In this document: piece by piece, positions 1 through 64,000 of the stretch
Layout of the letters: every line of letters starts with the position of its first letter
Position numbering within the stretch: position 1 is the first letter of the stretch
NCBI GenBank assembly: GCA_963790545.1
Contig: CAWBPA010000024.1
Location: forward strand, 94,014 to 158,013
DNA: 64,000 nt
Direction: 5' to 3'
Source: Vicinamibacterales bacterium
Lineage (GTDB): Bacteria > Acidobacteriota > Vicinamibacteria > Vicinamibacterales > JAMQPK01
Notes under the pieces: generated by a model
Told to the model about the DNA's origin: nothing
What the model saw: the letters and a program-made list of their open reading frames with translations, nothing else
Databases searched by the model: none
Made by a program: the position numbers and the translations under genes

Positions 1-161
1 ACGGCCGACTCGGTTGGTGCGTCGGGCACCGGCCTCCTGGCCGTGGTGCTCTTTGACGCGCTCGCCCCAGGCTCGTCCACCTTCACGCCCAACGGCGTGG
101 CTACGGCACCCGAAGGGACAGCCGTTCCGCTCACCTTCGTGCCCGCGACGGTGACAGTGCG
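1..161 (+). CDS. C-terminal fragment of an upstream ORF entering from the window edge; product unknown
   Basis: Open frame from position 1 to a TGA at 159-161 that overlaps the ATGA start of the next gene; no recognisable motif. Confidence 0.3.
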
Positions 162-656
162 ATGACGATGACCGGCTGGTCCGGATCGCGGAGAGGGTCA
201 GCGGGCTACACCTTTATCGAAGTGCTCGTGGTGGCCGCAATCCTCGCAATTCTGGCGTCGGCGGCCATGCCCTTGACCCGGGTGACCATCCAGCGACATC
301 GGGAGATCACGCTGCGCCGCGCTCTCAAGGAAATGCGGACGGCCATCGATCGATTCAAGGAGGCCGCCGATCAGGGACGCATCGCGACGATCGACTTACC
401 GGCAAAGGGGGAAGGCTATCCGCAGGATCTCGAGACGCTCGTCGAAGGCGTGCCGATGAACAACGATGCCTCGGGCATCAAGTTGAAGTTTTTGCGGCGC
501 ATTCCGGTGGATCCGATCATGCAAACGAGGGAGTGGCAGCTTCGTTCGTATCAGGACGAGCCTGATGCGAAATCCTGGGGGGGACAGAACGTCTTCGACG
601 TCCGCACCAGAAGCGAAGCACGCGGGCTTGATGGAACTTACTACAAGGACTGGTGA
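162..656 (+). CDS. type II secretion / type IV pilin-like pseudopilin (GspG family)
   Basis: Prepilin leader ending in G followed by YTFIEVLVV (Glu at +5) and a hydrophobic helix; GspG-like C-terminal region with a KDW end; 4-nt ATGA overlap with the next pilin gene. Confidence 0.75.
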   Translation: MTMTGWSGSRRGSAGYTFIEVLVVAAILAILASAAMPLTRVTIQRHREITLRRALKEMRTAIDRFKEAADQGRIATIDLPAKGEGYPQDLETLVEGVPMNNDASGIKLKFLRRIPVDPIMQTREWQLRSYQDEPDAKSWGGQNVFDVRTRSEARGLDGTYYKDW

Positions 657-1051
657 TGAAACTCGGAACCCGGGCCGGTTTTACGCTCATCGAGTTGCTC
701 GTCGTGACCACGCTCATCGTGATTCTGGCGGGAACCGGGCTGGCCATGTACTCGTCGAGCGTGACGCGCGCCCGCGAAGCGACACTCAAGGAAGATCTGT
801 TTCGAATGCGGGATGCCATCGACCAGTATCACGCCGACAAAGGCAGCTATCCACCTGCGCTCGACGCACTGGTCAGTGGCGGTTATCTCCGTAAAGTACC
901 CGACGATCCTTTTACCCAGTCAGCAGAGACATGGGTGCCTGTACCTGCCGAGCCAGACCCCAATAATCCCGTCGCCGAACCGGGTGTCTTCGACGTGAAG
1001 AGCGGATCGGAAAAGATGGGCCTGGACGGATCGAAGTACGCGGATTGGTAG
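653..1051 (+). CDS. GspG-like pseudopilin, paralogue of the previous gene
   Basis: N-terminal G|FTLIELLVV prepilin motif; C-terminal ...KYADW similar to the upstream paralogue. Confidence 0.75.
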   Translation: MMKLGTRAGFTLIELLVVTTLIVILAGTGLAMYSSSVTRAREATLKEDLFRMRDAIDQYHADKGSYPPALDALVSGGYLRKVPDDPFTQSAETWVPVPAEPDPNNPVAEPGVFDVKSGSEKMGLDGSKYADW

Positions 1052-1146
1052 GGTTCTAAGGTTCTAGGGTTCCACGGTTCTAGGGTTCCACGATTTTCGA
1101 CCCGTCCGAACCGTAGAACCCTAGAACCTTAGAACCCTAGAACCCT
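1052..1146. repeat. palindrome built from tandem 8-mers (5 x NGGTTCYA, spacer, 4 x CCNTAGAA); likely bidirectional terminator between convergent genes
   Basis: gggttcta aggttcta gggttcca cggttcta gggttcca ... ccgtagaa ccctagaa ccttagaa ccctagaa; the arms are reverse complements. Confidence 0.8.
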
Positions 1147-1162
1147 CTATTGCACCCTCACT

Positions 1163-2332
1163 TCAACTCTGCCCGGCGCCGACGTGTTGCCATCCGTCGT
1201 GGTGACGGTCACCGTCACTGCGTAAGTCCCAACTGCTGCCGTAGCCATGGCTGGTGATGGTGCCGCTGGTACTGGTGGTCACGCCATCCCCGAAGTTCCA
1301 GTTAAAGCGTTCGACAGCTGTCGTGCTAGGCGTTACAGCGGCGGTAAACGTCACCTGCGCGCCGACGGTCGCTGGATTTGGACTGGCCGTGAGATTGACG
1401 TTGACAGGCGCCGACGGCAACACGATGACCGAGGTGCCGCCCGAAACGGATTCGCCATTCGAGTCGATGCCAGTGACGCGCACAGAGTACGTCCCCGATG
1501 ACTGATAAGCGTGCGGAACCGTCGTGGCACTCGAAATGGTTCCAAGAGAAGTGCTGCTGCCATCTCCGAAGTCCACCACCACGTTCCGTACGACGGCGTT
1601 TGTGCCAATCGGTGCCACACTGATGGTTGTCACCGCGCCAGCCAGCGGGGCAGTGGCCGGAGGCGTGACGCTCAAACCGGTCGCCGGCCGAACGCCCACG
1701 ACGACCTCCGATGAAACCTTTGTGCCGGCCCGAGCCGTCACTCGTGATTCCTGGTTGCTCGTCAAGGTCGAGCGAGCTTCGCCAAGCGCGTCGGTCACGG
1801 CGGTGGACGGGTTCAGGCTCCCGGTTGTGGCTGAGAACGTCACTGGAATACCCGCCAGTCCCTGCCCTCCGGTGCCTCGCACCGTGGCAAGCAGGACGAC
1901 GAATCCGCCAAGCGCCGGAAAGGTACCGGGGGTGGCCGACAATGAGACCGTGTCGGCGGCCGCCGCACCCACCGTGATTTCAAGAGCCTCGGACCGCGCC
2001 CCGCCCGAGGACGCAGTCACCCGCGCCACACCCGACGAGCCGTTCGCGTTCAGCCGGACGTTGGCTCTTCCGTTGTTGGTCCGCGCTTCGGTGAGATCGA
2101 GCTGACCGAGCGTCGTCGTGAACACCACCAGTGTCCCGTTGTGCACGGGAGTGCCCCCGTTCTCGACAATGTGCGCGGTGAGTTCCGCCGTCTCACTCAC
2201 ACCAAGAACGATGTGAGAGCTCGTCAGCGTGACCGTCGACCCCGACGGCGCGAGGAGCGGAAGCTGATCGCAGGCTGCCAGGGCCAGCGCCCCAACGAGG
2301 CCAAACCGAAGAAGGGCAATCCGTGTTACCAT
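1163..2332 (-). CDS. lipoprotein with bacterial Ig-like / PKD-like repeats
   Basis: Signal peptide with lipobox (LALAAC) if translation starts at the internal Met MVTRIALL...; repeated T/S/V-rich beta-sandwich-like segments and an FNWNFGDG PKD-type motif near the C-terminus. The called ORF extends to 2356. Confidence 0.6.
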   Translation of the reverse strand: MVTRIALLRFGLVGALALAACDQLPLLAPSGSTVTLTSSHIVLGVSETAELTAHIVENGGTPVHNGTLVVFTTTLGQLDLTEARTNNGRANVRLNANGSSGVARVTASSGGARSEALEITVGAAAADTVSLSATPGTFPALGGFVVLLATVRGTGGQGLAGIPVTFSATTGSLNPSTAVTDALGEARSTLTSNQESRVTARAGTKVSSEVVVGVRPATGLSVTPPATAPLAGAVTTISVAPIGTNAVVRNVVVDFGDGSSTSLGTISSATTVPHAYQSSGTYSVRVTGIDSNGESVSGGTSVIVLPSAPVNVNLTASPNPATVGAQVTFTAAVTPSTTAVERFNWNFGDGVTTSTSGTITSHGYGSSWDLRSDGDRHHDGWQHVGAGQS

Positions 2333-2354
2333 GGGCCTTAAAGATAATAATTCC

Positions 2355-3203
2355 ATGCAGTTAGAGGGTCAAGGCATCGCCGACAATCGTGGGTATGCGA
2401 TGGTCATGCTGCTGGTGGCCATGGGCGTGATGGCGGTGGTCTGGACGACCGCTCTGCCGGCCTGGAGCCAGCTGGCAAAGCGTGAGAAGGAAGAGGAGCT
2501 GATTTTCAGAGGCAACCAGTACGCCCGTGCCATCGGTCTCTTCCAGCGCAAGTACGCGAACCAAAGTCCCCCCAGCCTCGACGTGTTGATCGAACAGAAG
2601 TTTCTTCGAAAGAAGTACAAGGACCCGATGGTCCCCAACGGTGAATTCCAGCTCTTATATCAGACGGTCCAGCAGCCCGGATCGACGGGACGCGGCGGCG
2701 AATCGCCCGGACGGTCGTCCCAATCGCAATCTTCTACCGGGCGGTCGTCCCAGCCGGTGCAACCCCTTCAGCCCCAGCCGTCCGCTGCCGTTGCCATACC
2801 GGGTCAGGTCAGCGGTGCTCCAATTATCGGCGTGACGAGCAAGAGCAAAGAGGAGTCGCTCCGGGTGTATAACGGCGCCACCCACTACAACGAGTGGCAA
2901 TTCATCTACCTGGCCACGACACGACAGCCTGGCGCACCCGGCGGCGTCGAGGGCCCAGGCGGAGTTGGCCCCCCCGGCGGTCGAGGCAGGGGGAGCCGCG
3001 GGGAGCCCTTCGATCTTGGCGGTCGCGGGGGACGGGGAAGAGGCGCGCTCGAGCAGGGGCCTGATGGCCGACGAATGTTCAGGCTCGACGACCCAGAGAA
3101 TCCCGGTCGCGGGCGCGGAACAGGTCAACCCCCACGAGGCGGCGTCGCGTTCCCACCGTCCGACAGTGACTTCAATTTCCCGCAACCGCCTCCCCAGCGT
3201 TAA
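2355..3203 (+). CDS. pseudopilin-like protein (GspG fold) with a long Gly/Arg/Pro-rich low-complexity C-terminal tail
   Basis: Leader ...NRG|YAMVMLLVAMGVMAVV hydrophobic helix, then a GspG-like core (RKKYKDPMVPNGEFQLL). The last ~170 aa are GRGG/PGG repeats. The start is chosen at MQLEGQG; the ORF caller starts at 2331. Confidence 0.55.
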   Translation: MQLEGQGIADNRGYAMVMLLVAMGVMAVVWTTALPAWSQLAKREKEEELIFRGNQYARAIGLFQRKYANQSPPSLDVLIEQKFLRKKYKDPMVPNGEFQLLYQTVQQPGSTGRGGESPGRSSQSQSSTGRSSQPVQPLQPQPSAAVAIPGQVSGAPIIGVTSKSKEESLRVYNGATHYNEWQFIYLATTRQPGAPGGVEGPGGVGPPGGRGRGSRGEPFDLGGRGGRGRGALEQGPDGRRMFRLDDPENPGRGRGTGQPPRGGVAFPPSDSDFNFPQPPPQR

Positions 3204-3212
3204 AACAAAGTC

Positions 3213-4187
3213 TCAAGTCAGACTTTCCATTATTTCGTCGTGAAGACCCGCCCGAATCGGGCGAATGGCTTCGTTGTTCCGAGTGGGATGCACGCGGTTG
3301 GTCAAGAGCACCACGTAAACGTTGTGGACCGGATCGATCCAGAGTGACGTTCCGGTAAAGCCGGTGTGTCCGAACGCTTGGGGCGACATCCGTGAGCCGC
3401 ACGATGAGGTCGGCAGCATCGTGTCCCATCCGAGCGCGCGGGAACTGCCGGGCACGCCGGTCTTCGTCAGGAACTGCCGAAGCGTCGCAGTCGATGCCAG
3501 GCGTAACGCGTCTGGTGACGACTGAGACGTGACCTCGCGCAATACGCGCTGCGCAAACTTGCCAACCGCCACTACCGATCCAAACAGTCCCGCGTGGCCT
3601 GCCGCTCCGCCGAGGGCCCAGCAATTCTCGTCGTGCACTTCACCGATGAGCTGTCGCCCTCGCCACGGATCGACCTCGGTTGGCGCCGTGCGATCGCGCC
3701 ACGATCCGGGGGGATGAAAAGCCAGCTGTCCGATTCCGAGCTCGGTCATGAGCGCCGTACCTTGATCGCCGAACGACCGTCCTCCCACGTCTTCGAGAAT
3801 GAATCCAAGAATCATGAAGCCGAGATCGCTGTAAATCGATTGCGTCCGAGGCGCGTATTCGAGTGGCAGCGTCGCGATGGCGTGTTGGTACTCGCGACGC
3901 CCGACATGATCGCGAAAGAGGGGAAGCCACGCTGTGAGGCCGCTCGCGTGTTCGAGAAGATCCCGAACCGTCACAGTTTCCCGGTCGTGCCCCCTCCACT
4001 CGCTGATGCGACTCCCGACGGTGTCATCAAGCGACAGGCGACCCTCGTCGACGCGACGCATGGCAAGCGATGTCGTGACGATGACTTTGGTGAGCGAGGC
4101 CAGATCAAAAATCGTGTCCGATGTCGCGACCGGGGCAGCTGGATCGTACAGAAGAGCGACCGAACGCCTCACGCCAGAGGAGTTCAT
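3213..4187 (-). CDS. serine hydrolase, class C beta-lactamase / esterase family
   Basis: SLTK (SxxK) near the N-terminus, YSD and HTGFTG (KTG-like) motifs. No signal peptide from the called Met; the real start may lie upstream, before the terminator at 4288. Confidence 0.7.
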   Translation of the reverse strand: MNSSGVRRSVALLYDPAAPVATSDTIFDLASLTKVIVTTSLAMRRVDEGRLSLDDTVGSRISEWRGHDRETVTVRDLLEHASGLTAWLPLFRDHVGRREYQHAIATLPLEYAPRTQSIYSDLGFMILGFILEDVGGRSFGDQGTALMTELGIGQLAFHPPGSWRDRTAPTEVDPWRGRQLIGEVHDENCWALGGAAGHAGLFGSVVAVGKFAQRVLREVTSQSSPDALRLASTATLRQFLTKTGVPGSSRALGWDTMLPTSSCGSRMSPQAFGHTGFTGTSLWIDPVHNVYVVLLTNRVHPTRNNEAIRPIRAGLHDEIMESLT

Positions 4188-4287
4188 GGCCCGTGCCGAC
4201 TTCTACGGCCGCAGCGGGGAACGCACGCGTCGCGACGCCCTGGATCAGGACCGCTCGTGCACGATCGACGTTGAGGCGGGTCACAAA

Positions 4288-4358
4288 GGAAAAAGGGGTC
4301 GGGAGTCTTTTTCTGTTCGTACGAATCACCGGAAAAAAGACTCCCGACCCCTTTTTCC
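4288..4358. terminator. strong stem-loop (25-nt perfect arms) downstream of the GHL10 gene
   Basis: ggaaaaaggggtcgggagtcttttt ... aaaaagactcccgacccctttttcc; T-run on the minus strand. Confidence 0.8.
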
Positions 4359-5631
4359 TCAGTGAATGAACGCCGCGCGCCCGATGTCTGACAATGCGTC
4401 CGATTGGCCGGGAAATGTTGCGAAGTTGTCGTACGAGAACAGCACCACGCCACGCGCCCCAATCTCGCGCGCCGTCAGAATGCTTTCAATCGTCTCGGAG
4501 GACGACAGTCGATACGCACCAATACCGGCCCAGACAGCCTTGTCTCCGGCCAGAACTCGCGCGGACTCAATCTGGGCCCGGAAGGCGCTCGGATCGGTTG
4601 TGTACGCCATGGGACAAATGACATCGAGCAGCCCACGCCCCATCCAGAGCGGCCAGTCCTGCATCCGCCGCGCCACGGCGTCTCGAGCGTCCGGGAATAC
4701 GGCAGCACTGACGGTCGCGGTCGGGCGACGTGATTTGACGGCCGCACGCAAACGGACGAGAAGCGCCGTAAGCCTGTCGCGTCGAAACTCCCGCCAGCGC
4801 TCAGGAAACGCCTCTGCGTAGATAGTCGGTTCCGCCTTGAGCCGCGCATCGAAACGGTTCCGCTCGGTCCGCGTCAAATCGGAAACCACGTCGCGTCGAA
4901 ACCGCGCCAGGGCGGCCGCGCTGTGATCGAAGTCCTCGTTGGGATAGCGGATGTAGTCGAAATGAACGCCATCCACATCGTAGCGTCTGGCAAGGTCGTC
5001 AACCACCGATGTCGTGTACGCCGCCGCCTCGTCTGGAATGGGAGACAGGGTACAGGCCCTCGACCTGGGCGGATAGGGCCCTGACGGTTCGAACGAGCTT
5101 GTCGACGTATTCGGGACGTTTCGGATCGATCCCGGCAAGCTCTCGAGTAAGTGACTTCGGTACCATCAGCCATTCTGGATGACGATGAACGATGTGCTTC
5201 CTGACGGAGGGCAGCTCGTTGACGTTCGCCACCAGATTGACGTTGATCCACGCGTGCACGCGGAGACCTTGCGCGCGGGCCAACCTGAGGACGGTTGCCA
5301 GGGGATCGAAATCGGGCGTCTGACCAGCAAGCGCTGCTGCCCGCGGCTCGACGCCGTTGCGGAAGAACGCATCGCCTCGGCCTCGAACCTGGACGAGCAA
5401 CGTATTGAAACCCGCTGCGCGCGCAGCGTTCACCATCTGCGCGATCGCCTCGGGACTGGTCAGGCTGGCCCTCTGGACCCACAACGCGCGGACTTCGTCA
5501 TCAGCCAGCTCACCAGGGGACTGCCGTGCCCACAACGTCTGAACGGCGGCGGCAACGACGACAAGAACGAGGAGTCGCGTAGAGCGACGACGCGAACGAT
5601 GAAGAAGAGAAAGTAGCGGGCCCTTTGCCAA
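4359..5631 (-). CDS. GHL10-type glycoside hydrolase-like protein (family 10 glycosylhydrolase / YngK-like), interrupted by one frameshift near 5035
   Basis: N-terminal part (5631 down to 4999) contains GFNTLLVQVRGRGDAFF. The C-terminal part continues in another frame with DVDGVHFDYIRYP. The two ORFs overlap between 4999 and 5138. Confidence 0.65.
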
Positions 5632-5878
5632 ACAGCGCGACTGTAACAGTGGCTGCCGTACGTGTCAAACCCGGCTCTCGGATTTCGAGAGCCAAAAGCC
5701 TCGCCCCGAGCCCCGCCCTTCGAGATCCGAGAGCCTTGCGCCGAGTCCCGCGTTTATAATCGGCCGACATGCCATTCCTCTCGTCCTCAAAGGAACAATT
5801 CTGAGCCTCACGCACGTTGTTGGCCTCGACGTCGGCAGCTCGAAGACGCAGTGCTTTCTCGCCGACGGCGATGGCCGT

Positions 5879-6748
5879 GTGATCGCCCGCGCTGAAGGAC
5901 CCGGGGCAAACATCCGGGTGTTCGGCAAGTTCGAGACCGAGGCGGTCCTGCGCTCGGTCATCGAGTCGGTCGCTGGGATTGAACCGATCCCGCTTGCGGC
6001 GATCTGTGTGGGAATCGCGGGTGCCGATCGCGAGGAAGATACGACTGTCGTTCGCCGGATCGTCCGCCGGATCGTCAAAACCGAGCGCATCCTCGTTGTC
6101 AACGACGCTCTCATTGCGCTCGAAGCCGGCGTCGGCGATGCCCCCGGCATCGTCATCATCGCGGGCACCGGATCGATCGCGTACGGACGGAATGAGCAGT
6201 ATCGGGCGGCGCGCGCGGGCGGTTGGGGCTACGTGCTCGGCGACGAAGGCAGCGGCTACTGGATGGGACGCCTGGCGCTGCGATCGGTCGTCCGCGCCTC
6301 GGACGGTCGCGGCGACAGGACGGCGCTGTCGCCGCTCATTCTCAATCACTTTGGCGTCACACGCGCGCGTGAGCTCGTGCGTGAGATTTACACCCGAGAA
6401 CTCGGCCCCTCGCAGATTGCACCGCTGGCGAAGTACGTCCAGGCGGCCGTCGAAGAAGGGGACCTTGTCGCCCGTCACATTCTGCAAGCCGGAGCGCGCG
6501 AGCTCGTGGCAGCTGCGGGCTCAGTCGCGTCACAGTTGTCGATGACGGAGGAGTCGTTCACGTTCGTGCTGGCCGGAGGCATTTTCCGGGCCGTGCCGTG
6601 GCTTGGTGACGATCTGCCCAAGCGGCTGCCGGTGGTCGCTCCCCGCAGCCGCACCGAGCTACTCCAGGAGGAACCAGCTCTGGGCGCGATCAGGCTCGCG
6701 ATGGCGGAAGCCAGAGGCAGTGCGCGCATCCCAACCTACGGCGACTGA
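5879..6748 (+). CDS. BadF/BadG/BcrA/BcrD-type ATPase (N-acetylglucosamine kinase-like)
   Basis: GxDGG-like sugar-kinase motifs (VGIAGADRE, IIAGTGSIAYG, GWGYVLGDEGSGYW). Homology continues upstream to about 5801 (HVVGLDVGSSKT) without an in-frame ATG, so the true start is probably a non-ATG codon near 5800. Confidence 0.7.
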   Translation: MIARAEGPGANIRVFGKFETEAVLRSVIESVAGIEPIPLAAICVGIAGADREEDTTVVRRIVRRIVKTERILVVNDALIALEAGVGDAPGIVIIAGTGSIAYGRNEQYRAARAGGWGYVLGDEGSGYWMGRLALRSVVRASDGRGDRTALSPLILNHFGVTRARELVREIYTRELGPSQIAPLAKYVQAAVEEGDLVARHILQAGARELVAAAGSVASQLSMTEESFTFVLAGGIFRAVPWLGDDLPKRLPVVAPRSRTELLQEEPALGAIRLAMAEARGSARIPTYGD

Positions 6749-6779
6749 CGCGCCAGCAAAGCCGCACGATTGTCACTAG

Positions 6780-6885
6780 CAAGATCCGGAGCGTAAGCGA
6801 CCCTTCGACGAAGCTCAGGGTCGTCCTGAGCGCAGTCGAAGGACGACGGCAGCGCGTGGGGTGGAGCCCCACGCGAACTAATAGA
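6780..6885. repeat. ~100-nt multi-hairpin intergenic element, copy 1 (copy 2 at 30098-30195)
   Basis: caagatccggagcgtaagcgacccttcgacgaagctcagggtcgtcctgagc...gtcgaaggacgacggcagcgcgtgggg..ccccacgcg shared almost base for base with the second locus; three nested inverted repeats. Confidence 0.8.
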
Positions 6886-6896
6886 AGGCCCGCGTC

Positions 6897-7841
6897 TCAC
6901 CCAGCGTTCAGCAGCTCTTTGAGGCGCGGCTCGAGATCTTCCCGGATGGCTTGACGCACCGAGTCGTCCGCTTTCTTGAGGCGGACAAGGGCCTTCGGGT
7001 AGGTGAGATCCGCTTTGTGCATGACAATCGCGGCTTTGGTGTTCCAGCGGGCGCTGCGTAGCAGCTTGTCCGAGTCGTCGTACTCCAGGCCTGTGACAAT
7101 CATGACAATCCGGCGGGCGCGATCGCGCAACTTTTCCGACCCCGTCTGAACATCGACCATCAGATTGCCGTAGGTCTTGCCGATCCGGACCATCGCGGCC
7201 GTCGTCAGCATGTTCAGCACCATCTTCGTGGCGGTACCTGCCTTGAGGCGCGTGGAACCGGCAATGACCTCGGCGCCTACCGCAGGGGCAATGGTGAGAT
7301 CGACAAACGTCTGCAGCTCGGTTCCCGGGTCGCACGTCACGAAAATGATCTTCGAACCGGCCTTGCGCGCAAACGTGAGAGCGCCGCGAACGAACTGCGT
7401 CATGCCACTGGCCGAAACGCCCACAACCACGTCTCTGCGCGTCGGACGCAGCCGCTTGATCGATCGGGCACCATCGTCGTACCGATCCTCGACGCCCTCT
7501 TTGGCATGCAGGACGGCGTTGCGTCCCCCCGCCATGATGGCCTGAACCATGGCCGCGGGCGTGCCGAACGTCGGCGGCATTTCAGCCGATTCGAGAATGC
7601 CCAGACGACCGCTGGTGCCGGCACCGACGAAAATGACCCGGCCGCCCTTGCGGAAACTCTGGACGATGATGTCCACACCCAGCGCAATACGCGATTTTTC
7701 ACGGTGGACGGCCGCCAGGACTTTGCGGTCATCCTGCATCATCAACTCGACGATGTCGCTCGAGGAGAGTTTGTCGAGCCCTAGCGTGGCGGGATTGATC
7801 GCCTCGGTGGGAAGTTCCTCCCACTTCGACCGATGAGGCAT
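6897..7841 (-). CDS. murQ: N-acetylmuramic acid 6-phosphate etherase
   Basis: SIS-domain signature with GAGTSGRLG and the MurQ-typical C-terminal region; start taken at MPHRSKWEEL. Confidence 0.85.
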   Translation of the reverse strand: MPHRSKWEELPTEAINPATLGLDKLSSSDIVELMMQDDRKVLAAVHREKSRIALGVDIIVQSFRKGGRVIFVGAGTSGRLGILESAEMPPTFGTPAAMVQAIMAGGRNAVLHAKEGVEDRYDDGARSIKRLRPTRRDVVVGVSASGMTQFVRGALTFARKAGSKIIFVTCDPGTELQTFVDLTIAPAVGAEVIAGSTRLKAGTATKMVLNMLTTAAMVRIGKTYGNLMVDVQTGSEKLRDRARRIVMIVTGLEYDDSDKLLRSARWNTKAAIVMHKADLTYPKALVRLKKADDSVRQAIREDLEPRLKELLNAG

Positions 7842-7920
7842 TTCTACAGAACCTTCGCTCGTCGCGAGGTGCGGCCTCGCAGCCGACAAGTAACCGCGCA
7901 TAGTAGCGCCGGGCTCCCGG

Positions 7921-8881
7921 GTGTGTCAACCTAGGGCAGTTTTCAAAACGACTTCCATGGTTGGTCCCGAAACATCAGCACGGCTCCTCGAGACCTATCT
8001 CGACCATCTCCGGATCGAGCGGCGCCTTGCCGATCACACGCTCGAAAGCTATCAACGGGACCTGCTCAAGCTCGCCCAGTTTGCCGCCGGTCGAAGCCAG
8101 ACGCTCGAGTTGCTGGATCGGCACGATCTGGATCGGTTCGTTCAGGAGCTGTCCGGGCAAGGTTTGTCCCCGCGCTCGGTAAGCCGGGCCGTCGCCGCGG
8201 TCAGAAGTTTCTACCGGTTCGTGACCCTCGAGCGCCGGCGCGATCAGAACCCGGCCGAAGATCTCCAGGCACCGCGCGCGTGGCCGGCCCTTCCGAAGTT
8301 CCTCTCGGCTGAAGAGGTCGACCGCCTCATTCAGATACCCGACACCACGACGGTGCGCGGGCTTCGCGATCGCGCACTCATCGAGCTTCTCTATGCAACC
8401 GGCCTCCGCGTTTCGGAGCTGGTGCAGCTGCGGGTGACCGACGTCAACCTCGAAGCCGCGTACCTGTCGTGTACGGGGAAAGGCGGAAAGCAGCGCGTCG
8501 TGCCGATTGGTGACGAAGCCAGCTCCTGGGTCAGCCGCTACCTTTCCACGGCGCGGCCGGCGCTCGTGGGCCGGAAAGCGCACGGGAAACCTGGCGGGGC
8601 GGAGCGCTTGTTCGTGAACGCGCGCGGGGGTCGCGCGCTGTCCCGCGTCGGGTTCTGGAAGATCCTCAAGCAGTGACGCCACAAAGGCGGGGTTGGGACG
8701 AGCGTTGAGTCCACATGTGCTGCGCCACTCGTTCGCCACGCACCTGCTCGACCGCGGCGCGGACCTGCGGGCCATCCAGCTCATGCTGGGTCATGCGGAT
8801 TTGTCCACCACGCAGATCTACACCCACGTACTCGAGGCGCGCCTTCGAGTCGTCTACGACAAATATCATCCGCGTCCGTAA
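7921..8881 (+). CDS. xerD: tyrosine recombinase XerD, frameshifted by one extra base at about 8674
   Basis: N-terminal SAM-like domain ([22 protein letters not shown]). The first frame ends ...FWKILKQ*. The next frame continues [15 protein letters not shown]...[15 protein letters not shown] with the catalytic R-H-R-Y residues. Removing one G in cagtGacgcc restores QYATKAGL. Confidence 0.8.
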
Positions 8882-8890
8882 GAGTGTGAT

Positions 8891-8982
8891 GCGAAATTAC
8901 GTCGTAGGGCGGGCCTTGCTTTGTAGGTCCGCCTGGAGCCGGGTCCAAAGAGCAGGACCCGGCCTACGTACGGCAATTTCGC
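8891..8982. other. long compound inverted repeat downstream of xerD (terminator or structured RNA)
   Basis: gcgaaattacgtcgtagg...ccgggtcc aaagagca ggacccgg...cctacgtacggcaatttcgc; the outer ~20-nt arms enclose an inner 8-bp hairpin. Confidence 0.5.
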
Positions 8983-9234
8983 CACGCGCGTCAAAGAGTC
9001 CGCGCTGGGGTCCGCGTCGGTGAAACGAGAAAAGCATCAACAGTGCGTCAAAACCCACATTTGTTGGACAGCTTTAGCGTCCTTTGATAAAGTGTCTCGG
9101 TTCTGGAGGGCCGTAAATATCACCCGTATGGGTGGTACGTGCGCCTCCGCCGCACATAACTTCACCAGCGCTGGACGACGCGACCGACCCCGGTGTGCGA
9201 CGGACGTGCGCGCCTAGCTCAGGAGTTCTACGCA

Positions 9235-10386
9235 ATGCATCGTGACGGGCGATATCTGTTCACGTCCGAGTCGGTCACCGAAGGTCATCCCGACAAAATC
9301 GCCGACCAGATTTCAGACGGCATTCTTGATGCGATCCTCGCGCAGGATCCCATGAGCCGAGTTGCCTGTGAGACGCTGGTCACGACGGGGATTGCCATTG
9401 TCGCCGGTGAAATCACCACCAAGGCGTCAATCGATTACCAGAAGATCGTCCGCAACACCATCAAGGATGTCGGCTACACCGACGCCAAGTTCGGATTCGA
9501 CTACGAAACCTGCGCCGTCCTCTCCTCGATCCACGAGCAGTCGGGCGACATTGCGATGGGCGTGGACACCGGGGGCGCGGGGGACCAGGGGTTGATGTTC
9601 GGCTTCGCGTGCACCGAGACGGAAGAGCTGATGCCGCTGCCCATCATGCTGGCGCACAAGCTCTGCAAAGGGCTGTCCTGCGCTCGTCGCGATGGTGTCA
9701 TGGACTACCTGCGACCCGACGGCAAGTCGCAGGTGACGATCGAGTATGAAGGCAGCAAGCCCGTCCGCGTCGATGCCGTCGTCGTCTCGAGTCAGCATAG
9801 CGCCGAAGTCACCAACGACCAGCTGCGCAAGGACGTCATCGAGAAGATCGTCAAGCCTGTCGTGCCTGCCGAGATGATGGACAAGGAAACCAAGATCTAC
9901 GTCAATCCGACCGGACGGTTCGTCGTGGGCGGCCCCCATGGAGACGCGGGCGTGACCGGACGCAAGATCATTGTCGACACATACGGCGGGGCGGCCCCGC
10001 ACGGCGGCGGCGCGTTCTCGGGCAAGGATCCCACGAAAGTGGACCGGTCGGCCTGCTACATGGGCCGTTACATTGCCAAGAACTGCGTGGCCGCTGGTTT
10101 TGCCGATCGCATCCTCGTACAGCTGGCGTATGCCATCGGCGTCGCGGATCCCGTGTCCGTGATGGTCAATACCTTTGGCACGGGCCGCATTCCCGACGAG
10201 AAAATCACTGAGCTCGTGCGCGCGCAGTTCAAGCTCACCCCGCGCGGCATCATGGAGGAGCTCGAGTTGCGTCGGCCCATCTACCGCAAGACAGCAGCCT
10301 TCGGGCACTTCGGTCGGACGGAACCTGAATTCGCGTGGGAGCGGACCGATCGGGTCAACGCGCTCCGCGCGGGTGCTGGTCTCTAA
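9235..10386 (+). CDS. metK: S-adenosylmethionine synthetase
   Basis: [33 protein letters not shown] and other MetK signatures; AGGAG 9 nt upstream of the ATG at 9235. Confidence 0.92.
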
Positions 10387-10404
10387 GCACGGTCATTCGC
10401 TCTC

Positions 10405-10432
10405 CGAAGGCGGGTCGCTGGACCCGCCTTCC
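10405..10432 (+). terminator. rho-independent-type hairpin after metK
   Basis: gaaggcgggtc gctg gacccgccttc followed by a ctatctg T-containing tail. Confidence 0.6.
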
Positions 10433-10504
10433 TATCTGGCTCTCATCCTATAGACTAAAAGGTCTGCGCTACGCTGGCGCGAGACGCGCTACGATGGCGA
10501 GGGC

Positions 10505-12220
10505 ATGAACCCGCTTTCTTTGTCGCGGCCACCCAGCCGTAAACGGAAAGCGTTGCTGACGGCGGCGGTCATGCTCGCGGTCGCCGGCAGTCTCGTCGTC
10601 TTCTCGCTTCCACCCCAGCGTCTCGATCTCACGACACGACCCGGCGTCGGGTCGACTACTGTCGCCGGCGTCTTCCATGTCCACACATCACGATCGGACG
10701 GCACTGGAACGCCTGAGGAGATTGCTGCGGCGGCCGCTCGTTCCGGGTTGCAGTTTGTGATCTTCACGGACCATGGAGACGGCACGCGCGCGCCCGATCC
10801 ACCGCAGTATCGCCATGGCGTACTTAGCGTCGACGCGGTCGAGATCAGCACCACCAACGGACACTATGTTGCACTGGGGATGCCCGTTGCACCGTACCCG
10901 CTCGGCGGCGAGGCACGCGACGTGGTCGAGGATGTCGAACGACTTGGTGGATTCGGAATCGTGGCCCATCCCGATTCGATGAAGGAGACGTTGCAATGGC
11001 GCGAATGGGCGACGTCGCCTCCCGCGATCGAGTGGCTGAACGCCGACACGGAATGGCGGGATGAAACGTACGCACAGCTTGGCCGTGCGCTGATGACGTA
11101 TCCCATACGGCCCGCCGAATCGCTGGGGTCGCTTCTCGATCGACCTGACAGCACGCTGCGGCGCTGGGACGAAATGACGCGTCACCGGAGAGTTGTCGCG
11201 CTACCGGGAAGCGATGCACATGCCCGACTTGGATGGCGGAACGAAGCGGACGACCCTTATAGCAACCGGATCCTGCTTCGGCTTCCGTCGTACAAAAACA
11301 TGTTCTCGACGTTCTCGATGCGTGTCGAGTTGGATCGTCCTCTTGCCGAAAATCCGGTCGCCGATGCCACCGCGCTCATCGACGCCCTGCGAGGTGGCCG
11401 TGTGTACTCGGTTGTGGATAGCTTTGCCGGACCCGCGCAGTTCGATTTTCTCGTCCGCAGTGGCAACGCGCAAGCTCGACAGGGAGAGTTCCTCCAGCCC
11501 GATGATGGGCTTGTCGTCGAAGTGCAGGCGAATGGTCCGCCTGAATCCACAATCGTGCTGCTCCGTGACGGTCGGCAGATTGCCGAAGCGCCAGGACCAG
11601 GATTACGGCATGAGTTGCCGGGATCGCAGGCCGTACTGCGTGCTGAGGTGCGGCTGGCCGGACGACAAACGCCCTGGCTGTTGAGTAATCCGGTTTACGT
11701 CGCGCAGCAGACGGCACCGGTCGATCCACTGCCGCCGCCGGTTACGGCGACCAGAAAGCTCGATGAGCCGGATGCGGAGCGTCGCTGGCACATCGAACAA
11801 TTGTCGGGCGCGAACGGGGTGTTGGAACGCTCGGGCAGTGGTCCCACCACGTTCCGCTATAGCCTCGCTCCAGATACTCGCAGCCAGTCGGTCGCCCTGG
11901 TGATGCCGGAGGGCGCCACCTTGTGGGAGTACGATCGCGTGTCATTTCGGGCGAGCGCGACCATGCCGATGCGGCTGTCAGTGCAGCTTCGACAGCCCGG
12001 CGGTCAGGACGGTCAACGGTGGCGTCGCTCCGTGTACCTCGACACTGTGGCTCGCAACGTCACCGTTCATTTCTCGGACCTCCGCCCGGCCAGCTCCACG
12101 GGAGGATTGAAACCTGATATGGCGCAAGTGGACGATCTGCTGTTTGTGGTCGACACCGTCAACACGAAACCTGGAACCTCCGGCGCTGTGACCTTCGAGG
12201 CCCTGTCCCTTCAACGCTGA
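10505..12220 (+). CDS. PHP-domain metallophosphoesterase (CehA/McbA-like) with N-terminal signal/anchor and a ~300-aa C-terminal region of unknown function
   Basis: Hydrophobic N-terminus (LLTAAVMLAVAGSLVVF); PHP motifs HVHTSRSDG, FTDHGD, VAHPD. Confidence 0.65.
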   Translation: MNPLSLSRPPSRKRKALLTAAVMLAVAGSLVVFSLPPQRLDLTTRPGVGSTTVAGVFHVHTSRSDGTGTPEEIAAAAARSGLQFVIFTDHGDGTRAPDPPQYRHGVLSVDAVEISTTNGHYVALGMPVAPYPLGGEARDVVEDVERLGGFGIVAHPDSMKETLQWREWATSPPAIEWLNADTEWRDETYAQLGRALMTYPIRPAESLGSLLDRPDSTLRRWDEMTRHRRVVALPGSDAHARLGWRNEADDPYSNRILLRLPSYKNMFSTFSMRVELDRPLAENPVADATALIDALRGGRVYSVVDSFAGPAQFDFLVRSGNAQARQGEFLQPDDGLVVEVQANGPPESTIVLLRDGRQIAEAPGPGLRHELPGSQAVLRAEVRLAGRQTPWLLSNPVYVAQQTAPVDPLPPPVTATRKLDEPDAERRWHIEQLSGANGVLERSGSGPTTFRYSLAPDTRSQSVALVMPEGATLWEYDRVSFRASATMPMRLSVQLRQPGGQDGQRWRRSVYLDTVARNVTVHFSDLRPASSTGGLKPDMAQVDDLLFVVDTVNTKPGTSGAVTFEALSLQR

Positions 12221-12282
12221 CCGCTCCTATACAGTTTGGCAGGCGCACTACCATTCGGGCCGAATTGCTGGTAAAATCTCGG

Positions 12283-12352
12283 ACGCTGAGGAGCGTTGCA
12301 CTCCCCGACAGGGGGACCAGGCTCAGTGTAATAAACGGCGCTCGCACAGTTA
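12283..12352 (+). ncRNA. putative SAH (S-adenosylhomocysteine) riboswitch in the ahcY leader
   Basis: CGCUGAGGAGCGUUGCAC..CCCCGACAGGGG..CAGGCUCAGUG..AAACGGCGCUCGC matches the remembered SAH-riboswitch core (GAGGAGCGYUGC ... AGGCUCRG ... AACGGCGCUC). The P1 pairing CUGAG/CUCAG shows a compensatory change relative to the usual CCGAG/CUCGG. Located ~140 nt upstream of the ahcY start. Confidence 0.7.
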
Positions 12353-12494
12353 ATTCGTGCGGGCGCTTTTGTGTTTTCAGCCACACAAGCGAGCCGCCTC
12401 GTGGGTCAACCGCCTGCGTGAGCTTCGGCAAGCCTCGCCGCAGCATCAAGAGCGGAGGCTGGCAATCCCCACGAATCAAGAGAGGAGTCCAATC

Positions 12495-13892
12495 GTGTCC
12501 ACTGCCACCACGTCCGCAGACTACAAGGTCGCCGATTTGGCCCTGGCCGACTGGGGTCGCAAAGAAATCCGCATTGCCGAAGGTGAAATGCCCGCGCTGA
12601 TGGCCATCCGTCAGGAGTACGCCGCTAACCAGCCGCTCAAGGGTGCCCGGGTGGCCGGCTCGCTGCACATGACCATTCAGACGGCGGTCCTCATCGAGAC
12701 GCTGAAGGCGCTCGGTGCCGACGTGCGCTGGGCTTCCTGCAACATCTTTTCGACGCAGGATCACGCGGCCGCAGCCATTGCCGCCGCCGGCATCCCGGTC
12801 TTCGCCTACAAGGGCGAATCGCTCGACGAGTACTGGGAGTTCACACATCGCATTCTCGAGTTCGGCACTCAGGGTCCCAACATGATCCTGGACGATGGCG
12901 GCGACGCGACGTTGCTCGTCCACCTGGGTATCAAGGCCGAGAAGGATCCCTCGGTGCTCGATCACCCCAAGAGCGACGAGGAACGATCGTTGTTTGCTTC
13001 CATCAAGAAGCGTCCCAGTGGTTGGTATTCGAGAATTGCGCGAGAGATCAGGGGCGTCTCCGAGGAGACCACCACGGGCGTCCATCGCCTGTACCAGATG
13101 CACAACGAAGGACGACTGCTGTTCCCCGCCATCAACGTCAACGATTCGGTGACCAAGTCGAAGTTCGACAACATCTACGGTTGCCGCGAGTCGCTGGTCG
13201 ATGGGATCAAGCGAGCGACCGACGTGATGGTTGCCGGGAAGGTCGCCGTGGTGTGCGGGTACGGAGAAGTGGGGAAGGGGTCAGCACAGGCACTGCGCGG
13301 CCTTCAGGCCCAGGTCTGGGTGACGGAGATCGATCCGATCTGCGCGCTCCAGGCCGCCATGGAAGGGTTCCGCGTGGTGACGATGGAGTACGCGGCCGAC
13401 AAGGCTGACATTTTCGTCACCGCCACCGGCAACCTCCACGTGATTACGCACGCACACATGAGGGCGATGAAGAACAACGCCATCGTGTGCAACATCGGCC
13501 ATTTCGACAACGAAATCGACATTGCGAGCCTCTCGAAGTACAAGTGGGAGGAGATCAAGCCACAGGTCGATCACATCATCTTCCCCGACGGCAAGCGGAT
13601 CATCATGCTGGCACAGGGACGACTCGTGAACCTTGGTTGTGCCACAGGCCATCCGTCGTACGTCATGAGCTCGTCATTCGCCAACCAGGTGCTGGCACAG
13701 ATCGAGCTCTTCACGAAAACCTCGCAGTACCCCGTAGGCGTTTACATCCTGCCGAAGGCACTTGACGAGAAGGTCGCCCGGCTGCAGCTGAAGAATCTCA
13801 ACGTGATGATGACCGAGCTGACCGACGAGCAGGCCAAATACCTCGGCCTGCCGAAGAGCGGACCGTATAAGTCGGAGCACTACCGGTACTGA
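12495..13892 (+). CDS. ahcY: adenosylhomocysteinase
   Basis: [20 protein letters not shown]-binding GYGEVGKG and full-length AhcY similarity; GTG start at 12495 with AGAGGAG 8 nt upstream. The called ORF from 12357 is probably leader sequence. Confidence 0.9.
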
Positions 13893-14053
13893 CGACATTT
13901 GCGATCGAGCGAATAGTGAATCGATGGTGATTGGCGATGAGCGACTGGTGATTTATTGGAGATTCACGGTGAACGTCAATAAATCGCCAATCACCATTCA
14001 GAATTCGGAAACGATTCGCAAATCGCGATTCGCGAAATCTTGCTGCAATTTCC

Positions 14054-16450
14054 TCACGTCCTTACCGTCAGAACCAGATACATCGCAGCACTCGCAAACA
14101 GGATGTTGGGGGCCCAGGCTGCCAGCAGCGGCGTAATCAGCCCGGCGCTGCCAATGGCGCCAAACACGCTAATCAGAATCCAGTAGAGAATTGCCAGGAC
14201 AATTCCTGCGCCAATCCCATACAACGCTCCACTCCTGCCCATCGTCACGGCGAACGGCACCGCGATCAGCGTCATGACCAGCGTGACGAACGGGAACGCC
14301 AGCTTCCGGTGAAGTGAGACCACGTACGGCACGACGTTGAACCCGCCAGCCTGGAGCGCCGAGACATAGTCCCGCAGCTCCGAATAGCTCATCAGCTCGG
14401 CATCGGGCTCCTCGCTCGCGAAGTACCGCGACGATTCGAGTCTGAGACCGCGTGTGTCGAATTTCTCGAATCGCGCTTGCGGAAGGACCCGGCGGACCCA
14501 GCCGTTCCGGCCTTCCCACGGCACGCTATCGCCCTCGTGACGGACCATCTGTGTCGCCTGTGCGGCAAAGGTCACGCCCGCGATGGTCCGCTGTTGACGA
14601 TCCAGGTCGTACACCGACAGGCTGTGGAGCGCACGGACGTCGCGATCGAAGTACACGTAGTGGTAAATGCGGCTATCACGTCCGACGAGCCATCGACGGT
14701 TGAGAGAATCGGATGATCGAGGACCCCGGCCGCGCACCACGTTGTTCAGCGTGTCCGCACGGCGATTTGCGAGCGCCAGGACGCGCTCCTCGAGCAGGAA
14801 GAGGGCGCCGCTCCCCACCACAGCCAGCACGAGCAGGGGGGCCGCAACGCGGTAGAGACTGATTCCGCACGCCTTCATGACCACGAGCTCGCTGTTCTTC
14901 GTAATCGTTCCAATGGTCACGAGCGTGCCGATGAGGACGGCCAGAGGAATGACGTAGTACAGGTACTGTGGAGTGCTGAACCACAAAAGGGTCAGAATCA
15001 TCCAACCTGTCGTCTGGCCCTTGAACAGCTTGTCGGACAAGTCCAGGAACGTGGCGATGTAGAACAGCCCGAGGAAGATTCCGCCCGCAACGAGAATCGA
15101 GCGAGAGGACGCCTGCACGACGTACCGATCCAGAATCGAGGGACCAGGCAGCGAAAAGTCCGGGACGCGGATCACGAGGATGGTCTTTCCGTTGCCGTTA
15201 GCCGCAGCCGCCGGTTTCGGAACGCTGACCTCAGACTCGACGGACGAGGGTGAGGATCGCCGGCGCCAGAAGGGAAGTGCGATACGAATTTGACGGTCGG
15301 CCGTCCCCATCCGACGCAGAAACAGCGCGGCCCCAATCACTCCCAGGATGATATTCGGCAGCCACGCCGCCAGGGTCGCCGGCACCTGGTGTCCCTTCGC
15401 CAGCGATCCGCTGATGGACATCACGAAGTAGTACAGGCAGATGACGGCACCGCCCAGCACGAAGCTGCCAAGCTTGCCTTCTTTGCGCGTAGATACCCCA
15501 AGGGGCAACGCAATGAGCGCAAACACCAGACATGCCACCGGAAGTGAGAATTTCTGGTGGATAAAAATCTGCTGATTGTGCGTCGAGAACATCGTCGCGC
15601 AACGCTCGGGCGTCTGCTGCTTGGCCGCGATACAGGCTTGCTCGTCGCGACCCATGTTCTTCATGTCCTGCCGCAGCTCCGCAATGGTCTTCTCGGGTTC
15701 CCCCTTGAGTACCGCCTGGTTTTTGAAGATGACGGCCGGGTCGAGCGTGAGCACGACGCGATCGAACTGCGTCGCCTCGTATCGTTCCGGCGTGCGACGA
15801 TCGATAAAGTGCGTCTGACCGCGCGCGAGCACCATTTGCACCGTGCGCTTCATGCCGTCCACGCGAATTTCCCCGTGCTCGGCCGTGTAGATTCTGGGAG
15901 ACTCAGGCTGGCCGGTATCGGCTACGAAGACCTCGCCCCAACCGCCCGAGGATGAGGCGTCGCCGACGTACACGACCATGCCGGGAAAATCCTGGAAGAA
16001 GATGTGCGGACGAATTTCTCCTTGTGTCCACGAGCTCACGACCCGATACGTCAGTTCACGGAACGCTTGATTTGCATCCGGCACCGCAACGATCATGACG
16101 TACATCGTCGCGGCCCACGCGGCAACCGCGAAGGCGCCAATCGGTCGAAGCAACCGCAAGAGGCTCACGCCGCAGGCCTGGAGGGCCACCACCTCACGAT
16201 CGGCAGACAAGCGCCCGAGCGCCATCAGCAACGCGATGAGAAGGCTCATGGGAATCGTGATGCCGAGCGCTTGAGGCACCAGGAGCAGCAGCACCTGGGA
16301 AATGACGCTGAACGACGCGCCTTTGGCGATGAGCTTTTCGCCCTGGTCGATAATGACGGGAATTTCGAGCACGAACGTGAGCACGAGCAGCACCAGGAAG
16401 AATGGCACCAGGATCTCGCGGATCACGTAGCGGTCGAGGGTGGATCTCAT
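14054..16450 (-). CDS. lptFG: LPS export permease, LptF and LptG fused in one ORF (YjgP/YjgQ family x2)
   Basis: Two consecutive permease units, MRSTLDRYVIREILVPFF... and ...ILDRYVVQASSRSILVAGGIFLGLFYIATF..., each with six TM segments and a periplasmic beta-jellyroll region, with no stop codon between them. The 204 codons upstream of Met at 16450 are antisense to the GH57 gene and are rejected. Confidence 0.75.
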   Translation of the reverse strand: MRSTLDRYVIREILVPFFLVLLVLTFVLEIPVIIDQGEKLIAKGASFSVISQVLLLLVPQALGITIPMSLLIALLMALGRLSADREVVALQACGVSLLRLLRPIGAFAVAAWAATMYVMIVAVPDANQAFRELTYRVVSSWTQGEIRPHIFFQDFPGMVVYVGDASSSGGWGEVFVADTGQPESPRIYTAEHGEIRVDGMKRTVQMVLARGQTHFIDRRTPERYEATQFDRVVLTLDPAVIFKNQAVLKGEPEKTIAELRQDMKNMGRDEQACIAAKQQTPERCATMFSTHNQQIFIHQKFSLPVACLVFALIALPLGVSTRKEGKLGSFVLGGAVICLYYFVMSISGSLAKGHQVPATLAAWLPNIILGVIGAALFLRRMGTADRQIRIALPFWRRRSSPSSVESEVSVPKPAAAANGNGKTILVIRVPDFSLPGPSILDRYVVQASSRSILVAGGIFLGLFYIATFLDLSDKLFKGQTTGWMILTLLWFSTPQYLYYVIPLAVLIGTLVTIGTITKNSELVVMKACGISLYRVAAPLLVLAVVGSGALFLLEERVLALANRRADTLNNVVRGRGPRSSDSLNRRWLVGRDSRIYHYVYFDRDVRALHSLSVYDLDRQQRTIAGVTFAAQATQMVRHEGDSVPWEGRNGWVRRVLPQARFEKFDTRGLRLESSRYFASEEPDAELMSYSELRDYVSALQAGGFNVVPYVVSLHRKLAFPFVTLVMTLIAVPFAVTMGRSGALYGIGAGIVLAILYWILISVFGAIGSAGLITPLLAAWAPNILFASAAMYLVLTVRT

Positions 16451-16510
16451 CTTTGGGGGGTTGGGGTCGGGGATTGCCCCTTGCCCCAAACCCCAGTCCG
16501 AAGATAACAC

Positions 16511-18747
16511 ATGACTAAGGTCGCCATTCTCTGGCACATGCACCAGCCGTACTACGAGGACCTGGCCACGGGCGAGCACATCATGCCCTGGGTGAGGCTG
16601 CACGCACTCAAGGACTATTTCGGCATGGTCGCGCTTCTGCGGGAGTTTCCAAAGGTTCGAATGACCTTCAACCTGGTGCCCTCGCTGCTCGTTCAGATTC
16701 AGGCCTTTGCCGACGCCAACGCCCGGGATCGGTTCCTGGAACTCGGGCTCAAGCCCGCCGCGCAGTTGAGTGACGACGACCGAACGTTCGTCGTGGCGAA
16801 CTTCTTCCACGCGCAACGTGCCCGCATGATTGAGGCTTACCCCCGGTACGCCGAGCTTTTCGACCAGCGCGAGCGCGCCCGACGCATGAACCTGACCGGC
16901 GACTCCGGCCCCCGGGAACAGGCGCGCGTCTTCGACGAGTCCGATCTGCGAGACCTGCAGGTATGGCAGAAGCTCGCGTGGATCGACCCGATGTACCGCG
17001 CCGAATGATCCCCGTGTACGAGCCTTGGTCAAGCAGGACCGGGGGTTCAGCGAGGACGACAAGTTGACGTTGCGGGCCGTCGAGCTCGAGCTGCTGCAGC
17101 GCGTGATTCCGGAATATCGAGCGGCCGCCGAAAGGGGACAGGTCGAGCTCTCGGTATCGCCGTTCTACCACCCAATCTTGCCGCTCCTGTGCGATACGGA
17201 CGTCTACCTGCGAAACGACCCGCAGGCCAAGCTCCCTCGCCAGCGATTCCATCATCCGGAGGACGCGCAAGAGCAGTTGAATCGTGCGGTGACGTACTAC
17301 GAAGAGCTGTTCGGGCGACGGCCACGAGGACTCTGGCCCTCGGAGGGGTCGGTCTCGGACGAGATGGTTCCGCTCGCGGCGGAGGCCGGCATTCAGTGGC
17401 TGGCCACCGACGAAATCATCCTTGCCCGTTCGCTCGGTCGTCCGATGCCACGAAGCGGCCACGACCGTTTGGAGCATCCGGAACTGCTGTACCGCCCGTA
17501 TCGAGTGTCAACCCCGCAGGGCGATGTGACATGCCTCTTCCGCGATCATGCGCTGTCCGATCTCATCGGGTTCAGCTATTCCAATTGGTCTCCTCACGAC
17601 GCCGCGCGCGATCTGATCGAGCGACTGGTCGACGCGGGCCGCCGGTATTCGGAGCGAACCGGCGGGGAAGAGGCGACCATTTCAATCATCCTGGATGGGG
17701 AAAACGCCTGGGAGCATTACGAGGGCGGAGGACGCCCATTCCTGCGGGCTCTATACCAGGGGCTTTCGGAGCATGTCGACCTGAAAACCGTGACCATGGC
17801 CGAGGCGGCCACCGGACCGGCAGAGCGTCTTCGATCGCTCTACCCGGGTTCCTGGGTCAATGGGGACTTCTACATCTGGATTGGCCATGCCGACGATCGG
17901 AAAGCCTGGGGTCAGCTTGCCGAAGCGCGTGACACCTATACCCAGGCAGCCGAGTCACCGACGGTCGATCCGCAATCCAAAGCGCGGGCCTTCGAAGAGA
18001 TTCTCATTGCGGAAGGCAGCGACTGGTGCTGGTGGTACGGCGACGATCACTCGTCCAGCCACGACCTGGAATTCGACGACCTGTTTCGCCGACATCTTCG
18101 GAACGTGTATCGACTCCTCCGGAAACCCGTCCCCGAGGAGCTGTACGTCAGCAACATCACGTCCCCGCCGACTCAGGGGACCGTCATCCAGCCCGCCGGC
18201 TTTGTGCGCCCGGTCATCGACGGGGAGGTCTCGAACTACTTCGAGTGGCTTGGCGCAGGCCTCGTGGACGGCCACGATCTGGCGGGAACGATGCACCAGG
18301 CCGACGCGGCGACGACCCACCTGGTCAACGCCCTGCACTTCGGGTTCGACTTGACGCGACTCTTTATCCGAGTGGACCTGGTTCGGCGGGCGGCCGATGT
18401 CCTGGGCTCTGGCCGGTTCGTGTTCCGGGTCATCTTTCTCGTGCCCACAACACTTGAGGGTGGACCTGACCCGCCACGGCTCCGCCTGGCACCGGTGGTG
18501 GCTCCGGCCGAACCCGACCAACGGGAAACTCTCCCTCCCAGCCTCGCTCGACGCCCAAGCCTCCGTGGGTGACATCGTCGAGCTTGCCATCTCTCTTGAA
18601 GCGCTTGGCGTCAAGCCGGGCGACCCTCTCGCGTTCTCAATCTCGGTCCTGGACGACGGGATCGAGGTGCAGCGGTATCCAGGCTTCAGCGCCATCGAAA
18701 CCCACGTGCCAACGTCCCAGTTGGAAGACCTGAACTGGCGAGCGTAG
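16511..18747 (+). CDS. glycoside hydrolase family 57 (alpha-glucan branching / amylopullulanase-like), broken by two frameshifts (~17006 and ~18460)
   Basis: GH57 N-terminal signature VAILWHMHQPYY. The reading frame changes at ...WIDPMYRAE* and continues as DPRVRALVKQDRGFSEDDK. The C-terminal beta-sandwich part continues in a third frame to 18747. Confidence 0.7.
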
Positions 18748-19055
18748 CCCCAGGAGCGGGACTCGGGATCAGGGCGCTCGGGTCGGAGTCCGCGGCCCAT
18801 CAATCCCCGAATCCCCGCGTTTTCCGGGGCCTCCAACCGTTGGGTCCGATAATAAGTGTTATGTTAACTAACGTGGGGAATGGCCTGAGAGTCGGCTTCA
18901 AAACGACTCTCTTTGCGCGGACGTCCTTCCCGCCCACGGATCGAACACGCGCACGCTGAAGCGTGCGCGCTACACACACGAACCAACCCAGCGTCGCCGT
19001 CATGTAGCGCGCAGGCTTTAGCCTGCGCCGCACCCAAAACCCCGCACTCTCTTTT

Positions 19056-19090
19056 GAGACTTCAGACTTCAGACTTGAGCCTTCAGACTT
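19056..19090. repeat. tandem heptamer repeat (GACTTCA-like x5)
   Basis: gacttca gacttca gacttga gccttca gactt; same heptamer as the palindrome at 49886-49966. Confidence 0.7.
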
Positions 19091-19097
19091 ATATTTG

Positions 19098-19911
<814 letters not shown>

Positions 19912-19919
<8 letters not shown>

Positions 19920-20668
19920 GGTCGATGACCTCCTCACACAAGCTGTAGTATTCGGTCGCGCCCGTCGAATCGGGGGCAAACGTGAAAGATCGATTCCTTG
20001 TAGGCCGGACTTTCCTCGAGGCGGACGCTCTTGGTGATGACCGTCTTGAAAACTTTCCCGCCAAAGACCTTCTGAATCTGACCGCGGATATCGCGGGCCA
20101 GCGCGGTCCGCTTGTCGTGCATCGTGATGAGCACGCCAAGAATCCGCAGATTCGGGTTCGGCCGCGCACGCACCTTTTCAATGGTCTCGAGGAGGTCGTC
20201 GGTGCCTTCAAGGGCGAAGTATGACGACTGGATGGGAATGAGCAGGTGCGTGGACGCGACCAGGGCGTTGACGGTCAGGAGCCCGAGCGTCGGCGGGCAA
20301 TCGATGACGATATGCCGGAAGTGTCCCAGGACCGGCTCGAGACGGTCTTTGAGCCGATAGTGGGAGTCGATCTCCCCCACCAGCTTGGACTCCAGCTTCG
20401 CCAGCGCGATGCGCGCGGGTGCCAGCGAAAGGTTTGTGAGCCCGGTACGCTGAATGACGTCGGTCATCGGCACGGCCTGCTCCGCCAGCGCGTCGTACAC
20501 GCTCCGGCCGATTTGCGTGATGTCCAGAAACGACATCGAGCTGTTGCCCTGGGGATCGAGGTCAATCAGAAGAGTGGGCTTTCCACGCAGTGCGAGTCCC
20601 GCCGCCAGGTTGATGGCGGTTGTGGTCTTCCCTACCCCGCCTTTTTGGTTGGCAATGGCAACAATCAT
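19912..20668 (-). CDS. parA: chromosome partitioning ATPase ParA/Soj, frameshifted near 19985
   Basis: Walker A KGGVGKTT and deviant Walker motifs. The conserved C-terminus (...FTFAPDSTGATEYYSLCEEVIDRA) lies in another frame (ORF 19912-20211). Confidence 0.75.
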
Positions 20669-20864
20669 TCGCCGGCGAGCATGAAACTGACGTTTAACGC
20701 GACTGGCGGATTCATGCTGACTACGCGGTTGCTCATGGATTCGCGTAGATCCGCGTAGATCCGCGTTGGAGAGCCGCGGGTATTCTACGGACGCCGATCG
20801 AGAACTGTCAAGATAAGAATCGCGAGAAATTCGCTATAAGGCGGGCAATCGAGCACCGACTCCC

Positions 20865-21353
20865 CTACATCTTGTATTTCCCAAGCTCCTCGGGATCGAG
20901 GCTCTCGAGCCACTTCTGAAGGCGATCGGTATCGGGCTTATCTGCAGAAATGTCGACCGTCTTGGCGTTGTCGATGACGGTCTCTTCCACGAAGATGGGC
21001 GCTCGAGCGCGCAGCGCCAGCGCAATCGCATCGCTCGGGCGGGCATCGATGGCAATCGTGTCGCCGCTCGTGGCCAGGTAGACCAGGGCGTAGAACGTAT
21101 TCTCCTTGAGGTCGCAGACGACGACCTTCTGCACCGAGGCCTTGAGGTCGGTGATGATGTTCTTCAGCAGATCGTGCGTCATCGGACGCGGCGTGCTGAT
21201 GTTTTCAATCTGCAGCGCAATCGCGTTGGCCTCGAAAATGCCCACCCAGATGGGCAGCACCTTCTGACCGTCCGAGTCGCGAAGAATAATGATGGGCATG
21301 TTGGTGATGGGATCGACCATCAAGCCCTTGATTGTCATCTCGATTTGCATCAC
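20865..21353 (-). CDS. bifunctional nuclease-family protein (BFN/DUF151)
   Basis: ~160 aa; length and residue pattern (ILRDSDGQKVLPIWVG..., ...IAIDARPSDAIALALR...) recall DUF151. Confidence 0.55.
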   Translation of the reverse strand: MMQIEMTIKGLMVDPITNMPIIILRDSDGQKVLPIWVGIFEANAIALQIENISTPRPMTHDLLKNIITDLKASVQKVVVCDLKENTFYALVYLATSGDTIAIDARPSDAIALALRARAPIFVEETVIDNAKTVDISADKPDTDRLQKWLESLDPEELGKYKM

Positions 21354-21375
21354 TACGCCCTGCTCTAAAACTAGG

Positions 21376-22730
21376 CCCCGACTGACAAGCTGTCAAGCGT
21401 CGTGTCGAGGACACGCTCGCCCGACAAGCTGTTGGGCCCTCCGCGCGTAATGCGCACGTGCACGAAAGCGTCCGACCGAGTCAGGCGAACCGGCGAAATT
21501 CACGACCGTATTGCCGCTCGTGCGCCCGGAGACCTCCCAGTGTCGCCGACGACTGGTGGAATCGACAAGAACTTCTTGCTCGCTCCCCACGGCGGCGGCG
21601 TGCAAATCGAGCTGGATGGCGCGCTGGCGCGCTTGCAGCTCCACGATGCGGCGCGTCTTCACGTCTTCACTCACGTCGTCCGGCATCCGCTGGTTCGCCA
21701 GGGTGTTCGGACGAGGCGAGTATTTGAACGAGAACATGCTGTGGTAGCGCACGCGCTCGACCAGCGAGATCGTGTCCGCAAAGTCCGCCTCGGTCTCGCC
21801 GGGGAACCCGACGATCATATCGGTCGAGAGCGCGATTTCCGGAAGAGTCTCCCGCAAGCTGTCCACGAGCCTGAGATAGTCATCGCGGGAGTGACGGCGA
21901 CGCATGGACGCCAGGACGCGGGTCGAGCCGGACTGAACGGGCAGATGCAAATGCCGGCAAATCTTGGGTAAGTCATGCATCGCCTGGATCAGTCGGGGCG
22001 TCACGTGGCGTGGATGCGGGCTGGCGAACCGGATTCGCCGCACGCCAGGCGTTTCATGCACGGCTTCGAGCAGCGCCGCGAAATCGCAGCCAGGATCGTC
22101 CGGCGCCTGGTAGTGATTGACGATTTGGCCGAGCAGGTGGATTTCGGGGTGCCCGGAATCGGCGGCCGCTCGCACTTCCTCGAGGATGTCCCGGCGCGGC
22201 CGCATCCGCTCATGCCCGCGCGTATACGGCACGACGCAGAACGCGCAGAACTCATTGCATCCTTCAATGATGGTGACGTACGCCTTCACCGGATCCGTCC
22301 GGCGCACGACCCCCAGAGGAAACGACACATCGTCGTAGGGGCTGATGTCGATGAACGGACCCGGAACGTCGCGTGCGCTTGCCTGCTCGATGAGCATCGG
22401 CAGTCGTTTGGCTCGCTGCGTGCCCAGCACGACGTCGACATTGGGGGCACGTTCGATGATGGCGGCCCCATCCTGCTGTGCGACACATCCGGTCACCGCG
22501 ACGACGGGTCGCGACGTCGCATCCCCGAACTCGCGCAACTCCCCCAGGCGCGTATAGAGTTTTTCTTCGGCCCTCTCACGGACGCTGCACGTGTTGATGA
22601 CGATGACGTCGGCGTCCTGTTCGTCGTGCGCGAGCTCGTATCCGGCTGACTCGAGCAGACCCGCCATTCGCTCGGAGTCGTGCACGTTCATCTGACAGCC
22701 GTACGTTTCAATGAAGTATCGTCGCGCCAT
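21376..22730 (-). CDS. miaB: tRNA-i6A37 methylthiotransferase MiaB, C-terminal frameshift near 21465
   Basis: UPF0004 N-domain YGCQMNVHDSE, radical-SAM CNEFCAFC. The TRAM-domain end (FVHVRITRGGPNSLSGERV) reads in another frame and ends at about 21376. Confidence 0.8.
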
Positions 22731-22735
22731 GGAAT

Positions 22736-24464
22736 TCAGTCTCCTATCCTAACGCTTCGTCGAGGCTGTTTCGCCTTCGCCCTTTCGCTTTCGCCTTTCG
22801 CCTTAGATTCGTTCTGCGCGAGGTGCCACATCTCCTTCGCGCTCACTCGCGCGTTCTCCGTGACGCGCGCGCCGCCGAGCATGCGCGCCAGTTCTTCTAC
22901 CGCTTCGGTGTCATCGAGCCGACTGACGCGCGTGAGGGTCCTCCCCTGCCGCACTTCCTTGCTGATGCGGTAATGAGAGCTGGCATGCGCGGCAACCTGT
23001 GCAAGATGTGTGATGCACAGTACCTGCGCGACGCCACCGAGACCGCTCAGTTTCCGACCAACGACATCCGCAACTCGTCCGCCAATGCCGGCATCCACCT
23101 CGTCGAAGATCGTGGCCCGGCCAGGTCGATCGGCCGCTGCCAGGGACTTGATGCCCAGCATGATTCGCGAGAGCTCTCCACCAGACGCAATACGCGCAAG
23201 GGGCCGCGGATCTTCGCCAGGGTTCGCCGAGAGGTAGCATTCCGCGCGGTCGATTCCGCGAGCGGTCCACCCCTGCTCGATTCCATTCGTCGCGAGTGGC
23301 GTGTCGGCTCGCTCGAGCCGGACTTCGAAAGAGGCGTGTTCCATGGCCAGCTCGGCAAGCGTCCCCTCGAGTGCGCGGGCGAAACGTGCGGCCGCCTGCG
23401 CCCTCTCGCGAGACAACGCGCGCGCGTGTCGCAGAAATTCCTCGGATGCCGCCATTGACCGCATCGGTAAGCGATCCGATGCGTTCCTCGGCGTGCTCGA
23501 ATGCCTCAATCTGAGCCACGAATGCGTCGCGCGCGGCAATGGCCTGGTCCAGCGTTGGACCGTACTTCCGTTTCAACCGCTCGAGCAGCGCCAGACGCTC
23601 TTCAATGTGTTGCAGCCGTGCAGGAGACGCATCAATGCCGGGCCGCATAGTCACGTGCAAAGAATGCGAGGTCTTCGAGCTGCCCCTTGACGGGATCCCG
23701 CAGCTCGACGAACGGCTGGAAGTGCGGCTCAATTGAGGCAAGCTCGGTGAGCTTCCGCCAGACGTGTCCGAGCTGAGGCAGCACGCCATGGTCGCTCTCG
23801 TACAGCGTCGCGTAGCGTTTCTGCGCAGAGCCGCTGCAGTCGTTCTGCACTCGCGAGCACACGCTTCGATGCGGACAGTTCGTCATCCTCGCCGGCACGG
23901 AGGGCGGCTTTCTGAAGCTCGCCAAGCCTGGAAGCGCAGCAGGTCGAGGCGAGCCGCCTTTTCACGCTCGTCGATCTGCAGGCGCGCCAGCTCGTCGCGT
24001 CGATCGCGCCAGGCGCGCGAACGCCACCGCGACGGCCGCGCGACGCTCCTCGAGGTGCGCGTACGAATCGAGCAGATCGAGGTGGCTCTCCGGGTTGAGG
24101 AGCACCTGATGTTCGTGCTGTCCGTGAAGCTCGACGAGCGATGTCGTCGTTTCTTTGAGCGCAGCCGGCCGAAACCTGGGCACCATCAACAAAGGCACGG
24201 CTGCGTCCCTGGGCGGTCACCTCGCGCCGCACGACCACGGTGCCGCCCTGCGGGGTTTCGAATACCGCCTGGACTGCGGCCTGGGACTTCGCCGGTTCGC
24301 ACCAGGTCGGACGATGCGCGGTCGCCCATCAAGAGCCCCACGGCCTCCACGAGCATCGACTTGCCGGCACCGGTTTCGCCAGTCAGCACATTGAAGCCCG
24401 GCTGGAACTCGACCTCCAGGCTTTCAATGACCGCGAGGTTCTGGATGTTGAGCTGGCGGAGCAT
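22736..24464 (-). pseudogene. recN: DNA repair protein RecN, split into at least five frame fragments
   Basis: N-terminal fragment MLRQLNIQNLAVIESLEVEF..LTGETGAGKS; middle fragments with RREVTAQGRSRAFVDGAQV and LVELHGQHEHQVLL; C-terminal ASGGELSRIMLGIK..DEVDAGIGG..QVLCITHLAQVAA..ARMLGG. These lie in different frames across 1.7 kb. Confidence 0.75.
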
Positions 24465-24513
24465 GCCGAGAAAGTGGAGAGATGAGCAAAGCCGAGAACT
24501 CCAATCCTACCAT

Positions 24514-25368
24514 ATGTTTGACAGTGGTCAGGTCACGTGCTACTCTTACCCGTTCGCGCTGTCCCAGCGGCGCTCTAGCCATGCCTCGGAGGCCCGTTTG
24601 CGCACGCTTGGATCCTTTTTCCTCGCCTTGCAGGCGCAAGGTGAGGTCACGCCTGAATCGGCGCTCGACGGAGACATTCTCGGACTCGTAAGCCGCGCGA
24701 CGCCCGTCTCGTGGGCCGTGCTCGCCATCCTGCTGCTCTTCTCGGTCACGTCTCTCGGCATCGTGCTCTACAAGTTCCTCACGTTCGGGCGAAGCGCGCG
24801 CCAGACGAAAACGTTCCTGGACGTCTTCCGGCGAAGCAGCAAGTTTTCGGAAGTGCAGGCTGTCTGCCCTTCTCTGGCCGCGAGTCCGTTGGTCGGCATG
24901 TTCCAGGCGGGCTACGCCGAGCTCAATCTTCAACTCCGACAGGGCGCCACGCACTCCGCCGCGGTCGGTGGCAGTCCGGCAGCCGTGCCGGGACGTCCAA
25001 CACTAAAGAGCCTGACAGCTGTCGATCGGGCACTCTTGCGTGCGGCAACCATCGAGGTGAACAAGCTGGAACATGGCGTGTCGTTTCTGGCGACCACGGC
25101 CAGCATCACGCCGTTCATCGGGTTGTTTGGCACGGTCTGGGGCATCATGAGCGCGTTTCAGGGCATTGCCAGCGTGGGATCGACCAATCTCGGCGTCGTC
25201 GCCCCGGGCATCGCCGAAGCGCTCGTGGCCACGGCGGCTGGATTATTCGCGGCCATTCCAGCGGTGTTCTTTTACAACCTGTTCACCCGGCGCATCAAAC
25301 TCTCTTCAGCCGAAATGGACGACTTCGCCATCGAGTTTCTGAATATCGCGGAACGGAATTTCACGTAA
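24514..25368 (+). CDS. tolQ: MotA/TolQ/ExbB proton-channel protein
   Basis: Three TM helices and the conserved ...FIGLFGTVWGIMSAF...GIAEALVATAAGLF...; the exact start is uncertain (ATG at 24514 or a downstream TTG). Confidence 0.8.
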   Translation: MFDSGQVTCYSYPFALSQRRSSHASEARLRTLGSFFLALQAQGEVTPESALDGDILGLVSRATPVSWAVLAILLLFSVTSLGIVLYKFLTFGRSARQTKTFLDVFRRSSKFSEVQAVCPSLAASPLVGMFQAGYAELNLQLRQGATHSAAVGGSPAAVPGRPTLKSLTAVDRALLRAATIEVNKLEHGVSFLATTASITPFIGLFGTVWGIMSAFQGIASVGSTNLGVVAPGIAEALVATAAGLFAAIPAVFFYNLFTRRIKLSSAEMDDFAIEFLNIAERNFT

Positions 25369-25404
25369 GCGAAGTAGATCAGTATTCTGTCTTCTGATTT
25401 TTAG

Positions 25405-25869
25405 ATGCCCACGATTCAAGCTGATCACGAGGAGAGTGGCACCGGTCGCTTGCGGCGAGGGCGGCGGGTGTCCACCTCTCTCTCCGAGATCAACGTCGTC
25501 CCTCTCGTCGATGTCATGCTCGTGCTGCTCATCATCTTCATGGTCACAGCGCCAATGATGCAGCGTGGGATCGACGTCAACCTGCCCGTTTCTCGTCGCG
25601 CCCAGCCAATCACCGACGAGCGGCTCTTCGTCACTGTGCCCCTCAGCTTCCGCAAAGATCAACGCGTCCTTCTCGGTGACGAAGCTATCAGCGTCGACGT
25701 GCTCCACGAGCGCATCAGGCAGGCGCTGTTGACACGAACCGACAAGGATGTTTTTCTGCGTGGGGATGGTGCCATTCAGGTTCAAGAACTGGTGTCGGTC
25801 ATGGATCGTCTGAAAGATGGCGGCGTCGAACACGTGGCCATCGTGTCCGATCTCCCCCGCCGCCGGTAA
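25405..25869 (+). CDS. tolR: ExbD/TolR biopolymer transport protein
   Basis: INVVPLVDVMLVLLIIFMV TM segment and periplasmic domain. Confidence 0.8.
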   Translation: MPTIQADHEESGTGRLRRGRRVSTSLSEINVVPLVDVMLVLLIIFMVTAPMMQRGIDVNLPVSRRAQPITDERLFVTVPLSFRKDQRVLLGDEAISVDVLHERIRQALLTRTDKDVFLRGDGAIQVQELVSVMDRLKDGGVEHVAIVSDLPRRR

Positions 25870-25872
25870 CGC

Positions 25873-26648
25873 ATGAACACGAGCATGGAGCCCGTCACCG
25901 AAGTTCTCCAGGCGCGGGCCCGGCCAGCCGGAGGGATGGAGAGCATGTTGATGCTCTCACTGGTGGCACACGGAGCGGTGCTGGCCGCACTCGTGCTCGT
26001 GGCGCCGTCGTGGCGCGGGACGCAGACCGCGCCGCGCGAAGTCATGCAGATTAGTCTCAGTGGCTCGGTGGGCCCGCCAGACAGGCGGGCTGACGCCCAT
26101 CGCGGGGAGACCCGTTCAGCAGGCGCTCGACACGCCCCCGCGTGCGCCGGTCCGGCCGCCGGCGGCCAGCGAACCGGAAATGACGGTGCCGGCACCAAAC
26201 GTGCGGGCAAAACCGCCCGTGCAGAACCCGGCTAACACGCGCGGCAAGACCCCGACGACCGGCCCGGAGGTCAAGACGGGGTCAGCCATCACGGAAACGG
26301 GTGCGAAGGGTGCCGGGCTTCGGGTTGTCGAGCGGCGGGGGTCAGGGCACCGGGGCTCAGTTGGACGTTGGCAATTTCTGCTGCCCGGAGTACCTCGTCA
26401 CGATGCAACAATTGATCAGGCGAAACTGGAACGAGAAGCAACCGAATGGCGGCGAGGTCATCGTGAAGTTCACGATCCAGCGTACGGGAATCATTTCAGA
26501 TATCGTGCTCGAGCGGTCGAGCGGGTACGCGGCTCTCGACCTGGAATCCCAGCGCGCGCTCTCACTCACGCGGCAGCTTCCCCCGCTGCCGGCGCAGTTT
26601 CCGGACTCCACATTGACTGTTCACCTCAGCTTTCAGTATCAACGCTAA
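25873..26648 (+). CDS. TolA/TonB-family energy transducer, two frameshifts
   Basis: TM anchor MLMLSLVAHGAVLAALVLV (frame 1), Pro/Ala-rich spacer (frame 2), then a TonB C-terminal domain ...GNFCCPEYLVTMQQLIRRNWNEKQ..VIVKFTIQRTGIISDIVLERSSGYAALDLESQRAL (frame 3). Confidence 0.7.
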
Positions 26649-26829
26649 TGATGCGGTACTTTCCCTTCTTGTCGATTGTCCCGTTGCGACAGGTCTTACT
26701 CTGGTCGCTGCACAGAATCCTCCATCGCCGGGATCGGCGCAGGCGCCAACGCCCCCTGCGCCAACGCAGAGTCAGTCCGAGATCAGCCTCATCATCAGTG
26801 CGGACGCCAGTGCGCCTCCACGGTATGCC

Positions 26830-28056
26830 GTGCCCGATTTCATCGCGTTGTCGTCCGATGCCGAGACGGTTGCGGTGGCGAAGACAATCGGTCAGGTGCT
26901 GTGGGATGACCTCGAGTTCGAGCGCGAGTTCTACATGATCCCGCGCGATACCTACCGCACCATCCCGACATCGTCTACGGTCAGCGACGTGCCGTTCGAT
27001 CGCTGGCGCGAGCTTGGTGCTGACGGACTGCTCATCGGCACCGTTCAGAAGACGGGCACCATGGTGCGCATCGAGGTCCGCTTGTACAACGTGCGGACGC
27101 GACAATCGGTTTTTGCCAAGGAATACAGCGGTGGCGCCGGAAACCCCCGGCTGTACTCGCACACGATCGCCGACGAAATCCATCACCAGCAGCGCGGCTT
27201 GCGGGGCGTGGCTCGAACGAAGCTCACCTTCTCCTCCGATCGGGACGGCGATCGCGTCGTCGGCACCGTCGAAAAACGAGAGGTCAAGGAGATTTACATC
27301 AGCGACTATGACGGCGCGAACCAGCGTCGGATCACGGTCAACCGCAATCTCAATGTCTTTCCGGTCTGGACGCCCGACGGTAGAGGCATCTTGTACACGA
27401 GCTTCCTTCGCGGGTATCCTGATCTCGTCCTGTCGCTCATTTATGAGGGCGTGAGAAGGGAGCCTGCGGCAAAACATGCGTCGGATACCAACGGCGATCG
27501 ACCTCAGAACCGACTCGGCGTCGTGTCCCCGGACGGCAAACGCATCTGTTTTTCGTCGAACCGCGACGGCAACCCCGAGCTTTACGTCATGAACATCGAC
27601 GGCACCAATGTGTTCCGGTTGACGAATCATCCGGCGGCAGACATCACGCCGACCTGGAATCCGCAGGGGACGCAGATTGCTTTCACGTCCGACCGGCGCG
27701 GGCAGCCTCAGCTCTATTTGATCGGCGCTGATGGCACCAATCTCTCGGCGCTCACGTCAGAGTCGTACGCCGATCGACCGACATGGTCGACACTGGGCAC
27801 CGAGATTGCTTATGCAGCACGGACGGGACCGGGGTTCGACATCAAGATGATCGACCTGGCAAATAAACAAGTGCGGCAACTCACATTCGGCGAAGGCTCG
27901 AACGAGAGTCCGGCTTTTGCACCAAACGGACGCCACATCGCGTTCATGTCCACTCGTGCTGGCAAGTCTCAGATTTTCAGCATCGCGCGGGACGGCAAAG
28001 ACGTAAGGCAGCTCACAAGGACGGGAAACAACACGGCACCAAACTGGTCCCAATAA
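26830..28056 (+). CDS. tolB: Tol-Pal system beta-propeller protein TolB
   Basis: TolB N-domain and six-bladed propeller repeats (DG..I.F.S.R.G...LY). A signal-peptide-like sequence (LSLLVDCPVATGLTLVAAQ) lies upstream in the same frame back to ~26650, but the ATG ATG at 26649 is in another frame. This indicates an indel or an unusual start. Confidence 0.8.
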   Translation: MPDFIALSSDAETVAVAKTIGQVLWDDLEFEREFYMIPRDTYRTIPTSSTVSDVPFDRWRELGADGLLIGTVQKTGTMVRIEVRLYNVRTRQSVFAKEYSGGAGNPRLYSHTIADEIHHQQRGLRGVARTKLTFSSDRDGDRVVGTVEKREVKEIYISDYDGANQRRITVNRNLNVFPVWTPDGRGILYTSFLRGYPDLVLSLIYEGVRREPAAKHASDTNGDRPQNRLGVVSPDGKRICFSSNRDGNPELYVMNIDGTNVFRLTNHPAADITPTWNPQGTQIAFTSDRRGQPQLYLIGADGTNLSALTSESYADRPTWSTLGTEIAYAARTGPGFDIKMIDLANKQVRQLTFGEGSNESPAFAPNGRHIAFMSTRAGKSQIFSIARDGKDVRQLTRTGNNTAPNWSQ

Positions 28057-28137
28057 CACGCGGGGCCCAGAGAGCCCACGATGCCCGGACCGATCACGAC
28101 TGATCAGGTGGCATCGCCACCATTAGAGGAATCTACT

Positions 28138-28719
28138 ATGCGAACGCGCATTTTACGACGCGGCTGGCCAGCTCTCATGCTGGCAGCGCTCACGCTCACA
28201 GCGGCCACCTGTTACAAGTCGCCGAAGCCGGTGGTGCGCCCTCCAATTCCACAACCACCGGCGTCGGCGACCACAAAGACGCCCGCGCCGCCTACACCGG
28301 TCAAGGAACCGATCCCGGTGCCACCCGAACCGGTGCTCGAGGACTCCGTGGCCTCGAAGTCTATTGACGATTTGAACCGTGACTCGCCATTACAACCTGC
28401 CTTCTTCGAATACGACAGCGCCGATCTGACACCCGATGCGCAAAAAGTGCTCGACGCCAATGCCGGGCTGCTGAAGAAATACTCAACCTGGATGATCAGC
28501 ATCGAAGGGCACACTGACGAGCGCGGCACCGCCGAATACAACCTTGCGTTGGGCGAACGCCGGGCGAGTGCTGCACGGAGCTACCTCGTGTCGCTTGGAA
28601 TTCCGGCTTCCCGGTTGAGAACCGTCAGCTACGGCAAGGAGTTCCCATTCGAGCCAGCCCACGAAGAAAGCGCCTGGTCGAAGAATCGCCGGGCGCATTT
28701 CGTCATTACCACTAAATGA
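28138..28719 (+). CDS. pal: peptidoglycan-associated lipoprotein Pal (OmpA family)
   Basis: Lipobox LTAATC, Pro-rich linker, OmpA-like domain with ...TDERGTAEYNLALGERRA...; AGAGGA upstream of the ATG at 28138. Confidence 0.85.
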   Translation: MRTRILRRGWPALMLAALTLTAATCYKSPKPVVRPPIPQPPASATTKTPAPPTPVKEPIPVPPEPVLEDSVASKSIDDLNRDSPLQPAFFEYDSADLTPDAQKVLDANAGLLKKYSTWMISIEGHTDERGTAEYNLALGERRASAARSYLVSLGIPASRLRTVSYGKEFPFEPAHEESAWSKNRRAHFVITTK

Positions 28720-29615
28720 CTGAAGTGAATGCAATGGTAACCAACGTCATCGTGCGCCGATTGTTGTTGAGCGCGCTGGTCGCGCCGCTTGCGCTCGTTT
28801 CTCCCGTGGCGGCTCAAAGCCGCACCGAGCGTCAGATCAATGCCGACATCCGCATGCTGCAGGAACACACGCAGCAACTGCAGCTCGTCATCAACACCTT
28901 GAGCGAAGCCGTCCAGGCCATCTCACAGAAGCTGGACGAGCAGACCAACATCGACCGAAAAGCGTTTGCCGATTTGAAGCTGCTCTCGGATAACATCTCC
29001 GGCGACGTCCGGATAGTCCGCGAGAAAGTGGACGAGACGAACGTCCGGCTCGGGACGATCGGGCAGGAGATCCAGGCGATTCAAACCTCGATTCAGACGC
29101 TCAAAGTTGCACCACCGCCGACGATCTTCACCGGAGAACCAGGGGCAGCCGATCCGGCGGCTGGAGCGGCGCCGCCCGACCAGGCGGCGCCGACTTCGGC
29201 CTCTACCGCTCCCCCGGCGCCTCCGGGCGTCTCGCCCACACAGACGTTCGACAGGGCGCGCGGGGATTACATGGCCGGCCAATATTCCCTGGCGGTTCAG
29301 GGCTTCGAGTCCTACATCCGGACGTTCCCGACGCTGCCGACGGCCGCGGATGCGCAGTACTACGTCGGCGAAGCGTATCGTCAGGATGGCAAGCCTAAAG
29401 AGGCGCTGGCGGCCTACGACAAGGTGATTGCCAACTATCCAACCAGCTCAGCCCTGCCGGGCGCTCGCTTCAAGCGCGGCGACGTGCTCGAAACGCTTGG
29501 ACAGGTCGACGCCGCAAAGGCGGAATACGAAATCGTGCTGAAGAATCACCCGGAGAGCTCGGAGGCCCGGTTAGCGAAGCAGCGGCTCGACCGTTTGCTG
29601 CGGCCAATCAAGTAA
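28716..29615 (+). CDS. cpoB: tol-pal system protein YbgF/CpoB (coiled-coil plus TPR)
   Basis: Signal peptide, coiled-coil N-domain, Pro/Ala linker, C-terminal TPR repeats (AQYYVGEAY..., ARFKRGDVLETLG). Confidence 0.75.
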   Translation: MTEVNAMVTNVIVRRLLLSALVAPLALVSPVAAQSRTERQINADIRMLQEHTQQLQLVINTLSEAVQAISQKLDEQTNIDRKAFADLKLLSDNISGDVRIVREKVDETNVRLGTIGQEIQAIQTSIQTLKVAPPPTIFTGEPGAADPAAGAAPPDQAAPTSASTAPPAPPGVSPTQTFDRARGDYMAGQYSLAVQGFESYIRTFPTLPTAADAQYYVGEAYRQDGKPKEALAAYDKVIANYPTSSALPGARFKRGDVLETLGQVDAAKAEYEIVLKNHPESSEARLAKQRLDRLLRPIK

Positions 29616-29639
29616 CTCAGCGTCGCGGAAGGATTGTCG

Positions 29640-30065
29640 ATGGGCAGCGTCAACAAAGTCATCCTGGTCGGAAACCTGGGCCGCGACGCGGAGCTTCGGT
29701 ACACGCCTGGTGGTGCGGCCGTCGCAACGCTCAATCTCGCCACGACCGAGGTCTGGAACGACAAAGGTGGTCAACGGCAGGAACGGACCGAGTGGCATCG
29801 CGTGGTGCTCTGGGGTAAGCCAGCCGAGTCGCTGGCCGACTACCTCACCAAGGGCAAGCAGATCTACGTCGAAGGTCGCCTCCAGACACGGCAATGGGAC
29901 GACAAGGACGGCAACAAGCGATACACCACCGAGGTGCGCAGCGACAAGATTGTGCTGCTTGGTGGAGGTGGCGGAAAAGCGGGTGCGGATCGCGGAGAAG
30001 CCATGCCACACCCGGATGCGATCAAGGAGCCGGCTGAGCTGACAGACGACGATATTCCATTCTAA
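29640..30065 (+). CDS. ssb: single-stranded DNA-binding protein
   Basis: OB-fold [37 protein letters not shown]...E.TEWHRVV.WGK and acidic tail DDDIPF. Confidence 0.9.
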
Positions 30066-30097
30066 GCATCACTTAAGCGGATAGTTTTCGATATCAA

Positions 30098-30195
30098 GAT
30101 CCGGAGCGTAAGCGACCCTTCGACGAAGCTCAGGGTCGTCCTGAGCCTGTCGAAGGACGACGGCAGCGCGTGGGGGTGGGGCCCCACGCGGATCA
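30098..30195. repeat. ~100-nt multi-hairpin intergenic element, copy 2
   Basis: Near-identical to 6780-6885, with small changes in loops; stems are conserved or slightly lengthened. Confidence 0.8.
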
Positions 30196-30197
30196 AG

Positions 30198-30551
30198 AAA
30201 TGACCACCAAAGTCGACAAACCTTGGGGCTACGAGCTCCACTGGGCGCTCACCGATCGGTATGTCGGCAAGGTGTTGCACGTGCGCGCCGGGCACGCATC
30301 TGAGTCTTCAGTATCACAACCGTAAGGACGAAACGATTCTCCTGTGGTCGGGCAAGATTCTGATGGAGGTTCAGGAGGGCGACAGTCTGGTCAAGCGCGA
30401 GATGCAGCCCGGCGATCGGCTGCATATCACGCCAGGCACGATCCACCGTATGACCGCCATCGAAGACAGCGACATCATGGAGGTCTCAACACCGGAACTC
30501 GACGATGTGGTGAGACTCGAAGATCGCTACGGACGGGTGGAGAAGATTTAG
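30198..30551 (+). CDS. cupin-domain protein, frameshift near 30290
   Basis: MTTKVDKPWGYELHWALTDRYVGKVLHVRAG... in one frame, continuing ...SLQYHNRKDETILLWSGKILMEVQEGD...PGDRLHITPGTIHRM in the next (the two conserved cupin motifs). Confidence 0.65.
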
Positions 30552-30680
30552 CGATTCGTGATTTCTGATTCGTGATATAGAACTCAAGCCTACCTATCAG
30601 CGTTGTCGCCGCCAGGCCGACGCTGGCCCGCCCGAACGAACGTTGACAATGCCGGATTCCTGGATGTAGCGTCACCTCGC

Positions 30681-31244
30681 ATGCTCCTCTACGGGGCCAT
30701 CGCGGCCTTCGGTTTCCTGTTTCTCCTGATCATGCTTCTTGTCGGAGAATTCGTTGGTGCCGACCACGACGTCGGTGCGCATGACGTGTTGGTGGAACAT
30801 GGGGATGCCGATCATGGCGGTGGCCCGAGCGTCTTCAGTGTGCGGATCATGGCAGCATTTCTGACGGCATTTGGGGTGGGAGGCCTGGTCGCCCGCTATT
30901 ACAACCTCTCGCACCCGGCCGCATCAGGAGTGGGGGTCGCCTCAGGCATCGTGTTCGCCGGCGTCGTGTACCAATTCGCGAAGTTTCTGTATTCGCAGCA
31001 GGCCTCCAGCGAAGTGCGGATGACCAGTCTCGTCGGCAAGTCTGCCCGCGTCTCTGTTGCCATCCCGCAGGGCGGACTCGGACAGATCACCCTGACGTTT
31101 GCTGGAGAGCGAAGTGAACACATCGCCCGAGCAGCGGATGGGCAGGCGGTGCCCAGAGGCGCGGAAGTCGTGATCACGAACCTGCAAGGCGATTCGGTGG
31201 TGGTTGCGCCAGCAAGCGAGGCTTCGCGCGGAGGTGCCAGGTGA
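30681..31244 (+). CDS. NfeD-family membrane protein (flotillin-associated, OB-fold C-terminus)
   Basis: Hydrophobic N-terminal segments followed by a beta-rich C-terminal domain; 4-nt overlap with the downstream flotillin gene. The ORF caller starts at 30603. Confidence 0.65.
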   Translation: MLLYGAIAAFGFLFLLIMLLVGEFVGADHDVGAHDVLVEHGDADHGGGPSVFSVRIMAAFLTAFGVGGLVARYYNLSHPAASGVGVASGIVFAGVVYQFAKFLYSQQASSEVRMTSLVGKSARVSVAIPQGGLGQITLTFAGERSEHIARAADGQAVPRGAEVVITNLQGDSVVVAPASEASRGGAR

Positions 31245-32761
31245 GTCTGTTTGGCTTCGAATTTGCGGCCGTCGGCGTCGCGATCGCCATCGTTCTGGGG
31301 TTGTTGGGTCTGTTTGCAGCGATGGCCCTGTTCGCGCGGAACTACATCAAGGTTCCACCATCGACGGTGGCGATCTTTTACGGCCGCAAACACACGATCA
31401 CGGACGACAAGGGGAACCGCTCGACGGTCGGCTTCCGTGTTGTGCGAGGTGGGGCGGCCTTGCGGGTCCCCTTGCTCGAGCAGGTGGCGTACCTCTCGCT
31501 CAACATCATTTCGATCCCACTGAAGATCCAGCGCGCATACACCAAGGAAGGTGTGGCGGTCACAGTGGAGGCCGTCGCCAATGTCAAGATCGCCGGCGAC
31601 GACATGTCGTTGCGTGGCGCGTCCGAACGCTTCCTCGGCATGACCACGGAGCAGATCAAAGGGGTGATCTTCCAGACGCTGGAGGGCCACCTGCGGGCGA
31701 TCCTCGGCACGCTGACCGTGGAAGAGATCAATGCGGACCGCCAGGCTTTCGCGCAGAAGATGACCGATGAGGCGGCCGTCGATCTGAAAAAGATGGGTAT
31801 CAACATCGACATTCTGACGATCCAGCAGATCAGCGACGAGCAGGGATACCTTGACGCGCTCGGCAAGAAGCGCACGGCGGAGGTGAAACGCGACGCCATC
31901 ATCGGCGAGGCCCTTGCCCAGCGCGACGCCACAATCAAGTCCGCCATGGCGGATCAGGAAGGCAAGACCAAGCGCTACGAGGCCGACGTCGCCATCGCCC
32001 TGTCGCTGCGCGACAAGGAGTCGAGGCAGGCCGAGTTCGACGCCGCGGTGCAAAGCAAGCAAGCGGAAGCTGAGCAGGCCGGGCCGTTGGCCACTGCTAT
32101 TGCACGGCAGCGGGTTACCGAACAGGAGACCCGCATCGATCAGGTGCGTAAGCAGCAGGAGGTGCTCGTCCAGGAGCAGGAGGCGGCCCGCCGGGAGAAA
32201 GAGCTGCAGGCGACCGTCGTGAAACCAGCTGAGGCCGAACGGCAGGCAGCGATCCTGCGCGCCGAAGGGGAAAAGCAAGCCACGATCATCCGCGCCGAGG
32301 CCACACAGAAGGAACTGGAGTTCGAGGGGGCCGGCGAGGCGGCAAAGATCGAGAGAATCGGCAAGGCCGAGGCGGCCAAGGTTCTGGCGGTGGGCGAGGC
32401 CGAGGCCGAGGTGATTAAGAAGAAGCTGCTCGCAGAGGCCGAAGGGCTTCAGAGGAAGGCGGAGGCCTGGAAAAACTTCAACGAAGCGGCCGTCATCAAC
32501 CTCGTCGTGGACAAGATGCCGGAACTGGCGCAGGCGTTCGCAACTCAGCTCGCGGGTATCGACAAAATCAATATCATCGAGATGGGCAATGGGTCCCCCG
32601 GCTCCGGCGGTGTCGGTCGACTGATGAACACGGTAGGCGGTGGGATGACGGCCATGTTGTCGATGCTCAACGATCAGTTCGGCATCGACATCGCCCGGCT
32701 GATGAAAGCCAAGAGCGACGCAGCCGCCGAAGAGGCCGACAAGAAAGCCGGGAAGCATTGA
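31241..32761 (+). CDS. floT: flotillin-family SPFH (band 7) protein
   Basis: N-terminal TM hairpin, SPFH domain and a long EA-rich coiled-coil (AEAERQAAILRAEGEKQATIIRAEA...). Confidence 0.85.
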   Translation: MSLFGFEFAAVGVAIAIVLGLLGLFAAMALFARNYIKVPPSTVAIFYGRKHTITDDKGNRSTVGFRVVRGGAALRVPLLEQVAYLSLNIISIPLKIQRAYTKEGVAVTVEAVANVKIAGDDMSLRGASERFLGMTTEQIKGVIFQTLEGHLRAILGTLTVEEINADRQAFAQKMTDEAAVDLKKMGINIDILTIQQISDEQGYLDALGKKRTAEVKRDAIIGEALAQRDATIKSAMADQEGKTKRYEADVAIALSLRDKESRQAEFDAAVQSKQAEAEQAGPLATAIARQRVTEQETRIDQVRKQQEVLVQEQEAARREKELQATVVKPAEAERQAAILRAEGEKQATIIRAEATQKELEFEGAGEAAKIERIGKAEAAKVLAVGEAEAEVIKKKLLAEAEGLQRKAEAWKNFNEAAVINLVVDKMPELAQAFATQLAGIDKINIIEMGNGSPGSGGVGRLMNTVGGGMTAMLSMLNDQFGIDIARLMKAKSDAAAEEADKKAGKH

Positions 32762-33234
32762 GTGCGACTGCCCGGCCGATTTACGAAAGCGATCTTCTCT
32801 GGGACCCGGAGCGGCCCGACACGGTTCTCATCACCTGCGTGGACGGCCGCTGGTACCACCACTTTCAGGAGTTCGCGCGACAGCATCTCAAGGCCGGATC
32901 GCGCACCGATTTTCTGGCCGTGCCCGGCGGCATCGAGCCCATGACCCTGGCCGACCTGGTCCCGAAGGACTTCAACTTTTTCCGCCGGCGGCTCGAGAGT
33001 CTGATTGCCGCGCACGGAACGCGACGCATCGTGGCTATCGCTCACCAGGATTGCGCCTGGTATCGCACGCGGAAGATCGGACCTTCGACGGTCGACCTCA
33101 AAAACAGACAAATCGCGGACCTTCGGAGCTCCGCCTCTCGACTACGCGAGATGTTCGAAGGTGTGGTGGTCGAAATCTATTTCGCCCGTCTGAGTGGAGG
33201 CAACCCGGAAACGGTGGTGTTCGAGACGGTCTAG
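32758..33234 (+). CDS. hypothetical protein translationally coupled to flotillin; C-x-D-x-R ... H-x-x-C motif pair
   Basis: TTG start overlaps the floT stop (TTGA). Residues ITCVDGRW and AIAHQDCAW resemble the zinc-ligand motifs of beta-class carbonic anhydrases, but the overall length (158 aa) and remaining sequence do not clearly match. Confidence 0.45.
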   Translation: MSATARPIYESDLLWDPERPDTVLITCVDGRWYHHFQEFARQHLKAGSRTDFLAVPGGIEPMTLADLVPKDFNFFRRRLESLIAAHGTRRIVAIAHQDCAWYRTRKIGPSTVDLKNRQIADLRSSASRLREMFEGVVVEIYFARLSGGNPETVVFETV

Positions 33235-33279
33235 AGTTCAGCCGCAGGTCTGGCGCTGGGCAAATGAGGATTTGCGGAT

Positions 33280-34431
33280 TCAGCGACTTTCATACCATCT
33301 GAGGTTGAAGGGAGCCGTGCCGTCAATGCACGCCAGGTCCATTTTCTTGTCGCCATTGATATCCGCCACCGTGCAACTGTTTGCCGCCAGATCCCCATCA
33401 ACCACTGAACGCTCCCACGTCTGACCGTCCGCCGCCATTCGATACATGTAGACGTTCTTGGGGCCGCGCGTGCCGCCTGCCACAATTTCGTGGGCGCCGT
33501 CGCCATCGAAATCCACCACCTGCAGGGAATGGCCGTTCGACAACTCACTGTCTATCACCTGTCGCTGCCACTCGCCCCGGCTGTCTTGCCGGTACACCAC
33601 GACCATGTTGCCGTGGAACGGCTCGATCGTCGCGTAGAAACGCGCCTTATTGACGAAACCTGTCCCCACCTCACTCGCTCCCCCATCTGGATATGGGGCG
33701 GGATTGCCTTTCGCGATCTCCGTTCGCTTCCACGTGCCGTCCTTCCCGAGACTGTGGGCATGGATACCAAGACGTCCCGCCGTGAGCACTTCCTGCCGCC
33801 CATCGCCGTCGCGATCGACAGCCAGAAGCCCATGGACCACGCCCTGGTTTTCCACCGTGATGGGTTCGGCTTTCCACGCACCCGGACGGTAGAGCACGAG
33901 AGGTGTCGGGAGACGATCGGGGTCGGGAAACCCCGTCGCTTTGGCATGCAGGATTGGCGCGTTCACCAGAACTCTCCGGCCATTCCCGTCCACGTCCGCC
34001 CAGCGGACGCGATGTGACGTCGGAATGGCATCGATGTCCTTGAGCGTCCAGGGTGCGCGCGGATCCCCGGTGGACTGAAGGATGGCAATCTTGCCGAGGC
34101 TCTTGCCCGGATTGGTGCTGAACTCGTACGCGAGGCCGATCTCGGGAACGCCGTCACCATCGGCGTCGGCCGCGTCCATGTTGATCATGCGCGACGCGGC
34201 GGTCGTGATGACATGCCGCTGCCATCCGGGATTCTCGAACCAGACGAGCTCGGCCATCTGGCTGCCCAGCGCCAGGAGGTCGGTGCGTCCATCGCGGTTC
34301 AAATCGGCGGCGACCACCTGGTAGCCGCCACGGATCTCGGTGGCCACGGTATGAGCCGCAAACTGGGCCGACGCATCGGCGGCCACGAACGTCAGGACCA
34401 CGACCAGGAAAGCGGATCTCAGGTTGCCCAT
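33280..34431 (-). CDS. secreted FG-GAP / VCBS-repeat beta-propeller protein
   Basis: Signal peptide MGNLRSAFLVVVLTFVAADASA; repeated D.DGDG / DVDGNG / DFDGDG calcium-binding-type FG-GAP motifs. Confidence 0.7.
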   Translation of the reverse strand: MGNLRSAFLVVVLTFVAADASAQFAAHTVATEIRGGYQVVAADLNRDGRTDLLALGSQMAELVWFENPGWQRHVITTAASRMINMDAADADGDGVPEIGLAYEFSTNPGKSLGKIAILQSTGDPRAPWTLKDIDAIPTSHRVRWADVDGNGRRVLVNAPILHAKATGFPDPDRLPTPLVLYRPGAWKAEPITVENQGVVHGLLAVDRDGDGRQEVLTAGRLGIHAHSLGKDGTWKRTEIAKGNPAPYPDGGASEVGTGFVNKARFYATIEPFHGNMVVVYRQDSRGEWQRQVIDSELSNGHSLQVVDFDGDGAHEIVAGGTRGPKNVYMYRMAADGQTWERSVVDGDLAANSCTVADINGDKKMDLACIDGTAPFNLRWYESR

Positions 34432-34484
34432 GTGTCCCTCGCTGCTCACGCGGATTGCTGACGCGGGCCCTTAAAGGGTCCGCG

Positions 34485-36260
34485 CTACAGGTCACTTGTC
34501 ACTGGACCGACCGACACGCCCCCGAGTGTCGTCAACAGGTACCGTTCGATGTCCGGTACGCTCGAGAGCCGAAGCACGTGCGCAGCCACGCGGCGCAACT
34601 GCGACGCATCGGCTTCCGCCAATACCTGCCGGGCGGTCGGAATGGCCGATGGGGCCATGCTGAACGACGTGAGGCCCATGCCGACCAGGAGCGCCAGCAG
34701 GACCGGGTCGGACGCCATCTCACCGCACACCGACACGGCTCGTCCCTGACGCGAGGCGGCGCGCCGCACCATGCGGATGAGTCGAAGAATCGATGGGTGA
34801 AGCGGCTCGTACAGGTGTGAGACCCGGTCGTCGGTGCGATCGACCGCCAGGCAGCACTGGATGAGATCGTTGGTGCCAATGGTGAGAAAGTCCGCCTCGC
34901 GAGCCAGCAGGTCCGACGTAAAGGCGGCCGATGGCACCTCGATCATCACGCCAACCTGAACGGCGGCCATCGATTCGCCGCGAGCTTTCAGTTCGGCCAT
35001 CGCATCGGCGAGCACAGCTTTCGCTTCCCTGAATTCCTCCACTCCCGAGATGAACGGGAACATGATGCGAAGGTCCCCATGGCGGGCTGCTCGCAGGAGC
35101 GCGCGCAGTTGGCGTCGCAACAGTTCCGGCCGTTTCAGCGCTAACCGGGTGGCGCGCAGCCCCAGACGAGAGCGGCCGTGCTCGGTCGGCTCACTCCAGG
35201 ATGGTCGGACCATCGCGTGGTGGCGCGCGACCAGCTGATCTTCGTCGATGTCGAACGTCCTCACGGTCACCGGTCCGGGGGCCATGCGCTCGAGCATCTG
35301 ACGGTAGACTTCGAACTGCACATCTTCGGTGAGCTCTTTCGCCGTCCGATCCATCAGCAGGAATTCGGAACGATACAGGCCGACGCCATCGGCGCCCTGA
35401 TGCCGGGCCGAGACCACATCGGACAGGAGTTCGATGTTCGCCTCCAACCTGATCGACACACCGTCCCGAGTCTTCGTCTCTTCGCCAGCGGGAATCGTGC
35501 GGAGTTCGGGCCTGGCGCTCGCCTGCCGCTGGACGTCGGTCACGAGACTGGCCGGCGCGTCCAGCACCAGTGAGCCCTCGCTGCCATCGATGACCACGAG
35601 CGTCCCCGGTACGGCTCGCCGGCTGGCATCGTGCAAACCCACGACGGCCGGAACATGAAGGGAGCGCGCCAGAATGGCCGTGTGATACGTGCGACTGCCG
35701 GCATCGGTCGCAAACGCCCTGATGTGCGACCAGTCGAGCTGAGCCGCCATCGACGGCGTGAGCTCATCGGCAATCAAGACGCACGGCTCGTCGAAGTCTT
35801 TGAACAGATCACGGGGACTGGAGGCATCATGGCGCAGGTTCATCCGCAGGCGCCCGACCAGATCGCTCAAATCCTCTTTCCGTTCGCGAAGGTACGGGTC
35901 TTCGACCGCGCTGAACACGCTCGAGATCTCGTCGAACACCCGTTGCACGGCCCATTCCGCATTGACCCGCTGCTCGCGAATCATCGCCACGGCGCGGGTC
36001 AGCCACATGGGGTCGTCGAGCATCAGCAGGTGAGCATCGAACAGCGACGCCAGCTCATGTCCCGCGCCGGACGACAGCCGATCCCGGATGGCGGCCAGCT
36101 GCTGCCGCGAGCTGGCGCGCGCGGCCTCGAGGCGGCCCAGCTCGCGTTCAACGCGTGCCGCAGAAATCGAAAACCGCAGAACCTGGGTGAAGTGGGTCAG
36201 CACGACGGCCCGACCCGCCGCCACCCCAGGAGAAACGCCAATGCCTTCGAGACGTTGCAC
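34485..36260 (-). CDS. ptsI: phosphoenolpyruvate-protein phosphotransferase (PTS enzyme I)
   Basis: Full-length EI with PEP-utilising motifs (GLYRSEF, IGTNDLIQ, SVCGEMA) and the phosphohistidine domain. Confidence 0.9.
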   Translation of the reverse strand: MQRLEGIGVSPGVAAGRAVVLTHFTQVLRFSISAARVERELGRLEAARASSRQQLAAIRDRLSSGAGHELASLFDAHLLMLDDPMWLTRAVAMIREQRVNAEWAVQRVFDEISSVFSAVEDPYLRERKEDLSDLVGRLRMNLRHDASSPRDLFKDFDEPCVLIADELTPSMAAQLDWSHIRAFATDAGSRTYHTAILARSLHVPAVVGLHDASRRAVPGTLVVIDGSEGSLVLDAPASLVTDVQRQASARPELRTIPAGEETKTRDGVSIRLEANIELLSDVVSARHQGADGVGLYRSEFLLMDRTAKELTEDVQFEVYRQMLERMAPGPVTVRTFDIDEDQLVARHHAMVRPSWSEPTEHGRSRLGLRATRLALKRPELLRRQLRALLRAARHGDLRIMFPFISGVEEFREAKAVLADAMAELKARGESMAAVQVGVMIEVPSAAFTSDLLAREADFLTIGTNDLIQCCLAVDRTDDRVSHLYEPLHPSILRLIRMVRRAASRQGRAVSVCGEMASDPVLLALLVGMGLTSFSMAPSAIPTARQVLAEADASQLRRVAAHVLRLSSVPDIERYLLTTLGGVSVGPVTSDL

Positions 36261-36263
36261 GAT

Positions 36264-36527
36264 CTATTCACCAAATCCTGATTCTACGAGCCGGCACAGG
36301 GCCTCGACGGCCGCCTGTTCATCCTGGCCGTCGGCTGAAATCGTCAGCCACGTTCCCCGTGCGGCCGCCAATAGGAGAATTCCCATGATGCTCTTGCCGT
36401 CCATGGCCTTATCTTCGCGCGACACGCGCACCTGCGACTCGAACCGTGTGGCGATCTGAACGAACTTCGCTGCCGCCCGCGCGTGCAGGCCAAGCTGATT
36501 CACGATGGTGACGCGGCGTGAAATCAC
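36264..36527 (-). CDS. ptsH: phosphocarrier protein HPr / NPr
   Basis: 87 aa; NQLGLHARAAAKF with His15-type active site. Confidence 0.85.
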   Translation of the reverse strand: MISRRVTIVNQLGLHARAAAKFVQIATRFESQVRVSREDKAMDGKSIMGILLLAAARGTWLTISADGQDEQAAVEALCRLVESGFGE

Positions 36528-36559
36528 TTGAAGCTTAAGCCTTGAGCCTTGCGCCTTTA

Positions 36560-36961
36560 TTAGGTTGCCCGCATCAGATCAGATGCAACCCAGATGGCGG
36601 TTTTGGCGTACTTCGCCAGCTCACGGGCAACCGCCAGCAAATCGGGTGCGCCCCGGAGATCCCTCGCCTTGATCAGCATCGGCAGATTGACACCGGTAAT
36701 CACCTCGACCTTGCCGGCTTCGAGCAACGGGATGCAGAAGTTCGATGGCGTCCCGCCGAACATGTCGGTGAGGATGAGCACGCCCGATGGACTCCTAATC
36801 CGATCCACCGCCTTCGCAATTTGCTCCCGCGCGTCGTTCACGTCGTCATGCCACCCGATCGACACGGCCACGCACTGGGGCAGCTCGCCGACGATCATTT
36901 CGGCGGCATTGAGCAGCTCGGTGGCCAACCGTCCGTGCGTTACCACCACGACGCCAATCAT
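36560..36961 (-). CDS. PTS EIIA component, mannose/fructose family
   Basis: MIGVVVVTHGRLA...ILTDMFGGTPSN pattern of EIIA-Man; sits where ptsN lies in the E. coli rpoN operon. Confidence 0.75.
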   Translation of the reverse strand: MIGVVVVTHGRLATELLNAAEMIVGELPQCVAVSIGWHDDVNDAREQIAKAVDRIRSPSGVLILTDMFGGTPSNFCIPLLEAGKVEVITGVNLPMLIKARDLRGAPDLLAVARELAKYAKTAIWVASDLMRAT

Positions 36962-37004
36962 TTGACTTTTAACCTTTGCCCTTTGACCTTTGCCCTTTGA
37001 CCTT
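36962..37004. repeat. tandem heptamer repeat (CTTTGMC x5-6 on the plus strand; GKCAAAG on the mRNA strand) between rapZ stop and the EIIA start
   Basis: ctttgcc ctttgac ctttgcc ctttgac ctttcaa; on the minus strand each unit carries an AAAGG SD-like core upstream of the EIIA ATG. Confidence 0.75.
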
Positions 37005-37922
37005 TCAACTGTCCTTCAGAATATCGCGATGCACGACGCGCGTGCGAACGCCCGCGACGGCGCCGAGCGGCGTGCGCAACGCTTCCGCGACCATCACCGA
37101 TCGATGCCGTCCACCCGTGCAGCCAATCGCGATGGTGAGATAACTCTTGCCTTCGGCGACGTACTGCGGGAGCACGAACATGAGGAACGACGTGAGGCGC
37201 GACAACAGATCCTTGGTGGACCTGTAGCGGCGCATGAACCGCACGACCGTCGGGTCGCGCCCGGTGCGCGGTTTCAGTTCGCGAACGAAGTGCGGGTTCG
37301 GCAGAAAACGCACGTCGAACACCAGATCGGAGTCGACCGGGACGCCAAACTTGTACCCGAAGCTCAGCAGGGTGACAATGAGCCCGGCCTGCTTTTGCAG
37401 ACCGGCAGCGAACGCCTTGAACGCCCTCCGCAAATCGTGCACCGTCATGTCCGAGGTGTCCAAAATAACATCCGCGAGGCGACGAATCGCATCGAGGCGC
37501 GCGCGCTCGTCGCGAATGCCCTCGGCCACCGATCGGGTTGGCGCGAGCGGATGGGGGCGGCGGGTTTCGCTGAATCGCCGCACCAGTGCGGCATTGCTGG
37601 CATCGAGAAAAATCAGCGCCGGGTGAAGCCCCTTCATCGCGCGGAGCTGGCGCAGAACCCTGGGAAAATGATCGAGGAATCCTTTCTCGCGGATATCCAC
37701 GACGATAGCCACCCTCGAGAGGCCCTCTCGCCGCGCCAGATCCGCCAGCGTAGGAATCAGTGTTGTCGGAAGATTGTCGACGCAGAAGTACCCGAGGTCT
37801 TCGAGCGCGCGGACCGCTTGAGACTTGCCGGAGCCCGACAGGCCCGTCAACACGACAAACCTCGAGCCCCCGCCTCGAAATTGCGGCTTTCGATCGCCGA
37901 TCTTCTTGGGCTTCTTGGTCAC
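37005..37922 (-). CDS. rapZ: RNase adapter protein RapZ (YhbJ/YvcJ P-loop family)
   Basis: Walker A GLSGSGKS, conserved ...CVDNLP..., C-terminal TGGRHRS motif. Confidence 0.88.
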   Translation of the reverse strand: MTKKPKKIGDRKPQFRGGGSRFVVLTGLSGSGKSQAVRALEDLGYFCVDNLPTTLIPTLADLARREGLSRVAIVVDIREKGFLDHFPRVLRQLRAMKGLHPALIFLDASNAALVRRFSETRRPHPLAPTRSVAEGIRDERARLDAIRRLADVILDTSDMTVHDLRRAFKAFAAGLQKQAGLIVTLLSFGYKFGVPVDSDLVFDVRFLPNPHFVRELKPRTGRDPTVVRFMRRYRSTKDLLSRLTSFLMFVLPQYVAEGKSYLTIAIGCTGGRHRSVMVAEALRTPLGAVAGVRTRVVHRDILKDS

Positions 37923-37951
37923 GACAGCGGGCGGGGGGTGGCCTGCTGCAC

Positions 37952-38500
37952 TTACGCCTCGGGCTCGATCAAGCCGAAGTCACCGTCCTTTCGCCGATAA
38001 AGGACGTTGATTGAATCCGTGCTGGCGTTTCGGAACACGAGCAGGCCATCCCGCGCGGCGTCCACTTCACGTGCCGCCTCTTCGACGGTCATGGGCTTGG
38101 CGGCATAGCGAGACATGCGCACGATCCGCGGACCCACTGGTTCGGGCGCGGGCGCTTCCGACGCGGCCGCGCGGCTGGCAACGGTTTTCGCCGGTGTCGC
38201 GTGTCGTTTTCGCTCCTGCCACTTCCCTTTCACCCGCTTGCCCTGCTGCACGACCTTCTCGACCGATCCGGTCAGCGATTGTTCCCACGACGCATGATCG
38301 GCGGCACCGCGCAGCATGTGATCGCCGCGCGTGTGCACGACGAGCTCGGCCACGCGCCGATGCTTCTCCCGCGTCAGGATCACCTGCGCCGAGACGATGG
38401 CATCGCCAAACATGCGATCGAGTTTCGCCAGCTTGCGATCGACGAGTTTCCGAATGTGGGGGGTGATGTCGACGTGTCGTCCGGTCAACACGAGGCGCAT
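37952..38500 (-). CDS. hpf: ribosome hibernation promoting factor (long form)
   Basis: N-terminal RaiA/YfiA domain (LTGRHVDITP..., VVHTRGDHMLRG) and a C-terminal dimerisation extension. Confidence 0.85.
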   Translation of the reverse strand: MRLVLTGRHVDITPHIRKLVDRKLAKLDRMFGDAIVSAQVILTREKHRRVAELVVHTRGDHMLRGAADHASWEQSLTGSVEKVVQQGKRVKGKWQERKRHATPAKTVASRAAASEAPAPEPVGPRIVRMSRYAAKPMTVEEAAREVDAARDGLLVFRNASTDSINVLYRRKDGDFGLIEPEA

Positions 38501-38508
38501 GGTTCTCG

Positions 38509-39951
38509 CTAGTACAGCACCTTTCGCTGGTTGGAAGTGGGAATCTTCAGCTCTTCGCGATACTTGGCAATCGTCCGCCGCGCGAGCACGAGCCCCTCGT
38601 GCTGCAGAATGCTGACGATCTTCGAGTCGCTGAGCGGCCGGCGTGGGTCCTCGTTCTCGATGATCTTTCGAATGCGATTCTTGATCGTGACCGAGGAGAC
38701 GCTCTCGCCGTACGAGCTGCTGATTCCGCTGTGGAAGAAGTACTTCAGCTCGAACACCCCCTGCGGGGTGTGCATGTACTTGTTGGTGACCACACGGCTC
38801 ACGGTGGACTCGTGCATGCCGATGTCGTTGGCCACATCGCGCAACACCAGTGGCCGGAGATGTTCGATGCCGTAGTCAAGGAAGTCGCGCTGGAAGTTGA
38901 TGATGCTCGTGGCCACTTTGTGAATCGTTTTCTGGCGCTGCTCCACCGATTTGATGAGCCAGAGCGCGGAGCGGAACTTGTCTTTCACGTACGCGCGGGT
39001 TTCGCTGTTCTGCTCGGTGTTCTTGTCGAGAAGACGCCGGTACACGGGGCTGATGCGCAGCTGGGGCAGTCCCTCCTCGTTCAGCACCGCGACGTACTGA
39101 TCTTCCACCTTCATGACGTACACGTCCGGAATGACGTAGTGCGCCTGTGAGGGGTTGTACCGGCTTCCCGGCTTCGGGTCCAGGTGCTTGATGATCTCGA
39201 CGTGCTCTTTGAGCTCATCGATCGACAGTCCAAGGCGACGGGCAATTTCCGGAATTTGATGATTCTGCAGGAGACGCAGGTGATCGACGACGATTTTCTC
39301 GGTCGGCGTCCCTTCGAGCCCGATGTGCCGGATTTGCAGCAGCAGGCACTCCTGCAGGTCGCGCGCAGCCACGCCTGTCGGGTCGAAGCGCTGAATCAAC
39401 TGCAGCGCCTGCTCCACATCGGCAACCGGCCACGGTCCCATCCCCGCAATCTCGTCCAGCGAGGCCACCAGATACCCATCGTCATCGACGTTGCCGATGA
39501 TGGCCGTCCCGATCGCCCGCAGTCGCTCATCGTCGCTCTGCATGGACAGCTGCCACATCAGATGGTCGGAGAGGGAGGTCGAGGTGGACAGCGTGTTCTC
39601 AATTGGGGGCAGCTCTTTGACTTCCTGCGGTGTGCGGGGCCGGTAGCCATCGTCCAGATAGTCACCGAAGAAGTACTCGTAGTCGCTGTCGTCCCAGTTG
39701 TCGCCCTTTTCCGCCGCCGCAGTGGCCGCTTGTTCTTCGCCCAAGGTCTTCTCGGCCTGCGCCGCGGCTTCGGCCGGCTGCAGTTCCTCGGTCGGGACCT
39801 CCTCCAGCATCGGGTTCTCGACCATTTCCTGGTTGAGCAGATCGACCAGTTCCAGCGTGGACATCGGCAGCAGCTTGATCGCCTGCTGGAGCGATGGCGT
39901 CAGAATGAGCTTTTGAACGAGTTTGGTGTGCAGCTTCTGCGAGATGGCCAT
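38509..39951 (-). CDS. rpoN: RNA polymerase sigma-54 factor
   Basis: Region I (LTPSLQQAIKLLPMSTLEL), core-binding region, HTH, and the RpoN box ARRTIAKYRE. Confidence 0.92.
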   Translation of the reverse strand: MAISQKLHTKLVQKLILTPSLQQAIKLLPMSTLELVDLLNQEMVENPMLEEVPTEELQPAEAAAQAEKTLGEEQAATAAAEKGDNWDDSDYEYFFGDYLDDGYRPRTPQEVKELPPIENTLSTSTSLSDHLMWQLSMQSDDERLRAIGTAIIGNVDDDGYLVASLDEIAGMGPWPVADVEQALQLIQRFDPTGVAARDLQECLLLQIRHIGLEGTPTEKIVVDHLRLLQNHQIPEIARRLGLSIDELKEHVEIIKHLDPKPGSRYNPSQAHYVIPDVYVMKVEDQYVAVLNEEGLPQLRISPVYRRLLDKNTEQNSETRAYVKDKFRSALWLIKSVEQRQKTIHKVATSIINFQRDFLDYGIEHLRPLVLRDVANDIGMHESTVSRVVTNKYMHTPQGVFELKYFFHSGISSSYGESVSSVTIKNRIRKIIENEDPRRPLSDSKIVSILQHEGLVLARRTIAKYREELKIPTSNQRKVLY

Positions 39952-39990
39952 GGGTCTGTCGCCGCTCGATGTCCTCTCCCTAATCTTAGC

Positions 39991-40716
39991 TCAGTCCAAC
40001 CGAAAGTCGGCTCCAAGGTAAATTCTGCGCACTTCTTCGTCCGCCGCCAGACTGGCGGGTGTACCGCTGCGAAACATCACGCCATCGTGCACGATATAGG
40101 CGCGATCCGTAATCCGGAGCGTTTCCCGCACATTATGGTCGGTGATGAGCACGCCAATGCCGCGCTCTTTGAGGTGAAAGATAATGTTTTGAATATCGGT
40201 CACCGCAATCGGATCGATGCCTGCAAACGGCTCATCGAGCAGGATGAAGCGCGGCGAGATCACGAGCGCCCGCGTAATTTCGGCGCGTCGACGCTCACCG
40301 CCCGAGAGCGTGTACGCGGGCGCTTGCGCAAGAGGCGTCAGGTTCAGCTCGGCGAGCAGCTCGCGGAGCCTCGTCTTGCGTGCCGTGGCGTCGAGATCGA
40401 GGGTTTCCAGGATCGCGAGAATGTTCTGCTCCACCGTCAAGCCACGGAAAATGGACGGCTCCTGCGGCAGGTACCCGAGTCCCTTGCGGGCCCGCAGATA
40501 CATGGGGGCCGAGGTCACATCTTCGCCGTTGAGCACGACGCGGCCCGAATCAGGTGAGGTCAAGCCGACCGTCATGTAAAACGTCGTGGTCTTGCCGGCG
40601 CCGTTCGGGCCGAGCAGGCCGACGACCTCGCCCGACTGCACTTCAAGGCTCACACCGCGTACCACCGTCCGCCCGCCGTAAGACTTGGTGAGGTCGTGCG
40701 TCCGGAGTGTGGACAT
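39991..40716 (-). CDS. lptB: LPS export ABC transporter ATP-binding protein
   Basis: Walker [10 protein letters not shown], signature LSGGERRR, Walker B ILLDEP, and the LptB-specific C-terminus. Confidence 0.9.
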
Positions 40717-40719
40717 GGG

Positions 40720-42909
40720 TCAGCGCGCGGGGGTCGGGGCGGGTGGGCGGCCTTTGTCCGGACAGTCGCCGCCGCTCTTCGTGCGCGTTCGAGTGATCTG
40801 CTGACCGTCGACGAGGATACGATCGACCGCCTTGTAGAACGTCAGCATCCGGCCTGTAGTCTCGCGGCACTCTTCGACAATCCGAACCGGAATGCCTGTC
40901 ATGTCGTATTGCTCGCCGGCGGCCAGATACGAGAGTCGGTCGCCGGTGGCCGTGCGGCCCGACTCCCGCAGGGTGACCGCTTCGTATCCTTCGACGCGCT
41001 CGAGCTCGTTGTCATCCTGGCCCAGATACAACTCGATCTTCCGCGCCACGAGATCGCCTTGAGGGCCGTTGAGGCGTGCGTCGGTGGTATAGGTCGCGCG
41101 ACGAGCCTGATCATCGTAGTCGAGCACGCGCGAGGTGGCGATCGTGGGAACCTTCTTGGCTTCTTTCGTCTTCGCGTCGGTCTGCTGCACCATGAGCGTC
41201 GAGCGCACCGACCCCTCTGCTTTGAGATTGCCAGACCGGCTGTCGACCGTGATCGTATCTCCCAACACGACCGACTCATCCTGCCAGAGCCGACCGTTGC
41301 CGGTATACACCGCGCGTGAAACGGACCCGTCATAGTCCAGGGCGTCGGCCGTGACGTTGACCGGCTGATCGTCCGCCAGAAAGCCCGGGACCTTGACTTC
41401 ATCCGCCGGTGCCGCACCTCGGGCCTGGGGTGAGGGTTTCTGGCCACGCGCTGACGCGCCGCGGCCCCCTTTTTCTTTTTCCGGCCGAAGCTCGCTCCGG
41501 ACGTTTTCCTTCGCCACGATCTTCGGACCCTCGACGGTGAGGACGATACGACGTGCGTCCACCCGCATACGCGCGTCCGTCACGCTCGGCGGCACGTTCG
41601 AATCACCAGCCAGGTCCATGACGCCCCGGTCGACGCGATAGGCGGCCGTGGCAGCCGTTGCGCGCAGTTCTCCCTCCTCGAGCCGAACATTTCCGGTAAA
41701 ACGCGCATCGGTAATGCCAGCCATACCCGACGTGAATTTCAAATCAAGCGCCCGGGCCCGGACGATGCGAGGCACGGGCGGGGTTCCTACGAGCTCCCGA
41801 TATTCAACGTTGTCCGTGAGCCGCGCACTGCTGAGCGTCCCGTCATTTCCGGCGGCACCGTCCAGCTGCGCTGCCGTGACTGTACGAGGTGGCGTCGTCG
41901 CTTCGGCCGGGAAGTCGAGGCGCACGCCCTGACGACCGGTCAGCGAGGTCACGGTCGTGCCGTCGGCACTGAGGCCCACGTCGAGCACTTCTCCGGCAAC
42001 ACGCCGTCCGGGTTTCTGGGCTTCGCCGGCAATCTCGATCGAGCCGTCGCCCACGAGCAGCGCATGCTCGATGCGCTCACCATCCTCGCCATACTTCACA
42101 TTGATATCGCGCGCTCGCATCGAACGAAGCGAGCCGGCGGCAGCGGGATCGGTTTCAATAGACGACTGCCCGCGCAGTTCGAGCGCCGTCAGGTGCGACT
42201 CGTCTTCGGTCAGATAGCCGACCGTCGTGTCGGCCTGGATTCGGCGAGTGTCGCGCTGGATGCGCACGTCCTGTTCGAGCCGCAGATAGTTCTCTTTCCG
42301 AGCCAGTCCCGCCTTGCCGGCGGTGGCTTGGAGCTGCCCGGTGCCTTTCTCGTCGGGCGCAAGCGCGATCTCCGCCTGGTTCAGGATCCACAGCACGTCT
42401 CTGTTTCGGTCGTACGTCATCCCCACCCCACGACCTGTGAGGCGCGCGCGCGAAAAGGTGACAGGCCCCGGCGCCCGCACGATGCCCTCTCCACTTGCGT
42501 ATGACGCTTCCGACGTCTCGAGGGTCAAGCCATCGCTCGCCACGAGCTTCACTCGACCTTTCAGGAAGACGAAGTCCTGGTTCGGGCCCGCTTCCCCTTC
42601 GTCGCCGGTCGCCACGAATTTCCGCTGCCCTTCACGGTCGTCGACGTGAACCGTGACCCCTTGCAGCTTCAGACGGCCGTCAGGATAGCTGAGCTGGCGC
42701 TCGGACTTGACGGTGAAGTTCTCGTTCGCGCCGCTGAATCGGCTGGAGGTCGCGCCGGTAATCTCCACGTCAGCGCGTGGGTCACTCGGCGCCAAGGGAG
42801 TCGTGTCGGTCGGGCGCTCCCGCTGCCGGATGGCAAAAAACACACCCACCGCAAAGGTGAGCCCGACGAGAGCCACGATCCAGCGTGCCCGCTCGGCCCA
42901 ATGCGCCAT
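40720..42909 (-). CDS. large LptC/LptA-like protein: N-terminal membrane anchor plus several OstA/LptA-type beta-jellyroll repeats (apparent LptC-LptA fusion)
   Basis: TM anchor WIVALVGLTFAVGVFFAI; repeated LptA-like segments (..A...Y......L.G.V..........G......). Occupies the lptC-lptA position immediately upstream of lptB. Confidence 0.65.
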   Translation of the reverse strand: MAHWAERARWIVALVGLTFAVGVFFAIRQRERPTDTTPLAPSDPRADVEITGATSSRFSGANENFTVKSERQLSYPDGRLKLQGVTVHVDDREGQRKFVATGDEGEAGPNQDFVFLKGRVKLVASDGLTLETSEASYASGEGIVRAPGPVTFSRARLTGRGVGMTYDRNRDVLWILNQAEIALAPDEKGTGQLQATAGKAGLARKENYLRLEQDVRIQRDTRRIQADTTVGYLTEDESHLTALELRGQSSIETDPAAAGSLRSMRARDINVKYGEDGERIEHALLVGDGSIEIAGEAQKPGRRVAGEVLDVGLSADGTTVTSLTGRQGVRLDFPAEATTPPRTVTAAQLDGAAGNDGTLSSARLTDNVEYRELVGTPPVPRIVRARALDLKFTSGMAGITDARFTGNVRLEEGELRATAATAAYRVDRGVMDLAGDSNVPPSVTDARMRVDARRIVLTVEGPKIVAKENVRSELRPEKEKGGRGASARGQKPSPQARGAAPADEVKVPGFLADDQPVNVTADALDYDGSVSRAVYTGNGRLWQDESVVLGDTITVDSRSGNLKAEGSVRSTLMVQQTDAKTKEAKKVPTIATSRVLDYDDQARRATYTTDARLNGPQGDLVARKIELYLGQDDNELERVEGYEAVTLRESGRTATGDRLSYLAAGEQYDMTGIPVRIVEECRETTGRMLTFYKAVDRILVDGQQITRTRTKSGGDCPDKGRPPAPTPAR

Positions 42910-43071
42910 TGGTCTGATTATGGTGCGATTTGCGACTCCAGGGCGGTGAATTTCAACGCAGAGAGCGCCGAGGTCGCGGAGTTCGCAGAGAATTCATCAT
43001 TACAATCTCTGCGTCCTCCGCGGATTCTGCGAACCCTGCGTGGAGTCGTGGAGTGTGAAAAATCGGGTAGT

Positions 43072-44808
43072 TCAATCGAGAGGGGTCCGCGCATCGGCGA
43101 CCGTCAACTCCAGGTAGGTGTCGCCGTTGTACATGCTTTGATCGAGCGAGAACGCAAAGTCGAGACGCGCGCGATGCTCCTGGAGGAACGCCTGACGTTC
43201 GATGGCGCGCCAGGCCACGGCTCTGAACGTGCGCCCGTCCTGCCGCAGCGTCATCTTCAGGTGCCGTTCCTTGAGTGCACGTGGACCGTCGATGATTTCC
43301 ACACCCGCGGCGGCAAAGAGCGGTCGCGGGTTGCCGGCGCCGAACGGCGCAAGCTCGGTCACCTGGTATGCCAGATCGCCGTTCAACCCCCGGAACGACA
43401 CCGCAGCATCAATTCGAAGGCGCGGCCGCAAGTCGTCGGGCCCCAGCCGCGTGTCTGCGTGCCGGTTGATGGCCGCACGCAGCTCTTTCACCCTCCCCGC
43501 CTCCATCGTCAGCCCGGCTGCCTGCTGATGCCCGCCGAATCGCATGAACAACGGCGCGCAGCTCTCGAGCGCCTCGAGCATGTCGAAGCCCGGGATGCTC
43601 CGGCACGACCCGTGTGCGATTCCATCGCCCAGCGACAAGACCACCGCCGGTCGGTGAAAGGCTTCGACGAGCTTTGACGCCACGATGCCAATGACGCCGC
43701 GATGCCAGTCGTCACCCGCCACGACCAGCACCGTTTGCGCGCCCACGTCGGGGTCGGTTTCAACGATTCGGCGCGCGGCCGCCGCAATGGCCGCCTCTTC
43801 CTGTTGGCGGCGGGTGTTTTCGGCATCCAGCTGTTCGGCCAGCGCCTTCACCTCGGTGGCCATCGCGGCATCGGACGCGAGCAGGAGCCGCGCGGCAATA
43901 TCGGGCGTGCTCATCCTGCCCGCCGCATTCACACGTGGCGCAATCGCAAACGCCACGTGTGAGCTCTCAATCGTCCTCCCCTCGAGACCCGCCACATCGA
44001 GCAACGCGCGCAGTCCAACCTTGTGCGGGCCTTTCGAGAGCATCTCGAGTCCGAGCTTTGCAATCACACGATTCTCGCCTACGAGCGGAACGATGTCGGC
44101 AAGGGTCCCGATGGCGGCCACCTTGACGAATGCCGGCATCCACTTCTCACGATCGCACCGTGCGCAGAGCGCCTGAACGAACTTCAGCGCGACGCCAACA
44201 CCAGCCAGATGTTTGTCGGGATATCGACAATCGTGTCGCTTCGGATTGATGACGGCCAGCGCCGGCGGCAGCTCCGCACCAGGCTCGTGATGGTCGGTGA
44301 TGATGAGGTCCAGGCCCAGGTCACGTGCCCGACGGGCCGCGTCGATGCCTCTGATTCCACAGTCCACGGAGATCACGAGGCGCGCGCCCTCCGCATGGAG
44401 CCGCTCAATGGTCTCGGGCTGGAGCCCGTAGCCATCGCGCAGGCGTTCGGGAATGAAATGGACGACATCGGCACCTAGCAACTCGAGCGCGCGCCGCAGG
44501 ATGACGGTGGACGTGATGCCATCCACGTCGTAGTCGCCGTGAATAGCAATCCTCTCGCGACGGGCTATTGCGGCCAGCGTGCGCTCGACAGCCGGCAGCA
44601 TGTCGGCGAGCATCATCGGATCGTGCAGGTGGGAAAGCGACGGTTTCAGGAATCGCGCCGCCGCGTCGGGATCGTGGTGACCTCGTAAACACAGCACGCG
44701 CGCGACAATCGGATTGACCTTCAGCGCCAACGCCAGGGCTTTGACCGCCTCTTCGTCGCAGGACCGGTGGTCCCACACGTAAGGAACCATCAATCGACAC
44801 TCCGGCAC
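43072..44808 (-). CDS. recJ: single-stranded-DNA-specific exonuclease RecJ
   Basis: DHH motifs (IHGDYDVDGITS, ITDHH) and DHHA1 domain (GGHQQAAG). Confidence 0.9.
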   Translation of the reverse strand: MPECRLMVPYVWDHRSCDEEAVKALALALKVNPIVARVLCLRGHHDPDAAARFLKPSLSHLHDPMMLADMLPAVERTLAAIARRERIAIHGDYDVDGITSTVILRRALELLGADVVHFIPERLRDGYGLQPETIERLHAEGARLVISVDCGIRGIDAARRARDLGLDLIITDHHEPGAELPPALAVINPKRHDCRYPDKHLAGVGVALKFVQALCARCDREKWMPAFVKVAAIGTLADIVPLVGENRVIAKLGLEMLSKGPHKVGLRALLDVAGLEGRTIESSHVAFAIAPRVNAAGRMSTPDIAARLLLASDAAMATEVKALAEQLDAENTRRQQEEAAIAAAARRIVETDPDVGAQTVLVVAGDDWHRGVIGIVASKLVEAFHRPAVVLSLGDGIAHGSCRSIPGFDMLEALESCAPLFMRFGGHQQAAGLTMEAGRVKELRAAINRHADTRLGPDDLRPRLRIDAAVSFRGLNGDLAYQVTELAPFGAGNPRPLFAAAGVEIIDGPRALKERHLKMTLRQDGRTFRAVAWRAIERQAFLQEHRARLDFAFSLDQSMYNGDTYLELTVADARTPLD

Positions 44809-44865
44809 ATTTTTTGCTGCAATCTTCTCCTCGCAGAGGTCGCGGAGCGCGCGGTGGACGCAGAG

Positions 44866-45261
44866 AACGTTCCTCTTAACAGAGACGTTGCCAACGAAAT
44901 CACAGGCACAATCCTGGAATGTTCCCTACGCATTCATTCAAAACTTGGACCGGGTTTACTGGAAAGCGTCTACCAAGCCTGTCTCGAACACGAGCTCACC
45001 AGAGCGGGCTTGAGCGTCCGGGCTCAACTCCTGCTTCCCGTTGTTTACGACGGTCTTCAAATCAACGCCGGCTATCGAATCGACCTGTTGGTTGCAGATA
45101 TTGTGATCGTGGAGGTCAAGTCTGTTGAGCAGATTCTGCCTGTTCACTTTGCGCAGCTCCTCACCTATTTGCGGCTGGCCAATAAGCGAGTGGGACTTCT
45201 CATCAACTTCAACGTGGCTCATTTGCGGCAAGGTGTGAAACGGATCGTCAACGGATTTTGA
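44866..45261 (+). CDS. GxxExxY-family protein (PD-(D/E)XK-like)
   Basis: ...GPGLLESVYQACLEHEL..G......LP..Y.G......YRIDLLV.D.VIVEVKSV...L..HFAQLLTYLR.....GLLINF. GTG start chosen at 44866 to avoid overlap with the recJ start; the caller starts at 44767. Confidence 0.7.
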   Translation, partial: NVPLNRDVANEITGTILECSLRIHSKLGPGLLESVYQACLEHELTRAGLSVRAQLLLPVVYDGLQINAGYRIDLLVADIVIVEVKSVEQILPVHFAQLLTYLRLANKRVGLLINFNVAHLRQGVKRIVNGF

Positions 45262-45340
45262 AACGCAGAGGACGCAGAGGACGCTCCTGTCCGCGGCCTC
45301 TGCGGTTGCTCTGCGGCCACCGCGAGGAGCCTTGTCGATT
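45262..45340. repeat. direct and inverted 8-9 nt repeats (CGCAGAGGA x2 / CCTCTGCGG, CTCTGCGG) forming a hairpin between convergent genes
   Basis: acgcagagga cgcagagga cgctcctgtccgcgg cctctgcgg ttg ctctgcgg. Confidence 0.7.
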
Positions 45341-45345
45341 AGACG

Positions 45346-46335
45346 CTACGGGCCACCTATGGCCCCCTCACCCTCGTCCCGGAAATCAATCCCCAACCTT
45401 CCCATGTTGCGAAACTTCTGGTACCGGTTCTCGACGCGCGCGGCGGCATCGGCACCACGTAATTCAGCGAGCGTCCGGTTCAGCGCCTCGTCGAGCAGCG
45501 CCGTGGTACGATCTGCATCGGTGTGGGCACCGCCAATGGGCTCGGACACGATTTCGTCGATGATGCCCCGCTCGAGCAGGTCGGGCGCCGTCAACTTGAG
45601 CGCCTCCGCCGCTTCGACTTTCCGATTCGCATCGCGCCACAGGATGGCGGCACACCCTTCCGGCGGAATCACGCTGTAGATCGCGTGCTCGAGCATGAGA
45701 ATCCGATCGCCAATGGCAATACCAAGGGCCCCACCGCTCCCCCCTTCGCCCGTCACGATGACCACAACCGGCACGTCGAGCGTCATCATTTCGCGCAGGT
45801 TGAACGCGATCGCTTCGGCAATCCCCCGCTCCTCGGACTCGACACCCGGATAAGCGGCCGGCGTATCGATGAACACGACAATCGAACGTCCGAACTTCTC
45901 GGCCAGCCGCATCAGCCGGATCGCCTTGCGATAGCCCTCGGGCTTCGCGTATCCGAAGTTTCGATAGATCTTCTGTTTTGTGTCGCTGCCCTTCTGGTGA
46001 CCGACGACCATGACAGGGTCACCGCGGTAAAACGCGAATCCTCCCACGATGGCGCGATCGTCGGCAAAGCGGCGGTCACCGTGCAGCTCTGTGAACTCGG
46101 GAAACAGGCGCTCGATGAAATCGAGCATGTTCGGCCGATTCGGATGCCGGGCCACGAGCACCCGCTGCCAGGGGGTCAACCGGCTGTAAAGCTCCGCTCG
46201 TGCGGTCTCAAGACGTTTGCGCAGTCGCTCCAGCTCGTCGTCGCGAGCCGGTGTTTTCGGCAGGGCCGAGAGTGCGTCCAGCTCCTTGAGCAGGGGAGCA
46301 ATCGGTTCCTCGAAGTCGAGGAGTTCAGCGGGCAT
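45346..46335 (-). CDS. accA: acetyl-CoA carboxylase carboxyltransferase alpha subunit
   Basis: Full-length AccA similarity (ARHPNRP, GGFAFYRGDPVMVVGHQKG, oxyanion GGSGGALG). Confidence 0.9.
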   Translation of the reverse strand: MPAELLDFEEPIAPLLKELDALSALPKTPARDDELERLRKRLETARAELYSRLTPWQRVLVARHPNRPNMLDFIERLFPEFTELHGDRRFADDRAIVGGFAFYRGDPVMVVGHQKGSDTKQKIYRNFGYAKPEGYRKAIRLMRLAEKFGRSIVVFIDTPAAYPGVESEERGIAEAIAFNLREMMTLDVPVVVIVTGEGGSGGALGIAIGDRILMLEHAIYSVIPPEGCAAILWRDANRKVEAAEALKLTAPDLLERGIIDEIVSEPIGGAHTDADRTTALLDEALNRTLAELRGADAAARVENRYQKFRNMGRLGIDFRDEGEGAIGGP

Positions 46336-49300
46336 CAGCGCAGGACCACCGATCCCTGGCCACAGATCTTTTCAACTTCGCTGAGGAGCTGCTCGGTCGG
46401 CCGGATCCGAACCTGGCTCGCCAGATCGGCTCGTACGCGCAGCGGTCGGGAGTGACCGCGCAGCTCGAGCTCGAGCGAAACCCGGCGATCCCCGCGATGT
46501 GTGGCAAACAGCCCCGCAAGCGCCTCGAACGTGTCGCGCCCATGGGGAGGGACCGCCACACGAATTGCCACCTCGTGTGAAAGCCGTTCCCCAATCGCCT
46601 CGATCGGAATCACCTCCGACGAGAGCAACCGCATGAGCTCCTCGTCGCGTTCGAGCTTGCCCCGAACGACAATCGTCGCATCGTTCTGCAGGAGCGAGCC
46701 CGACTTGGAGAAGGCTTCTGGAAACACGACGACCTCGACGCTGCCATGCGGGTCTTCGAGGTTGAAGACCGCCATGCGATCGCCTTTGCGCGTCTTGAGC
46801 TGCCGGACTCCGCTCACGATGCCCCCCACGCAGACGTCCGCCTCACCCGTGCGCCCGGAGCCGTTGCCGTTGCGGGGGGCCGCCTCGACAGTCGCAAGAT
46901 CGGCCAGCGTCTTCGCCCCATACTGTTTGAGATCGGCGGCATAGCGATCGATCGGGTGTCCGCTCCAATAGAGTCCCAGGGCGTCTTTCTCTCCGGCCAA
47001 CTGTTGCGCGTCGGTCCACGGCTGGACATCGATGTGGGAAAGCGTGTCGGGCACGTCGCGGTCCGCTTCACCGTTTTCGCCACCCTGTTCGAACAGGCCC
47101 CCCTGGCCGCGATCGCGATCGCGTTGCAGCCGGGCGCCATGTTCACAGGCGACATCCACGGCCGCGAGCAGCTTCGCCCGAACCAAGCCGCGGGGTGAGG
47201 CAACACCATTGGATGGGACGAGGGCGTCGAACGACCCAGCCTTCACCAGACTCTCAAAGACACGCTTGTTGACGGCGCGCAGATCGAGGTCCTCACACAA
47301 CCGGTACAGCGACCGGATGCGTCCGCGCGACCGCCTGACATCGAGTATGGCGGCCACGGCTCCTTCGCCCACGTTCCGGACGGCGGCAAGACCGTAGCGC
47401 ACACCTTCTGCCGCAACCGTAAACGCCCACTGACTTTCGTTGATATCCGGCGGCAGCACCGGGATCCCCCGTTCGCGGCACTCTCCCAGGTACAACGCCA
47501 GTTTTTCGGTGTTCTGTGACTCGATGGTGAGGAGCGCCGCCGCAAAATGCCAGGGGTAGTTGGCCTTCAGGAAGGCTGTCTGATAGGCGAGCACGGCGTA
47601 CGCCGTCGAATGCGACTTGTTGAATCCATATCCAGCGAAATGCTCCATCAAATCGAAGATCTTGGTGGCCTTCTTCTCGGAGATGCCCCTCTTGCGTGCG
47701 CCGGCGACGAACTTCTGGCGCTGGGCCTGCATCACGTCGGCCTTCTTCTTCCCCATCGCCTTCCGCAAGATGTCGGCTTCGCCCAGCGAGAAACCCGCCA
47801 GCTCGCTCGCAATCCGCATCACCTGCTCTTGGTACGCGATGACGCCGTACGTATCCGCCAGTACCGGCTCGAGCTGGGGAACCTCGTAATTGATCGCGAC
47901 CTTTCCATGCTTGCGCGCGATGAAGTCGTCCACCATGCCGCTGCGCAACGGCCCGGGTCGATAGAGGGCGTTGAGTGCAATGAGATCGTCCAGACGCTGC
48001 GGCTTGGCCTTGCGCAAGATGTCGCGCATCCCCGAGCTCTCGAACTGGAAGATGCCGTAGGTCTGGCCATCGGAGAAAATCTGATAGGTACGGCTGTCGT
48101 CGAGCGGGATAGCATCGAGGTCCAGCACCTGGCCGGTCGTTCGCCGGATTTCGTCCACCGCATCGCGCAGCAGCGTCAGCGTGCTCAGGCCGAGGAAATC
48201 CATCTTCAGCAGCCCGACGCGCTCAATCTCTTTCATCGCCCACTGCGTCGTGATTTCACCCCGCTGCCCTTTGTAGAGGGGCACGAACTCCGTCAGCGGC
48301 CGCGGCGCAATGACCACCCCTGCCGCATGCACCGACGCGTGGCGCGTCATACCCTCTAACCGTCGGGCCACGTCGAGCAACTCCTGCACCCGCTGATCGT
48401 TCTGCTGGAGCTCTTTGAGGGCTGGTGACTCTTCGAGCGCCTTGTCCAACGTCATATCGAGCGTGGCCGGAATCTGCTTGGCGACCTTGTCGACGTCGGC
48501 ATACGCAATGTCCAGTGCGCGGCCCACGTCCCGCACGGCCGCCTTGGCCTTCATGGTCCCGAACGTAATGATTTGGGCCACGTTCTCGCGGCCATACTTC
48601 CGCGTGACGTACTCGATGACCTCTCCTCGACGCCGCTCGCAGAAATCGATGTCGATGTCGGGCAGCGACACCCGCTCCGGATTCAGGAAGCGCTCGAAAA
48701 TCAAGTCGTACTCGAGCGGGTCCACGTCTGTGATGCGCAGACAGTAGGCCACCAGACTCCCAGCCGCCGACCCACGCCCCGGTCCGACCGGAATCCCCTG
48801 CTCGCGCGCGTACCGGATGAAATCCCACACGATCAGGAAGTACCCGGGATACCGCATCCGCCGGATCATTTCGATTTCGTACGACAGCCGCCGCTCGTAC
48901 TCCTCTACGGTGTGCCGCAGGACACCTGCCGACGCCAGCGCCTTCAGCCGCTGCAGTCGCGCCAGAAAGCCTTCGCGGACGACGTGCTCGAAGTACTCGT
49001 CGAGCGTGTACGGAACCGGAACTTCGAAATTCGGCAGGTAGTTTTCTGTGGAGTCCAGGTTGACGCGGCACCGTTCCGCAATGCGCATCGTATTGGCGAG
49101 CGCATCGGGGACATCCTTGAAGATTGACGCCATTTCGTCAGGCGTCTTGAAGAAAAACTGATCCCCGTGATAGCGAAGACGATCGCGGTCGTTGACAGTC
49201 TTGCCCGTTCCAATGCACAACAGGATGTCGTGCGGGCGATGATCGTCCTGCCGCAGATAGTGGACGTCGTTGGTGGCCACGAGCGGCAACCCCAACTCCC

Positions 49301-49883
49301 GGGCAATCGGCAGCAGCCCGTTGTTCACCACCAGCTGCTCCTCGATACCCTGGTACTGCATTTCGAGGAACAGGTTCTCAGCACCGAGGATGTCGCGGAA
49401 GGTCGCGGCGGCCTCGAGCGCCTTCCGTTCGCGCCCGGTTCGGATTTCGCTCGCGACCTCACCCTTCAGACAGCTCGTGAGCCCAATCAGTCCCGTGGCG
49501 TGCTGTGCCAACAACTCCTTGTCGATCCGCGGCCGATAGTAAAACCCCTCAGTATAACCAGCCGAGACGAGCTTGATCAGGTTGTGGTAGCCCTCGCTCG
49601 TCTCCGCGAGCAGCACGAGATGGTTGGCAGTCTCGCTAATCGGCCCGCCCTTCGTGTGGCGGCTTCCCGGCGCGACGTACACTTCACAGCCGAGAATCGG
49701 ATTGATTCCCCGCGCCCGCGCATGATCGTGGAAGATCACCGACGAGAACATGTTGCCGTGCTCGGTGACCGCCAACGCCGGCATGTTCAGCGCCGCCGCG
49801 TGGTCGAGCAGCTCATCAATCCGGCAAGCGCCATCCAGCAGCGAGTACTCGGTATGAAGATGGAGATGAACGAAATCGGACAT
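46335..49883 (-). CDS. dnaE: DNA polymerase III alpha subunit
   Basis: PHP domain LHLHTEYSLLDGA, polymerase core, OB-fold; single uninterrupted 1182-aa frame. Confidence 0.92.
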   Translation of the reverse strand: MSDFVHLHLHTEYSLLDGACRIDELLDHAAALNMPALAVTEHGNMFSSVIFHDHARARGINPILGCEVYVAPGSRHTKGGPISETANHLVLLAETSEGYHNLIKLVSAGYTEGFYYRPRIDKELLAQHATGLIGLTSCLKGEVASEIRTGRERKALEAAATFRDILGAENLFLEMQYQGIEEQLVVNNGLLPIARELGLPLVATNDVHYLRQDDHRPHDILLCIGTGKTVNDRDRLRYHGDQFFFKTPDEMASIFKDVPDALANTMRIAERCRVNLDSTENYLPNFEVPVPYTLDEYFEHVVREGFLARLQRLKALASAGVLRHTVEEYERRLSYEIEMIRRMRYPGYFLIVWDFIRYAREQGIPVGPGRGSAAGSLVAYCLRITDVDPLEYDLIFERFLNPERVSLPDIDIDFCERRRGEVIEYVTRKYGRENVAQIITFGTMKAKAAVRDVGRALDIAYADVDKVAKQIPATLDMTLDKALEESPALKELQQNDQRVQELLDVARRLEGMTRHASVHAAGVVIAPRPLTEFVPLYKGQRGEITTQWAMKEIERVGLLKMDFLGLSTLTLLRDAVDEIRRTTGQVLDLDAIPLDDSRTYQIFSDGQTYGIFQFESSGMRDILRKAKPQRLDDLIALNALYRPGPLRSGMVDDFIARKHGKVAINYEVPQLEPVLADTYGVIAYQEQVMRIASELAGFSLGEADILRKAMGKKKADVMQAQRQKFVAGARKRGISEKKATKIFDLMEHFAGYGFNKSHSTAYAVLAYQTAFLKANYPWHFAAALLTIESQNTEKLALYLGECRERGIPVLPPDINESQWAFTVAAEGVRYGLAAVRNVGEGAVAAILDVRRSRGRIRSLYRLCEDLDLRAVNKRVFESLVKAGSFDALVPSNGVASPRGLVRAKLLAAVDVACEHGARLQRDRDRGQGGLFEQGGENGEADRDVPDTLSHIDVQPWTDAQQLAGEKDALGLYWSGHPIDRYAADLKQYGAKTLADLATVEAAPRNGNGSGRTGEADVCVGGIVSGVRQLKTRKGDRMAVFNLEDPHGSVEVVVFPEAFSKSGSLLQNDATIVVRGKLERDEELMRLLSSEVIPIEAIGERLSHEVAIRVAVPPHGRDTFEALAGLFATHRGDRRVSLELELRGHSRPLRVRADLASQVRIRPTEQLLSEVEKICGQGSVVLR

Positions 49884-49885
49884 AT

Positions 49886-49966
49886 CAAAGACTCAAGTCT
49901 GAAGTCATGAAGGCTGAAGTCTGAAGAAATTCTGACTTCAGACTTCAGCTTCTGACTTCTGACTTG
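49886..49966. repeat. palindrome built from tandem heptamers (GTCTGAA x ~5, loop, GACTTCA x ~4) between the guaA stop and the dnaE start
   Basis: ...gtctgaa gtcatgaa ggctgaa gtctgaa gaaattc tgacttca gacttca gcttctgacttctgacttg; 13-bp perfect core stem ctgaagtctgaag/cttcagacttcag. Confidence 0.8.
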
Positions 49967-49968
49967 TC

Positions 49969-51552
49969 CTATTCCCACTCAATCGTCGCCGGCGGCTTCG
50001 AGCTGATGTCGTACACCACACGGTTGACACCGCGCACCTCATTGACCACGCGCGATGAAATGCGGGCGAGCAGCTCGTGCGGCAGCCTCGCCCAATCGGC
50101 CGTCATGCCGTCGCGGCTTTCCACGGCCCGGATTGCGGCCGTGTACTCGTAGGTCCGCGCGTCTCCCATGACGCCAACACTCTGGATTGGCAGGAGCACG
50201 GCAAAGCTCTGCCAGAGCCGCGTGTACCACCCGGCGGCACGAATCTCTTCCACGACAATCGCATCGACCTCTCGAAGAAGCGCCAACCGTTCTTCCGTGA
50301 CCTCACCGAGAATACGGACGGCCAGACCCGGCCCGGGGAACGGCTGCCGGACGACAAACGTCTCCTCCAGGCCGAGATCGCGACCGACCGAACGCACCTC
50401 ATCCTTGAAAAGCTCTCGCAGCGGCTCGACCAGCCGAAAACGCATCCGCTCAGGCAGACCGCCAACATTGTGATGGCTCTTGATGGCGTGTGACGGGCCC
50501 ACCACCGAGACCGATTCGATCACATCAGGGTAAAGCGTGCCCTGCGCGAGGAACTCGAATCCTCCAAGTTCTTCCGCCTTGGCCTCGAACACTTCGATGA
50601 ACGTCGCGCCAATGATTTTTCGCTTCTGCTCCGGGTCGGTGACGCCGCGCAGCCGATCGAGAAACAGCCGTGAGGCGTCCACGAAGACGAGCGGCAGTCG
50701 CATTTTCTCGGCAAACCGCTGACGTACCTGCCGCGCTTCGTCCCGCCGCAACACGCCGTTGTCCACGAAAATGCAGGTCAATCGCTCCCCGATGGCTCGA
50801 TGCACGAGCAACGCGGCCACGGTGGAATCGACGCCACCGCTGAGAGCACACACGACACGGCCATCCCCCACCTGTTGCCGGATTCGACCGATGGCTTCAT
50901 CGATGAAAGAGGTGATCGTCCAGTCACCGGTGCAGTGACAGACGTTGAATGCGAAGTTCCTGAGAATCTCGTCACCGCGATCGGTATGCGCGACCTCGGG
51001 ATGGAACAACAAGGCGTACAGATTCCGATCCGCATTCGTCATGGCCGCAACCGGGGCGTTTGCGCTCGTGGCAACCACCGCAAACCCCGGAGGGGCCGCC
51101 GCCACGAAATCCCCATGACTCGCCCAGACTCTCAGTTCCTGCGGCAAACCGTCAAACAAAGACATCGGCCGGCCAGGATCCAGCGCTGCCCACTCGACCG
51201 GCAGCATTCGTCGGCGGTCGAAGATCTCACCTGCACCAGGGCGTGTCCGTACTCGCGCTGGGGCGCGTGACCGACCTTCCCGCCTAGCGTCTCGGTCATC
51301 AATTGCATGCCGTAACAGATGCCAAGCGTCGGGATGCCGAGCTCGAACACTCCCGGATCGCACTTTGGCGCGCCGGGCTCGGATACGCTTCGCGGACCGC
51401 CGGAGAGGATGATGCCAACCGGTTGTCTTGCGGCAATTCGTTCGGGCGGCGTGTCGAACGGAAGGATTTCGGAATAGACGGAAAGCTCGCGCAGGCGTCG
51501 CGCAATCAACTGCGTGTATTGCGATCCAAAATCCAGGACGAGAATGGTTTGA
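49969..51552 (-). CDS. guaA: GMP synthase (glutamine-hydrolysing), one frameshift near 51240
   Basis: GATase domain ([24 protein letters not shown]) in one frame. The ATP-pyrophosphatase and dimerisation domains (SGGVDSTV...ATIEWE) are in the 624-aa ORF frame. TTG start proposed at ~51552. Confidence 0.8.
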
Positions 51553-51640
51553 TGAGCCAACGGTGGAGGCCGGGATACGGAGGTCCGATCCGAGATTCGG
51601 GATATTATAACGGGGTGGGTCAGCTTCGCACCACCATATA

Positions 51641-52622
51641 TTGTGCTGCGCTGACCTTTGTGACCGCTTCCGCCGGTTCCGGTCACGCACTTCGCGCAAG
51701 CCCCCGCCTGCTACGGTGTTTGAGTCTCGCTGGAAGGTGACGCTTCCCGAAAATCCCGCGGCGCCAGCCGCGTTCGACGATGCGCACGCGTACGTCGCGC
51801 TTCGAAGCGGCAAGCTGGTCGCGATCGCTCTCGAGAACGGCATGAGCGTCTGGACATCCGACGTCCGGACAATGTGGTCACCAGCCGCCGGCGGCGGCCG
51901 CGTCTTTGTGGCAAGCGGATCCCAACTCCGTGCGCTCGACGCCGCAACGGGTCGTGAACAGTGGCGTACGTCACTCGATCAGCCTCTGGCCGTTGCGCCC
52001 GTGTTCGACACCGGCTGGTTGTTTGCGGGCACGACGAGCGGGCTCCTCTTTGCCCTGCGCGCGACCGACGGGGCTGTCTTGTGGAAGATGGACCTGGGCG
52101 CCCCCCTGAGCGCGCCACCAGTCCCTTCCGAGCTCCACGTTTACCTGCCGCTCGTCGATGGTCGAATCGTCGCGGCGGAGCTGTCGCACGGAAAGGCCGT
52201 CTGGACCCACACCCTTCCTGCCAGGCCCTCGCCCATGCTGGCCTTCAACGACCGGCTGTTCGTCGGCACCGAAGACAACTTTCTCTACTGTCTTTCGCGC
52301 TCGGACGGCGGGGAAAAATGGAAATGGCGAACCGGCGGCGACATTGTCAGCGCGCCGATCGTGGATGGTGAGCGCGTGTTTTTCTTATCGATGGATCACA
52401 TGCTGCGAGCCCTCGATCGAGACGGCGGTTCATTGCGATGGCAGCGCCCGGTCCCGAACCGAACGATCGGTGGCCCGTTGCGCATTGGAGCGCTCGTGGC
52501 GGTGGCAAGTCTCGTCACCGCAGCTGCACGCCTTCAACGCCGCTGACGGCAAGCCCGTCGGATCGACGCCGGCACCAGAGGGCGAGGCCCTTTTCAGTGC
52601 GTTGGTTGCCGAGCCTCGATAA
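51641..52622 (+). CDS. PQQ-like beta-propeller repeat protein (BamB-like), frameshift near 52500
   Basis: Repeated ..G.V.A.D..TG...W motifs ([65 protein letters not shown]). The C-terminus continues in another frame to 52622. The N-terminal signal is not evident. Confidence 0.6.
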
Positions 52623-52757
52623 TCTCCTACGGAGACCACGACGGGATTGCTCTGCTCACGCGCCAGGGACTTCTCGAGGTCTTCACGCTCAAGGGTGAGA
52701 TCTGATTTTTGCGCTGGTCGCGATGCGGTCAACCTGCAGGCATCGAATGCGCAAAAA

Positions 52758-53747
52758 TCAAGCGCCGGCGACCGCATAAGGGCCCACGCGCTTGGATTCC
52801 GAGTAGGCTCGATACAGACGCAGATACGCGCAAAGCGCCGTCAGGCCCACATATTCGAAAACAAAACCTCGCACGACCCACGCCAACGCCTGCAACGGAA
52901 AAACGGCCAGCCCCACGATTGGCACAAACGCGACCAGACCAAGGCCCGTCGTGGCCAGCACGGACACCGTTGTCGTCAGGACCACCATGACGAGCACGAC
53001 GCCGAACACTCCAGCCACCTCCCGAAGCTCTTCTTTCAGGAACTGAGCGATCCGCCCCATGGCCGTTCGAACACCGATGTCCTCAACCGCAATGGCTACC
53101 TGCGCGAGCAGATAGATCAGGTTGACGATGGTGATCCACACGACGAAGGCGCTCGACCAGACCGCGGCCATCATCGTCCAACCCAGGATGAGTGCTCCCT
53201 CCGAGGCACTCTGGAAACTGCCGAACATGAGTGCAAGATAGACGGCGCCCGAAATCGCGTACGCCACCATCAACCCGAACCCCAGCGTCAGATATCGCCG
53301 GAACAAGATGCTGGCAGCCCTGGATGAAGAGCTCGGGTGAAAATGCGGCTGGCGCGTCGAAGCCCTTCGAGGCGCCATGGGCCCTCGTTCGATCACACCC
53401 GCTCGCCGGTCGCCAGCCACGAGCACGGTGACCGTCCCCCCCTTGATGAGGAACATGAAGATCGATCCGCCTGCGAGCGCAATCACGAACGCCACCAGAA
53501 AGGCCGTCAGCGCCACGGGCCGGGCGATGAGGACGGTCGCCACTTCTGACAACCCTTCCCGAACGCCTGCCCCCAGGAGTTGGATCGCATTGCCGCCAAC
53601 CAGCACGACGACGAGGAAGGCGCCCCCGATGACAGGGATGGTCAGGAGGATCTTGACGGCTGTCGCGACCACGAACTGCACGGCAATGACGGGCCAGTTC
53701 GCGGCCGCCAGCAGTGCACCGCGTCGCAGCAGCAACCGCAGATTCAT
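52758..53747 (-). CDS. polytopic membrane protein of unknown function
   Basis: Multiple hydrophobic helices from Met at 53747 (MNLRLLLRRGALLAAANWPVIAVQF...). The 158 codons upstream of this Met in the called ORF are low-complexity and probably non-coding. Confidence 0.5.
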   Translation of the reverse strand: MNLRLLLRRGALLAAANWPVIAVQFVVATAVKILLTIPVIGGAFLVVVLVGGNAIQLLGAGVREGLSEVATVLIARPVALTAFLVAFVIALAGGSIFMFLIKGGTVTVLVAGDRRAGVIERGPMAPRRASTRQPHFHPSSSSRAASILFRRYLTLGFGLMVAYAISGAVYLALMFGSFQSASEGALILGWTMMAAVWSSAFVVWITIVNLIYLLAQVAIAVEDIGVRTAMGRIAQFLKEELREVAGVFGVVLVMVVLTTTVSVLATTGLGLVAFVPIVGLAVFPLQALAWVVRGFVFEYVGLTALCAYLRLYRAYSESKRVGPYAVAGA

Positions 53748-53750
53748 AAA

Positions 53751-53795
53751 AAGACAGAATACAGAATACAGAAGACAGAATGACAGAAAACAGGG
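53751..53795. repeat. direct tandem heptamer repeat (ACAGAAT-like x5) in a divergent promoter region
   Basis: aagacagaat acagaat acagaag acagaat gacagaa aacagg. Confidence 0.7.
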
Positions 53796-53864
53796 AGACG
53801 CCTCATCTTCCTCATCCGCCCTATCTTCCCCATCCGCCCCACCCCCGATGTATCCTCCAAGTAA

Positions 53865-56800
53865 ATGGCCGACGTGCGCCTTCGTCGCATCGTCCTGGTC
53901 GGTTTGGGCTGCGCGCTTGCAGCCGTGGCTGCTCGGGGGCGGGATCGAGCGGATCCGGCTCGGGGCCGACGACGAGGCGGCGTTCGCGCTCGTCGAGCGC
54001 GATGTGCGCGGGCGCTTCGACGCGATTACCGCCGCGCTTCGGTCGGTCAGCCGTTCCGTTGCCAGAGCCGATCTCATCGATTCCGCCAGCCAGTCCCGCC
54101 AGCGTGCGCGAACTGATGGATCTGGCGGCCGCGGCACTCGAGACCCATCCGAACGAGGTTGTCGCGGTAACGGTGTTCGGGCCCGAGCCCATTCCCATCG
54201 CGTGGAGCGGGCCGCCATCAACCCTGCCTGCCGAGCGCATCGGCGGCGCCGAAGCTCTTTTTCTCACGCCAGGCCCGCTCGGCTATCGTCTTGTTCACCT
54301 GCTGCCGGTGACGAGCGCGACCGATCTGCGCCGCGTCGGCACCGTCGGCACCGAGTGGGCGCTTCCAGCCAGTGCGGGAGGCCCGAACACCAGCGACACG
54401 ATCCTGTTCGACTCGCTCGTACCAGTCTCGCTGCGGACGCGGTACGAAGGTGCGGGTGAGTTACGACGCGCGAATGCCTTCATCATCGCCGCGCCGGGCG
54501 GCGAACCCCTGCTCGAAGCAACGGTCTCCACCAACGACTTGACGGCTGCCCGAAGCCGGTGGCGCCGCGGGGTTGTGAACATCGTGCTGTCAATCGTGGC
54601 GATCACGCTCGTCCTCGTGACAGGCCCGGTGCTCCGGCGCCGTCGCTGGGCCCGAACGAAAACGACCTACATCTGGCAGACCGTCACCGTGATGGGCCTG
54701 CTGCTGGCTGCGCGAGCCATTCTGTGGTTCGCGCTGGAGGGTCCCTGGGCACAACCACCCCTTCTCGATCCGCCGCCAACGAGTGCGCTGGCGCGGCTGT
54801 TTCTGAGATCCGGTGTCGATTTGCTGCTGACCGCCTTGTTTTGCCTGGGCGCAACGGCAGTTCTCGCGGACTCGCTCGAACGGTGGCGTCTCGCCAGGAG
54901 CCGCCGGCTCACGTGGAACGGACGGACCGGACGCGTCTTGCCTTTCGTCCTCACGCAAGTCCTCGTCGGGATGGTTGCTGCGCAACTCATCGGGACCTAC
55001 AGCCGCTTCCTCGTCGACGCGCTCGTCGGCACCCCCATCGACATCGTCCATTTCTCGTTGAGTCCGTGGAGCCTGCAGCGTGTTGCATTTGCAACCGGAT
55101 TGATCGGCCTGCACGCCTCCGTCTTATGGGTGGCCGTGCTGCTCCTGCGGTGTCGCGGTCACACCGTGGCGGCTCGCCTGGCGTCACGCCCGCACCCACG
55201 TTCTGGTAGCTGCCTGCTGGCTGGTGGGCATCCTGACCGTGATTGCCATCAGCACCCCCGAAGTCGTACCCGCCACACCCATGCTGACCGGTGCCGGCGC
55301 CGCCGTGCTGCTGGCGCTCGCCATCGGCTGGGGACGGGCGCGGTACCGGCACGCGTCACAAGGCCTTCGTCTGATTGTCGGCGGGCTGGCAGTCATTCTG
55401 CCGGCCATGGTCATGTACCCGGCTGTCTTGAACGTTGCCACCCGCGCGACCGAGCAACTCATCGAACGCCAGTTCGGACCGGAGGCGCTGCTGCAACGCG
55501 AACAGATTCAGGATCGGGTCAGACGCTCACGCGATCAAATCGACCGCCTGCAGGGCCTGGAAGATCTGGCCGCGGCCAACGGGTCGCTATCTTCGCGGGC
55601 CGCGTACACCATCTGGGCGAACACCGACCTGGGCATGTTCCTGTTGACCTCATCGGTTGAGCTCTACGGTCCCGATGGCTCCGTCACGAGCCGTTTCGCT
55701 TTCAACCTTCCGGAAGATACGGCCGGAGTGTTCGCTGAATGGACTCAGGAAGGCTGCGATTGGCAAACCTACGAGGAAGTGTCGCCGTTTGGATCCGAAG
55801 AACGACGGTTGCTGTTTGCCGGACGGGGACTTTGTCGGCCTGATGGAAAAAGTGCCGGCGCCATTGTGATCCGGGCGATGCTCGATTACGACGCGCTCGG
55901 TTTCATCTCGGCCCGGAGCCTGCCGTACGAACTCTTGTTGTCCAATCAGTCGCGGCTCCAGGAAGGATTCTCGGGCCGCGACGTCGAGTTCGTCATCTAC
56001 GGCTGGAGCCAACGGCCCATCTACACCTCCACGGGGAGCGCCTGGACACTCAACGATGAGACCTTTGCGCGGCTGACGCGTTCCCGCGACCCGTTCTGGG
56101 TCACCGCTGCCAGCGGCGATCGTCAATATCAGGTCCACCTCCTCAGCGACCGCGCAGGCATTTACGCCGTTGGCTATCCGCGAGTGACGCTCCTTGGCCA
56201 CATCATCAATCTGGCGGAAGCCGCGGTGCTGGCCGGCATCATGTACGTGCTCATCCTTGCCGCCGCGACGCTTTTTTCCATGACGACAGGGTTTGGCCCG
56301 GCGTCCGGCCGCGCGCTGCTTCGTGAGATTCGCGCGAGTTTCTATCGCAAGCTCTTCCTGGCCTTCGTGCTGGCATCGGTCATCCCTGTCGTAACGCTGG
56401 CATTCGTCACCCGCACCTTCATTGCGGCGCAGGCGCGAAGCACGCTGGAGGCCGCAGCTGTGCGCACGGCCGCGACCGCACAGCGGGTCATTGAGGACTA
56501 CTCGACGCTGAGCCAACGTGATGCGACGGCCCTCCCCAACCTGGACGATCTCGATGCCCTCATGGTGGGGATCAGTCGAACCATCGACCAGGATCTCAAC
56601 ATTTTCGAAGGCCCCACGTTGAGGGCGACGAGTGAACGGTTTCTGTTCGAGTCGCGACTGCTGCCCGAACGCACCCCGAGCGATGTGTACCGCGCGATCG
56701 TCCTGGATCGCCGATCGACGTTCGTGGACCAGGAGTCGCTTGCTGGTTTCCCGTACATGCTTGCCGCGGCGCGCGTCCGCCTGGGTACGCGAAACGCAAT

Positions 56801-57767
56801 CCTGACCATTCCCCTGACGCTGCGACAGCAGCAGACCGAGCAGGAGGTGGACGCCCTCGATCGGCGAATCCTGCTGGCGGCCGTACTGTTCATCCTGCTT
56901 GGCGCCGCGATCGGCTATTCGATGGCGGAGCGGATCGCGGATCCCGTCAACCGACTCACCCGTGCCACGCGGCGCATCGCGCGAGGCGACCTGGAGGCGC
57001 GGGTGCTCGAAACTTCGTCTGACGAGCTCCGAACCCTGATTGGCGCGTTCAATCGGATGGCCTCGGAGCTGCGGCATCAGCGGGCCGAGCTCGAACGCAC
57101 GAACCGTATTGCCGCCTGGGCTGAAATGGCCCGGCAGGTGGCGCATGAAATCAAGAACCCGCTTACGCCCATTCAGCTCTCGGCCGAGCACCTGATGCGC
57201 CTCCACCAGGACCGCGGCAAACCATTGACGCCGGTGCTCGAAGAGTGTCTCACCGCGATTCTGTCCCAGGTGCGACTGCTTCGACAGATCTCGTCCGAGT
57301 TCTCGGCATTCGCCTCGTCGCCCACGCCACATCCTGCCCTGACGTCGCTCGGCGACCTCATCCACGAAGTCGTCGGCCCCTATCGCACCGGGTTGTCCGA
57401 GCGGATTCACATCATCGAAAACGTGTCGCCCGATCTTCCGCCGCTCAGCCTGGATCGCACGCTGCTGGCACGGGCATTGACGAACGTGATTGAGAACGCC
57501 CTCCATGCCATGCCCGGCCGCGGTTCACTCGCGCTGACCGCCGCTCGAGCCGACGGTCGCGTGCGCCTGTCGATTAGCGACACGGGCGAAGGCATGGATG
57601 CCGATGCGCTGCGCCGGGTGTTCGAGCCCTACTTCTCCACCAAAACCCGAGGCACGGGCCTCGGTCTGCCCATAGCCAAACGCAATGTGGAGTTGAATGG
57701 CGGGACGATTGCCGTTGAAAGTCAGAAGGGCGTGGGAACGACGGTGACGATCGAATTGCCAGTGTAA
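53865..57767 (+). CDS. very large NtrY-like sensor histidine kinase (about 1300 aa) with at least three frameshifts (~53940, ~54100, ~55200)
   Basis: C-terminal HAMP (RLTRATRRIARGDLEARV), HisKA (HEIKNPLTPIQLSAEHL) and HATPase_c (DTGEGMD...GTGLGLPIAK). A long N-terminal membrane/periplasmic region is readable across frames (MADVRLRRIVLVGLGCALAAVAA | GIERIRLGADDEAAFALVERD... | ...MDLAAAALETHPNEVVAV...). Confidence 0.7.
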
Positions 57768-57786
57768 GATGCAAGAACGACAGAAG

Positions 57787-58569
57787 CTACACCCTGTCTT
57801 CCTGCATTTTGATGTCCGGGCTGCGATGGCGCAGGCGTTGAACGGCCATCTCGACGAAGGCGGAAATGGTGTAGGTGTAAGCGAGAATCAGCAACGCGCC
57901 CTGCGGATGCGCGAAGATCGCCGCAATCACCACGGCAATGACCATCAAGACCGTGTAGGAATGCGGGGCCTGCAGGTCGATGGTTTTGAAGCTTCGGAAT
58001 CGAATCGTGCTGACCATGAGGAACGCGGGAATGAGCACGAGCGCAATGACCGGCGCTGCGCCTGATGTTTCGCGAAATCCAGCCGGATAGGCAAAGATCG
58101 TGGCGGCCACCACGCCGGCAGCCGTGGGACTTGGCATGCCGACGAAATACCGTTTGTCCACCGAGCCGGCCTGCACGTTGAAGCGCGCCAGCCGCATCGC
58201 GGCGGCCGTCACGTAAATGAACCCGGCAGCCCAGCCCCAGCGTCCGAACGAGGTCAACCCCCAGGAATATGCCAGCACTGCGGGCGCGAGGCCGAACGAC
58301 ACCATGTCGGCCAGCGAGTCGAACTCCACACCAAACGCGCCTTCCGCGCGCAACAACCGCGCAATGCGGCCATCCAGTCCATCAAGTATGAAGGCAAAGC
58401 CGACGAAAGGCGCCGCCGTCGCATACTCGCCCCGCATGGCGTACACGATGCACGCGTATCCGCAGAAGAGATTCCCGAGCGTCATCAGTCCGGGAATCAG
58501 ATACACGCCACGACGAAATCGGCGCGAGGCGAAATCGGATTGTCGCCGCCGCGGTGGGAGCATGGCCAT
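57787..58569 (-). CDS. pssA: CDP-diacylglycerol--serine O-phosphatidyltransferase
   Basis: CDP-alcohol phosphatidyltransferase motif DGLDGRIAR...G.E.DSLAD. Confidence 0.85.
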   Translation of the reverse strand: MAMLPPRRRQSDFASRRFRRGVYLIPGLMTLGNLFCGYACIVYAMRGEYATAAPFVGFAFILDGLDGRIARLLRAEGAFGVEFDSLADMVSFGLAPAVLAYSWGLTSFGRWGWAAGFIYVTAAAMRLARFNVQAGSVDKRYFVGMPSPTAAGVVAATIFAYPAGFRETSGAAPVIALVLIPAFLMVSTIRFRSFKTIDLQAPHSYTVLMVIAVVIAAIFAHPQGALLILAYTYTISAFVEMAVQRLRHRSPDIKMQEDRV

Positions 58570-58650
58570 GTCCTGATATTACATCTCCTGCCGCTCGACC
58601 GTACTCCCCTTCGAAACACACCGCATTTCCAAGTTTTGCGTTCGAGCTTT

Positions 58651-59267
58651 TCAGTCCCGTTGCGGGAGCCGGGCAATAACCGTCTCTCCACCTCGCACAT
58701 GAGCCCCCACCTTCACGCAGAGGATCGCGGTCGAAGGAAGGAACACGTCCATGCGAGACCCGAACTTCATCACACCGAACCGGTCCCCCGCCGACACCTG
58801 GCGGCCTGGTTCCAGGCGACATACCACCCTGCGCGCCAGCACTCCGACGATCTGCCTGAACACGATCGGCCGACCGTCGTGATCGATCCACACTTCGCTG
58901 CACTCGTTCGATCCCGCGGCTTCCGGACGATACGCCGCCAGGAATCGACCGGGACGATAGGTCACGCTCGTGACCCGGCCCGTCGCCGGAACCCTGTTGA
59001 CGTGCACATCAAGTGGCGACAGAAACACGCTGACTTGCAGCCAGTCGCCGGGTGGCGCCACGCCGGGCTGCGGTGCGCCCGCAACGAGCACCCGTCCATC
59101 GGCAGGCGACACGATGGCCGCCGGATCGCTGGGGCGGGTGCCGCTCGGGATCGCGGAAGAACAACAGCAGCACCACCGCAAGGATGAGCACGGGAACGGC
59201 GACCAATGCGCCACCCGCCCAGGCCACGAGTGCTGTGAGGATGAGCGCTGCGCCGACAAACGGCCAT
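58651..59267 (-). CDS. psd: phosphatidylserine decarboxylase (short archaeal-type proenzyme), frameshift near 59100
   Basis: N-terminal TM (MKIDPAGWPFVGAALILTALVAW...FFRDPER) in one frame; catalytic part SPADGRVL...FLSPLDVHVNRVP...GS(R) in the other. Confidence 0.75.
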
Positions 59268-59388
59268 CCTGCGGGATCGATCTTCATGGTGGAGAAATGC
59301 GGCAGCGGGAGTTCAGCGGACCCGAACGAGAGCGTGAGGGTTCCGAGAAGCGGGTTCCAGACCCGCCTCTCGGATACGCGAATGCTGT

Positions 59389-59649
59389 CTAGTGGGTGCT
59401 CGGCGCCTGCGACGCGGATTCCTGATCGCGCGCGCGGTTCCGCCGAAGAATATTCTCCATGCGGTCCTTCAACGCCAGCTTCCGCTTCTTCAGCGTGACT
59501 TCTTCGACTTGTTCGGGTTCTGACAGGTAATGCTTGATGGCGAGATCGTGGAGGCGACTTTCAAGTTCGGAGTGCTTGATCGCGAGTTGACGGAACTCAT
59601 CATCAGTGCGCAGCAGGAGCTCCTTCAACTCTTCGGAGTGTGTGGGCAT
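59389..59649 (-). CDS. DUF465-family small protein (YdcH-like)
   Basis: 86 aa, coiled-coil EELKELLLRTDDEFRQL...LKKRKLALKDRM. Confidence 0.6.
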   Translation of the reverse strand: MPTHSEELKELLLRTDDEFRQLAIKHSELESRLHDLAIKHYLSEPEQVEEVTLKKRKLALKDRMENILRRNRARDQESASQAPSTH

Positions 59650-59744
59650 TCTCCGCCTCCCTGTAGCTGATGTTCTGGTTCATAAAAGGTTGGACTGCGT
59701 GTAACACGAACGTAACATAAGGGCTCTTGACGTTCAAGACCCCA

Positions 59745-60245
59745 TTAGCGCGGCCCGGCGGCTGGCAGGTCGGGACGCCACAAAATTAGGGCATCTTCGG
59801 TGGGTTGTGCGTAATAGTTGCGCCGAATACCGGCCGTTTCGAAGCCAAGCCGCTCGTAAATCCGCCGCGCCTCCTCGTTGGACCGCCGGACTTCGAGCGT
59901 CGCCCGCCGCGCCCCCAGGCGTGCCGCCGTGTGCATGGCATGCTTCAGCAGGGTCGTGCCGATTCCCTGCCGACGGTAGGCGGGATGAATCGCCAGGTTG
60001 TTGATGTGAAGTTCGTCGAAAACCAGCCAGAAGGAACAAAAACCCGCCACAATCTCGATGTCGCCGCTCGGCAGACGCAAGATGTAGATGTGCGAGACCC
60101 GGGGATTGTCCATTTCGCGCAAGTACATCTCGCGCGTCCACGGATTGGTAAACGAGAGCGATTCGATCTCCAGCACCGCTTCCAGATCGCGATCGGTCAC
60201 CACTCGCTCGATTTTCCACGAGCCGCCCGCGTGGTCGTGTGTCAT
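59745..60245 (-). CDS. rimI: ribosomal-protein-alanine N-acetyltransferase (GNAT)
   Basis: GNAT motif A RRQGIGTTLL...A..LG; 4-nt overlap with tsaB upstream. Confidence 0.8.
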   Translation of the reverse strand: MTHDHAGGSWKIERVVTDRDLEAVLEIESLSFTNPWTREMYLREMDNPRVSHIYILRLPSGDIEIVAGFCSFWLVFDELHINNLAIHPAYRRQGIGTTLLKHAMHTAARLGARRATLEVRRSNEEARRIYERLGFETAGIRRNYYAQPTEDALILWRPDLPAAGPR

Positions 60246-60947
60246 CGATTTGCCCGGACCTTGTCGCGGTCGCGCGCCAGCTCGGCGTCAGGACGACGGA
60301 TGTACAAAGGACGAATCGTATCGGGGCCGGGAGCCGGAGCGGTTTGGGTCCGCTCGGCCGCCATCAATCCGATGGCCGGTGCGATGAGCGGTGTCGGCTC
60401 CAGCAGAAGATACCGCGCCACGAGCTGCCGGTACGCGATCGCGCCGTCGCCGACGAACCAGGTGCGCCGGGTCGCCAATGCCCATCGTGTCAGGACGTCG
60501 TCGGGTGGAGCGACGAGCGGCCCATCCACGAGGGAGAGATTCTGGCCCTCGTAGAGGGCCGCAAAGACTTCGCCCCGCTGAGCATCCATCCAGACCGCCA
60601 ACGCATCGGGTGCCGCGGTGTCGACCATCTGGCGCCGGGCGCCAAGCGCAAGCGCATCGAGCGCAGACAGTCCGATCAGCCCTTTCCCGATGAGCCACGG
60701 CCAGCCCCTGCATCGTCGCGATGCCAACACGCAGGCCTGTGAACGATCCTGGACCAGCAGCGACGGCAAACACGTCGATGTCCTTCAGCCCCACGTGACA
60801 CGTCGCGAGGAGCCGCATGATGTCGGCTGGCAGGCGTTCGCCGTGCGTGCGCGTCGGGTCGCCGGCTTCCACGGCTACGAGCGCGTCACGATCGACGAGC
60901 GCGACGCTTCCGCTACGGGTCGTCGTGTCGAGGGCAAGGATCCGCAT
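60242..60947 (-). CDS. tsaB: tRNA t6A37 biosynthesis protein TsaB (YeaZ), frameshift near 60720
   Basis: MRILALDTTTRSGSVAL...FAVAAGPGSFTGLRVGIATMQGLA in one frame, the C-terminal half in another. Confidence 0.75.
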
Positions 60948-60952
60948 GTAGA

Positions 60953-61042
60953 ATGAAACAGTCCACAGTCGACAGTCCACGGTCGACGGTCGACAGTCGT
61001 TGACTGACGACTGATGACCGACGACTGACGACTGACGAGCAC
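60953..61042. repeat. palindrome built from tandem heptamers (CAGTCSA x6 then CGACTGA x5) between the divergent tsaB and mutS starts
   Basis: cagtcca cagtcga cagtcca cggtcga cggtcga cagtcg ttgactga cgactga tgaccga cgactga cgactga. Confidence 0.8.
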
Positions 61043-61048
61043 TATTGT

Positions 61049-63692
61049 ATGCCCCAGACATCCTCGCTGCCGCCCGCGTCGAGCGCGACTCCGGCGATGC
61101 GGCAGTATCTCGAAGCCAAGCACCAGTATCGCGACGCCATTCTGCTGTTCCGAATGGGCGACTTCTACGAAATGTTCTACGAAGACGCCCTCGTGGCTGC
61201 ACGGACGCTCGAACTCACCCTCACGTCGCGATCAAAGGACGGTCACGGCGGAGGTATCCCGATGTGCGGCGTCCCCCACCACGCCGTCGATGGTTATCTG
61301 GCACGACTCGTCAAGAAAGGGTTTCGCGTCGCCATCTGCGATCAGGTCGAGGATCCCAGGAAGGCAAAAGGGATCGTCCGGCGCGAGGTCGTCCGTGTCG
61401 TCTCGCCGGGAACCTTCACCGACGCGCAGTACCTCGACGCTCGAGAGCCGGCATTCTTGATGGCCCTTGCGCCGTCGGGCGACCGGGATCACGTGATCGG
61501 TGCAGCGTTGCTCGACCTCTCGACCGGTGAGTTTTCTGCCGCCGAGTACGCGGGCGCGGAGGGTGTGCAGGCGCTTGGCGACGAGCTTTCGGTGCTCCGT
61601 CCGCGCGAACTGGTGGTTCCGGCCGGATTGGACACGGCCGCCTTCACCCGCGACAGCGGCATTCCTGTGACGACCATTGAAGGCTGGATGTTCGAACCCA
61701 ATGCCGCGCGCCGAACGCTCCTCGAACAACTTCGCGCCCATGGGCTCGAGGGCTACGGTCTCGAAACACACGTGGGCGCCATCTGCGCGGCCGGGGGCCT
61801 CGTTCATCATCTTCGCGACACGCAAAAGGCCGATCTGGCTCACGTTCGCGACATCACGTTCCGCACCTCTTCGGAGTGTCTTGTGCTCGACCCGATCACG
61901 CTCAAGCACCTCGAGATCGTCGAGTCGACGGACGGGACGCGAGCGGGATCGCTGCTCCATGAGATTGACCGCACCTGCACCCCCATGGGTGCGCGCCTGC
62001 TGCGCGGCTGGCTTCTGCGCCCGCTCGTCGCGCTCGGTCGCATTCAGGATCGGCTGGACGGGGTCGAGGAGCTGGCCTTCAACACCACCGAGCGCGGCAA
62101 GTTTCGCGAGGTGCTGAAAGGCGTCTACGATCTCGAACGTCTCGTTGCGCGCGCCGCTCTCGGTACGGCCGGGCCCCGCGACCTCGTCGCGCTGAAGCAG
62201 TCGCTTGCGGTCGTTCCGCGCGTGCGTCTCATCCTTGAAGCCCTGCAAACGCCGCTCATCTCGAGCCTGGTAGCCGAGCTCGACGACCTGGTGGACGTTC
62301 GTGATGCCATCGAGCGGACGCTGGTCGACGATCCCCCCGCGATCGCGCGCGAAGGCGGTCTGATTCGCGATGGTCTCGACGATGAGATTGACGGCCTGCG
62401 CCGGATCAGCCGTTCCGGCAAGCAGGTGATCGCCGAGTTGGAAGACGCCGAACGCCGACGTACCGGCATCGGGTCTCTGAAAGTTCGATACAACCGGGTA
62501 TTCGGGTACTACATCGAAGTGTCGAAGTCGAATCTGCATGCGGTGCCGTCCGACTACATCCGCAAGCAGACCATTGCCGGGGGCGAGCGTTTCATCACGC
62601 CGGCGCTGAAAGAGTACGAAGAAAAAGTCCTGGGCGCCGATGAACGCATCGTCGAGCGTGAAATCGAGCTGTTCGACGGCCTTCGGGCTCAGGTCGCAAC
62701 CGAAGCCACCAGGATCCAGAGTACAGGCCCGGGCGCTCGCCTCGCTCGACGTGCTCGCTGCGCTGGCCGAAACGGCCACGCTCGCCAATTTCGTCAAGCC
62801 CTACGTGCACGAGGATGATGAGTTGCTGATTGGCGAGGGACGCCATCCCGTGGTCGAGAGTCGCTCGGGCGGGTCTTTCGTGCCAAACGACATCCGGCTC
62901 GACAACAAAACGCATCAGCTGATCGTATTGACCGGTCCGAATATGGGCGGGAAGTCCACATACCTGCGGCAGACGGCGCTCATCTGCGTGCTCGCGCAGG
63001 CCGGCTCGTTCGTTCCGGCCGCGCGCGCCAAGATAGGCCTCGTCGATCGCATCTTCGCGCGTGTTGGGGCATCCGACAACATCGCTCGCGGGCAATCGAC
63101 CTTCATGGTGGAGATGCAGGAAACCGCGAACATTCTCCACGGGTCAACGGGGAGGAGTCTCGTCGTCCTCGATGAGATCGGCCGCGGCACCGCAACCTTC
63201 GACGGGTTGAGCATCGCGTGGGCCGTGGCGGAGTACCTCGCGACCAACACGCGCGCCCGACCGAAGACGCTGTTTGCGACCCACTATCACGAACTGACGG
63301 ACCTGGCAGGAGCGTTGCCCGGAATCGTCAACTACCATGTGACCGCCCGAGAATGGCGCGACGACATCGTCTTCCTGCACAAGATCGAGCCGGGCCGGTC
63401 GGATCGCAGCTACGGGATCCAGGTGGCGCGGCTGGCCGGTTTGCCCGGTGCCGTCATCACGCGAGCCAAAGAAATCCTGGCGGCACTCGAGCGTGACGAG
63501 CTCGCTCGGAGCGGTCGCCCCTCGCTCAGCGAGACGCCCCACGAGCCGCAGCAGCAGCTCGGACTGTTCCAGCAGTCTTCGGTCCGCGAAGAGGCCATTG
63601 TCCGGCGGTTGCGCGAACTGGATCCAAACAGGCTGACACCGCTCGAGGCACTCGCCCTGCTGGCCGAGCTCAAGAAGGAAGCGGACGCGTGA
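61049..63692 (+). CDS. mutS: DNA mismatch repair protein MutS, frameshift near 62720
   Basis: Mismatch-binding N-terminus ([28 protein letters not shown]), connector/core domains, then in a second frame the ATPase ([16 protein letters not shown]) and HTH C-terminus. Confidence 0.85.
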
Positions 63693-64000
63693 TGCGCCCG
63701 CGACCCTCAGCAAACAGCCTTCCCTCGTCAATTCTCAGCCAACGATCATCGACGCTCGCGGCAGTCATCCTCGCGGGGCTGTTGAGCGTGTCCTGCGGGG
63801 GAGAGGCACCGCCGGATCCCGACGTCATCACGATTGCCATGCCTTCGTCGCCTAGTAATCTCGATCCGCGCGTGGGTGTCGATGAGGCGTCGGCCCGAGT
63901 GCACCAGATGGTGTACGACTCGCTGTTCGAGAACGACGAGAACCTGCGTGTGGTCCCGGGGCTCGCGACCCACTGGGACATGCCGGATGAGCTCACCTAT
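63692..64000 (+). CDS. ABC transporter substrate-binding protein (family 5, peptide/nickel type), 5' partial at window end
   Basis: Signal peptide with lipobox (LLSVSC), then ...ITIAMPSSPSNLDPR...LATHWD typical of SBP_bac_5. Confidence 0.6.
   Translation, partial: MRPRPSANSLPSSILSQRSSTLAAVILAGLLSVSCGGEAPPDPDVITIAMPSSPSNLDPRVGVDEASARVHQMVYDSLFENDENLRVVPGLATHWDMPDELTY

Follow-up and report, generated by a model that had tools for sequence, protein, structure and literature searches.

Intergenic arrays of 7-nt units have been described in several bacterial groups, including GGGAATC in Xanthomonas and GGGGAYT in Nostoc (Rehm et al., 2015, PMC4692102), the STRR heptamers of Calothrix (Mazel, 1990, cited in PMC4692102), TAACTGA in Beggiatoaceae, cyanobacteria, and Bacteroidetes (MacGregor, 2015, PMC4679880), and paired 7-9 nt arrays in Geobacter metallireducens (PMC2700814). 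In these groups, the arrays are strongly intergenic, often lie near stop or start codons, frequently occur as convergent inverted pairs able to form stem-loops, keep their positions among relatives while varying in length and sequence, and have no link to insertion sequences; the kind is known but unexplained. The arrays reported here, from 64 kb (the window) of the genome of a soil acidobacterium (Vicinamibacterales, Acidobacteriota), share these features. Xanthomonas already has 70-75 inverted heptamer-array pairs per genome by the same account, so the layout is not unprecedented, and comparable arrays in Xanthomonas, Nostoc/Calothrix, Beggiatoaceae, and Geobacter speak against the label "genome-specific" given in a first-pass annotation. 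In each of those genomes, however, one or a few units predominate, whereas six or more unrelated units occur within the 64-kb window. The sections consulted (PMC4692102, PMC4679880, PMC2700814) contain no mention of Vicinamibacterales or Acidobacteriota and no link between arrays and four-helix-bundle or GxxExxY genes.

In the 23S IVS of Coxiella burnetii, a four-helix-bundle ORF lies in a stem-loop with two to three tandem GACAGAT units; strains differ in the number of these units, the first of which is the site of RNase III cleavage (Warrier et al., 2016, PMC4990558). Common to this system and the present one are the stem-loop with complementary termini, the small PF05635 ORF in the loop, and the variable tandem heptamers adjoining the ORF; the IVS is regarded as selfish and its stem is cut by RNase III. 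Unlike the IVS, the window elements lie between protein-coding genes rather than in 23S helix 25 or 45, are mostly ORF-less, and have a GxxExxY gene as their sole ORF; RNase III cleavage is suggested for them by analogy only.

The elements also resemble REP/BIME, REPIN, and MITE sequences, as short intergenic palindromes with non-coding derivatives of gene-bearing elements, insertion/absence polymorphism among relatives, and a bias to the 3' side of genes, and ORF-less hairpins can be likened to MITEs and cassettes to full transposons. Unlike those sequences, the copies lack a family consensus and have internally periodic arms, and neither target-site duplication nor a RAYT or transposase was found. 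As with Rho-independent terminators, stem-loops occur just past stop codons and some lie between convergent genes, but the stems are 30-40 bp long or longer (about 150 pairs at the maximum, in locus L037), are not especially G+C-rich, and are also found in divergent spacers and operon interiors. No T-run or U-run follows the stem of any structure, terminator-like sites in the window occur at chance level, and Rfam gave no match for the structures, in agreement with the earlier view that these are neither ordinary terminators nor REP elements.

Tandem arrays in the window and related loci

Arrays were detected by TRF in the window and 80 related Vicinamibacterales dnaE loci (1.64 Mb in total). 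There were 85 arrays of period 7, nine of period 8, and 14 of period 9, with at most two at any other period, and a shuffled control yielded no period-7 array; the signal thus extends across Vicinamibacterales. A lag-run scan of the window found five lag-7 runs (score of at least 14), above chance expectation (20 dinucleotide-shuffled versions averaged 0.0), and none at periods 4-6. Intergenic DNA makes up 7.9% of the sequence and contains 68 of the 85 period-7 arrays, an approximately 47-fold enrichment; a count restricted to spacers gave 68 period-7 runs and none with periods of 4-6. Arrays start 0-10 nt past the upstream stop codon and end a few nucleotides ahead of the next start, with no Shine-Dalgarno sequence between array and start codon. 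The median spacer is 126 nt long where an array is present and 50 nt where none is, and mean G+C is 53% in arrays versus 62% in the window. Divergent spacers are depleted of arrays (4/118 versus 42/452 other spacers), and hairpins are present in convergent, divergent, and codirectional spacers.

The first-pass annotation had reported seven loci of tandem 7-8 nt units. All seven carry tandem units at the coordinates given, often followed by a reverse-complement run that gives a long hairpin, except that the units at 45262-45340 have period 9. Five further loci were found (marked "additional"):

1049-1146, no strand assigned: periodic hairpin, period 8, GGTTC/GAACC core, in the spacer of convergent genes; TRF arms 5' (TAGGGTTC)n at 1049-1092 and 3' (GAACCCTA)n at 1108-1146; the upstream gene's TAG stop codon falls inside the first unit; fold 1046-1150, MFE -62.7 kcal/mol, z = -8.7
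13905-14045, no strand assigned, additional: degenerate periodic hairpin of GATT/AATC-type units filling the convergent spacer after ahcY; MFE -48 kcal/mol, z = -3.3; TRF 14012-14035, CGATTCG x3.4
19057-19090, no strand assigned: single heptamer array (AGACTTC) x4.9, 7 nt past the parB stop codon, without inverted partner, unstructured (z = -1.0); unit family common with 49886-49966
22769-22804, minus strand, additional: heptamer array (GGCGAAA)n (TRF TTTCGCC x5.3), forming, by read-through, the C-terminal tail of a recN-like ORF upstream
30553-30576, plus strand, additional: short heptamer array (GATTCGT) x3.4, beginning at the upstream ORF's stop codon
36534-36557, minus strand, additional: short heptamer array, AGGCTCA-type, filling the 32 nt that separate the PTS EIIA gene from the next gene
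36961-37005, minus strand: heptamer array of alternating GGTCAAA and GGGCAAA, x6.4 (TRF TTTGACC), occupying the entire 43-nt spacer from rapZ stop to EIIA start, without inverted partner; its units recur as a hairpin in the unrelated locus L162 (13518-13755)
42953-43044, minus strand, additional: ORF-less period-9 hairpin, MFE -49.9 kcal/mol, z = -5.4; first arm CGCAGGGTT CGCAGAATC CGCGGAGGA CGCAGAGAT, second arm TCTCTGCGA ACTCCGCGA CCTCGGCGC TCTCTGCGT
44815-45345, plus strand: GxxExxY cassette with ORF 44857-45261 (start uncertain); 5' arm of CGCAGAG units at about 44827-44875; 3' arrays at 45262-45340, ACGCAGAGG x2.4, then CCTCTGCGG..CTCTGCGG; TRF 45263-45284, period 9, followed by imperfect reverse-complement copies
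49886-49966, minus strand: periodic hairpin filling the 85-nt guaA-dnaE spacer; arms in gene sense 5' (AAGTCAG/AAGTCTG)n and 3' (CTTCAGA)n; TRF 49895-49926 AAGTCTG and 49930-49965 TTCTGAC; fold 49884-49968 on the minus strand, MFE -44.3 kcal/mol, z = -6.9
53751-53795, no strand assigned: single heptamer array (GACAGAA/ACAGAAT) x5.6 (TRF 53754-53793), adjoining a minus-strand gene start and possibly overlapping the start of a plus-strand ORF; unstructured, without inverted partner; unit related to GACAGAA, the unit of the L001 guaA-dnaE hairpin
60953-61042, no strand assigned: periodic hairpin that fills 101 nt of spacer between two divergent genes, tsaB (start 60947, minus strand) and mutS (start 61049, plus strand); arms (ACAGTCG/ACAGTCC)n and (GACTGAC)n; TRF 60958-60999 ACAGTCG and 61002-61038 GACTGAC; fold 60947-61048, MFE -42 kcal/mol, z = -3.9

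Of the four long periodic hairpins proposed earlier, those at 1049-1146, 49886-49966, and 60953-61042 are strong; the fourth (45255-45345, z = -3.4) is made up of two smaller hairpins. The single arrays among the seven loci showed no structure on folding. Nor do the seven make up one family: they are heterogeneous, and the period-9 locus is part of the GxxExxY cassette.

Small-gene cassettes and ORF-less hairpins

The GxxExxY ORF of the window matches TIGR04256 (1e-41) and PF13366 and is PD-(D/E)XK nuclease-like. Arms of the CGCAGAGG type flank it, and a closing stem is predicted between 44827-44850 and 45310-45335. Locus 45262-45340 is the 3' arm of this cassette, so the earlier hint at GxxExxY proteins proved useful. 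The orthologous 73-nt spacer of L001 lacks the entire cassette. Among 69 metagenomic GxxExxY genes, 46 have inverted 5' and 3' flanks, compared with 6/69 in a mismatched-partner control; the flank periods are 9, 8, or 10 nt, and the arm consensus is kept across many unrelated GxxExxY loci.

A similar arrangement surrounds genes of the four-helix-bundle family (PF05635, "23S rRNA IVS protein"). The gene in L059 sits between (GTTCCNG)n and (CNGGAAC)n, and GAACC heptamers are read through as C-terminal tails in 30 homologues, as verified at the DNA level in L161-L163. The arm consensus is conserved across four-helix-bundle loci, and the GGTTC/GAACC core of 1049-1146 matches the arms in L059 and L161-L163. 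Ten plasmid-borne genes of this family were compared (Nostoc, Calothrix, Aulosira, Geminocystis, Picosynechococcus, Pseudanabaena, and Riemerella): seven have 7-8 nt arrays on both sides in clear inverted orientation, for one the inverted array lies farther upstream, and the arrays of the remaining two are not complementary. Inverted 7-8 nt arrays around these genes are thus found in Acidobacteriota, Cyanobacteriota, and Bacteroidota. Both small-gene families are probably selfish.

Most of the window's repeat elements carry no ORF. Hairpins that lack an ORF and have arms of the cassette type are found at 42953-43044, whose units belong to one family with those of the GxxExxY cassette arms at a distance of 1.8 kb, in the guaA-dnaE spacer of L019, and in the dnaE-accA spacers of L005 and L006; L037 and L058 have ORF-less hairpins with GGTTC units. 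These findings tie intergenic periodic hairpins, by their building blocks, to the arms of small-gene cassettes, a connection that is new and is observed for the period-9 and GGTTC unit families only. For most of the window's heptamer families (AAGTCAG, ACAGTCG, TTTGACC, and TTTCGCC), no ORF-bearing master copy was found in the examined DNA, which for this genome is 64 kb, and the resemblance of AAGTCAG to cassette arms of Nostoc and Aulosira may be fortuitous. The G-rich arm is 5' in 18 of the 23 structured codirectional spacers (p = 0.011), and ORF-bearing cassettes have the same polarity.

Variation among relatives and possible origins

Whole hairpins are present or absent among close relatives. 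L056 has hairpins of 198 and 135 nt, and the corresponding spacers of L055 and L060, with dnaE identities among the three of 87-89%, measure 4, 2, and 1 nt. L042 and L043 (89.6% identical) have unrelated units in one and the same spacer. Arrays with other units occupy the orthologous guaA-dnaE spacer in at least 20 of about 70 relatives, the dnaE-accA spacer is likewise occupied repeatedly, and a comparison of the window with L001 shows joint change in both arms of the guaA-dnaE hairpin. Units vary in sequence from locus to locus and from genome to genome, with modest sharing inside genomes: for different-site pairs, 8/52 within-genome pairs match with at most one mismatch, versus 121/2028 between genomes (p = 0.013). 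Arm copy numbers are often unequal (4.4 versus 14.4 in L014) and units vary slightly, which makes the slippage suggested in the first-pass annotation a plausible contributor. Filled and empty sites, when compared, revealed no target-site duplication and no conserved outer terminus, and no transposase or other mobilizing enzyme was identified for the elements. Fold energy favors the sense strand in 10 spacers and the antisense strand in 14 (p = 0.64), so that selection at the RNA level was not detected, which fits a DNA-level process.

The reading we prefer, at about even odds, is that the loci represent dispensable palindromic elements akin to IVSs, together with ORF-less derivatives of these, and that slippage has remodelled them. 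Periodic hairpins, with arms of tandem 7-9 nt units, would then be one kind of element with gene-in-loop stem-loop cassettes, which would comprise PF05635 genes between 7-8 nt arrays and PF13366 genes between 8-10 nt arrays; single arrays would be one-armed or decayed forms. The hairpins would spread or be copied inside a genome at the DNA level, and their arms would afterwards lengthen, shorten, and diverge through slipped-strand mispairing, with complementarity presumably maintained by strand-symmetric processes such as template switching instead of selection acting on RNA. Transcription of the host operon would give a long double-stranded RNA stem at the hairpin, which RNase III would likely cleave, by analogy with 23S IVS stems. 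For the host, such elements are probably neutral or at most mildly regulatory.

Points against this reading are the heptamer families without a master copy, the modest unit sharing inside genomes, and the lack of target-site duplications, a conserved outer terminus, and a mobilizing enzyme; unequal arm copies and partnerless arrays fit slippage in place equally well. Mrazek, Guo and Shah are said to have put forward such a model of intergenic repeats in 2007. Purely local simple-sequence repeats, built in tolerant intergenic DNA by slippage that prefers 7-nt units, are a possible but somewhat unlikely origin; inverted arms would arise by intrastrand template switching without mobility, and cassettes would merely share repeat-prone spacers. 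Period-7 dominance, as in many prokaryotes, unit micro-variation, the absence of a sense-strand bias, and the lack of target-site duplications are in line with it, but local growth is difficult to reconcile with 1-4 nt spacers that offer no seed where L056 has 135-198 nt hairpins, with one spacer holding unrelated units in genomes whose dnaE is about 90% identical, with units common to distant sites of one genome, or with the consistent arm polarity, and an arm consensus across unrelated GxxExxY and four-helix-bundle loci goes beyond slippage alone. The repeated occupation of the guaA-dnaE spacer could reflect a function for the host instead of tolerance. Alternatively, the hairpins could be cis-regulatory structures of RNA or DNA under host selection, whose sequence drifts freely while the periodic stem is kept; they might act in operon-internal processing or stabilization, as unconventional terminators, or in translation control of the following gene. 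Such a role would also suit the occupied dnaE-accA spacers, the joint change of both arms, the depletion in divergent spacers, the arm polarity relative to transcription, the start codons adjoined without a Shine-Dalgarno sequence, and the lack of enrichment of canonical terminators in the window. We judge it unlikely, however, because the hairpins are missing from close relatives, which have near-zero spacers, the transcribed strand has no G.U-type advantage, stems lack a U-run, an Rfam family, or conserved sequence, and spacers of all three orientations carry hairpins.

The strict period with free sequence variation hints at a ruler, as in binding-site arrays for a protein reading one unit per 7 nt. 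Candidate readers would be a cold-shock-domain protein on single-stranded RNA or DNA, CspB being described in a review (PMC4679880) as binding heptanucleotides with one protein per unit, or the four-helix-bundle or GxxExxY proteins themselves, since genes with nucleic-acid-binding folds are flanked by arrays. Six or more unrelated units in 64 kb are hard to accommodate with one sequence-specific reader, most arrays are locked in stems, and a conserved host site is at odds with units that differ across loci and genomes and with the hairpin-free spacers of relatives, which makes this proposal quite improbable. Inflation or creation of tandem repeats by short-read metagenome assemblers is extremely improbable, even though the window and most relatives are metagenome-assembled and the array-bearing guaA-dnaE spacer of L059 is broken by an N run. 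Such errors could alter copy numbers only, not the existence of arrays, and the same architecture is present in at least 36 independent assemblies, among them megabase contigs and finished plasmids of cultured Nostoc, Calothrix, and Riemerella.

Periodic arrays and hairpins of intergenic spacers

Tandem runs of short units are present at all seven intergenic loci singled out by the first-pass annotation, and the unit size of 7-8 nt given there stands except at 45263-45284, where the period is 9. Together with the further members found, roughly a dozen intergenic spacers of the window are involved.

Arrays (single tandem runs) and hairpins of the window; z, hairpin fold-energy score
1049-1092 and 1108-1146, array pair, period 8, TAGGGTTC / GAACCCTA (TRF)
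19057-19090, array, period 7, AGACTTC x4.9 (TRF)
36961-37005, array, period 7, TTTGACC x6.4 (TRF)
45263-45284, array, period 9, ACGCAGAGG x2.4 (TRF)
49895-49926 and 49930-49965, array pair, period 7, AAGTCTG / TTCTGAC (TRF)
53754-53793, array, period 7, ACAGAAT x5.6 (TRF)
60958-60999 and 61002-61038, array pair, period 7, ACAGTCG / GACTGAC (TRF)
22769-22804, further array beyond the seven, period 7 (TRF)
30553-30576 and 36534-36557, further arrays beyond the seven
13905-14045, further hairpin, degenerate, z = -3.3
42953-43044, further hairpin, ORF-less, period 9, z = -5.4

That such repeats exceed chance is borne out by a lag test: at a score of 14 or more, the window holds five lag-7 runs where 20 dinucleotide shuffles have 0.0, and there are zero runs at periods 4-6. 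Four loci had been described as long hairpins; three are indeed long with periodic stems (z = -8.7, -6.9 and -3.9), whereas the fourth (45255-45345) is a weaker composite (z = -3.4). Single arrays, which have no inverted partner, are unstructured on folding. The arrays take up nearly the whole of their spacers, beginning right behind the stop codon of the upstream gene and ending a few bases short of the following start, and occur in codirectional, convergent and divergent spacers alike. The gene content around them is of the housekeeping kind (dnaE, guaA, mutS, rapZ, PTS EIIA, accA and parB; G+C ~62%), and the relatives of DnaE, with protein identities of 93% for the best and 65-77% for the rest, place the DNA in Vicinamibacterales, Acidobacteriota.

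The arrays had been called genome-specific, a description that has to be abandoned: period-7 arrays also occur in relatives, and heptamer arrays are found in other phyla too. In the window plus 80 related dnaE loci (1.64 Mb), TRF reports 85 arrays of period 7, 14 of period 9 and 9 of period 8, with no other period exceeding 2; period-7 arrays are absent from a dinucleotide shuffle of this sample. Sixty-eight of the 85 lie outside gene calls, in 7.9% of the sequence, a ~47-fold enrichment in which the intergenic fraction is approximate because the calls come from our own codon log-odds (codon-usage) caller. Autocorrelation bumps at lags 7 and 14 appear in intergenic DNA and are absent from coding DNA, and 828 spacers hold 68 lag-7 runs versus 0 at periods 4-6. 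Divergent spacers are poorer in arrays (4/118 versus 42/452 elsewhere). At least 20 of ~70 genomes have such arrays between guaA and dnaE, each genome with its own unit, and guaA-dnaE spacers that have none are very short; more generally, unit sequences differ from locus to locus and from genome to genome.

Close relatives differ in whole hairpins. Locus L056 has hairpins of 198 nt and 135 nt in its guaA-dnaE and dnaE-accA spacers, in place of which L055 and L060, whose dnaE is 87-89% identical to that of L056, have 4, 2 and 1 nt. The guaA-dnaE hairpin of L019 corresponds to an empty spacer in its relative L025, and between L042 and L043 (89.6% identical) the units of the same spacer are unrelated. 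Upstream of dnaE, the window and its relative L001 (~82% nucleotide identity) each have a hairpin; the units, AAGTCAG in the window and GACAGAA/TTCTGAC in L001, are related but rearranged, and both arms differ in step. Units at different sites are shared (at most 1 mismatch) by 8/52 within-genome pairs versus 121/2028 between-genome pairs (p = 0.013). No target-site duplication is visible between filled and empty sites, a comparison in which the empty spacers measure just 1-4 nt and divergence in the neighbouring dnaE exceeds 10%. The arrays and hairpins of these spacers form a lineage-wide, strongly non-random population; they are dispensable and turn over rapidly, with modest sharing of units within a genome.

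Two small-gene families lie inside stem-loops with periodic arms

Two small-gene families lie inside stem-loops with periodic arms, here called cassettes, which have ORF-less siblings. Locus 45262-45340, one of the seven, is directly 3' of a plus-strand ORF (44857-45261) for a GxxExxY protein (TIGR04256, 1e-41; PF13366, PD-(D/E)XK superfamily). CGCAGAG-type units flank this ORF on both sides, and the termini of the cassette (44815-45345) are complementary, with a predicted closing stem of 44827-44850 with 45310-45335; complementary termini closing a stem are present in related cassettes too. The orthologous spacer of L001 is 73 nt long, lacks ~460 bases of the window spacer and retains two decayed units. 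Eight other Vicinamibacterales loci have GxxExxY homologues at the same place, with inverted 8-9 nt arrays wherever both flanks are readable. Among metagenomic GxxExxY genes sampled independently, 5' and 3' flanks are inverted in 46/69, against 6/69 for a control with mismatched flank partners; the flanks repeat with a period of 9, 8 or 10, never of 7. The arm consensus is conserved, ..ACCRCAGAGGACRCAGAGG.. marking one side and ..CCTCTGYGTCCTCTGYGGT.. the opposite one. ORF-less hairpins with arms of this type occur at 42953-43044 in the window, in the guaA-dnaE spacer of L019 and in the dnaE-accA spacers of L005 and L006.

The second family is that of the four-helix-bundle '23S rRNA IVS protein' (PF05635), of which tblastn finds no relative in the window. 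In L059 such a gene is flanked by a (GTTCCNG)n array and its inverted counterpart, (CNGGAAC)n. The C-terminal tails of thirty homologues carry 7-residue or 5-residue peptide repeats, which come from reading through GAACC heptamers or alternating 7-nt/8-nt units; in three of them checked at the DNA level (L161-L163), the order is (GGTTCGG)n, ORF, then (NNGAACC)n. The GGTTC/GAACC core also builds ORF-less hairpins in L037 (430 nt), in L058 and, at period 8, at 1049-1146 in the window. A tblastn search of 72,556 plasmids gave matches mainly in Nostoc, Calothrix, Aulosira, Anabaena, other cyanobacteria and Riemerella. Ten annotated four-helix-bundle genes on plasmids were inspected: 7-8 nt arrays in clear inversion bracket seven of them, the Pseudanabaena gene is flanked by long directly oriented arrays and has an inverted one farther upstream, and two have heptamer arrays that are non-complementary or one-sided. 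Several of the ten sit co-directionally inside operons (e.g., cas10|ORF|cmr3 and cas6|ORF|cas4).

Genes of this family with their arrays are inserted in CRISPR-Cas operons of cyanobacterial plasmids at L173 9992-10348 and L174 9998-10357. Cassette arms of Nostoc punctiforme and Aulosira (L166 and L171) consist of GAGTCAG / AAGTCAG heptamers, and AAGTCAG is also the unit of the window guaA-dnaE hairpin (49886-49966); this match could reflect cross-phylum descent of an element family, or chance. Self-BLAST for inverted repeats 250-1500 nt apart gave mostly noise in this G+C-rich DNA and was informative only at the GxxExxY loci, L059, L053 and L037. L053 (5820-6306) is a very long ORF-less periodic palindrome of ~490 nt of GGTGCTNNN 9-mers reaching the contig end, and L037 (9565-9994) one of 430 nt of GGTTCNN / NNGAACC units with an MFE of -209 kcal/mol; both yield long spurious ORFs in all frames.

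Known relatives, functional tests and origin

Cyanobacteria have for decades been fingerprinted by their heptamer repeats. In many prokaryotes, heptanucleotide repeats are reported to be the most common type of long SSR, with polymerase-footprint slippage as the proposed cause of the excess (Mrazek et al. 2007, cited after PMC4679880 and PMC4692102). Xanthomonas genomes each have 70-75 convergent inverted pairs of GGGAATC arrays, of variable length, at positions conserved between species and with no link to mobile elements; Nostoc has GGGGAYT arrays and Calothrix STRR heptamers (PMC4692102). TAACTGA repeats lie beside start codons in Beggiatoaceae, cyanobacteria and Bacteroidetes (PMC4679880), and in Geobacter metallireducens 7-9 nt units, 3-5 in a tandem row, make up inverted sites that occur in pairs (PMC2700814). 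The layout, which the first-pass annotation took for the most unusual signal of the window, is therefore of a known, though unexplained, kind. To that kind the window arrays are an addition, and the literature searched gave no prior report of heptamer repeats in Acidobacteria. Nor did it give an earlier description of arrays tied to four-helix-bundle or GxxExxY cassettes in three phyla.

The window shares with heptameric intergenic SSR/STRR its head-to-tail 7-nt units (at 19057, 22769, 36961, 49895, 49930, 53754, 60958 and 61002), the over-representation of period 7 (85 arrays versus at most 14 for any other period in the window plus loci) and the confinement to intergenic DNA (68/85 arrays in 7.9% of the sequence). 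Unlike them, it has no one dominant genome-wide unit, as judged on 64 kb of this genome; there are many units per genome, only partially shared. The 23S rRNA IVS of Coxiella forms a stem-loop that contains a four-helix-bundle ORF and a tandem run of GACAGAT heptamers, of which strains have 2-3 copies, and RNase III cuts it at the first repeat (PMC4990558). The complementary termini of the window GxxExxY cassette are IVS-like, but its ORF is PF13366/TIGR04256 and not PF05635, which is the ORF in the loop in L059, L161-L163 and L166-L175, and the window loci lie between protein-coding genes and not in 23S rRNA, no rRNA being found in the window. The window hairpins have terminal inverted repeats like those of MITE/REPIN; unlike these, no near-identical copies with a shared consensus were found in one genome within the limited sampling, units being common to copies and full-length sequence not.

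None of the hairpins matches a known RNA family (Rfam 15, gathering threshold). That they are not ordinary terminators, as had been proposed, is upheld by a consensus scan for a G+C-rich stem plus U-run: no T-run follows any periodic hairpin, and the scan reports none of them save a weak 6-pair sub-stem inside 60953-61042. Terminator-like sites are at chance level (10 versus 14.8 expected in 1-20000; 14 versus 12.7 expected in 44500-62000), and the organism may rely little on canonical hairpin-plus-U terminators. A sense-strand-specific RNA element was dropped as a candidate, as the transcribed strand folds no better than its complement in 24 structured codirectional spacers (10 versus 14, p = 0.64); therefore no G.U-tolerant, RNA-specific selection is detectable. 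Arm complementarity looks strand-symmetric, and the G-rich arm is 5' relative to the flanking genes in 18/23 cases (p = 0.011). CRISPR repeats are 24-48 nt long with unique spacers of similar length between them, whereas the window units are 7-9 nt and directly abutting; iterons and REP were also set aside on anatomy. A protein search with the (AGACTTC)n array, translated as RLQTSDF repeats, gave only ORFs of 34-74 aa with no Pfam domain, and the two looked up were on eukaryote-like contigs, one with retrotransposon genes, and hence unrelated microsatellites.

For the periodic hairpins and arrays as cassette-related selfish elements we see roughly an even chance. The ORF-less forms would be derivatives or relatives of the cassettes, spreading at the DNA level and then being remodelled by slippage and arm-to-arm copying, and the hairpin RNA, by analogy with IVS stems, would be a substrate of RNase III. 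Several points weaken this reading: for most heptamer families of the window, the DNA covered, which includes 64 kb of this genome, has no copy with a gene; no target-site duplication is seen and no mobilising enzyme known; and both arms of unequal length and single arrays fit plain slippage, as recurrence at one spacer could fit host function. Slippage by itself is an unlikely explanation; a host cis-regulatory role is a little less likely again, and arrays serving as protein-binding sites seem quite improbable.

The reading as cassette-related elements has a wider form, offered tentatively and considered doubtful, in which the heptamer excess of bacterial intergenic DNA has a common origin in arms and ORF-less remnants of widespread IVS-like four-helix-bundle (Avd-like, PF05635) or GxxExxY cassettes. 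It would cover cyanobacterial STRRs, Xanthomonas GGGAATC, Beggiatoaceae/Bacteroidetes TAACTGA and the Acidobacteriota arrays. Cassettes would be parasites of operon spacers and of rRNA genes, their periodic stem would be a target of the encoded protein or of RNase III, and the period (7-8 nt for four-helix-bundle, 8-10 nt for GxxExxY) would be set by the element family, not by the replicative polymerase. If true genome-wide, the cassette link would give an origin for bacterial heptamer repeats. The window and ~160 related loci extend the phenomenon to a dominant, uncultured soil lineage in which whole hairpins are gained or lost between close relatives, and they tie the arrays physically to two large uncharacterised small-gene families in three phyla. 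The question 'why seven?' becomes concrete, in terms of array density versus cassette gene number, protein binding or cutting, and RNase III processing. For annotation, the arrays account for many spurious short ORFs and for odd repeat-derived N- and C-terminal protein extensions.

Reading frames and signals beside the arrays

At 22736-22810 (minus strand), a recN-like ORF reads through the (GGCGAAA)n array, giving the tail ...SKAKGESERAKAKQPRRSVRIGD*, and the array seems to have taken the place of the stop codon or 3' end that the ORF first had; the next gene is preceded by a canonical GGAG Shine-Dalgarno. The ORF of 626 aa at 53780-55660 (plus strand), which has no Pfam or NCBIfam match, begins within or beside the ACAGAAT array and holds near its start an 18-nt tandem repeat (ATCTTCCCCATCCGCCCT x1.9, 53804-53839); it may not be a gene, because the codon-usage caller did not call it. 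At 60948-61051, the tsaB-mutS hairpin is edged by -10-like hexamers, identified by eye, pointing outwards-in (TAGAAT, 60950-60955, plus strand; TACAAT, 61049-61044, minus strand); therefore both divergent transcripts may start at the hairpin edges and carry the entire hairpin in their 5' leaders.

Between a GH57 gene and parB, ~480 nt (18573-19056) are apparently non-coding and contain a G+C-rich hairpin (19009-19028) and AATCCCCG x2 (18802-18817); a small RNA, or a small gene missed in gene calling, could lie in this spacer. The sole Rfam match in the window is a SAH riboswitch (RF01057, 12282-12350, plus strand; 53.7 bits, gathering score 37), directly upstream of an adenosylhomocysteinase-like ORF (12357/12495-13892). 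A 35-nt tandem repeat x1.9 at 5684-5751 (TTCGAGAGCCAAAAGCCTCGCCCCGAGCCCCGCCC) is not related to the short-unit arrays.

Follow-up and report, generated by a model that had tools for sequence, protein, structure and literature searches.

Intergenic repeats of about 100-150 nt that lack terminal inverted repeats (TIRs), contain two stem-loops and sit right upstream of open reading frames (ORFs) are known as REP2 in Neisseria and as IR-A/IR-B in Borrelia (PMC3184786; Morelle et al. 2003). Within REP2 lie a recognisable promoter and a ribosome-binding site; its own ATG, fused to the ORF, serves as the start codon, and it has been read as a duplicated 5'-UTR cassette (PMC3184786). REP elements are defined by an unpaired GTAG/CGTC tetranucleotide flanking one end of a 20-40-nt palindrome, their dimers are mostly head-to-head or tail-to-tail and rarely head-to-tail, and REP/BIME sequences are known to stabilise upstream mRNA (PMC3733652). 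MIRUs, as outlined in the summary of Supply et al. (1997) contained in PMC3184786, are 40-100-nt direct tandem repeats that are intercistronic, oriented with transcription, in contact with stop and start codons and variable in copy number among strains; the same summary mentions that they contain small ORFs overlapping the codons at which the neighbouring genes stop and start, implying translational coupling. In architecture and position, the Neisseria REP2 and Borrelia IR repeats are the closest published analogue of the family analysed here, a likeness drawn from their published descriptions.

Two loci in the window, that is, the whole 64-kb stretch of DNA that was analysed, share about 98 nt that are nearly identical in pairwise alignment (copy A, 6780-6877, and copy B, 30095-30193, both on the + strand), as an earlier note on this DNA had reported for about 100 nt. 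A 30-nt core of the two copies occurs exactly twice in the window and was matched in 0 of 100 shuffles, which rules out a chance origin of the likeness. Outside the copies the sequences of the two loci are unrelated, so the pair does not stem from a segmental duplication. Profile, covariance-model and motif searches of the 64-kb window revealed no further copy, whole or partial. Both copies are intergenic and follow a gene end, in agreement with the earlier description. Copy A starts 31 nt past the stop of a gene at 5879-6748 (+), whose product is a BcrAD/BadFG-type ATPase judged by its orthologue in L001 (L-numbers are labels of retrieved related loci), and ends 21 nt from the stop of a convergent gene at 6897-7901 (-) that encodes a MurQ-like SIS protein. 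Copy B starts 29 nt past the stop of ssb (29640-30065), and its 3' end meets the ATG at 30200 of a cupin-type gene whose orthologue (L132:3044-3391) matches Pfam PF01050. The nearest named SSB homologues belong to Acidobacteria or Vicinamibacterales MAGs, and since MAGs of Vicinamibacterales also hold the long form of the element (see below), the window most likely comes from that order. Model matches reach beyond the aligned 98 nt, to ~6756-6887 for copy A and ~30070-30202 for copy B, and the extent previously given to the element was too short. Copy B is in the canonical position, ahead of the cupin gene. Copy A, found where two convergent genes meet at their 3' ends, was probably gained recently and can probably be dispensed with; no start codon comes after its tail because the next gene is convergent. 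The features of both copies are collected in Table 1.

Table 1. Positions of the element and its parts at the two loci of the window.
Feature	Position	Strand	Basis or remark
Copy A, entire variable intergenic segment between the convergent genes	6749..6888	+	swapped or rearranged in L001-L003
Copy A, weakly conserved 5' box and variable region, cagcAAAGCcGcAcgattgtcactag	6756..6779	+	nhmmer and covariance-model matches start here
Copy A, conserved core CAAGATCCGGAGCGTAAGCGAC: P1 5' strand (CCG-GA-GC), GUAA tetraloop, GCGAC	6780..6801	+	
Copy A, optional nested hairpin: CCTTCGAC gaa GCTCAGG gtcgt CCTGAGC gca GTCGAAGG	6802..6842	+	predicted fold
Copy A, ACGACGGCA: 3' strand of the P1 base (GA-CGG) and linker to P2	6843..6851	+	covariance-model alignment, 47-nt insert inside P1
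Copy A, hairpin P2: CGCGTGGGG(t) gga (g)CCCCACGCG	6853..6875	+	fold and family covariation
Copy A, A-rich tail AACTAATAGAAG	6876..6887	+	no start codon after
Copy B, 5' box and variable region, cACTtAAGCGGAtagttttcgatat	30070..30094	+	begins 5 nt past ssb stop codon 30063-30065
Copy B, conserved core CAAGATCCGGAGCGTAAGCGAC: P1 5' strand and GUAA loop	30095..30116	+	
Copy B, optional nested hairpin module	30117..30156	+	fold and covariance-model alignment
Copy B, ACGACGGCA: P1 3' strand and linker	30157..30165	+	covariance-model alignment
Copy B, hairpin P2: CGCGTGGGG gtgggg CCCCACGCG, with canonical family apex GGGGGTGGGGCCCC	30167..30190	+	
Copy B, tail GATCAAGAA, then ATG	30191..30202	+	ATG is the start of the cupin-type ORF, 9 nt past P2

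The window loci are long-form members of a large two-hairpin intergenic family of soil Acidobacteria of the order Vicinamibacterales. The 21-mer AAGATCCGGAGCGTRAGCGAC, taken from the 5' part of the element, was matched in at least 120 metagenome contigs, nearly all of them from soil among the matches listed. This number bears out the suggestion of a multi-copy family of hairpin-forming intergenic repeats and, together with the unrelated flanks, argues against there being only two copies within a larger duplication. With a two-anchor pattern, the long form was found on three contigs that belong to two Vicinamibacterales MAGs. CM R1, a covariance model derived from 79 short copies, gave 133 matches in 452 kb of retrieved loci; it also recognised copy A (53.7 bits) and copy B (40.7 bits), fitting the insert into P1, a check proposed in the earlier note that demonstrates their membership. 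The common family form measures ~88 nt, and the window copies represent a minority long variant. Its order is 5' box, ~14 variable nt, CAAGATCC, P1, short linker, P2 and tail. The 5' box, with the consensus (T)(G/C)ACT(A/G)AGCAGA, is weakly conserved; P1 reads CCG-GA-GC-GUAA/GUGA-GC-GA-CGG with a GNRA-type loop; P2 has 9 bp, the loop GUGGGG and the constant apex GGGGGUGGGGCCCC; and the tail is A-rich, GAnUAAAUAAUG. Two 20-kb stretches of related genomes (L133, L134) contained no copy. Our search of the literature on repeats and RNA motifs of Acidobacteria/Vicinamibacter found no description of this element, and the repeat family, which is abundant and real, is apparently undescribed.

The three stems named in the earlier note are present and dominate the predicted folds of both window copies. 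The middle one, taken there for an integral part, is actually an optional nested module outside the family core. It comprises 40-41 nt (47 nt with the repeated CGAC), is bordered by a CGAC direct repeat, is lodged in the P1 apex at GCGAC^GGCAG and is missing from ~90% of family members among the matches listed. The final unit of the array in L006 lacks exactly this piece, and the same hairpin is found by itself, outside any element, at ~L060:1770-1810; it is therefore a separate module. Other inserts occur at the same P1 site in L043 and in the P2 loop in L019, L025, L035, L117 and L118. What the first reading of the sequence overlooked is the shorter two-hairpin core of the family and the composite nature of the window copies.

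The predicted minimum free energies are -51.6 kcal/mol for copy A and -50.5 kcal/mol for copy B, with z-scores of -5.2 and -3.2. The two copies differ little: the changes affect the apex of the final hairpin and, in the middle one, the internal loop, and by themselves they are too few to prove anything. Covariation was demonstrated for P2 in the 79 short copies: pairing is kept through exchanges between G-C and A-U (17 of 79) and between U-A and C-G (24 of 79), and double-change cells number 41, compared with 12.9 in shuffles; sliding the partners made this signal collapse. This result is independent of the search pattern, which did not impose P2. When all column pairs were scanned for mutual information, these P2 pairs ranked highest, and a third signal came from adjacent G-C/C-G pairs in P2 that jointly become tandem G.A/A.G in 16 of 79 copies. 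Diverged copies recognised by the model alone keep the apex constant while their outer stems are compensated (GTCGT/ACGAC, GCGCCG/CGGCGC and GCGGCG/CGCCGC). P1 has no covariation support, because it falls inside the search pattern and its 21-nt core is invariant by ascertainment; in four copies outside the pattern its loops are GGAA and GCAA, which are GNRA loops, and GUAC and GUCA, which are not. The motifs specific to the sense strand are the GUAA/GUGA/GGAA/GCAA loops, the tandem G.A of P1 and the exchange between GC/CG and GA/AG in P2; such GNRA-type loops and tandem G.A motifs are meaningful on that strand only. Two further structures were considered and rejected. The first is an additional hairpin upstream of the other two (P0): local pairing is possible in many 5' variable regions, but their alignment revealed no consistent or covarying stem. 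The second is a helix, GAUCC/GGAUC, that would enclose both P1 and P2; it is predicted in copy B and L064, but most tails read GGAC/GAAC.

The position of the element relative to genes was then counted across the family. Of 104 elements with an intact 3' end, 87 (84%) have the start of a same-strand ORF between -8 and +50 nt from that end, counting ORFs that have 80 codons or more or that continue past the contig end; in 41 of those 87 the start is the tail ATG itself. Among 95 distinct elements with an exact P2 apex, 48 have an ATG 9 or 10 nt past P2. Of the 51 cases that allowed the test, 38 (75%) have a long ORF in the frame of the tail ATG, as compared with 2 that are open in the +1 frame; 23 of the 51 are open in the +2 frame, which we read as the usual openness of that frame beside a real high-GC gene. 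These counts demonstrate both the orientation and the spacing of the element with respect to start codons. In lying directly upstream of ORFs and lending its tail ATG as their start, as in having two internal stem-loops and no TIR, the family is like REP2/IR. Where the tail ATG goes unused, the tail is followed by an AGGAG-type site and another ATG or, once, by a tRNA gene; no start codon comes directly after copy A and some further copies. The downstream genes are diverse, with 76 Pfam families in 51 proteins, among them S10, L4, L16, ATP synthase delta, IlvB, IlvC, DapA, HisD, NuoD, CarB, MetK, Alr and acyl-CoA dehydrogenases; L3, AtpA and HisH were identified from N-terminal sequences. The AtpA, L16 and L4 proteins begin at the tail ATG, in line with their known N-termini. 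A single contig of 2.6 kb (L033) has elements ahead of S10, L3 and L4. An analysis of upstream genes by open frames was discarded as unreliable, because the 5' box holds TAA/TGA and GC-rich DNA has many spurious frames.

Expression signals and known relatives were sought in and around the element. A sigma-70-like -35/-10 pair was found as 1 weak match in 116 elements compared to 3.6 in shuffles, a count to be read in the light of a promoter consensus that is not established in this phylum. At the two window copies there was neither a promoter-like nor a terminator-like site, and specifically no intrinsic terminator of hairpin plus U-tract, the tail being A-rich. A Shine-Dalgarno (SD) motif (GGAG/AGGA) is absent from the tail GAnTAAATAATG, and any SD present falls after the tail. 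SD-less starts are ordinary in this lineage, since only 23 of 61 called genes of related contigs have the motif. In lacking a sigma-70-like promoter and an SD the element is unlike REP2, from which it also differs in being often intercistronic in housekeeping operons, in its head-to-tail arrays and nested hairpins, and in belonging to another phylum. For copy A, Rfam 15 returned no family either at the gathering score or with the threshold relaxed to E<=10, and for canonical short copies it returned none at E<=1; a known RNA family was ruled out, the Rfam matches being just chance miRNA-like ones elsewhere. A viral or prophage origin was likewise rejected, as IMG/VR searches gave only chance matches in coding DNA.

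Based on these data, we tentatively favour, at somewhat less than even confidence, the reading that the element is a cis-acting 5'-UTR/intercistronic RNA module, probably transcribed, which may act at the RNA level and affect translation or mRNA stability. The reading draws on the sense-strand motifs, the compensated hairpin, the co-orientation with genes, the fixed 9-10-nt spacer to an in-frame ATG, the filled intercistronic gaps and the lack of a promoter or terminator of its own. Action in mRNA is likelier than a classical jumping element, because the element runs in the same direction as the next gene and usually ends at its start codon. In such a module the element would be transcribed within the mRNA, and its sense strand would act in cis. 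Its leading part would be a pair of very stable hairpins, P1 with its GNRA-type tetraloop and tandem G.A and the G/C-rich P2 with its constant apex, and these would be followed by an unpaired A-rich tail of 9-10 nt that either includes the next gene's start codon at its end or stops shortly before it. The hairpins could lock up GC-rich upstream RNA and shield the start region from it, and could stop exonucleases or mark or flank a processing site, while the tail would serve as a start region without a Shine-Dalgarno sequence. Because the hairpins and tail stand together at the start codon, we propose that they form a portable 5'-UTR/intercistronic cassette.

The strict conservation of ~50 nt in sequence, and not in pairing alone, might instead reflect a site read in double-stranded DNA, be it a lineage-specific promoter or an operator through which a global regulator would co-regulate many genes, as proposed for Neisseria REP2. 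The palindromes TCCGGA and GTGGGGCCCCAC and the placement upstream of many genes are consistent with this, and REP2 sets a precedent for a repeat with expression signals (PMC3184786). We nevertheless consider it very unlikely. Promoter-like pairs do not rise above shuffle level in the 116 elements, and many copies sit within tight operons such as the S10 operon and atpH-atpA, where an internal promoter or operator is unexpected. Moreover, in copies whose P2 3' arm has CCCCAT or CCCCGC in place of CCCCAC, the matching change is in the distal 5' arm and the adjacent GTGGGG stays as it is, which fits a hairpin rather than a double-stranded palindrome. The stable fold, with z-scores down to -5, and the P2 covariation could also be those of independent small-RNA genes or of a cis-regulator tied to one gene, for instance a riboswitch or ribosomal-protein leader. 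Such an origin is highly improbable given that the element has no promoter or terminator of its own, fills the gap from stop to start codon, precedes genes of 76 Pfam families and resembles no Rfam family even at E=10; in having no Rfam 15 match and no single class of downstream gene it is unlike riboswitches and r-protein leaders. Of the earlier proposal of a small structured ncRNA family, the part that stands is the structure, with compensatory change in one hairpin (P2). A free-standing sRNA gene is unlikely, because the element is co-oriented with and abuts the next start codon and fills intercistronic gaps in operons. Both the DNA operator or promoter and the free-standing sRNA are less likely than a selfish repeat, which is the main rival to an RNA module.

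Comparison of orthologous loci bears on that rival from both sides. At several junctions the element is retained in diverged genomes, within the S10 operon as well as at the following sites: between atpH and atpA in L093, L095 and L126; between two adjacent acyl-CoA dehydrogenase genes in L049, L059, L066 and L128; between a microcompartment shell gene and an EutN-like gene in L013, L054, L076, L080 and L088; and between a gene read by eye as dnaB and the alr gene after it in L100 and L107. Across orthologous junctions the flanking coding sequences are 61-84% identical, the 5' variable part 43-69% and the 51-nt core 88-98%, a core identity to be read knowing that 21 of the 51 nt were fixed by the search and that only loci with an intact element were sampled. 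The atpH-atpA orthologues also have in common an extra G in the linker before P2 (GGCAGGCGCATGG), as read from the sequences. These comparisons demonstrate conservation at orthologous sites, and others demonstrate polymorphism among strains. Loci with an identical MurQ protein have four different spacers: the window carries the long element, L001 a rearranged element, L002 a plain GC hairpin and L003 unrelated sequence; what stands in for the copy A segment in L002 and L003 is 35-55 nt long and unrelated to it. In L132, the closest ssb relative, a P2-type element separates ybgF from ssb, compared with just 24 nt in the window, and a different hairpin mosaic with a P2 remnant precedes the cupin gene. 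Head-to-tail arrays of 2-7 units are common, with up to 7 in L102, and all arrays (L006, L017, L018, L033, L034, L053, L102, L105) are head-to-tail. The family grows by head-to-tail duplication, entire intergenic spacers are swapped, and other hairpin modules nest within the element, as in both window copies.

These dynamics are what one would expect of a selfish mosaic repeat of the REP/BIME type, whose single-stranded DNA hairpins are copied by an enzyme acting in trans (HUH/RAYT-like or other) into AT-rich spots by stop and start codons, its position and orientation being set by target choice and purifying selection rather than by function. Presence, absence and rearrangement among contigs with identical MurQ, the ybgF-ssb spacer filled in L132 and empty in the window, head-to-tail arrays with truncated units, a nested second hairpin module that exists alone too, P2-loop inserts and a BIME-like mosaic make-up all agree with it, and compensatory changes would preserve a DNA hairpin equally. 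Indeed, turnover, arrays and nesting are explained equally well by a selfish repeat. The family is like REP/BIME in its G+C-rich hairpins, its intergenic and intercistronic location, its mosaics with other motifs and its compensatory stem changes. We regard a selfish repeat as unlikely on balance, for several reasons. The next gene shares the frame of the tail ATG in 75% of cases and not in 33%. The element is kept at the same intercistronic junctions despite the divergence of the flanking genes, along with the linker G of the atpH-atpA orthologues, and the tandem G.A and GNRA features are sensible on the sense strand only. No transposase was noticed beside any copy in an unsystematic look. 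The earlier suggestion of a REP-like repeat is not supported, as the GTAG/CGTC tag is missing and the arrays are head-to-tail only, not head-to-head: the consensus has no GTAG, and its sole CGTC, which GACG gives on the reverse strand, belongs to the interior of P1 and does not stand at a palindrome's foot. Further differences from REP/BIME are that two different hairpins and a tail form a fixed unit, that the spacing to the start codon is fixed and that no RAYT link is known. Nor is a MITE, as had also been suggested, supported. Its 5' end ACTAAGCAGA... and 3' end ...GACTAAATAATG are not reverse complements, so the element has no terminal inverted repeats, and three comparisons of filled with empty or variant sites, in the MurQ spacer (window against L002 and L003) and the ybgF-ssb spacer (L132 against the window), revealed replacement or insertion instead of a target-site duplication, a check that the earlier note had called for. 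ACTAA-like words in the 5' box and tail were considered as a candidate ACTAA duplication and rejected, since their variants do not co-vary.

Other repeat classes resemble the family in part. Like MIRUs, it is intercistronic (S10 operon, atpH-atpA, acyl-CoA dehydrogenase pairs), forms direct tandem arrays of 2-7 units and is oriented with the operon, but no reading frame is kept in the element and it is the hairpins that are conserved; the linker varies in length and the two TAAs of the consensus are 37 nt apart, which is not in frame, and hence no small ORF is kept. The BOX repeats of Streptococcus pneumoniae are modular intergenic repeats of the form boxA-boxB(n)-boxC with stable predicted RNA, co-transcribed with their neighbours, and the present family likewise is modular, with variable internal modules and stable predicted RNA structure. 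BOX has MITE-like ends and a proposed IS partner and is not known to have a fixed relation to the start codon, in contrast to the fixed start-codon spacing seen here. Unlike in CRISPR, the whole unit of 81-123 nt repeats in the arrays, 'spacer' included.

Several observations count against an RNA module and keep our preference for it tentative. The high core identity might come from gene conversion among copies, and the co-orientation with genes from a replication-strand bias. Copies such as A do not precede a start codon, and the fast turnover among strains and the arrays of up to 7 units resemble the dynamics of a repeat rather than a fixed function. P1 is without covariation support and two of its four loop variants are not GNRA, and the 20-kb stretches L133 and L134 are without a copy. 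A more specific version of the RNA module, which we hold to be distinctly unlikely, is that P2, 9-10 nt upstream of the AUG, and the A-rich spacer constitute a portable SD-independent ribosome-docking signal that has been copied with its start codon before dozens to hundreds of housekeeping genes. The preformed helix might then take the place of the SD-anti-SD helix, or the apex GGGGGUG might pair with the CACCUCC end of 16S rRNA.

Vicinamibacterales are among the most abundant soil bacteria, and to our knowledge almost nothing is known about their gene expression. For sequence analysis, the repeat is a source of breaks and chimeras in metagenome assemblies and of spurious ORFs, and the covariance model could be used for masking or annotation. 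If the docking version is true, the element would be a self-propagating translation-initiation cassette that also punctuates operon mRNAs. The family itself would be the second independent case, after Neisseria REP2, of a repeat spreading a ready-made 5' UTR and start codon, and a conserved 50-nt module at a fixed distance from the start codons of genes for ribosomal proteins, ATP synthase, amino-acid biosynthesis and much else would open SD-independent initiation and the processing of operon mRNAs to study in these bacteria.

In the closest relative of the ssb locus, L132, the 78-nt ybgF-ssb spacer (L132:2423-2500) holds a P2-only element (the second hairpin with its tail), which runs up to the AAGGA ribosome-binding site and ends there. 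The corresponding spacer in the window (29616-29639) is 24 nt long, lacks the element and has the same AAGGA-N6-ATG arrangement. For the minimal unit of P2 + tail, the two spacers are thus a filled and an empty site that match cleanly.

Comparison of four contigs also marks the convergent spacer 3' of the MurQ-like gene as a hypervariable spot. The MurQ-like protein (334 aa) is identical in all four contigs, and the spacer is wholly different in each (table). The window also contains an SAH (S-adenosylhomocysteine) riboswitch (table); in L001, a close relative, AdoHcyase and S-adenosylmethionine synthetase are encoded in this neighbourhood.

Two related contigs, L013 and L122, share 99-100% identity across the upstream gene and the element (L013:5100-5400 vs L122:450-750), and the genes downstream of the element are unrelated, being EutN-like in L013 and encoding an N-terminus that resembles an ABC-transporter ATPase in L122. 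Either the two contigs recombined at the repeat, or the repeat led to a chimeric metagenome assembly. Downstream of copy B, the copy between ssb and the cupin gene, a 1-nt frameshift near 30290 splits the cupin gene: its first frame reaches a stop codon at about 30325, and an ORF at 30261-30551 makes up the remainder. The orthologue in L132 is unbroken (115 aa, L132:3044-3391). Either a sequencing error accounts for the split in the window, or the gene is a pseudogene.

The palindromic nested hairpin, an optional module inside P1 of both window copies, apparently constitutes a separate repeat family. A free-standing copy in L060 is flanked on both sides by ATTGCA direct repeats, with an ATG shortly downstream. 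Separately, 7-9-nt tandem repeats adjoin elements or lie immediately 5' of start codons in related contigs, with units such as gggattt (x4), gggcaggta-like, ggctcta-like and aatcccg (x3); the lineage thus has simple repeats as another, second class of intergenic repeat.

Features in the window and in related contigs (L numbers)
Feature	Location	Strand	Remarks
Cupin/mannose-6-phosphate-isomerase-like gene	window 30200-30551	+	start is copy B's ATG
SAH riboswitch	window 12282-12350	+	Rfam RF01057, 53.7 bits, E=4e-7
Long element	window 6749-6896		spacer after MurQ-like gene
Rearranged element with short inverted segment	L001:11006-11128		spacer after MurQ-like gene
Plain GC hairpin	L002:2232-2276		spacer after MurQ-like gene
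Unrelated sequence	L003:1820-1875		spacer after MurQ-like gene
Free-standing nested hairpin	about L060:1770-1810	+	CCTTCGACAGGCTCAGGatgCCCTGAGCTTGCCGAAGG
Short tandem repeats	L112 about 8440-8470; L036 about 1650-1720; L033 about 380-450; L102 about 380-440; L001 about 1478-1502		
Short tandem repeats	L020/L070		5' of element

Follow-up and report, generated by a model that had tools for sequence, protein, structure and literature searches.

Two intergenic loci with a common heptamer in a Vicinamibacterales genome are probably simple-sequence-repeat arrays and not a mobile element

Two intergenic loci lying 31 kb apart in a 64,000-nucleotide stretch of Vicinamibacterales (Acidobacteriota) DNA, hereafter the window, carry arrays of the same heptamer unit, GACTTCA, and we consider it probable (roughly 0.7) that both are heptanucleotide simple-sequence-repeat arrays of the class described in bacteria generally as LSSRs (long simple sequence repeats) and in cyanobacteria as STRRs (short tandemly repeated repetitive sequences), and not a mobile element. 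Arrays of this kind occupy unconstrained intergenic DNA, often reaching from a stop codon to a start codon, and whole units are gained and lost. Comparison of orthologous spacers indicates, in addition, that the unit sequence drifts and is re-homogenised in place, such that the same spacer holds different units, or has lost its array altogether, in close relatives. The arrays thus add a new lineage to a known repeat class; they are not a new mobile element.

Two loci built on a common heptamer

The first array, locus A, was located by TRF at positions 19057–19090 (period 7, 4.9 copies, 85% matches, consensus AGACTTC). The letters at 19056–19092 read GA followed by the units GACTTCA, GACTTCA, GACTTGA, GCCTTCA and GACTTAT, only two of which are perfect, and on the sense strand of parB the array reads (GAAGTCT)n. 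It is contained in a 525-bp gap between two convergent genes, a GH57 glycoside hydrolase gene (17025–18572, forward strand; PF03065, E = 5e-48) and parB (19098–19979, reverse strand; ParB_N and HTH_ParB domains, stop codon at 19098–19100). The sequence-only reading had described the repeat as lying downstream of the GH57 gene; because it is 485 bp past the GH57 stop (18572) and 7 nt from the parB stop (19098), it is better called parB-proximal. Two REP-like hairpins in inverted orientation, members of a different repeat family with a GTAG motif and a GC-rich stem, are found between the GH57 gene and the array (18946–19033, with GTAG present in the hairpins at 18956–18973 and 19004–19021). No terminator-like site was found at 18500–19200, and a single weak promoter-like match inside the array gives no support to a canonical promoter role. 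A role of the parB-adjacent array as parS or as another ParB-binding site was considered and rejected, there being no parS-like site at up to three mismatches and the array not being palindromic.

At locus B the arrays form two inverted arms, located by TRF at 49895–49926 (AAGTCTG, 4.4 copies) and 49930–49965 (TTCTGAC, 5.3 copies). On the forward strand, the dnaE-proximal arm (49886–49926) is composed of AAGACTC, AAGTCTG, AAGTCATG, AAGGCTG, AAGTCTG and AAGAAA, and the guaA-proximal arm (49930–49966), which is complementary to it, of TTCTGAC, TTCAGAC, TTCAGC, TTCTGAC, TTCTGAC and TTG. The arms pair to give a hairpin of ~35 bp that occupies the whole of the 85-bp guaA–dnaE spacer, from 3 nt past the guaA stop to ~3 nt ahead of the dnaE ATG. 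Of the two flanking genes, both on the reverse strand, guaA (49969–51560, stop at 49969) has its N-terminal 124 codons in another frame, with an apparent frameshift near 51181–51210, and dnaE (46335–49883), encoding the Pol III alpha subunit, begins with an ATG at 49883 that follows immediately on the hairpin and lacks a Shine-Dalgarno sequence. Folded as RNA of the transcribed (reverse) strand, the hairpin is predicted to reach −45.1 kcal/mol (z = −6.7; 0 of 200 shuffles equal it), and as DNA −28.9 kcal/mol (z = −8.0). The hairpin is followed by the letters UCUUUGAU, which contain no U-tract, and a search for terminator-like sites at 49700–50150 found none. The earlier observation of a palindrome at 49886–49966 that uses the heptamer of locus A is therefore borne out, in the form of an inverted pair with a strong predicted hairpin.

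The common unit itself is real and non-random, as judged by TRF and by shuffling. The double unit, allowing up to three mismatches, occurs 16 times in the window against 3.7 expected, a count that none of 100 shuffles reached, and 10 of the 16 matches fall inside the two loci. GACTTCA as a single word shows no enrichment (10 occurrences, of which 6 are in the two arrays, vs 7.1 expected), and no further run of two or more GACTTCA units was found elsewhere in the 64-kb window.

The further claim of the sequence-only reading, that the two loci are members of a dispersed element family, is not supported in the sense of a discrete element, although a weaker form of it is partly supported: what unites them is membership in a genome-wide class of heptamer arrays. 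Alignments of the 150-nt flanks of loci A and B are no better in any orientation than those of shuffled sequences, substrings of 8 nt or more common to the two loci are confined to the arrays, and the terminal inverted repeats or conserved body of a MITE or IS are absent at both. A scan of 185,579 species genomes with GACTTCAGACTTCAGACTT returned at least 118 loci against ~4 that would be expected by chance from the size of the database. The loci listed, none of which overlaps the window by blastn, are found in Acidobacteriota, Planctomycetota, Bacteroidota, Cyanobacteria and others, including Nostoc, Calothrix, Okeania and Moorena; no relationship is seen among their flanks, nor are there any target-site duplications. 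Copies of the array thus exist elsewhere, and similarity of their flanks is absent. A global preference for GACTTCA was also considered and rejected, as control heptamers form arrays as often: stretches in viral contigs number 9 for GACTTCA vs 2, 12 and 18 for control heptamers of the same composition.

Heptamer arrays in the window and the clade

Loci A and B are two of about ten arrays of period 7 or 8 that TRF finds in the window; the units differ, and every array is intergenic and sits against a stop or start codon. By a rough ORF map, intergenic DNA makes up ~9% of the window and the arrays about one-tenth of that. Their neighbors are Pfam-supported genes, the spacers are convergent, co-directional, and divergent, and most arrays run from codon to codon. 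Slight errors in the exact window copy numbers are possible.

Some of the arrays fill the spacer in which they lie. (AAGGCKC)n at 36534–36557 (reverse strand) takes up all of the DNA separating the EIIA-Man stop from the HPr start; six copies of AAGGTCA/AAGGGCA at 36961–37005 (reverse strand) span exactly the distance from the TGA stop of an upstream 305-aa ORF to the EIIA-Man ATG; and an inverted pair, (ACAGTCS)n/(GACTGAC)n at 60958–61038, fills the divergent spacer between the starts of a TsaD-family gene (60956, reverse strand) and mutS (61049, forward strand). A second inverted pair, of the octamers (TAGGGTTC)n/(GAACCCTA)n at 1049–1146, is situated between convergent pilin-like and PKD-domain genes, its first unit including a TAG stop codon. 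(CGATTCG)n at 14012–14039 is found between the convergent AdoHcyase and lptF/G genes, and (GATTCGT)n at 30553–30576, the unit of which is one mismatch from the 14012 unit, starts 2 nt past a cupin-gene stop. The recN ORF reads through (TTTCGCC)n (22769–22804) at its 3' end, and the divergent spacer between a 336-aa gene and a histidine kinase gene holds 5.6 copies of ACAGAAT together with a G-rich array of period 9/18 (53754–53839), the orthologous arrays of which are copy-number polymorphic in relatives. Rfam 15 gives no match at gathering score at any array, its sole hit in the window being a SAH riboswitch at 12282–12350. The provision of stop codons by the units, which a period of 7 would place in three frames, was rejected as a common feature: TAG is present in the 1049 array and in the TAGTCGG unit of relative L182, and stops occur inconsistently across the arrays downstream of parB.

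Period 7 predominates in the clade as a whole. In the window and five relatives, 15 of 22 arrays have period 7 and 2 more period 14. Among 564 kb of clade sequence not selected for repeats there are 77 arrays of at least three copies, 41 with period 7 and 13 with period 14, and the 41 period-7 arrays represent 28 unit classes. The units are AT-richer than the genome and favor particular cores, with ACTG/CAGT enriched 6-fold and AGTC/GACT 4.3-fold, both of which are upper estimates because the counts include orthologous and paired arrays. An inverted partner within 120 nt is found for 19 of 46 arrays vs 2 and 4 for control units, and for 32 of the 118 GACTTCA arrays listed from other genomes (15 of 37 in Acidobacteriota) vs 2 of 118 for controls. 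Such inverted pairs are not restricted to one gene orientation, being found in convergent, co-directional, and divergent spacers. Of 45 called starts in the relatives, only 10 have a Shine-Dalgarno-like motif ahead of them, and arrays that abut start codons therefore displace no ribosome-binding sites.

Turnover at orthologous spacers

The best GuaA relatives (93–99% identity) are soil-metagenome contigs and MAGs named Vicinamibacterales, with which the ParB relatives agree, and the gene order guaA–dnaE–accA–recJ is conserved in them. Taking the 85-bp AGAAGTC/TGAAGTC hairpin of the window as the reference (100% GuaA identity), the guaA–dnaE spacer changes from relative to relative. Pairing arms are found in L129 (99%; AGAAGAC/AGAAGTC, −47 kcal/mol), L257 (94%; AGAAGAC/GWCTTCT, −37 kcal/mol) and, with wholly different units, L130 (96%; CAGTGGY/CACTGAC, −51 kcal/mol). 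Direct arrays are found in L119–L128 (95%; CACTGAC, about seven copies) and in L258 (94%; AGAGGGW, 14 copies), L135 (93%) has an AGAGGGN array together with a TCTTCTG array, and L259 (88%) a short AAGGACC array; in L131–L134 (94%) the spacer is reduced to a 4-bp GAAA with no array. This position, to judge from the spacer sequences, is one to which arrays return again and again, with units that are not conserved and with hairpin arms that appear to change together; the array is evidently dispensable because relatives exist in which it is missing or does not pair. Because AGAAGTC is common to locus B and L129 and is a single substitution from TGAAGTC, the array at locus B must have evolved in place.

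The region downstream of parB presents a similar picture. In many of 80 relatives the stop codon marks the start of an array, and the unit differs from one to the next (GGAGTCTT, GAGTCCR, TAGTCGG, TCAGTCG, TTTCCAG, CCAGCTT, a GCAGAGG hairpin, and others). An NAGTC core is common to the closest relatives, and some others have REP-like hairpins or nothing.

Changes by whole units were measured in relatives, at the guaA–dnaE, mutS/TsaD-family, and period-9 spacers. Contigs from different samples that encode identical GuaA differ by one unit in the guaA–dnaE spacer (58 vs 51 bp). In contigs of this kind the mutS/TsaD-family spacer is 83 bp in one form and 104 bp in another, a difference of three AGTCGTC units, L123 having three more than L120, and the period-9 GGGGAGGAT array ranges from 107 to 153 bp among identical-GuaA contigs, mostly in steps of 9. 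Slippage and turnover in place are thus demonstrated for this class of arrays, the first by whole-unit differences between near-identical strains and the second by the different units of orthologous spacers. The argument that the common heptamer speaks against independent local slippage is not supported by these data: whole-unit polymorphism in near-identical strains, together with divergence of units in place, is what local slippage amounts to.

Origin and possible roles of the arrays

The gain and loss of whole units is as expected from replication slippage. For the inverted pairs, which make up ~40% of the arrays and the arms of which co-vary, the likeliest cause would be fold-back or hairpin template switching during replication (quasipalindrome correction), a process described in PMC7202029; selection for pairing may also contribute. 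The common unit at loci A and B would be an instance of a more general resemblance among the arrays of one genome, which would fit ectopic copying, or gene conversion, taking place now and then between arrays of already similar sequence, with a genome-specific bias as an alternative cause; the AGAAGTC unit common to locus B and its orthologues is one base from TGAAGTC. Neither transposition nor an element-encoded protein would be involved. Counting against simple-sequence-repeat arrays as the full explanation, plain slippage leaves both the period-7 preference and the 40% share of inverted pairs unexplained, and it is for the latter that we infer the template-switch step.

Several comparisons suggest that arrays of one genome are related between loci. 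In this clade, units at a distance of 0 or 1 are found in 11 of 89 (12.4%) within-contig pairs more than 1 kb apart vs 4.7% of pairs between contigs (p = 0.003), and in 8 of 37 within-contig pairs when the window is left out, and non-consensus 10-mers are common to 36% of pairs of listed GACTTCA arrays within a genome vs 15% across genomes (p = 5e-4), or to 34% vs 18% in Acidobacteriota alone (p = 0.02); because the tests were chosen post hoc and use pairs that lack independence, these figures are no more than suggestive. A clear case of within-contig sharing is provided by the AATTCCA arrays in L196, again with no similarity of the flanks. Among the matches listed, single MAGs hold at least seven (QHWJ01) and at least five (DAIUKO01) GACTTCA loci, and the window has two in 64 kb.

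The strongest competitor, to which we would give about one chance in four if forced to choose, is pure coincidence, in which the two arrays arose and evolved independently, arrived at the same unit by chance, and are linked only by belonging to the same repeat class. The great diversity of clade units (28 classes among 41 arrays) favors this reading, as does the finding that none of the 36 clade arrays outside the window, in ~500 kb of unselected clade sequence, is within one mismatch of GACTTCA. With ~9 heptamer loci in the window and ~1170 rotation and strand classes, the prior for such a match would be roughly 3%, a figure that is raised because the AGTC/GACT core is enriched 4-fold. Convergence is made plausible, moreover, by the units with an NAGTC core in the relatives of locus A and by the single step that separates the locus B unit from the AGAAGTC units of its orthologues. 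Against coincidence stand the generality of within-contig unit sharing (12.4% vs 4.7%), the recurrence of the unit at many loci of the single genomes named above, and two rare variants common to loci A and B, AGCCTTCA and CAGACTTGAG, which occur in 0 and 3, respectively, of the 118 other GACTTCA arrays listed. Locus A nevertheless has as many non-consensus 10-mers in common with some foreign arrays as with locus B.

Somewhat less probable, and in our judgment doubtful, is that the arrays are functional cis-elements, with the hairpin at locus B selected as a terminator, attenuator, RNase site, or mRNA stabilizer, the parB array serving as a multi-site protein platform, and the heptamer recognized by a common trans-acting factor. 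The predicted hairpin is very stable, its arms co-vary in such a way that the window, L129, L257, and L130 all retain pairing, and the arrays are placed exactly at gene boundaries. The scarcity of Shine-Dalgarno-like motifs (10 of 45 starts) makes unusual 5' leaders plausible, and transcript stabilization or translational coupling has been proposed for STRR hairpins in cyanobacteria (PMC2670836). These points are opposed by the loss of the array in L131–L134, by the direct, non-pairing arrays in L119 and L258, by the differences in unit among close relatives, and by the occurrence of inverted pairs in spacers of every orientation; in addition, there is no U-tract, no terminator-like site at either locus, and no Rfam match. 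As part of the guaA 3' UTR and the dnaE 5' region, the guaA–dnaE hairpin could possibly act, if it acts at all, as an intercistronic RNA hairpin, that is, as a stabilizer, a weak attenuator, or a coupling spacer.

A related reading, which we regard as speculative and unlikely, takes the heptamer arrays to be a protein-independent, self-propagating class, in which a unit would seed or overwrite other spacers by ectopic template switching or gene conversion and inverted arms would be homogenized by fold-back copying. Were this true, Acidobacteriota, Planctomycetota, and Cyanobacteria would be expected to have genome-specific "favorite heptamers." In a stronger version, a lineage-specific trans-acting factor would read the heptamers at gene boundaries in genomes that are poor in Shine-Dalgarno sequences.

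Much less likely still is that GACTTCA repeats constitute a non-autonomous, MITE- or REP-like mobile element that was inserted at both loci. The same unit does occur at two loci 31 kb apart, it has many copies in other genomes, and genuine REP-like hairpins adjoin locus A; however, conserved flanks, terminal inverted repeats, and target-site duplications are lacking, related arrays are already present in orthologous spacers, pointing to evolution of the locus B array in place, array length varies by whole units, and control heptamers behave in the same way. An assembly or sequencing artefact, suggested by the apparent frameshifts in guaA and possibly in the kinase and mutS genes as signs of assembly indel errors, can be dismissed as far as the existence of the arrays is concerned, given that many independent metagenome assemblies of several origins have arrays in the same spacers.

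Simple-sequence-repeat arrays with heptamer units have precedents in other phyla. Heptanucleotide LSSRs are the commonest class of such repeats and have been attributed to slippage, according to the summaries of Mrazek (2007) given in PMC4679880 and PMC4692102. As far as those summaries describe them, LSSRs resemble the present arrays in having tandem 7-nt units beyond chance length, an intergenic location, a dominant period of 7, and a length and sequence that vary at the same spacer. The arrays described here show head-to-tail tandem units, intergenic placement, and, in the relatives, change by whole units; relative to the same summaries, they add a high fraction of inverted pairs, the exact filling of stop-to-start spacers, and the sharing of units within a genome. 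In the literature searched, we found no description of Vicinamibacterales as a host of heptamer LSSRs.

In cyanobacteria, 7-bp STRR repeats form hairpins between hupS and hupL, where effects on transcript stability and translational coupling have been proposed (PMC2670836). The likeness extends to 7-bp tandem units and to the presence of some hairpins between co-transcribed genes, and may extend to the dispersal of a unit over many intergenic loci of one genome, but the phylum is another one, and the Vicinamibacterales arrays have many units in place of a few dominant ones. The classical STRR1–3 units, CCCCAGT, TTGGTCA, and CAACAGT, are absent here. GGGAATC and GGGGAYT heptamers in Xanthomonas and Nostoc likewise keep their position while varying in length and sequence, and some form inverted pairs (Rehm et al., 2015, PMC4692102). 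These heptamers are rich in G and fold into G-quadruplexes, whereas the GACTTCA/TGAAGTC units have no G-run; the only arrays that resemble them are those of AGAGGGT and GGGGAGGAT, in relatives and at 53804–53839. TAACTGA direct repeats in marine Beggiatoaceae are placed just ahead of start codons, at a distance of a few nucleotides, in genomes where canonical ribosome-binding sites are scarce, and have a patchy distribution across phyla (MacGregor, 2015, PMC4679880). There, one heptamer dominates (169 sets) and related heptamers are rare, whereas in the present case the units are diverse and arrays are also found after stop codons and as palindromes.

Two further kinds of repeat invite comparison. 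REPs have a conserved GTAG and a GC-rich stem and are associated with a cognate RAYT transposase. REPs, BIMEs, and REPINs occupy the same intergenic niche as the heptamer arrays, often between convergent genes, and form hairpins as doublets, but the conserved GTAG palindrome is missing from the heptamer arrays. Phase-variation simple-sequence repeats of host-adapted pathogens are found in the promoters or ORFs of surface or virulence genes, the expression of which they switch. They, too, gain and lose whole units by slippage, but the present arrays adjoin housekeeping genes and are in most cases 3' or intercistronic. The arrays are not REPs or REPINs, MITEs, CRISPRs, or canonical terminators.

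The most useful by-products of the analysis are the turnover series at guaA–dnaE and the 40% share of inverted pairs. The guaA–dnaE spacer amounts to a natural experiment, with four or more families of units, states with and without a hairpin, and relatives from which the array is gone completely, all within 88–99% protein identity. Given this series and the whole-unit polymorphism, the birth of arrays, co-conversion from arm to arm, and possible exchange between loci are directly measurable. On a practical level, heptamer arrays can break assemblies and are usable as strain-level markers, and they extend or truncate ORF calls, as in the recN tail and in over-long start calls.

Heptamer arrays at gene ends and in spacers

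Within the minus-strand three-gene run 305-aa ORF → EIIA-Man → HPr (window 36527-37007), arrays with an AAGG core make up both intercistronic spacers entirely, from stop codon to start codon. At 22736-22810, on the minus strand, the recN ORF reads through a TTTCGCC array, giving a tail ...KAKGESERAKAKQPRRSVRIGD. The original C-terminus and stop codon of recN have probably been lengthened or displaced by this array. A miniature AAGTC-type site (3204-3226; AAAGTCTCAAGTCAGACTTT) is located at a 9-bp junction between convergent genes; it contains two AAGTCNN units and a 7-bp inverted repeat, and may represent a GACTTCA-related proto-array. A striking example of one heptamer dispersed across a single genome is provided by the 40-kb viral-collection contig IMGVR_UViG_3300028840_003139 (L160, L162, L168, L170, and L173), where (GCATTCA)n arrays occur at no fewer than 11 separate places. 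The window also contains a longer tandem repeat, with a 35-bp unit present in 1.9 copies (5684-5751; TTCGAGAGCCAAAAGCCTCGCCCCGAGCCCCGCCC), within a 371-bp intergenic gap.

REP-like hairpins and a conserved motif downstream of parB

A REP-like pattern (GTAGCG, a GC-rich stem, a YTNNAG loop, and the returning stem) has four matches in the window, compared with 0.43 expected, and three of the four fold into a clean hairpin. They are found at 18946-19033 and also at 34470-34488. Two of the hairpins form an inverted doublet, reminiscent of a REPIN or BIME, that adjoins array A, the GACTTCA array 7 nt from the parB stop codon; parB is followed by this same motif in relatives (L191, L205, L218, L238, and L251). 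In addition, a motif, TTAGTTAACATAACAYYCATTATCAGAC, is conserved about 50-130 nt after parB in many relatives, namely L193, L196, L201, L206, L212, L218, L220, L223, L243, and L246, and is missing at the corresponding place 3' of parB in the window. This motif could be a promoter, a small-RNA start, or an origin-related element.

G-rich arrays

G-rich arrays are present in the window (53804-53839) and in the relatives L119 (7736-7840), L258 (4453-4560), and L135 (11219-11339), built from units of GGGGAGGAT (period 9/18) and AGAGGGT (period 7). Their evenly spaced G3-4 tracts make them potential G-quadruplex formers, as are the GGGNATC repeats of Xanthomonas and Nostoc, which they resemble. The copy number of the period-9 array is strongly polymorphic across near-identical strains.

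The guaA leader, reading frames, and an SAH riboswitch

The guaA start is directly preceded by a leader that is conserved between the window (51561-51585, minus strand) and L119 (9975-10000), L131, L135, and L259. It reads GGACCTCCG.ATCCCGGCCTCCACC followed by GTG or TTG, and contains CCTCC-type motifs that are anti-Shine-Dalgarno-like. Overall, of 45 starts in relatives, only 10 have a Shine-Dalgarno-like 4-mer.

The window guaA lies in two frames, with the apparent break near 51181-51210: when the 99%-identical GuaA of a relative is aligned, residues 1-124 fall in frame -3, whereas frame -2 holds residues 127-529, and the window gene has two 1-nt insertions relative to L129. Two further ORFs are short, that of a histidine kinase (626 aa versus about 1300; possible frame break at 55200-55660) and that of mutS (589 aa versus about 870; possible frame break at about 62818). 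The split guaA and the two short ORFs suggest either assembly indel errors or pseudogenes.

Finally, an SAH riboswitch (RF01057, 53.7 bits) is found on the plus strand at 12282-12350, with the S-adenosylhomocysteine hydrolase gene (12357-13892) immediately downstream.

Follow-up and report, generated by a model that had tools for sequence, protein, structure and literature searches.

Our comparison with close relatives indicates that the many frame changes interrupting conserved genes in the window, a 64,000-nucleotide stretch of DNA from a soil bacterium of the Vicinamibacterales (Acidobacteria), very probably arose as errors of the consensus when a metagenome-assembled contig was built from long reads, and that the organism's own genes, recN and mutS included, are intact and functional. 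Relative to four assemblies of ~97% identity, the coding DNA of the window contains at least 34 frame-breaking insertions. An earlier, sequence-only reading had listed about 25 clustered frame changes in conserved genes, and these are indeed present in the deposited sequence, in larger number than listed. The same reading considered assembly indels likelier than real decay, a preference borne out by the relatives, which lack the extra bases, and by the substitutions in the broken genes, which are as synonymous as those in the intact ones.

The base-level reference consisted of four independent assemblies of relatives (L161/L162/L167, L166, L164 and L163) at ~97% nucleotide identity; among their contigs, one bears a short-read style name and another comes from JGI. 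Nucleotide alignment to these close relatives gave the base positions of the extra bases. None of the four assemblies carries any of the window's extra bases and the affected genes are intact in all of them: orthologues at 93-99% identity keep a single reading frame throughout, and RecN (568 aa), MiaB, ParA, TolA, TolB, GH57, cupin, XerD, GHL10, Psd, TsaB and MutS (880 aa) are full length. A MiaB query against species-representative genomes and JGI metagenome contigs returned, among the matches listed, relatives of at most 74% identity, too distant for base-level comparison and used for protein-level frameshift mapping only. A codon-usage HMM, to which gene boundaries and frameshifts are indistinguishable, was taken as a guide only; it overlooked the net-zero cluster 53308/53350/53385 as well as the close pair in guaA, and assigned 53909-54102 to a wrong or ambiguous strand. 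Look-ups by exact protein sequence, run for the window's MiaB, EIIA, TolR, MetK and AdoHcyase, gave no match. The window's MetK is the same protein as P0241 and its truncated 589-aa MutS the same as P0364, both on the same 850,352-bp public MAG contig (NCBI, ENA).

In recN (22749..24464, minus strand), nucleotide alignment places seven one-base insertions at 24289, 24168, 24017, 23926, 23816, 23637 and 23451, spanning 840 bp, and a two-base insertion at 22767 towards the 3' end of the gene, while a frameshift-aware protein-to-DNA alignment with nine RecN homologues yields seven frame changes of one extra base each. The proposal that recN is multiply frameshifted therefore stands, its figure of at least four events being too low. 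The corrected RecN has 573 aa and is 95% identical to the intact 568-aa RecN proteins. Its codon changes (79 synonymous vs 20 non-synonymous) give no indication of relaxed purifying selection, and among substitutions seen in the window's recN but in no relative, 60 of 75 (80%) over the gene and 28 of 36 within the hot spot fall on codon position 3.

Neighboring genes of the same block are affected more lightly. An extra base at 19988 in parA (19912..20668, minus strand), 76 nt ahead of the stop, puts the final ~25 residues out of frame, and another at 21471 in miaB (21371..22730, minus strand) replaces the C-terminal ~33 residues; miaB also displays two changes that look like real divergence, the compensating pair 22452/22456 and, at 22519, a +3 that keeps the frame. 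The two events read earlier in the tolA/TonB-C-like gene (25873..26648, plus strand) were recovered by alignment to the relatives as extra bases at 26080 and 26317, and two extra bases interrupt tolB (26648..28056, plus strand) at 26680, ~10 codons inside its signal peptide, with the remainder of the gene intact. Intact genes are also found here: tolQ and tolR (24514..25869, plus strand), which serve as internal controls within the affected block, parB (19098..19919, minus strand) and a gene with a bifunctional-nuclease domain (20865..21350, minus strand).

Elsewhere in the window, extra bases occur in a Big_1/PKD gene (1240), in a beta-lactamase-like gene (4157) and a GHL10 gene (5048) that lie together at 3200..5436 on the minus strand, in a cupin gene (30200..30551, plus strand; 30300) and in a BamB-like gene (52514), while GH57 (16511..18747, plus strand) combines three extra bases (17002, 18454 and 18530) with one missing base (18490). 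The single extra G that had been pinned to cagtGacgcc in xerD (7957..8880, plus strand) is matched exactly, at 8675. guaA is frameshifted as had been noted, with the correction that the 5' part of the gene (51014..51560, minus strand) carries two extra bases, 51181 and 51209, separated by 28 nt. Missing from the earlier reading was a second hot spot (53.3-54.1 kb), which belongs to a region (52689..55200) made up of a 446-aa hypothetical gene on the minus strand, with extra bases at 53308, 53350, 53385 and 53926, and the N-terminal region of a kinase on the plus strand, with extra bases at 54091 and 55147. At 58651..60947 (minus strand), psd and tsaB have one extra base each (59129 and 60690, respectively) and enclose an intact rimI and an intact DUF465 gene. 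Finally, mutS (61049..63692, plus strand) is interrupted by one extra A at 62725, resulting in a truncated 589-aa product in the public record; the corrected MutS is 99% identical to the 880-aa MutS of the relatives. The part between 34.4 and 50 kb had been described as frameshift-free, which holds for all of the genes then named: in the clean stretch (34485..49892, minus strand), ptsI, HPr, EIIA, rapZ, hpf, rpoN, lptB, lptC/A-like, recJ, accA and dnaE are intact. It does not hold to the letter, as one extra base is present at 45018 together with three intergenic extras. The extra base at 45018 falls inside a doubtful 83-aa ORF.

The direction and the context of the events are both peculiar. 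One-base indels in coding DNA comprise 35 insertions and 4 deletions, that is 33 vs 2 once two compensating pairs are removed (binomial p = 3.7e-8), as compared with 18 vs 13 in non-coding DNA (coding vs non-coding, Fisher p = 0.004). Homopolymer errors, which had been proposed as the cause, do not account for them, since the inserted base is unlike both of its neighbors in 23 of 33 cases (53% expected under random insertion) and none of the 33 insertions creates a run of four or more, though the window holds 513 such runs. The inserted bases mirror the composition of the genome; no motif is shared around the 33 insertion sites (no column above 0.23 bit) and no regular spacing of the events was found. 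Sister long-read assemblies display one-base extras of their own, at sites other than those of the window: the kinase gene of L166 has them at window positions 54422, 54446 and 55345, and the MutS of a sister long-read assembly (P0363) is shifted at its C-terminus.

The events are clustered along the window (chi-square over 2-kb bins, p = 2.6e-5), with seven of them within 900 bp (scan p = 4e-4) and a longest event-free coding stretch of 11.4 kb (p = 0.011), and their density rises with local divergence from the relatives (Spearman rho = 0.49, p = 0.006). One plausible scenario is that single spurious bases, occasionally two, entered the consensus sequence where few reads back this strain's version, and low read support in the blocks most diverged from the relatives would explain why errors concentrate there. 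Low coverage fits the clustering. Reasoning from the algorithm, we would expect a graph-based consensus at low depth to retain a base seen in just one or two reads, if the consensus step scores up for an extra base and gains nothing for a skipped one; our literature search found no usable report of such an insertion bias in graph consensus at low depth. Against this scenario, the seven errors within 840 bp of recN share one diverged block with the error-free tolQ and parB, which would require a very local drop in support. Benchmarks of long-read soil metagenome assemblies have described indel noise that yields frameshift-truncated proteins, the more so the more complex soil data become, and one long-read metagenome assembler includes a racon-like polishing step (PMC13087279). 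The window resembles this indel truncation, the target of the IDEEL length-ratio test, in that single-base indels break conserved genes and proteins are shorter than their homologues while gene content is otherwise normal; it differs in that its events are almost purely insertions with no homopolymer tie. The residual errors of nanopore and HiFi data are typically homopolymer-linked and often deletions, a pattern unlike that of the window.

A particular form of artefact, in which co-assembled strains were merged and the consensus wrote both alleles where they differ, is a possibility that we regard as distinctly the less probable origin of the extra bases. At 23816, the window reads ACGCTAC whereas L162 has AC-CTAC and L163 ACG-TAC; at 60690, two relatives disagree at exactly that base and the window carries two bases; and error density follows local divergence. 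Against this, clear both-allele cases amount to only two, the mismatches adjoining insertions are without significant enrichment (12 of 35 insertions have one within 3 columns, vs ~26% expected) and nothing in the substitutions points to a mixed consensus.

It is tempting to see in the interruption of both mutS and recN real pseudogenes, in a strain that lost these and other genes by true frameshifts, perhaps as an indel mutator deficient in mismatch repair. The frameshifts exist in the deposited sequence and are clustered, and in having several of them per gene with DNA-repair genes among the targets the window recalls the pseudogenes of reductive decay and of mutator strains. Selection speaks otherwise. 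The changed codons of the frameshifted genes are synonymous in 459 cases and non-synonymous in 139 (76.8%), as compared with 555 and 169 in the intact genes (76.7%; Fisher p = 1.0) and with a neutral expectation of 25.7% synonymous, and these counts demonstrate that purifying selection on the affected genes is undiminished. All genes are full length in the corrected frames, with no internal stops, deletions or larger lesions, every relative is intact, down to 97%-identical relatives from which the events are missing, and the affected genes include normally indispensable ones (tsaB, psd, guaA and tolB). A deletion bias is well established for bacterial pseudogenes, to which the 33:2 excess of insertions runs counter, and loss of mismatch repair produces indels in homopolymer runs, a spectrum unlike that of the window, where runs of four or more are free of events. 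Decay of recN and mutS in a mutator lineage is thus rejected on selection, lesion spectrum, context and intact relatives; the earlier reading had considered such a lineage worth excluding, and it is very unlikely, being excluded as far as sequence alone permits.

Even less credible, if only slightly so, is a variant in which genuine extra bases were acquired very recently, a strain lacking mutS (62725) and recN having undergone a burst of context-independent +1 insertions as a minority genotype of one soil sample. If true, this would imply a mutational process confined to insertions, without parallel among the described spectra of mismatch-repair deficiency and too recent to have left a trace of relaxed selection. 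Programmed recoding, whereby +1 ribosomal frameshifting or transcriptional slippage bypasses the extra bases and full-length proteins are made, is rejected as next to inconceivable: although the events are all of the same sign, removal of one base gives a full-length conserved protein and a single base in excess of the protein frame is reminiscent of prfB-type programmed +1 frameshifting, the window has neither a conserved shift site nor any slippery or stimulatory motif common to its sites (0.23 bit per column at most), these sites are unconserved in and absent from the 97%-identity relatives, two-base insertions also occur (22767 and 26680), and to our knowledge no bacterial system requires as many as seven shifts within one gene.

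The value of consensus errors as the preferred explanation lies mainly in data quality, spurious bases numbering about one for every 1.6-1.9 kb of coding sequence and reaching one in 120 bp locally. Spurious bases in the 850-kb contig would be the reason why its annotation lists truncated RecN, MutS, GuaA, TsaB, Psd, TolA, TolB and others, and the 589-aa MutS is already present in a public protein collection. Such errors pass on to pseudogene counts, to inferences of repair-pathway loss, to completeness estimates and to protein databases. Accumulations of frame changes that are insertion-only, context-independent and clustered in strain-diverged blocks, with synonymous bias unchanged, may offer a quick, read-free diagnostic for consensus errors of this kind.

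The target region carries parB, parA, the bifunctional-nuclease gene, miaB and recN, in this order, on the minus strand, followed after recN by tolQ, tolR, tolA and tolB on the plus strand, in a window of 62% G+C whose MiaB finds its best relatives among Vicinamibacterales/Acidobacteriota MAGs. MetK and the truncated MutS product of the window are identical, respectively, to the public proteins P0241 and P0364 (589 aa), which are encoded on one 850,352-bp contig in NCBI and ENA. The window thus belongs to a very long public MAG contig, whose deposited record contains the frameshifts. A purpose-written protein-to-DNA aligner tolerating frame changes, queried with nine RecN homologues from syntenic loci, placed seven frame changes in recN, where the sequence-only reading had counted at least four; all nine homologues were concordant, and each change fits best as a single additional base in the window sequence. 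Extended to every homologous ORF of 15 loci, the aligner returned unanimous single extra bases in xerD (8674), GH57 (17000 and about 18447), parA (19984), tolA (two sites) and the cupin gene (30302). Domains crossing frame junctions were sought with a codon-usage HMM and Pfam scans of stitched translations, and were found in GHL10, the beta-lactamase-like gene, GH57, xerD, the cupin gene, guaA, tsaB and mutS, while all junctions in 34.4-50 kb are ordinary gene boundaries.

An exact match to the window RpoN led to a 211-kb ENA contig (ERZ28493234, ctg4074625_9x_l), which is distinct from the window and about 97% identical to it. Searches with corrected RecN, corrected MutS and MetK returned more of this contig (loci L162 and L167) and three further assemblies, one represented by a JGI contig (L163) and two by ENA contigs, of which L164 bears a name of the short-read style and L166 is 149 kb long. 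RecN (568 aa), MiaB (451), ParA (251), TolA (257), TolB (468), GH57 (744), cupin (115), XerD (307), Psd (211-214), TsaB (234) and MutS (880) are intact in all of them. Against these relatives the window has a single extra base in recN at 24289, 24168, 24017, 23926, 23816, 23637 and 23451, all seven missing independently from both L162 and L163, and likewise in the Big_1/PKD gene (1240), the beta-lactamase-like gene (4157), GHL10 (5048), xerD (8675, where the extra G proposed earlier, cagtGacgcc, is exact), GH57 (17002, 18454, 18530), parA (19988), miaB (21471), tolA (26080, 26317), the cupin gene (30300), guaA (51181, 51209), the BamB-like gene (52514), a 446-aa hypothetical gene (53308, 53350, 53385, 53926), the kinase N-terminal region (54091, 55147), psd (59129), tsaB (60690) and mutS (62725); two extra bases are found at 22767 (recN) and 26680 (tolB). 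In the GH57 C-terminal region, the extra base at 18454 and a missing one at 18490, 36 nt apart, cancel each other; they may represent either two errors or a genuine shift and its compensation within a variable segment.

Altogether, single bases are inserted at 35 sites and deleted at 4 in about 55 kb of alignable coding DNA, so that the dense frame changes first noticed in conserved genes are confirmed on a larger scale than claimed. Two insertions and two deletions pair up, compensating, 4-7 nt apart and look like real divergence as aligned. The events are clustered, as had been stated (chi-square over 2-kb bins, p = 2.6e-5), with seven within 900 bp (p = 4e-4), a second hot spot of five at 53308-54091 and an event-free coding stretch of 11.4 kb (p = 0.011). 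The interval 34.4-50 kb, described earlier as frameshift-free, keeps all its named genes intact but contains one coding-labelled event, at 45018, in a doubtful 83-aa ORF.

Between the cupin and FG-GAP genes lies a small strain-specific island (30576-33288), whose genes for an NfeD-like protein, a flotillin/Band_7 protein and a putative carbonic anhydrase (Pro_CA_2) are all missing from the 211-kb ENA contig. In-frame length differences in the LptC/LptA-like gene (+30 nt, 41469), the 446-aa hypothetical gene (+48 nt, 53770), miaB (+3 nt, 22519) and the cupin gene start (+3 nt, 30205) look genuine. Intergenic stretches at 1050-1140, 5688-5710, 6794-6897, 36961-36971 and 42933-43081 are composed of short repeated words, e.g., GGTTCTAGG and CCTTTGAC, and their length is hypervariable between strains.

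Unpaired one-base events in coding DNA comprise 33 insertions versus 2 deletions (binomial p = 3.7e-8); non-coding DNA, at 18:13, shows the balance that natural indel polymorphism should produce. In nature and in strains deficient in mismatch repair alike, one-base indels are found predominantly in runs. Here the inserted base is unlike either neighbour in 23 of 33 cases (a random base at a random site would give 53%) and none of the 33 makes a run of four or more, the window having 513 such runs, which argues against the homopolymer errors suggested earlier. No common motif was found at the 33 sites, and the identities of the inserted bases track genome composition. Once the extra bases are removed, no internal stop remains in the affected genes, whose changed codons are 76.8% synonymous (459:139), against 76.7% in 33 intact genes (555:169) and a neutral expectation of 25.7%. 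Substitutions in recN private to the window fall at codon position 3 in 60 of 75 cases and, inside the 840-bp hot spot, in 28 of 36; this equal share indicates that the base-adding process brought no substitutions and that the gene is under full constraint. The broken genes include the normally indispensable tsaB, psd, guaA and tolB, in line with the earlier remark that essential genes are affected. Direction, context, selection and gene identity thus support the cause preferred from the outset, i.e., that the frame changes are assembly indels and not biology. Were the extra bases real, they would have to stem from a burst that was extremely recent, confined to insertions and blind to context. 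For loss of recN or mutS, or for a mutator lineage, alternatives that were to be excluded, we found no evidence. Old decay is ruled out by the same four lines jointly. Pseudogene decay failed every applicable test. Programmed frameshifting likewise failed every applicable test.

The pattern fits a familiar class, the indel-truncated proteins of long-read assemblies, but its events depart from the usual description in being insertion-only and homopolymer-independent. The 850-kb contig size and the soil-type community imply a long-read origin. Event density climbs with divergence between window and relatives (Spearman 0.49, p = 0.006), which amounts to 5-8% in 18.5-25.5 kb, about 8% in 51-52.7 kb and 1-3% elsewhere. 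Because substitutions in the diverged blocks are mostly synonymous, the divergence itself is real, and 18500-25500 and 51000-52700 look like segments in which co-existing strains form a true mosaic or have recombined. We propose that fewer reads back this strain's version in these blocks and that a graph-based consensus would there retain a base present in only one or two reads; if the best path scores from an extra node and not from a skipped base, a one-sided insertion bias would arise at very low depth. At 23816 and 60690 both alleles of a strain polymorphism appear to stand in tandem. The kinase gene of L166 has its own single extra bases at L166 positions 3287, 3312 and 4211 (window 54422, 54446 and 55345), where the window frame is open. 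L166 also has split DS and MacB genes, and in the 944-aa MutS P0363 the C-terminus is shifted. Sister long-read assemblies thus have extras of their own elsewhere, and this class of error extends beyond the window's contig. Frameshift-truncated proteins are a recognised error class, commoner in soil nanopore data, according to a recent assembler paper that also describes racon-like polishing in 500-bp windows (PMC13087279). The tandem-allele sites, the sister-assembly extras and this published class all fit the low-support consensus proposed here. In practice, the MAG needs polishing, and its truncated proteins, some of which are already in public protein collections, should not be taken for gene loss.
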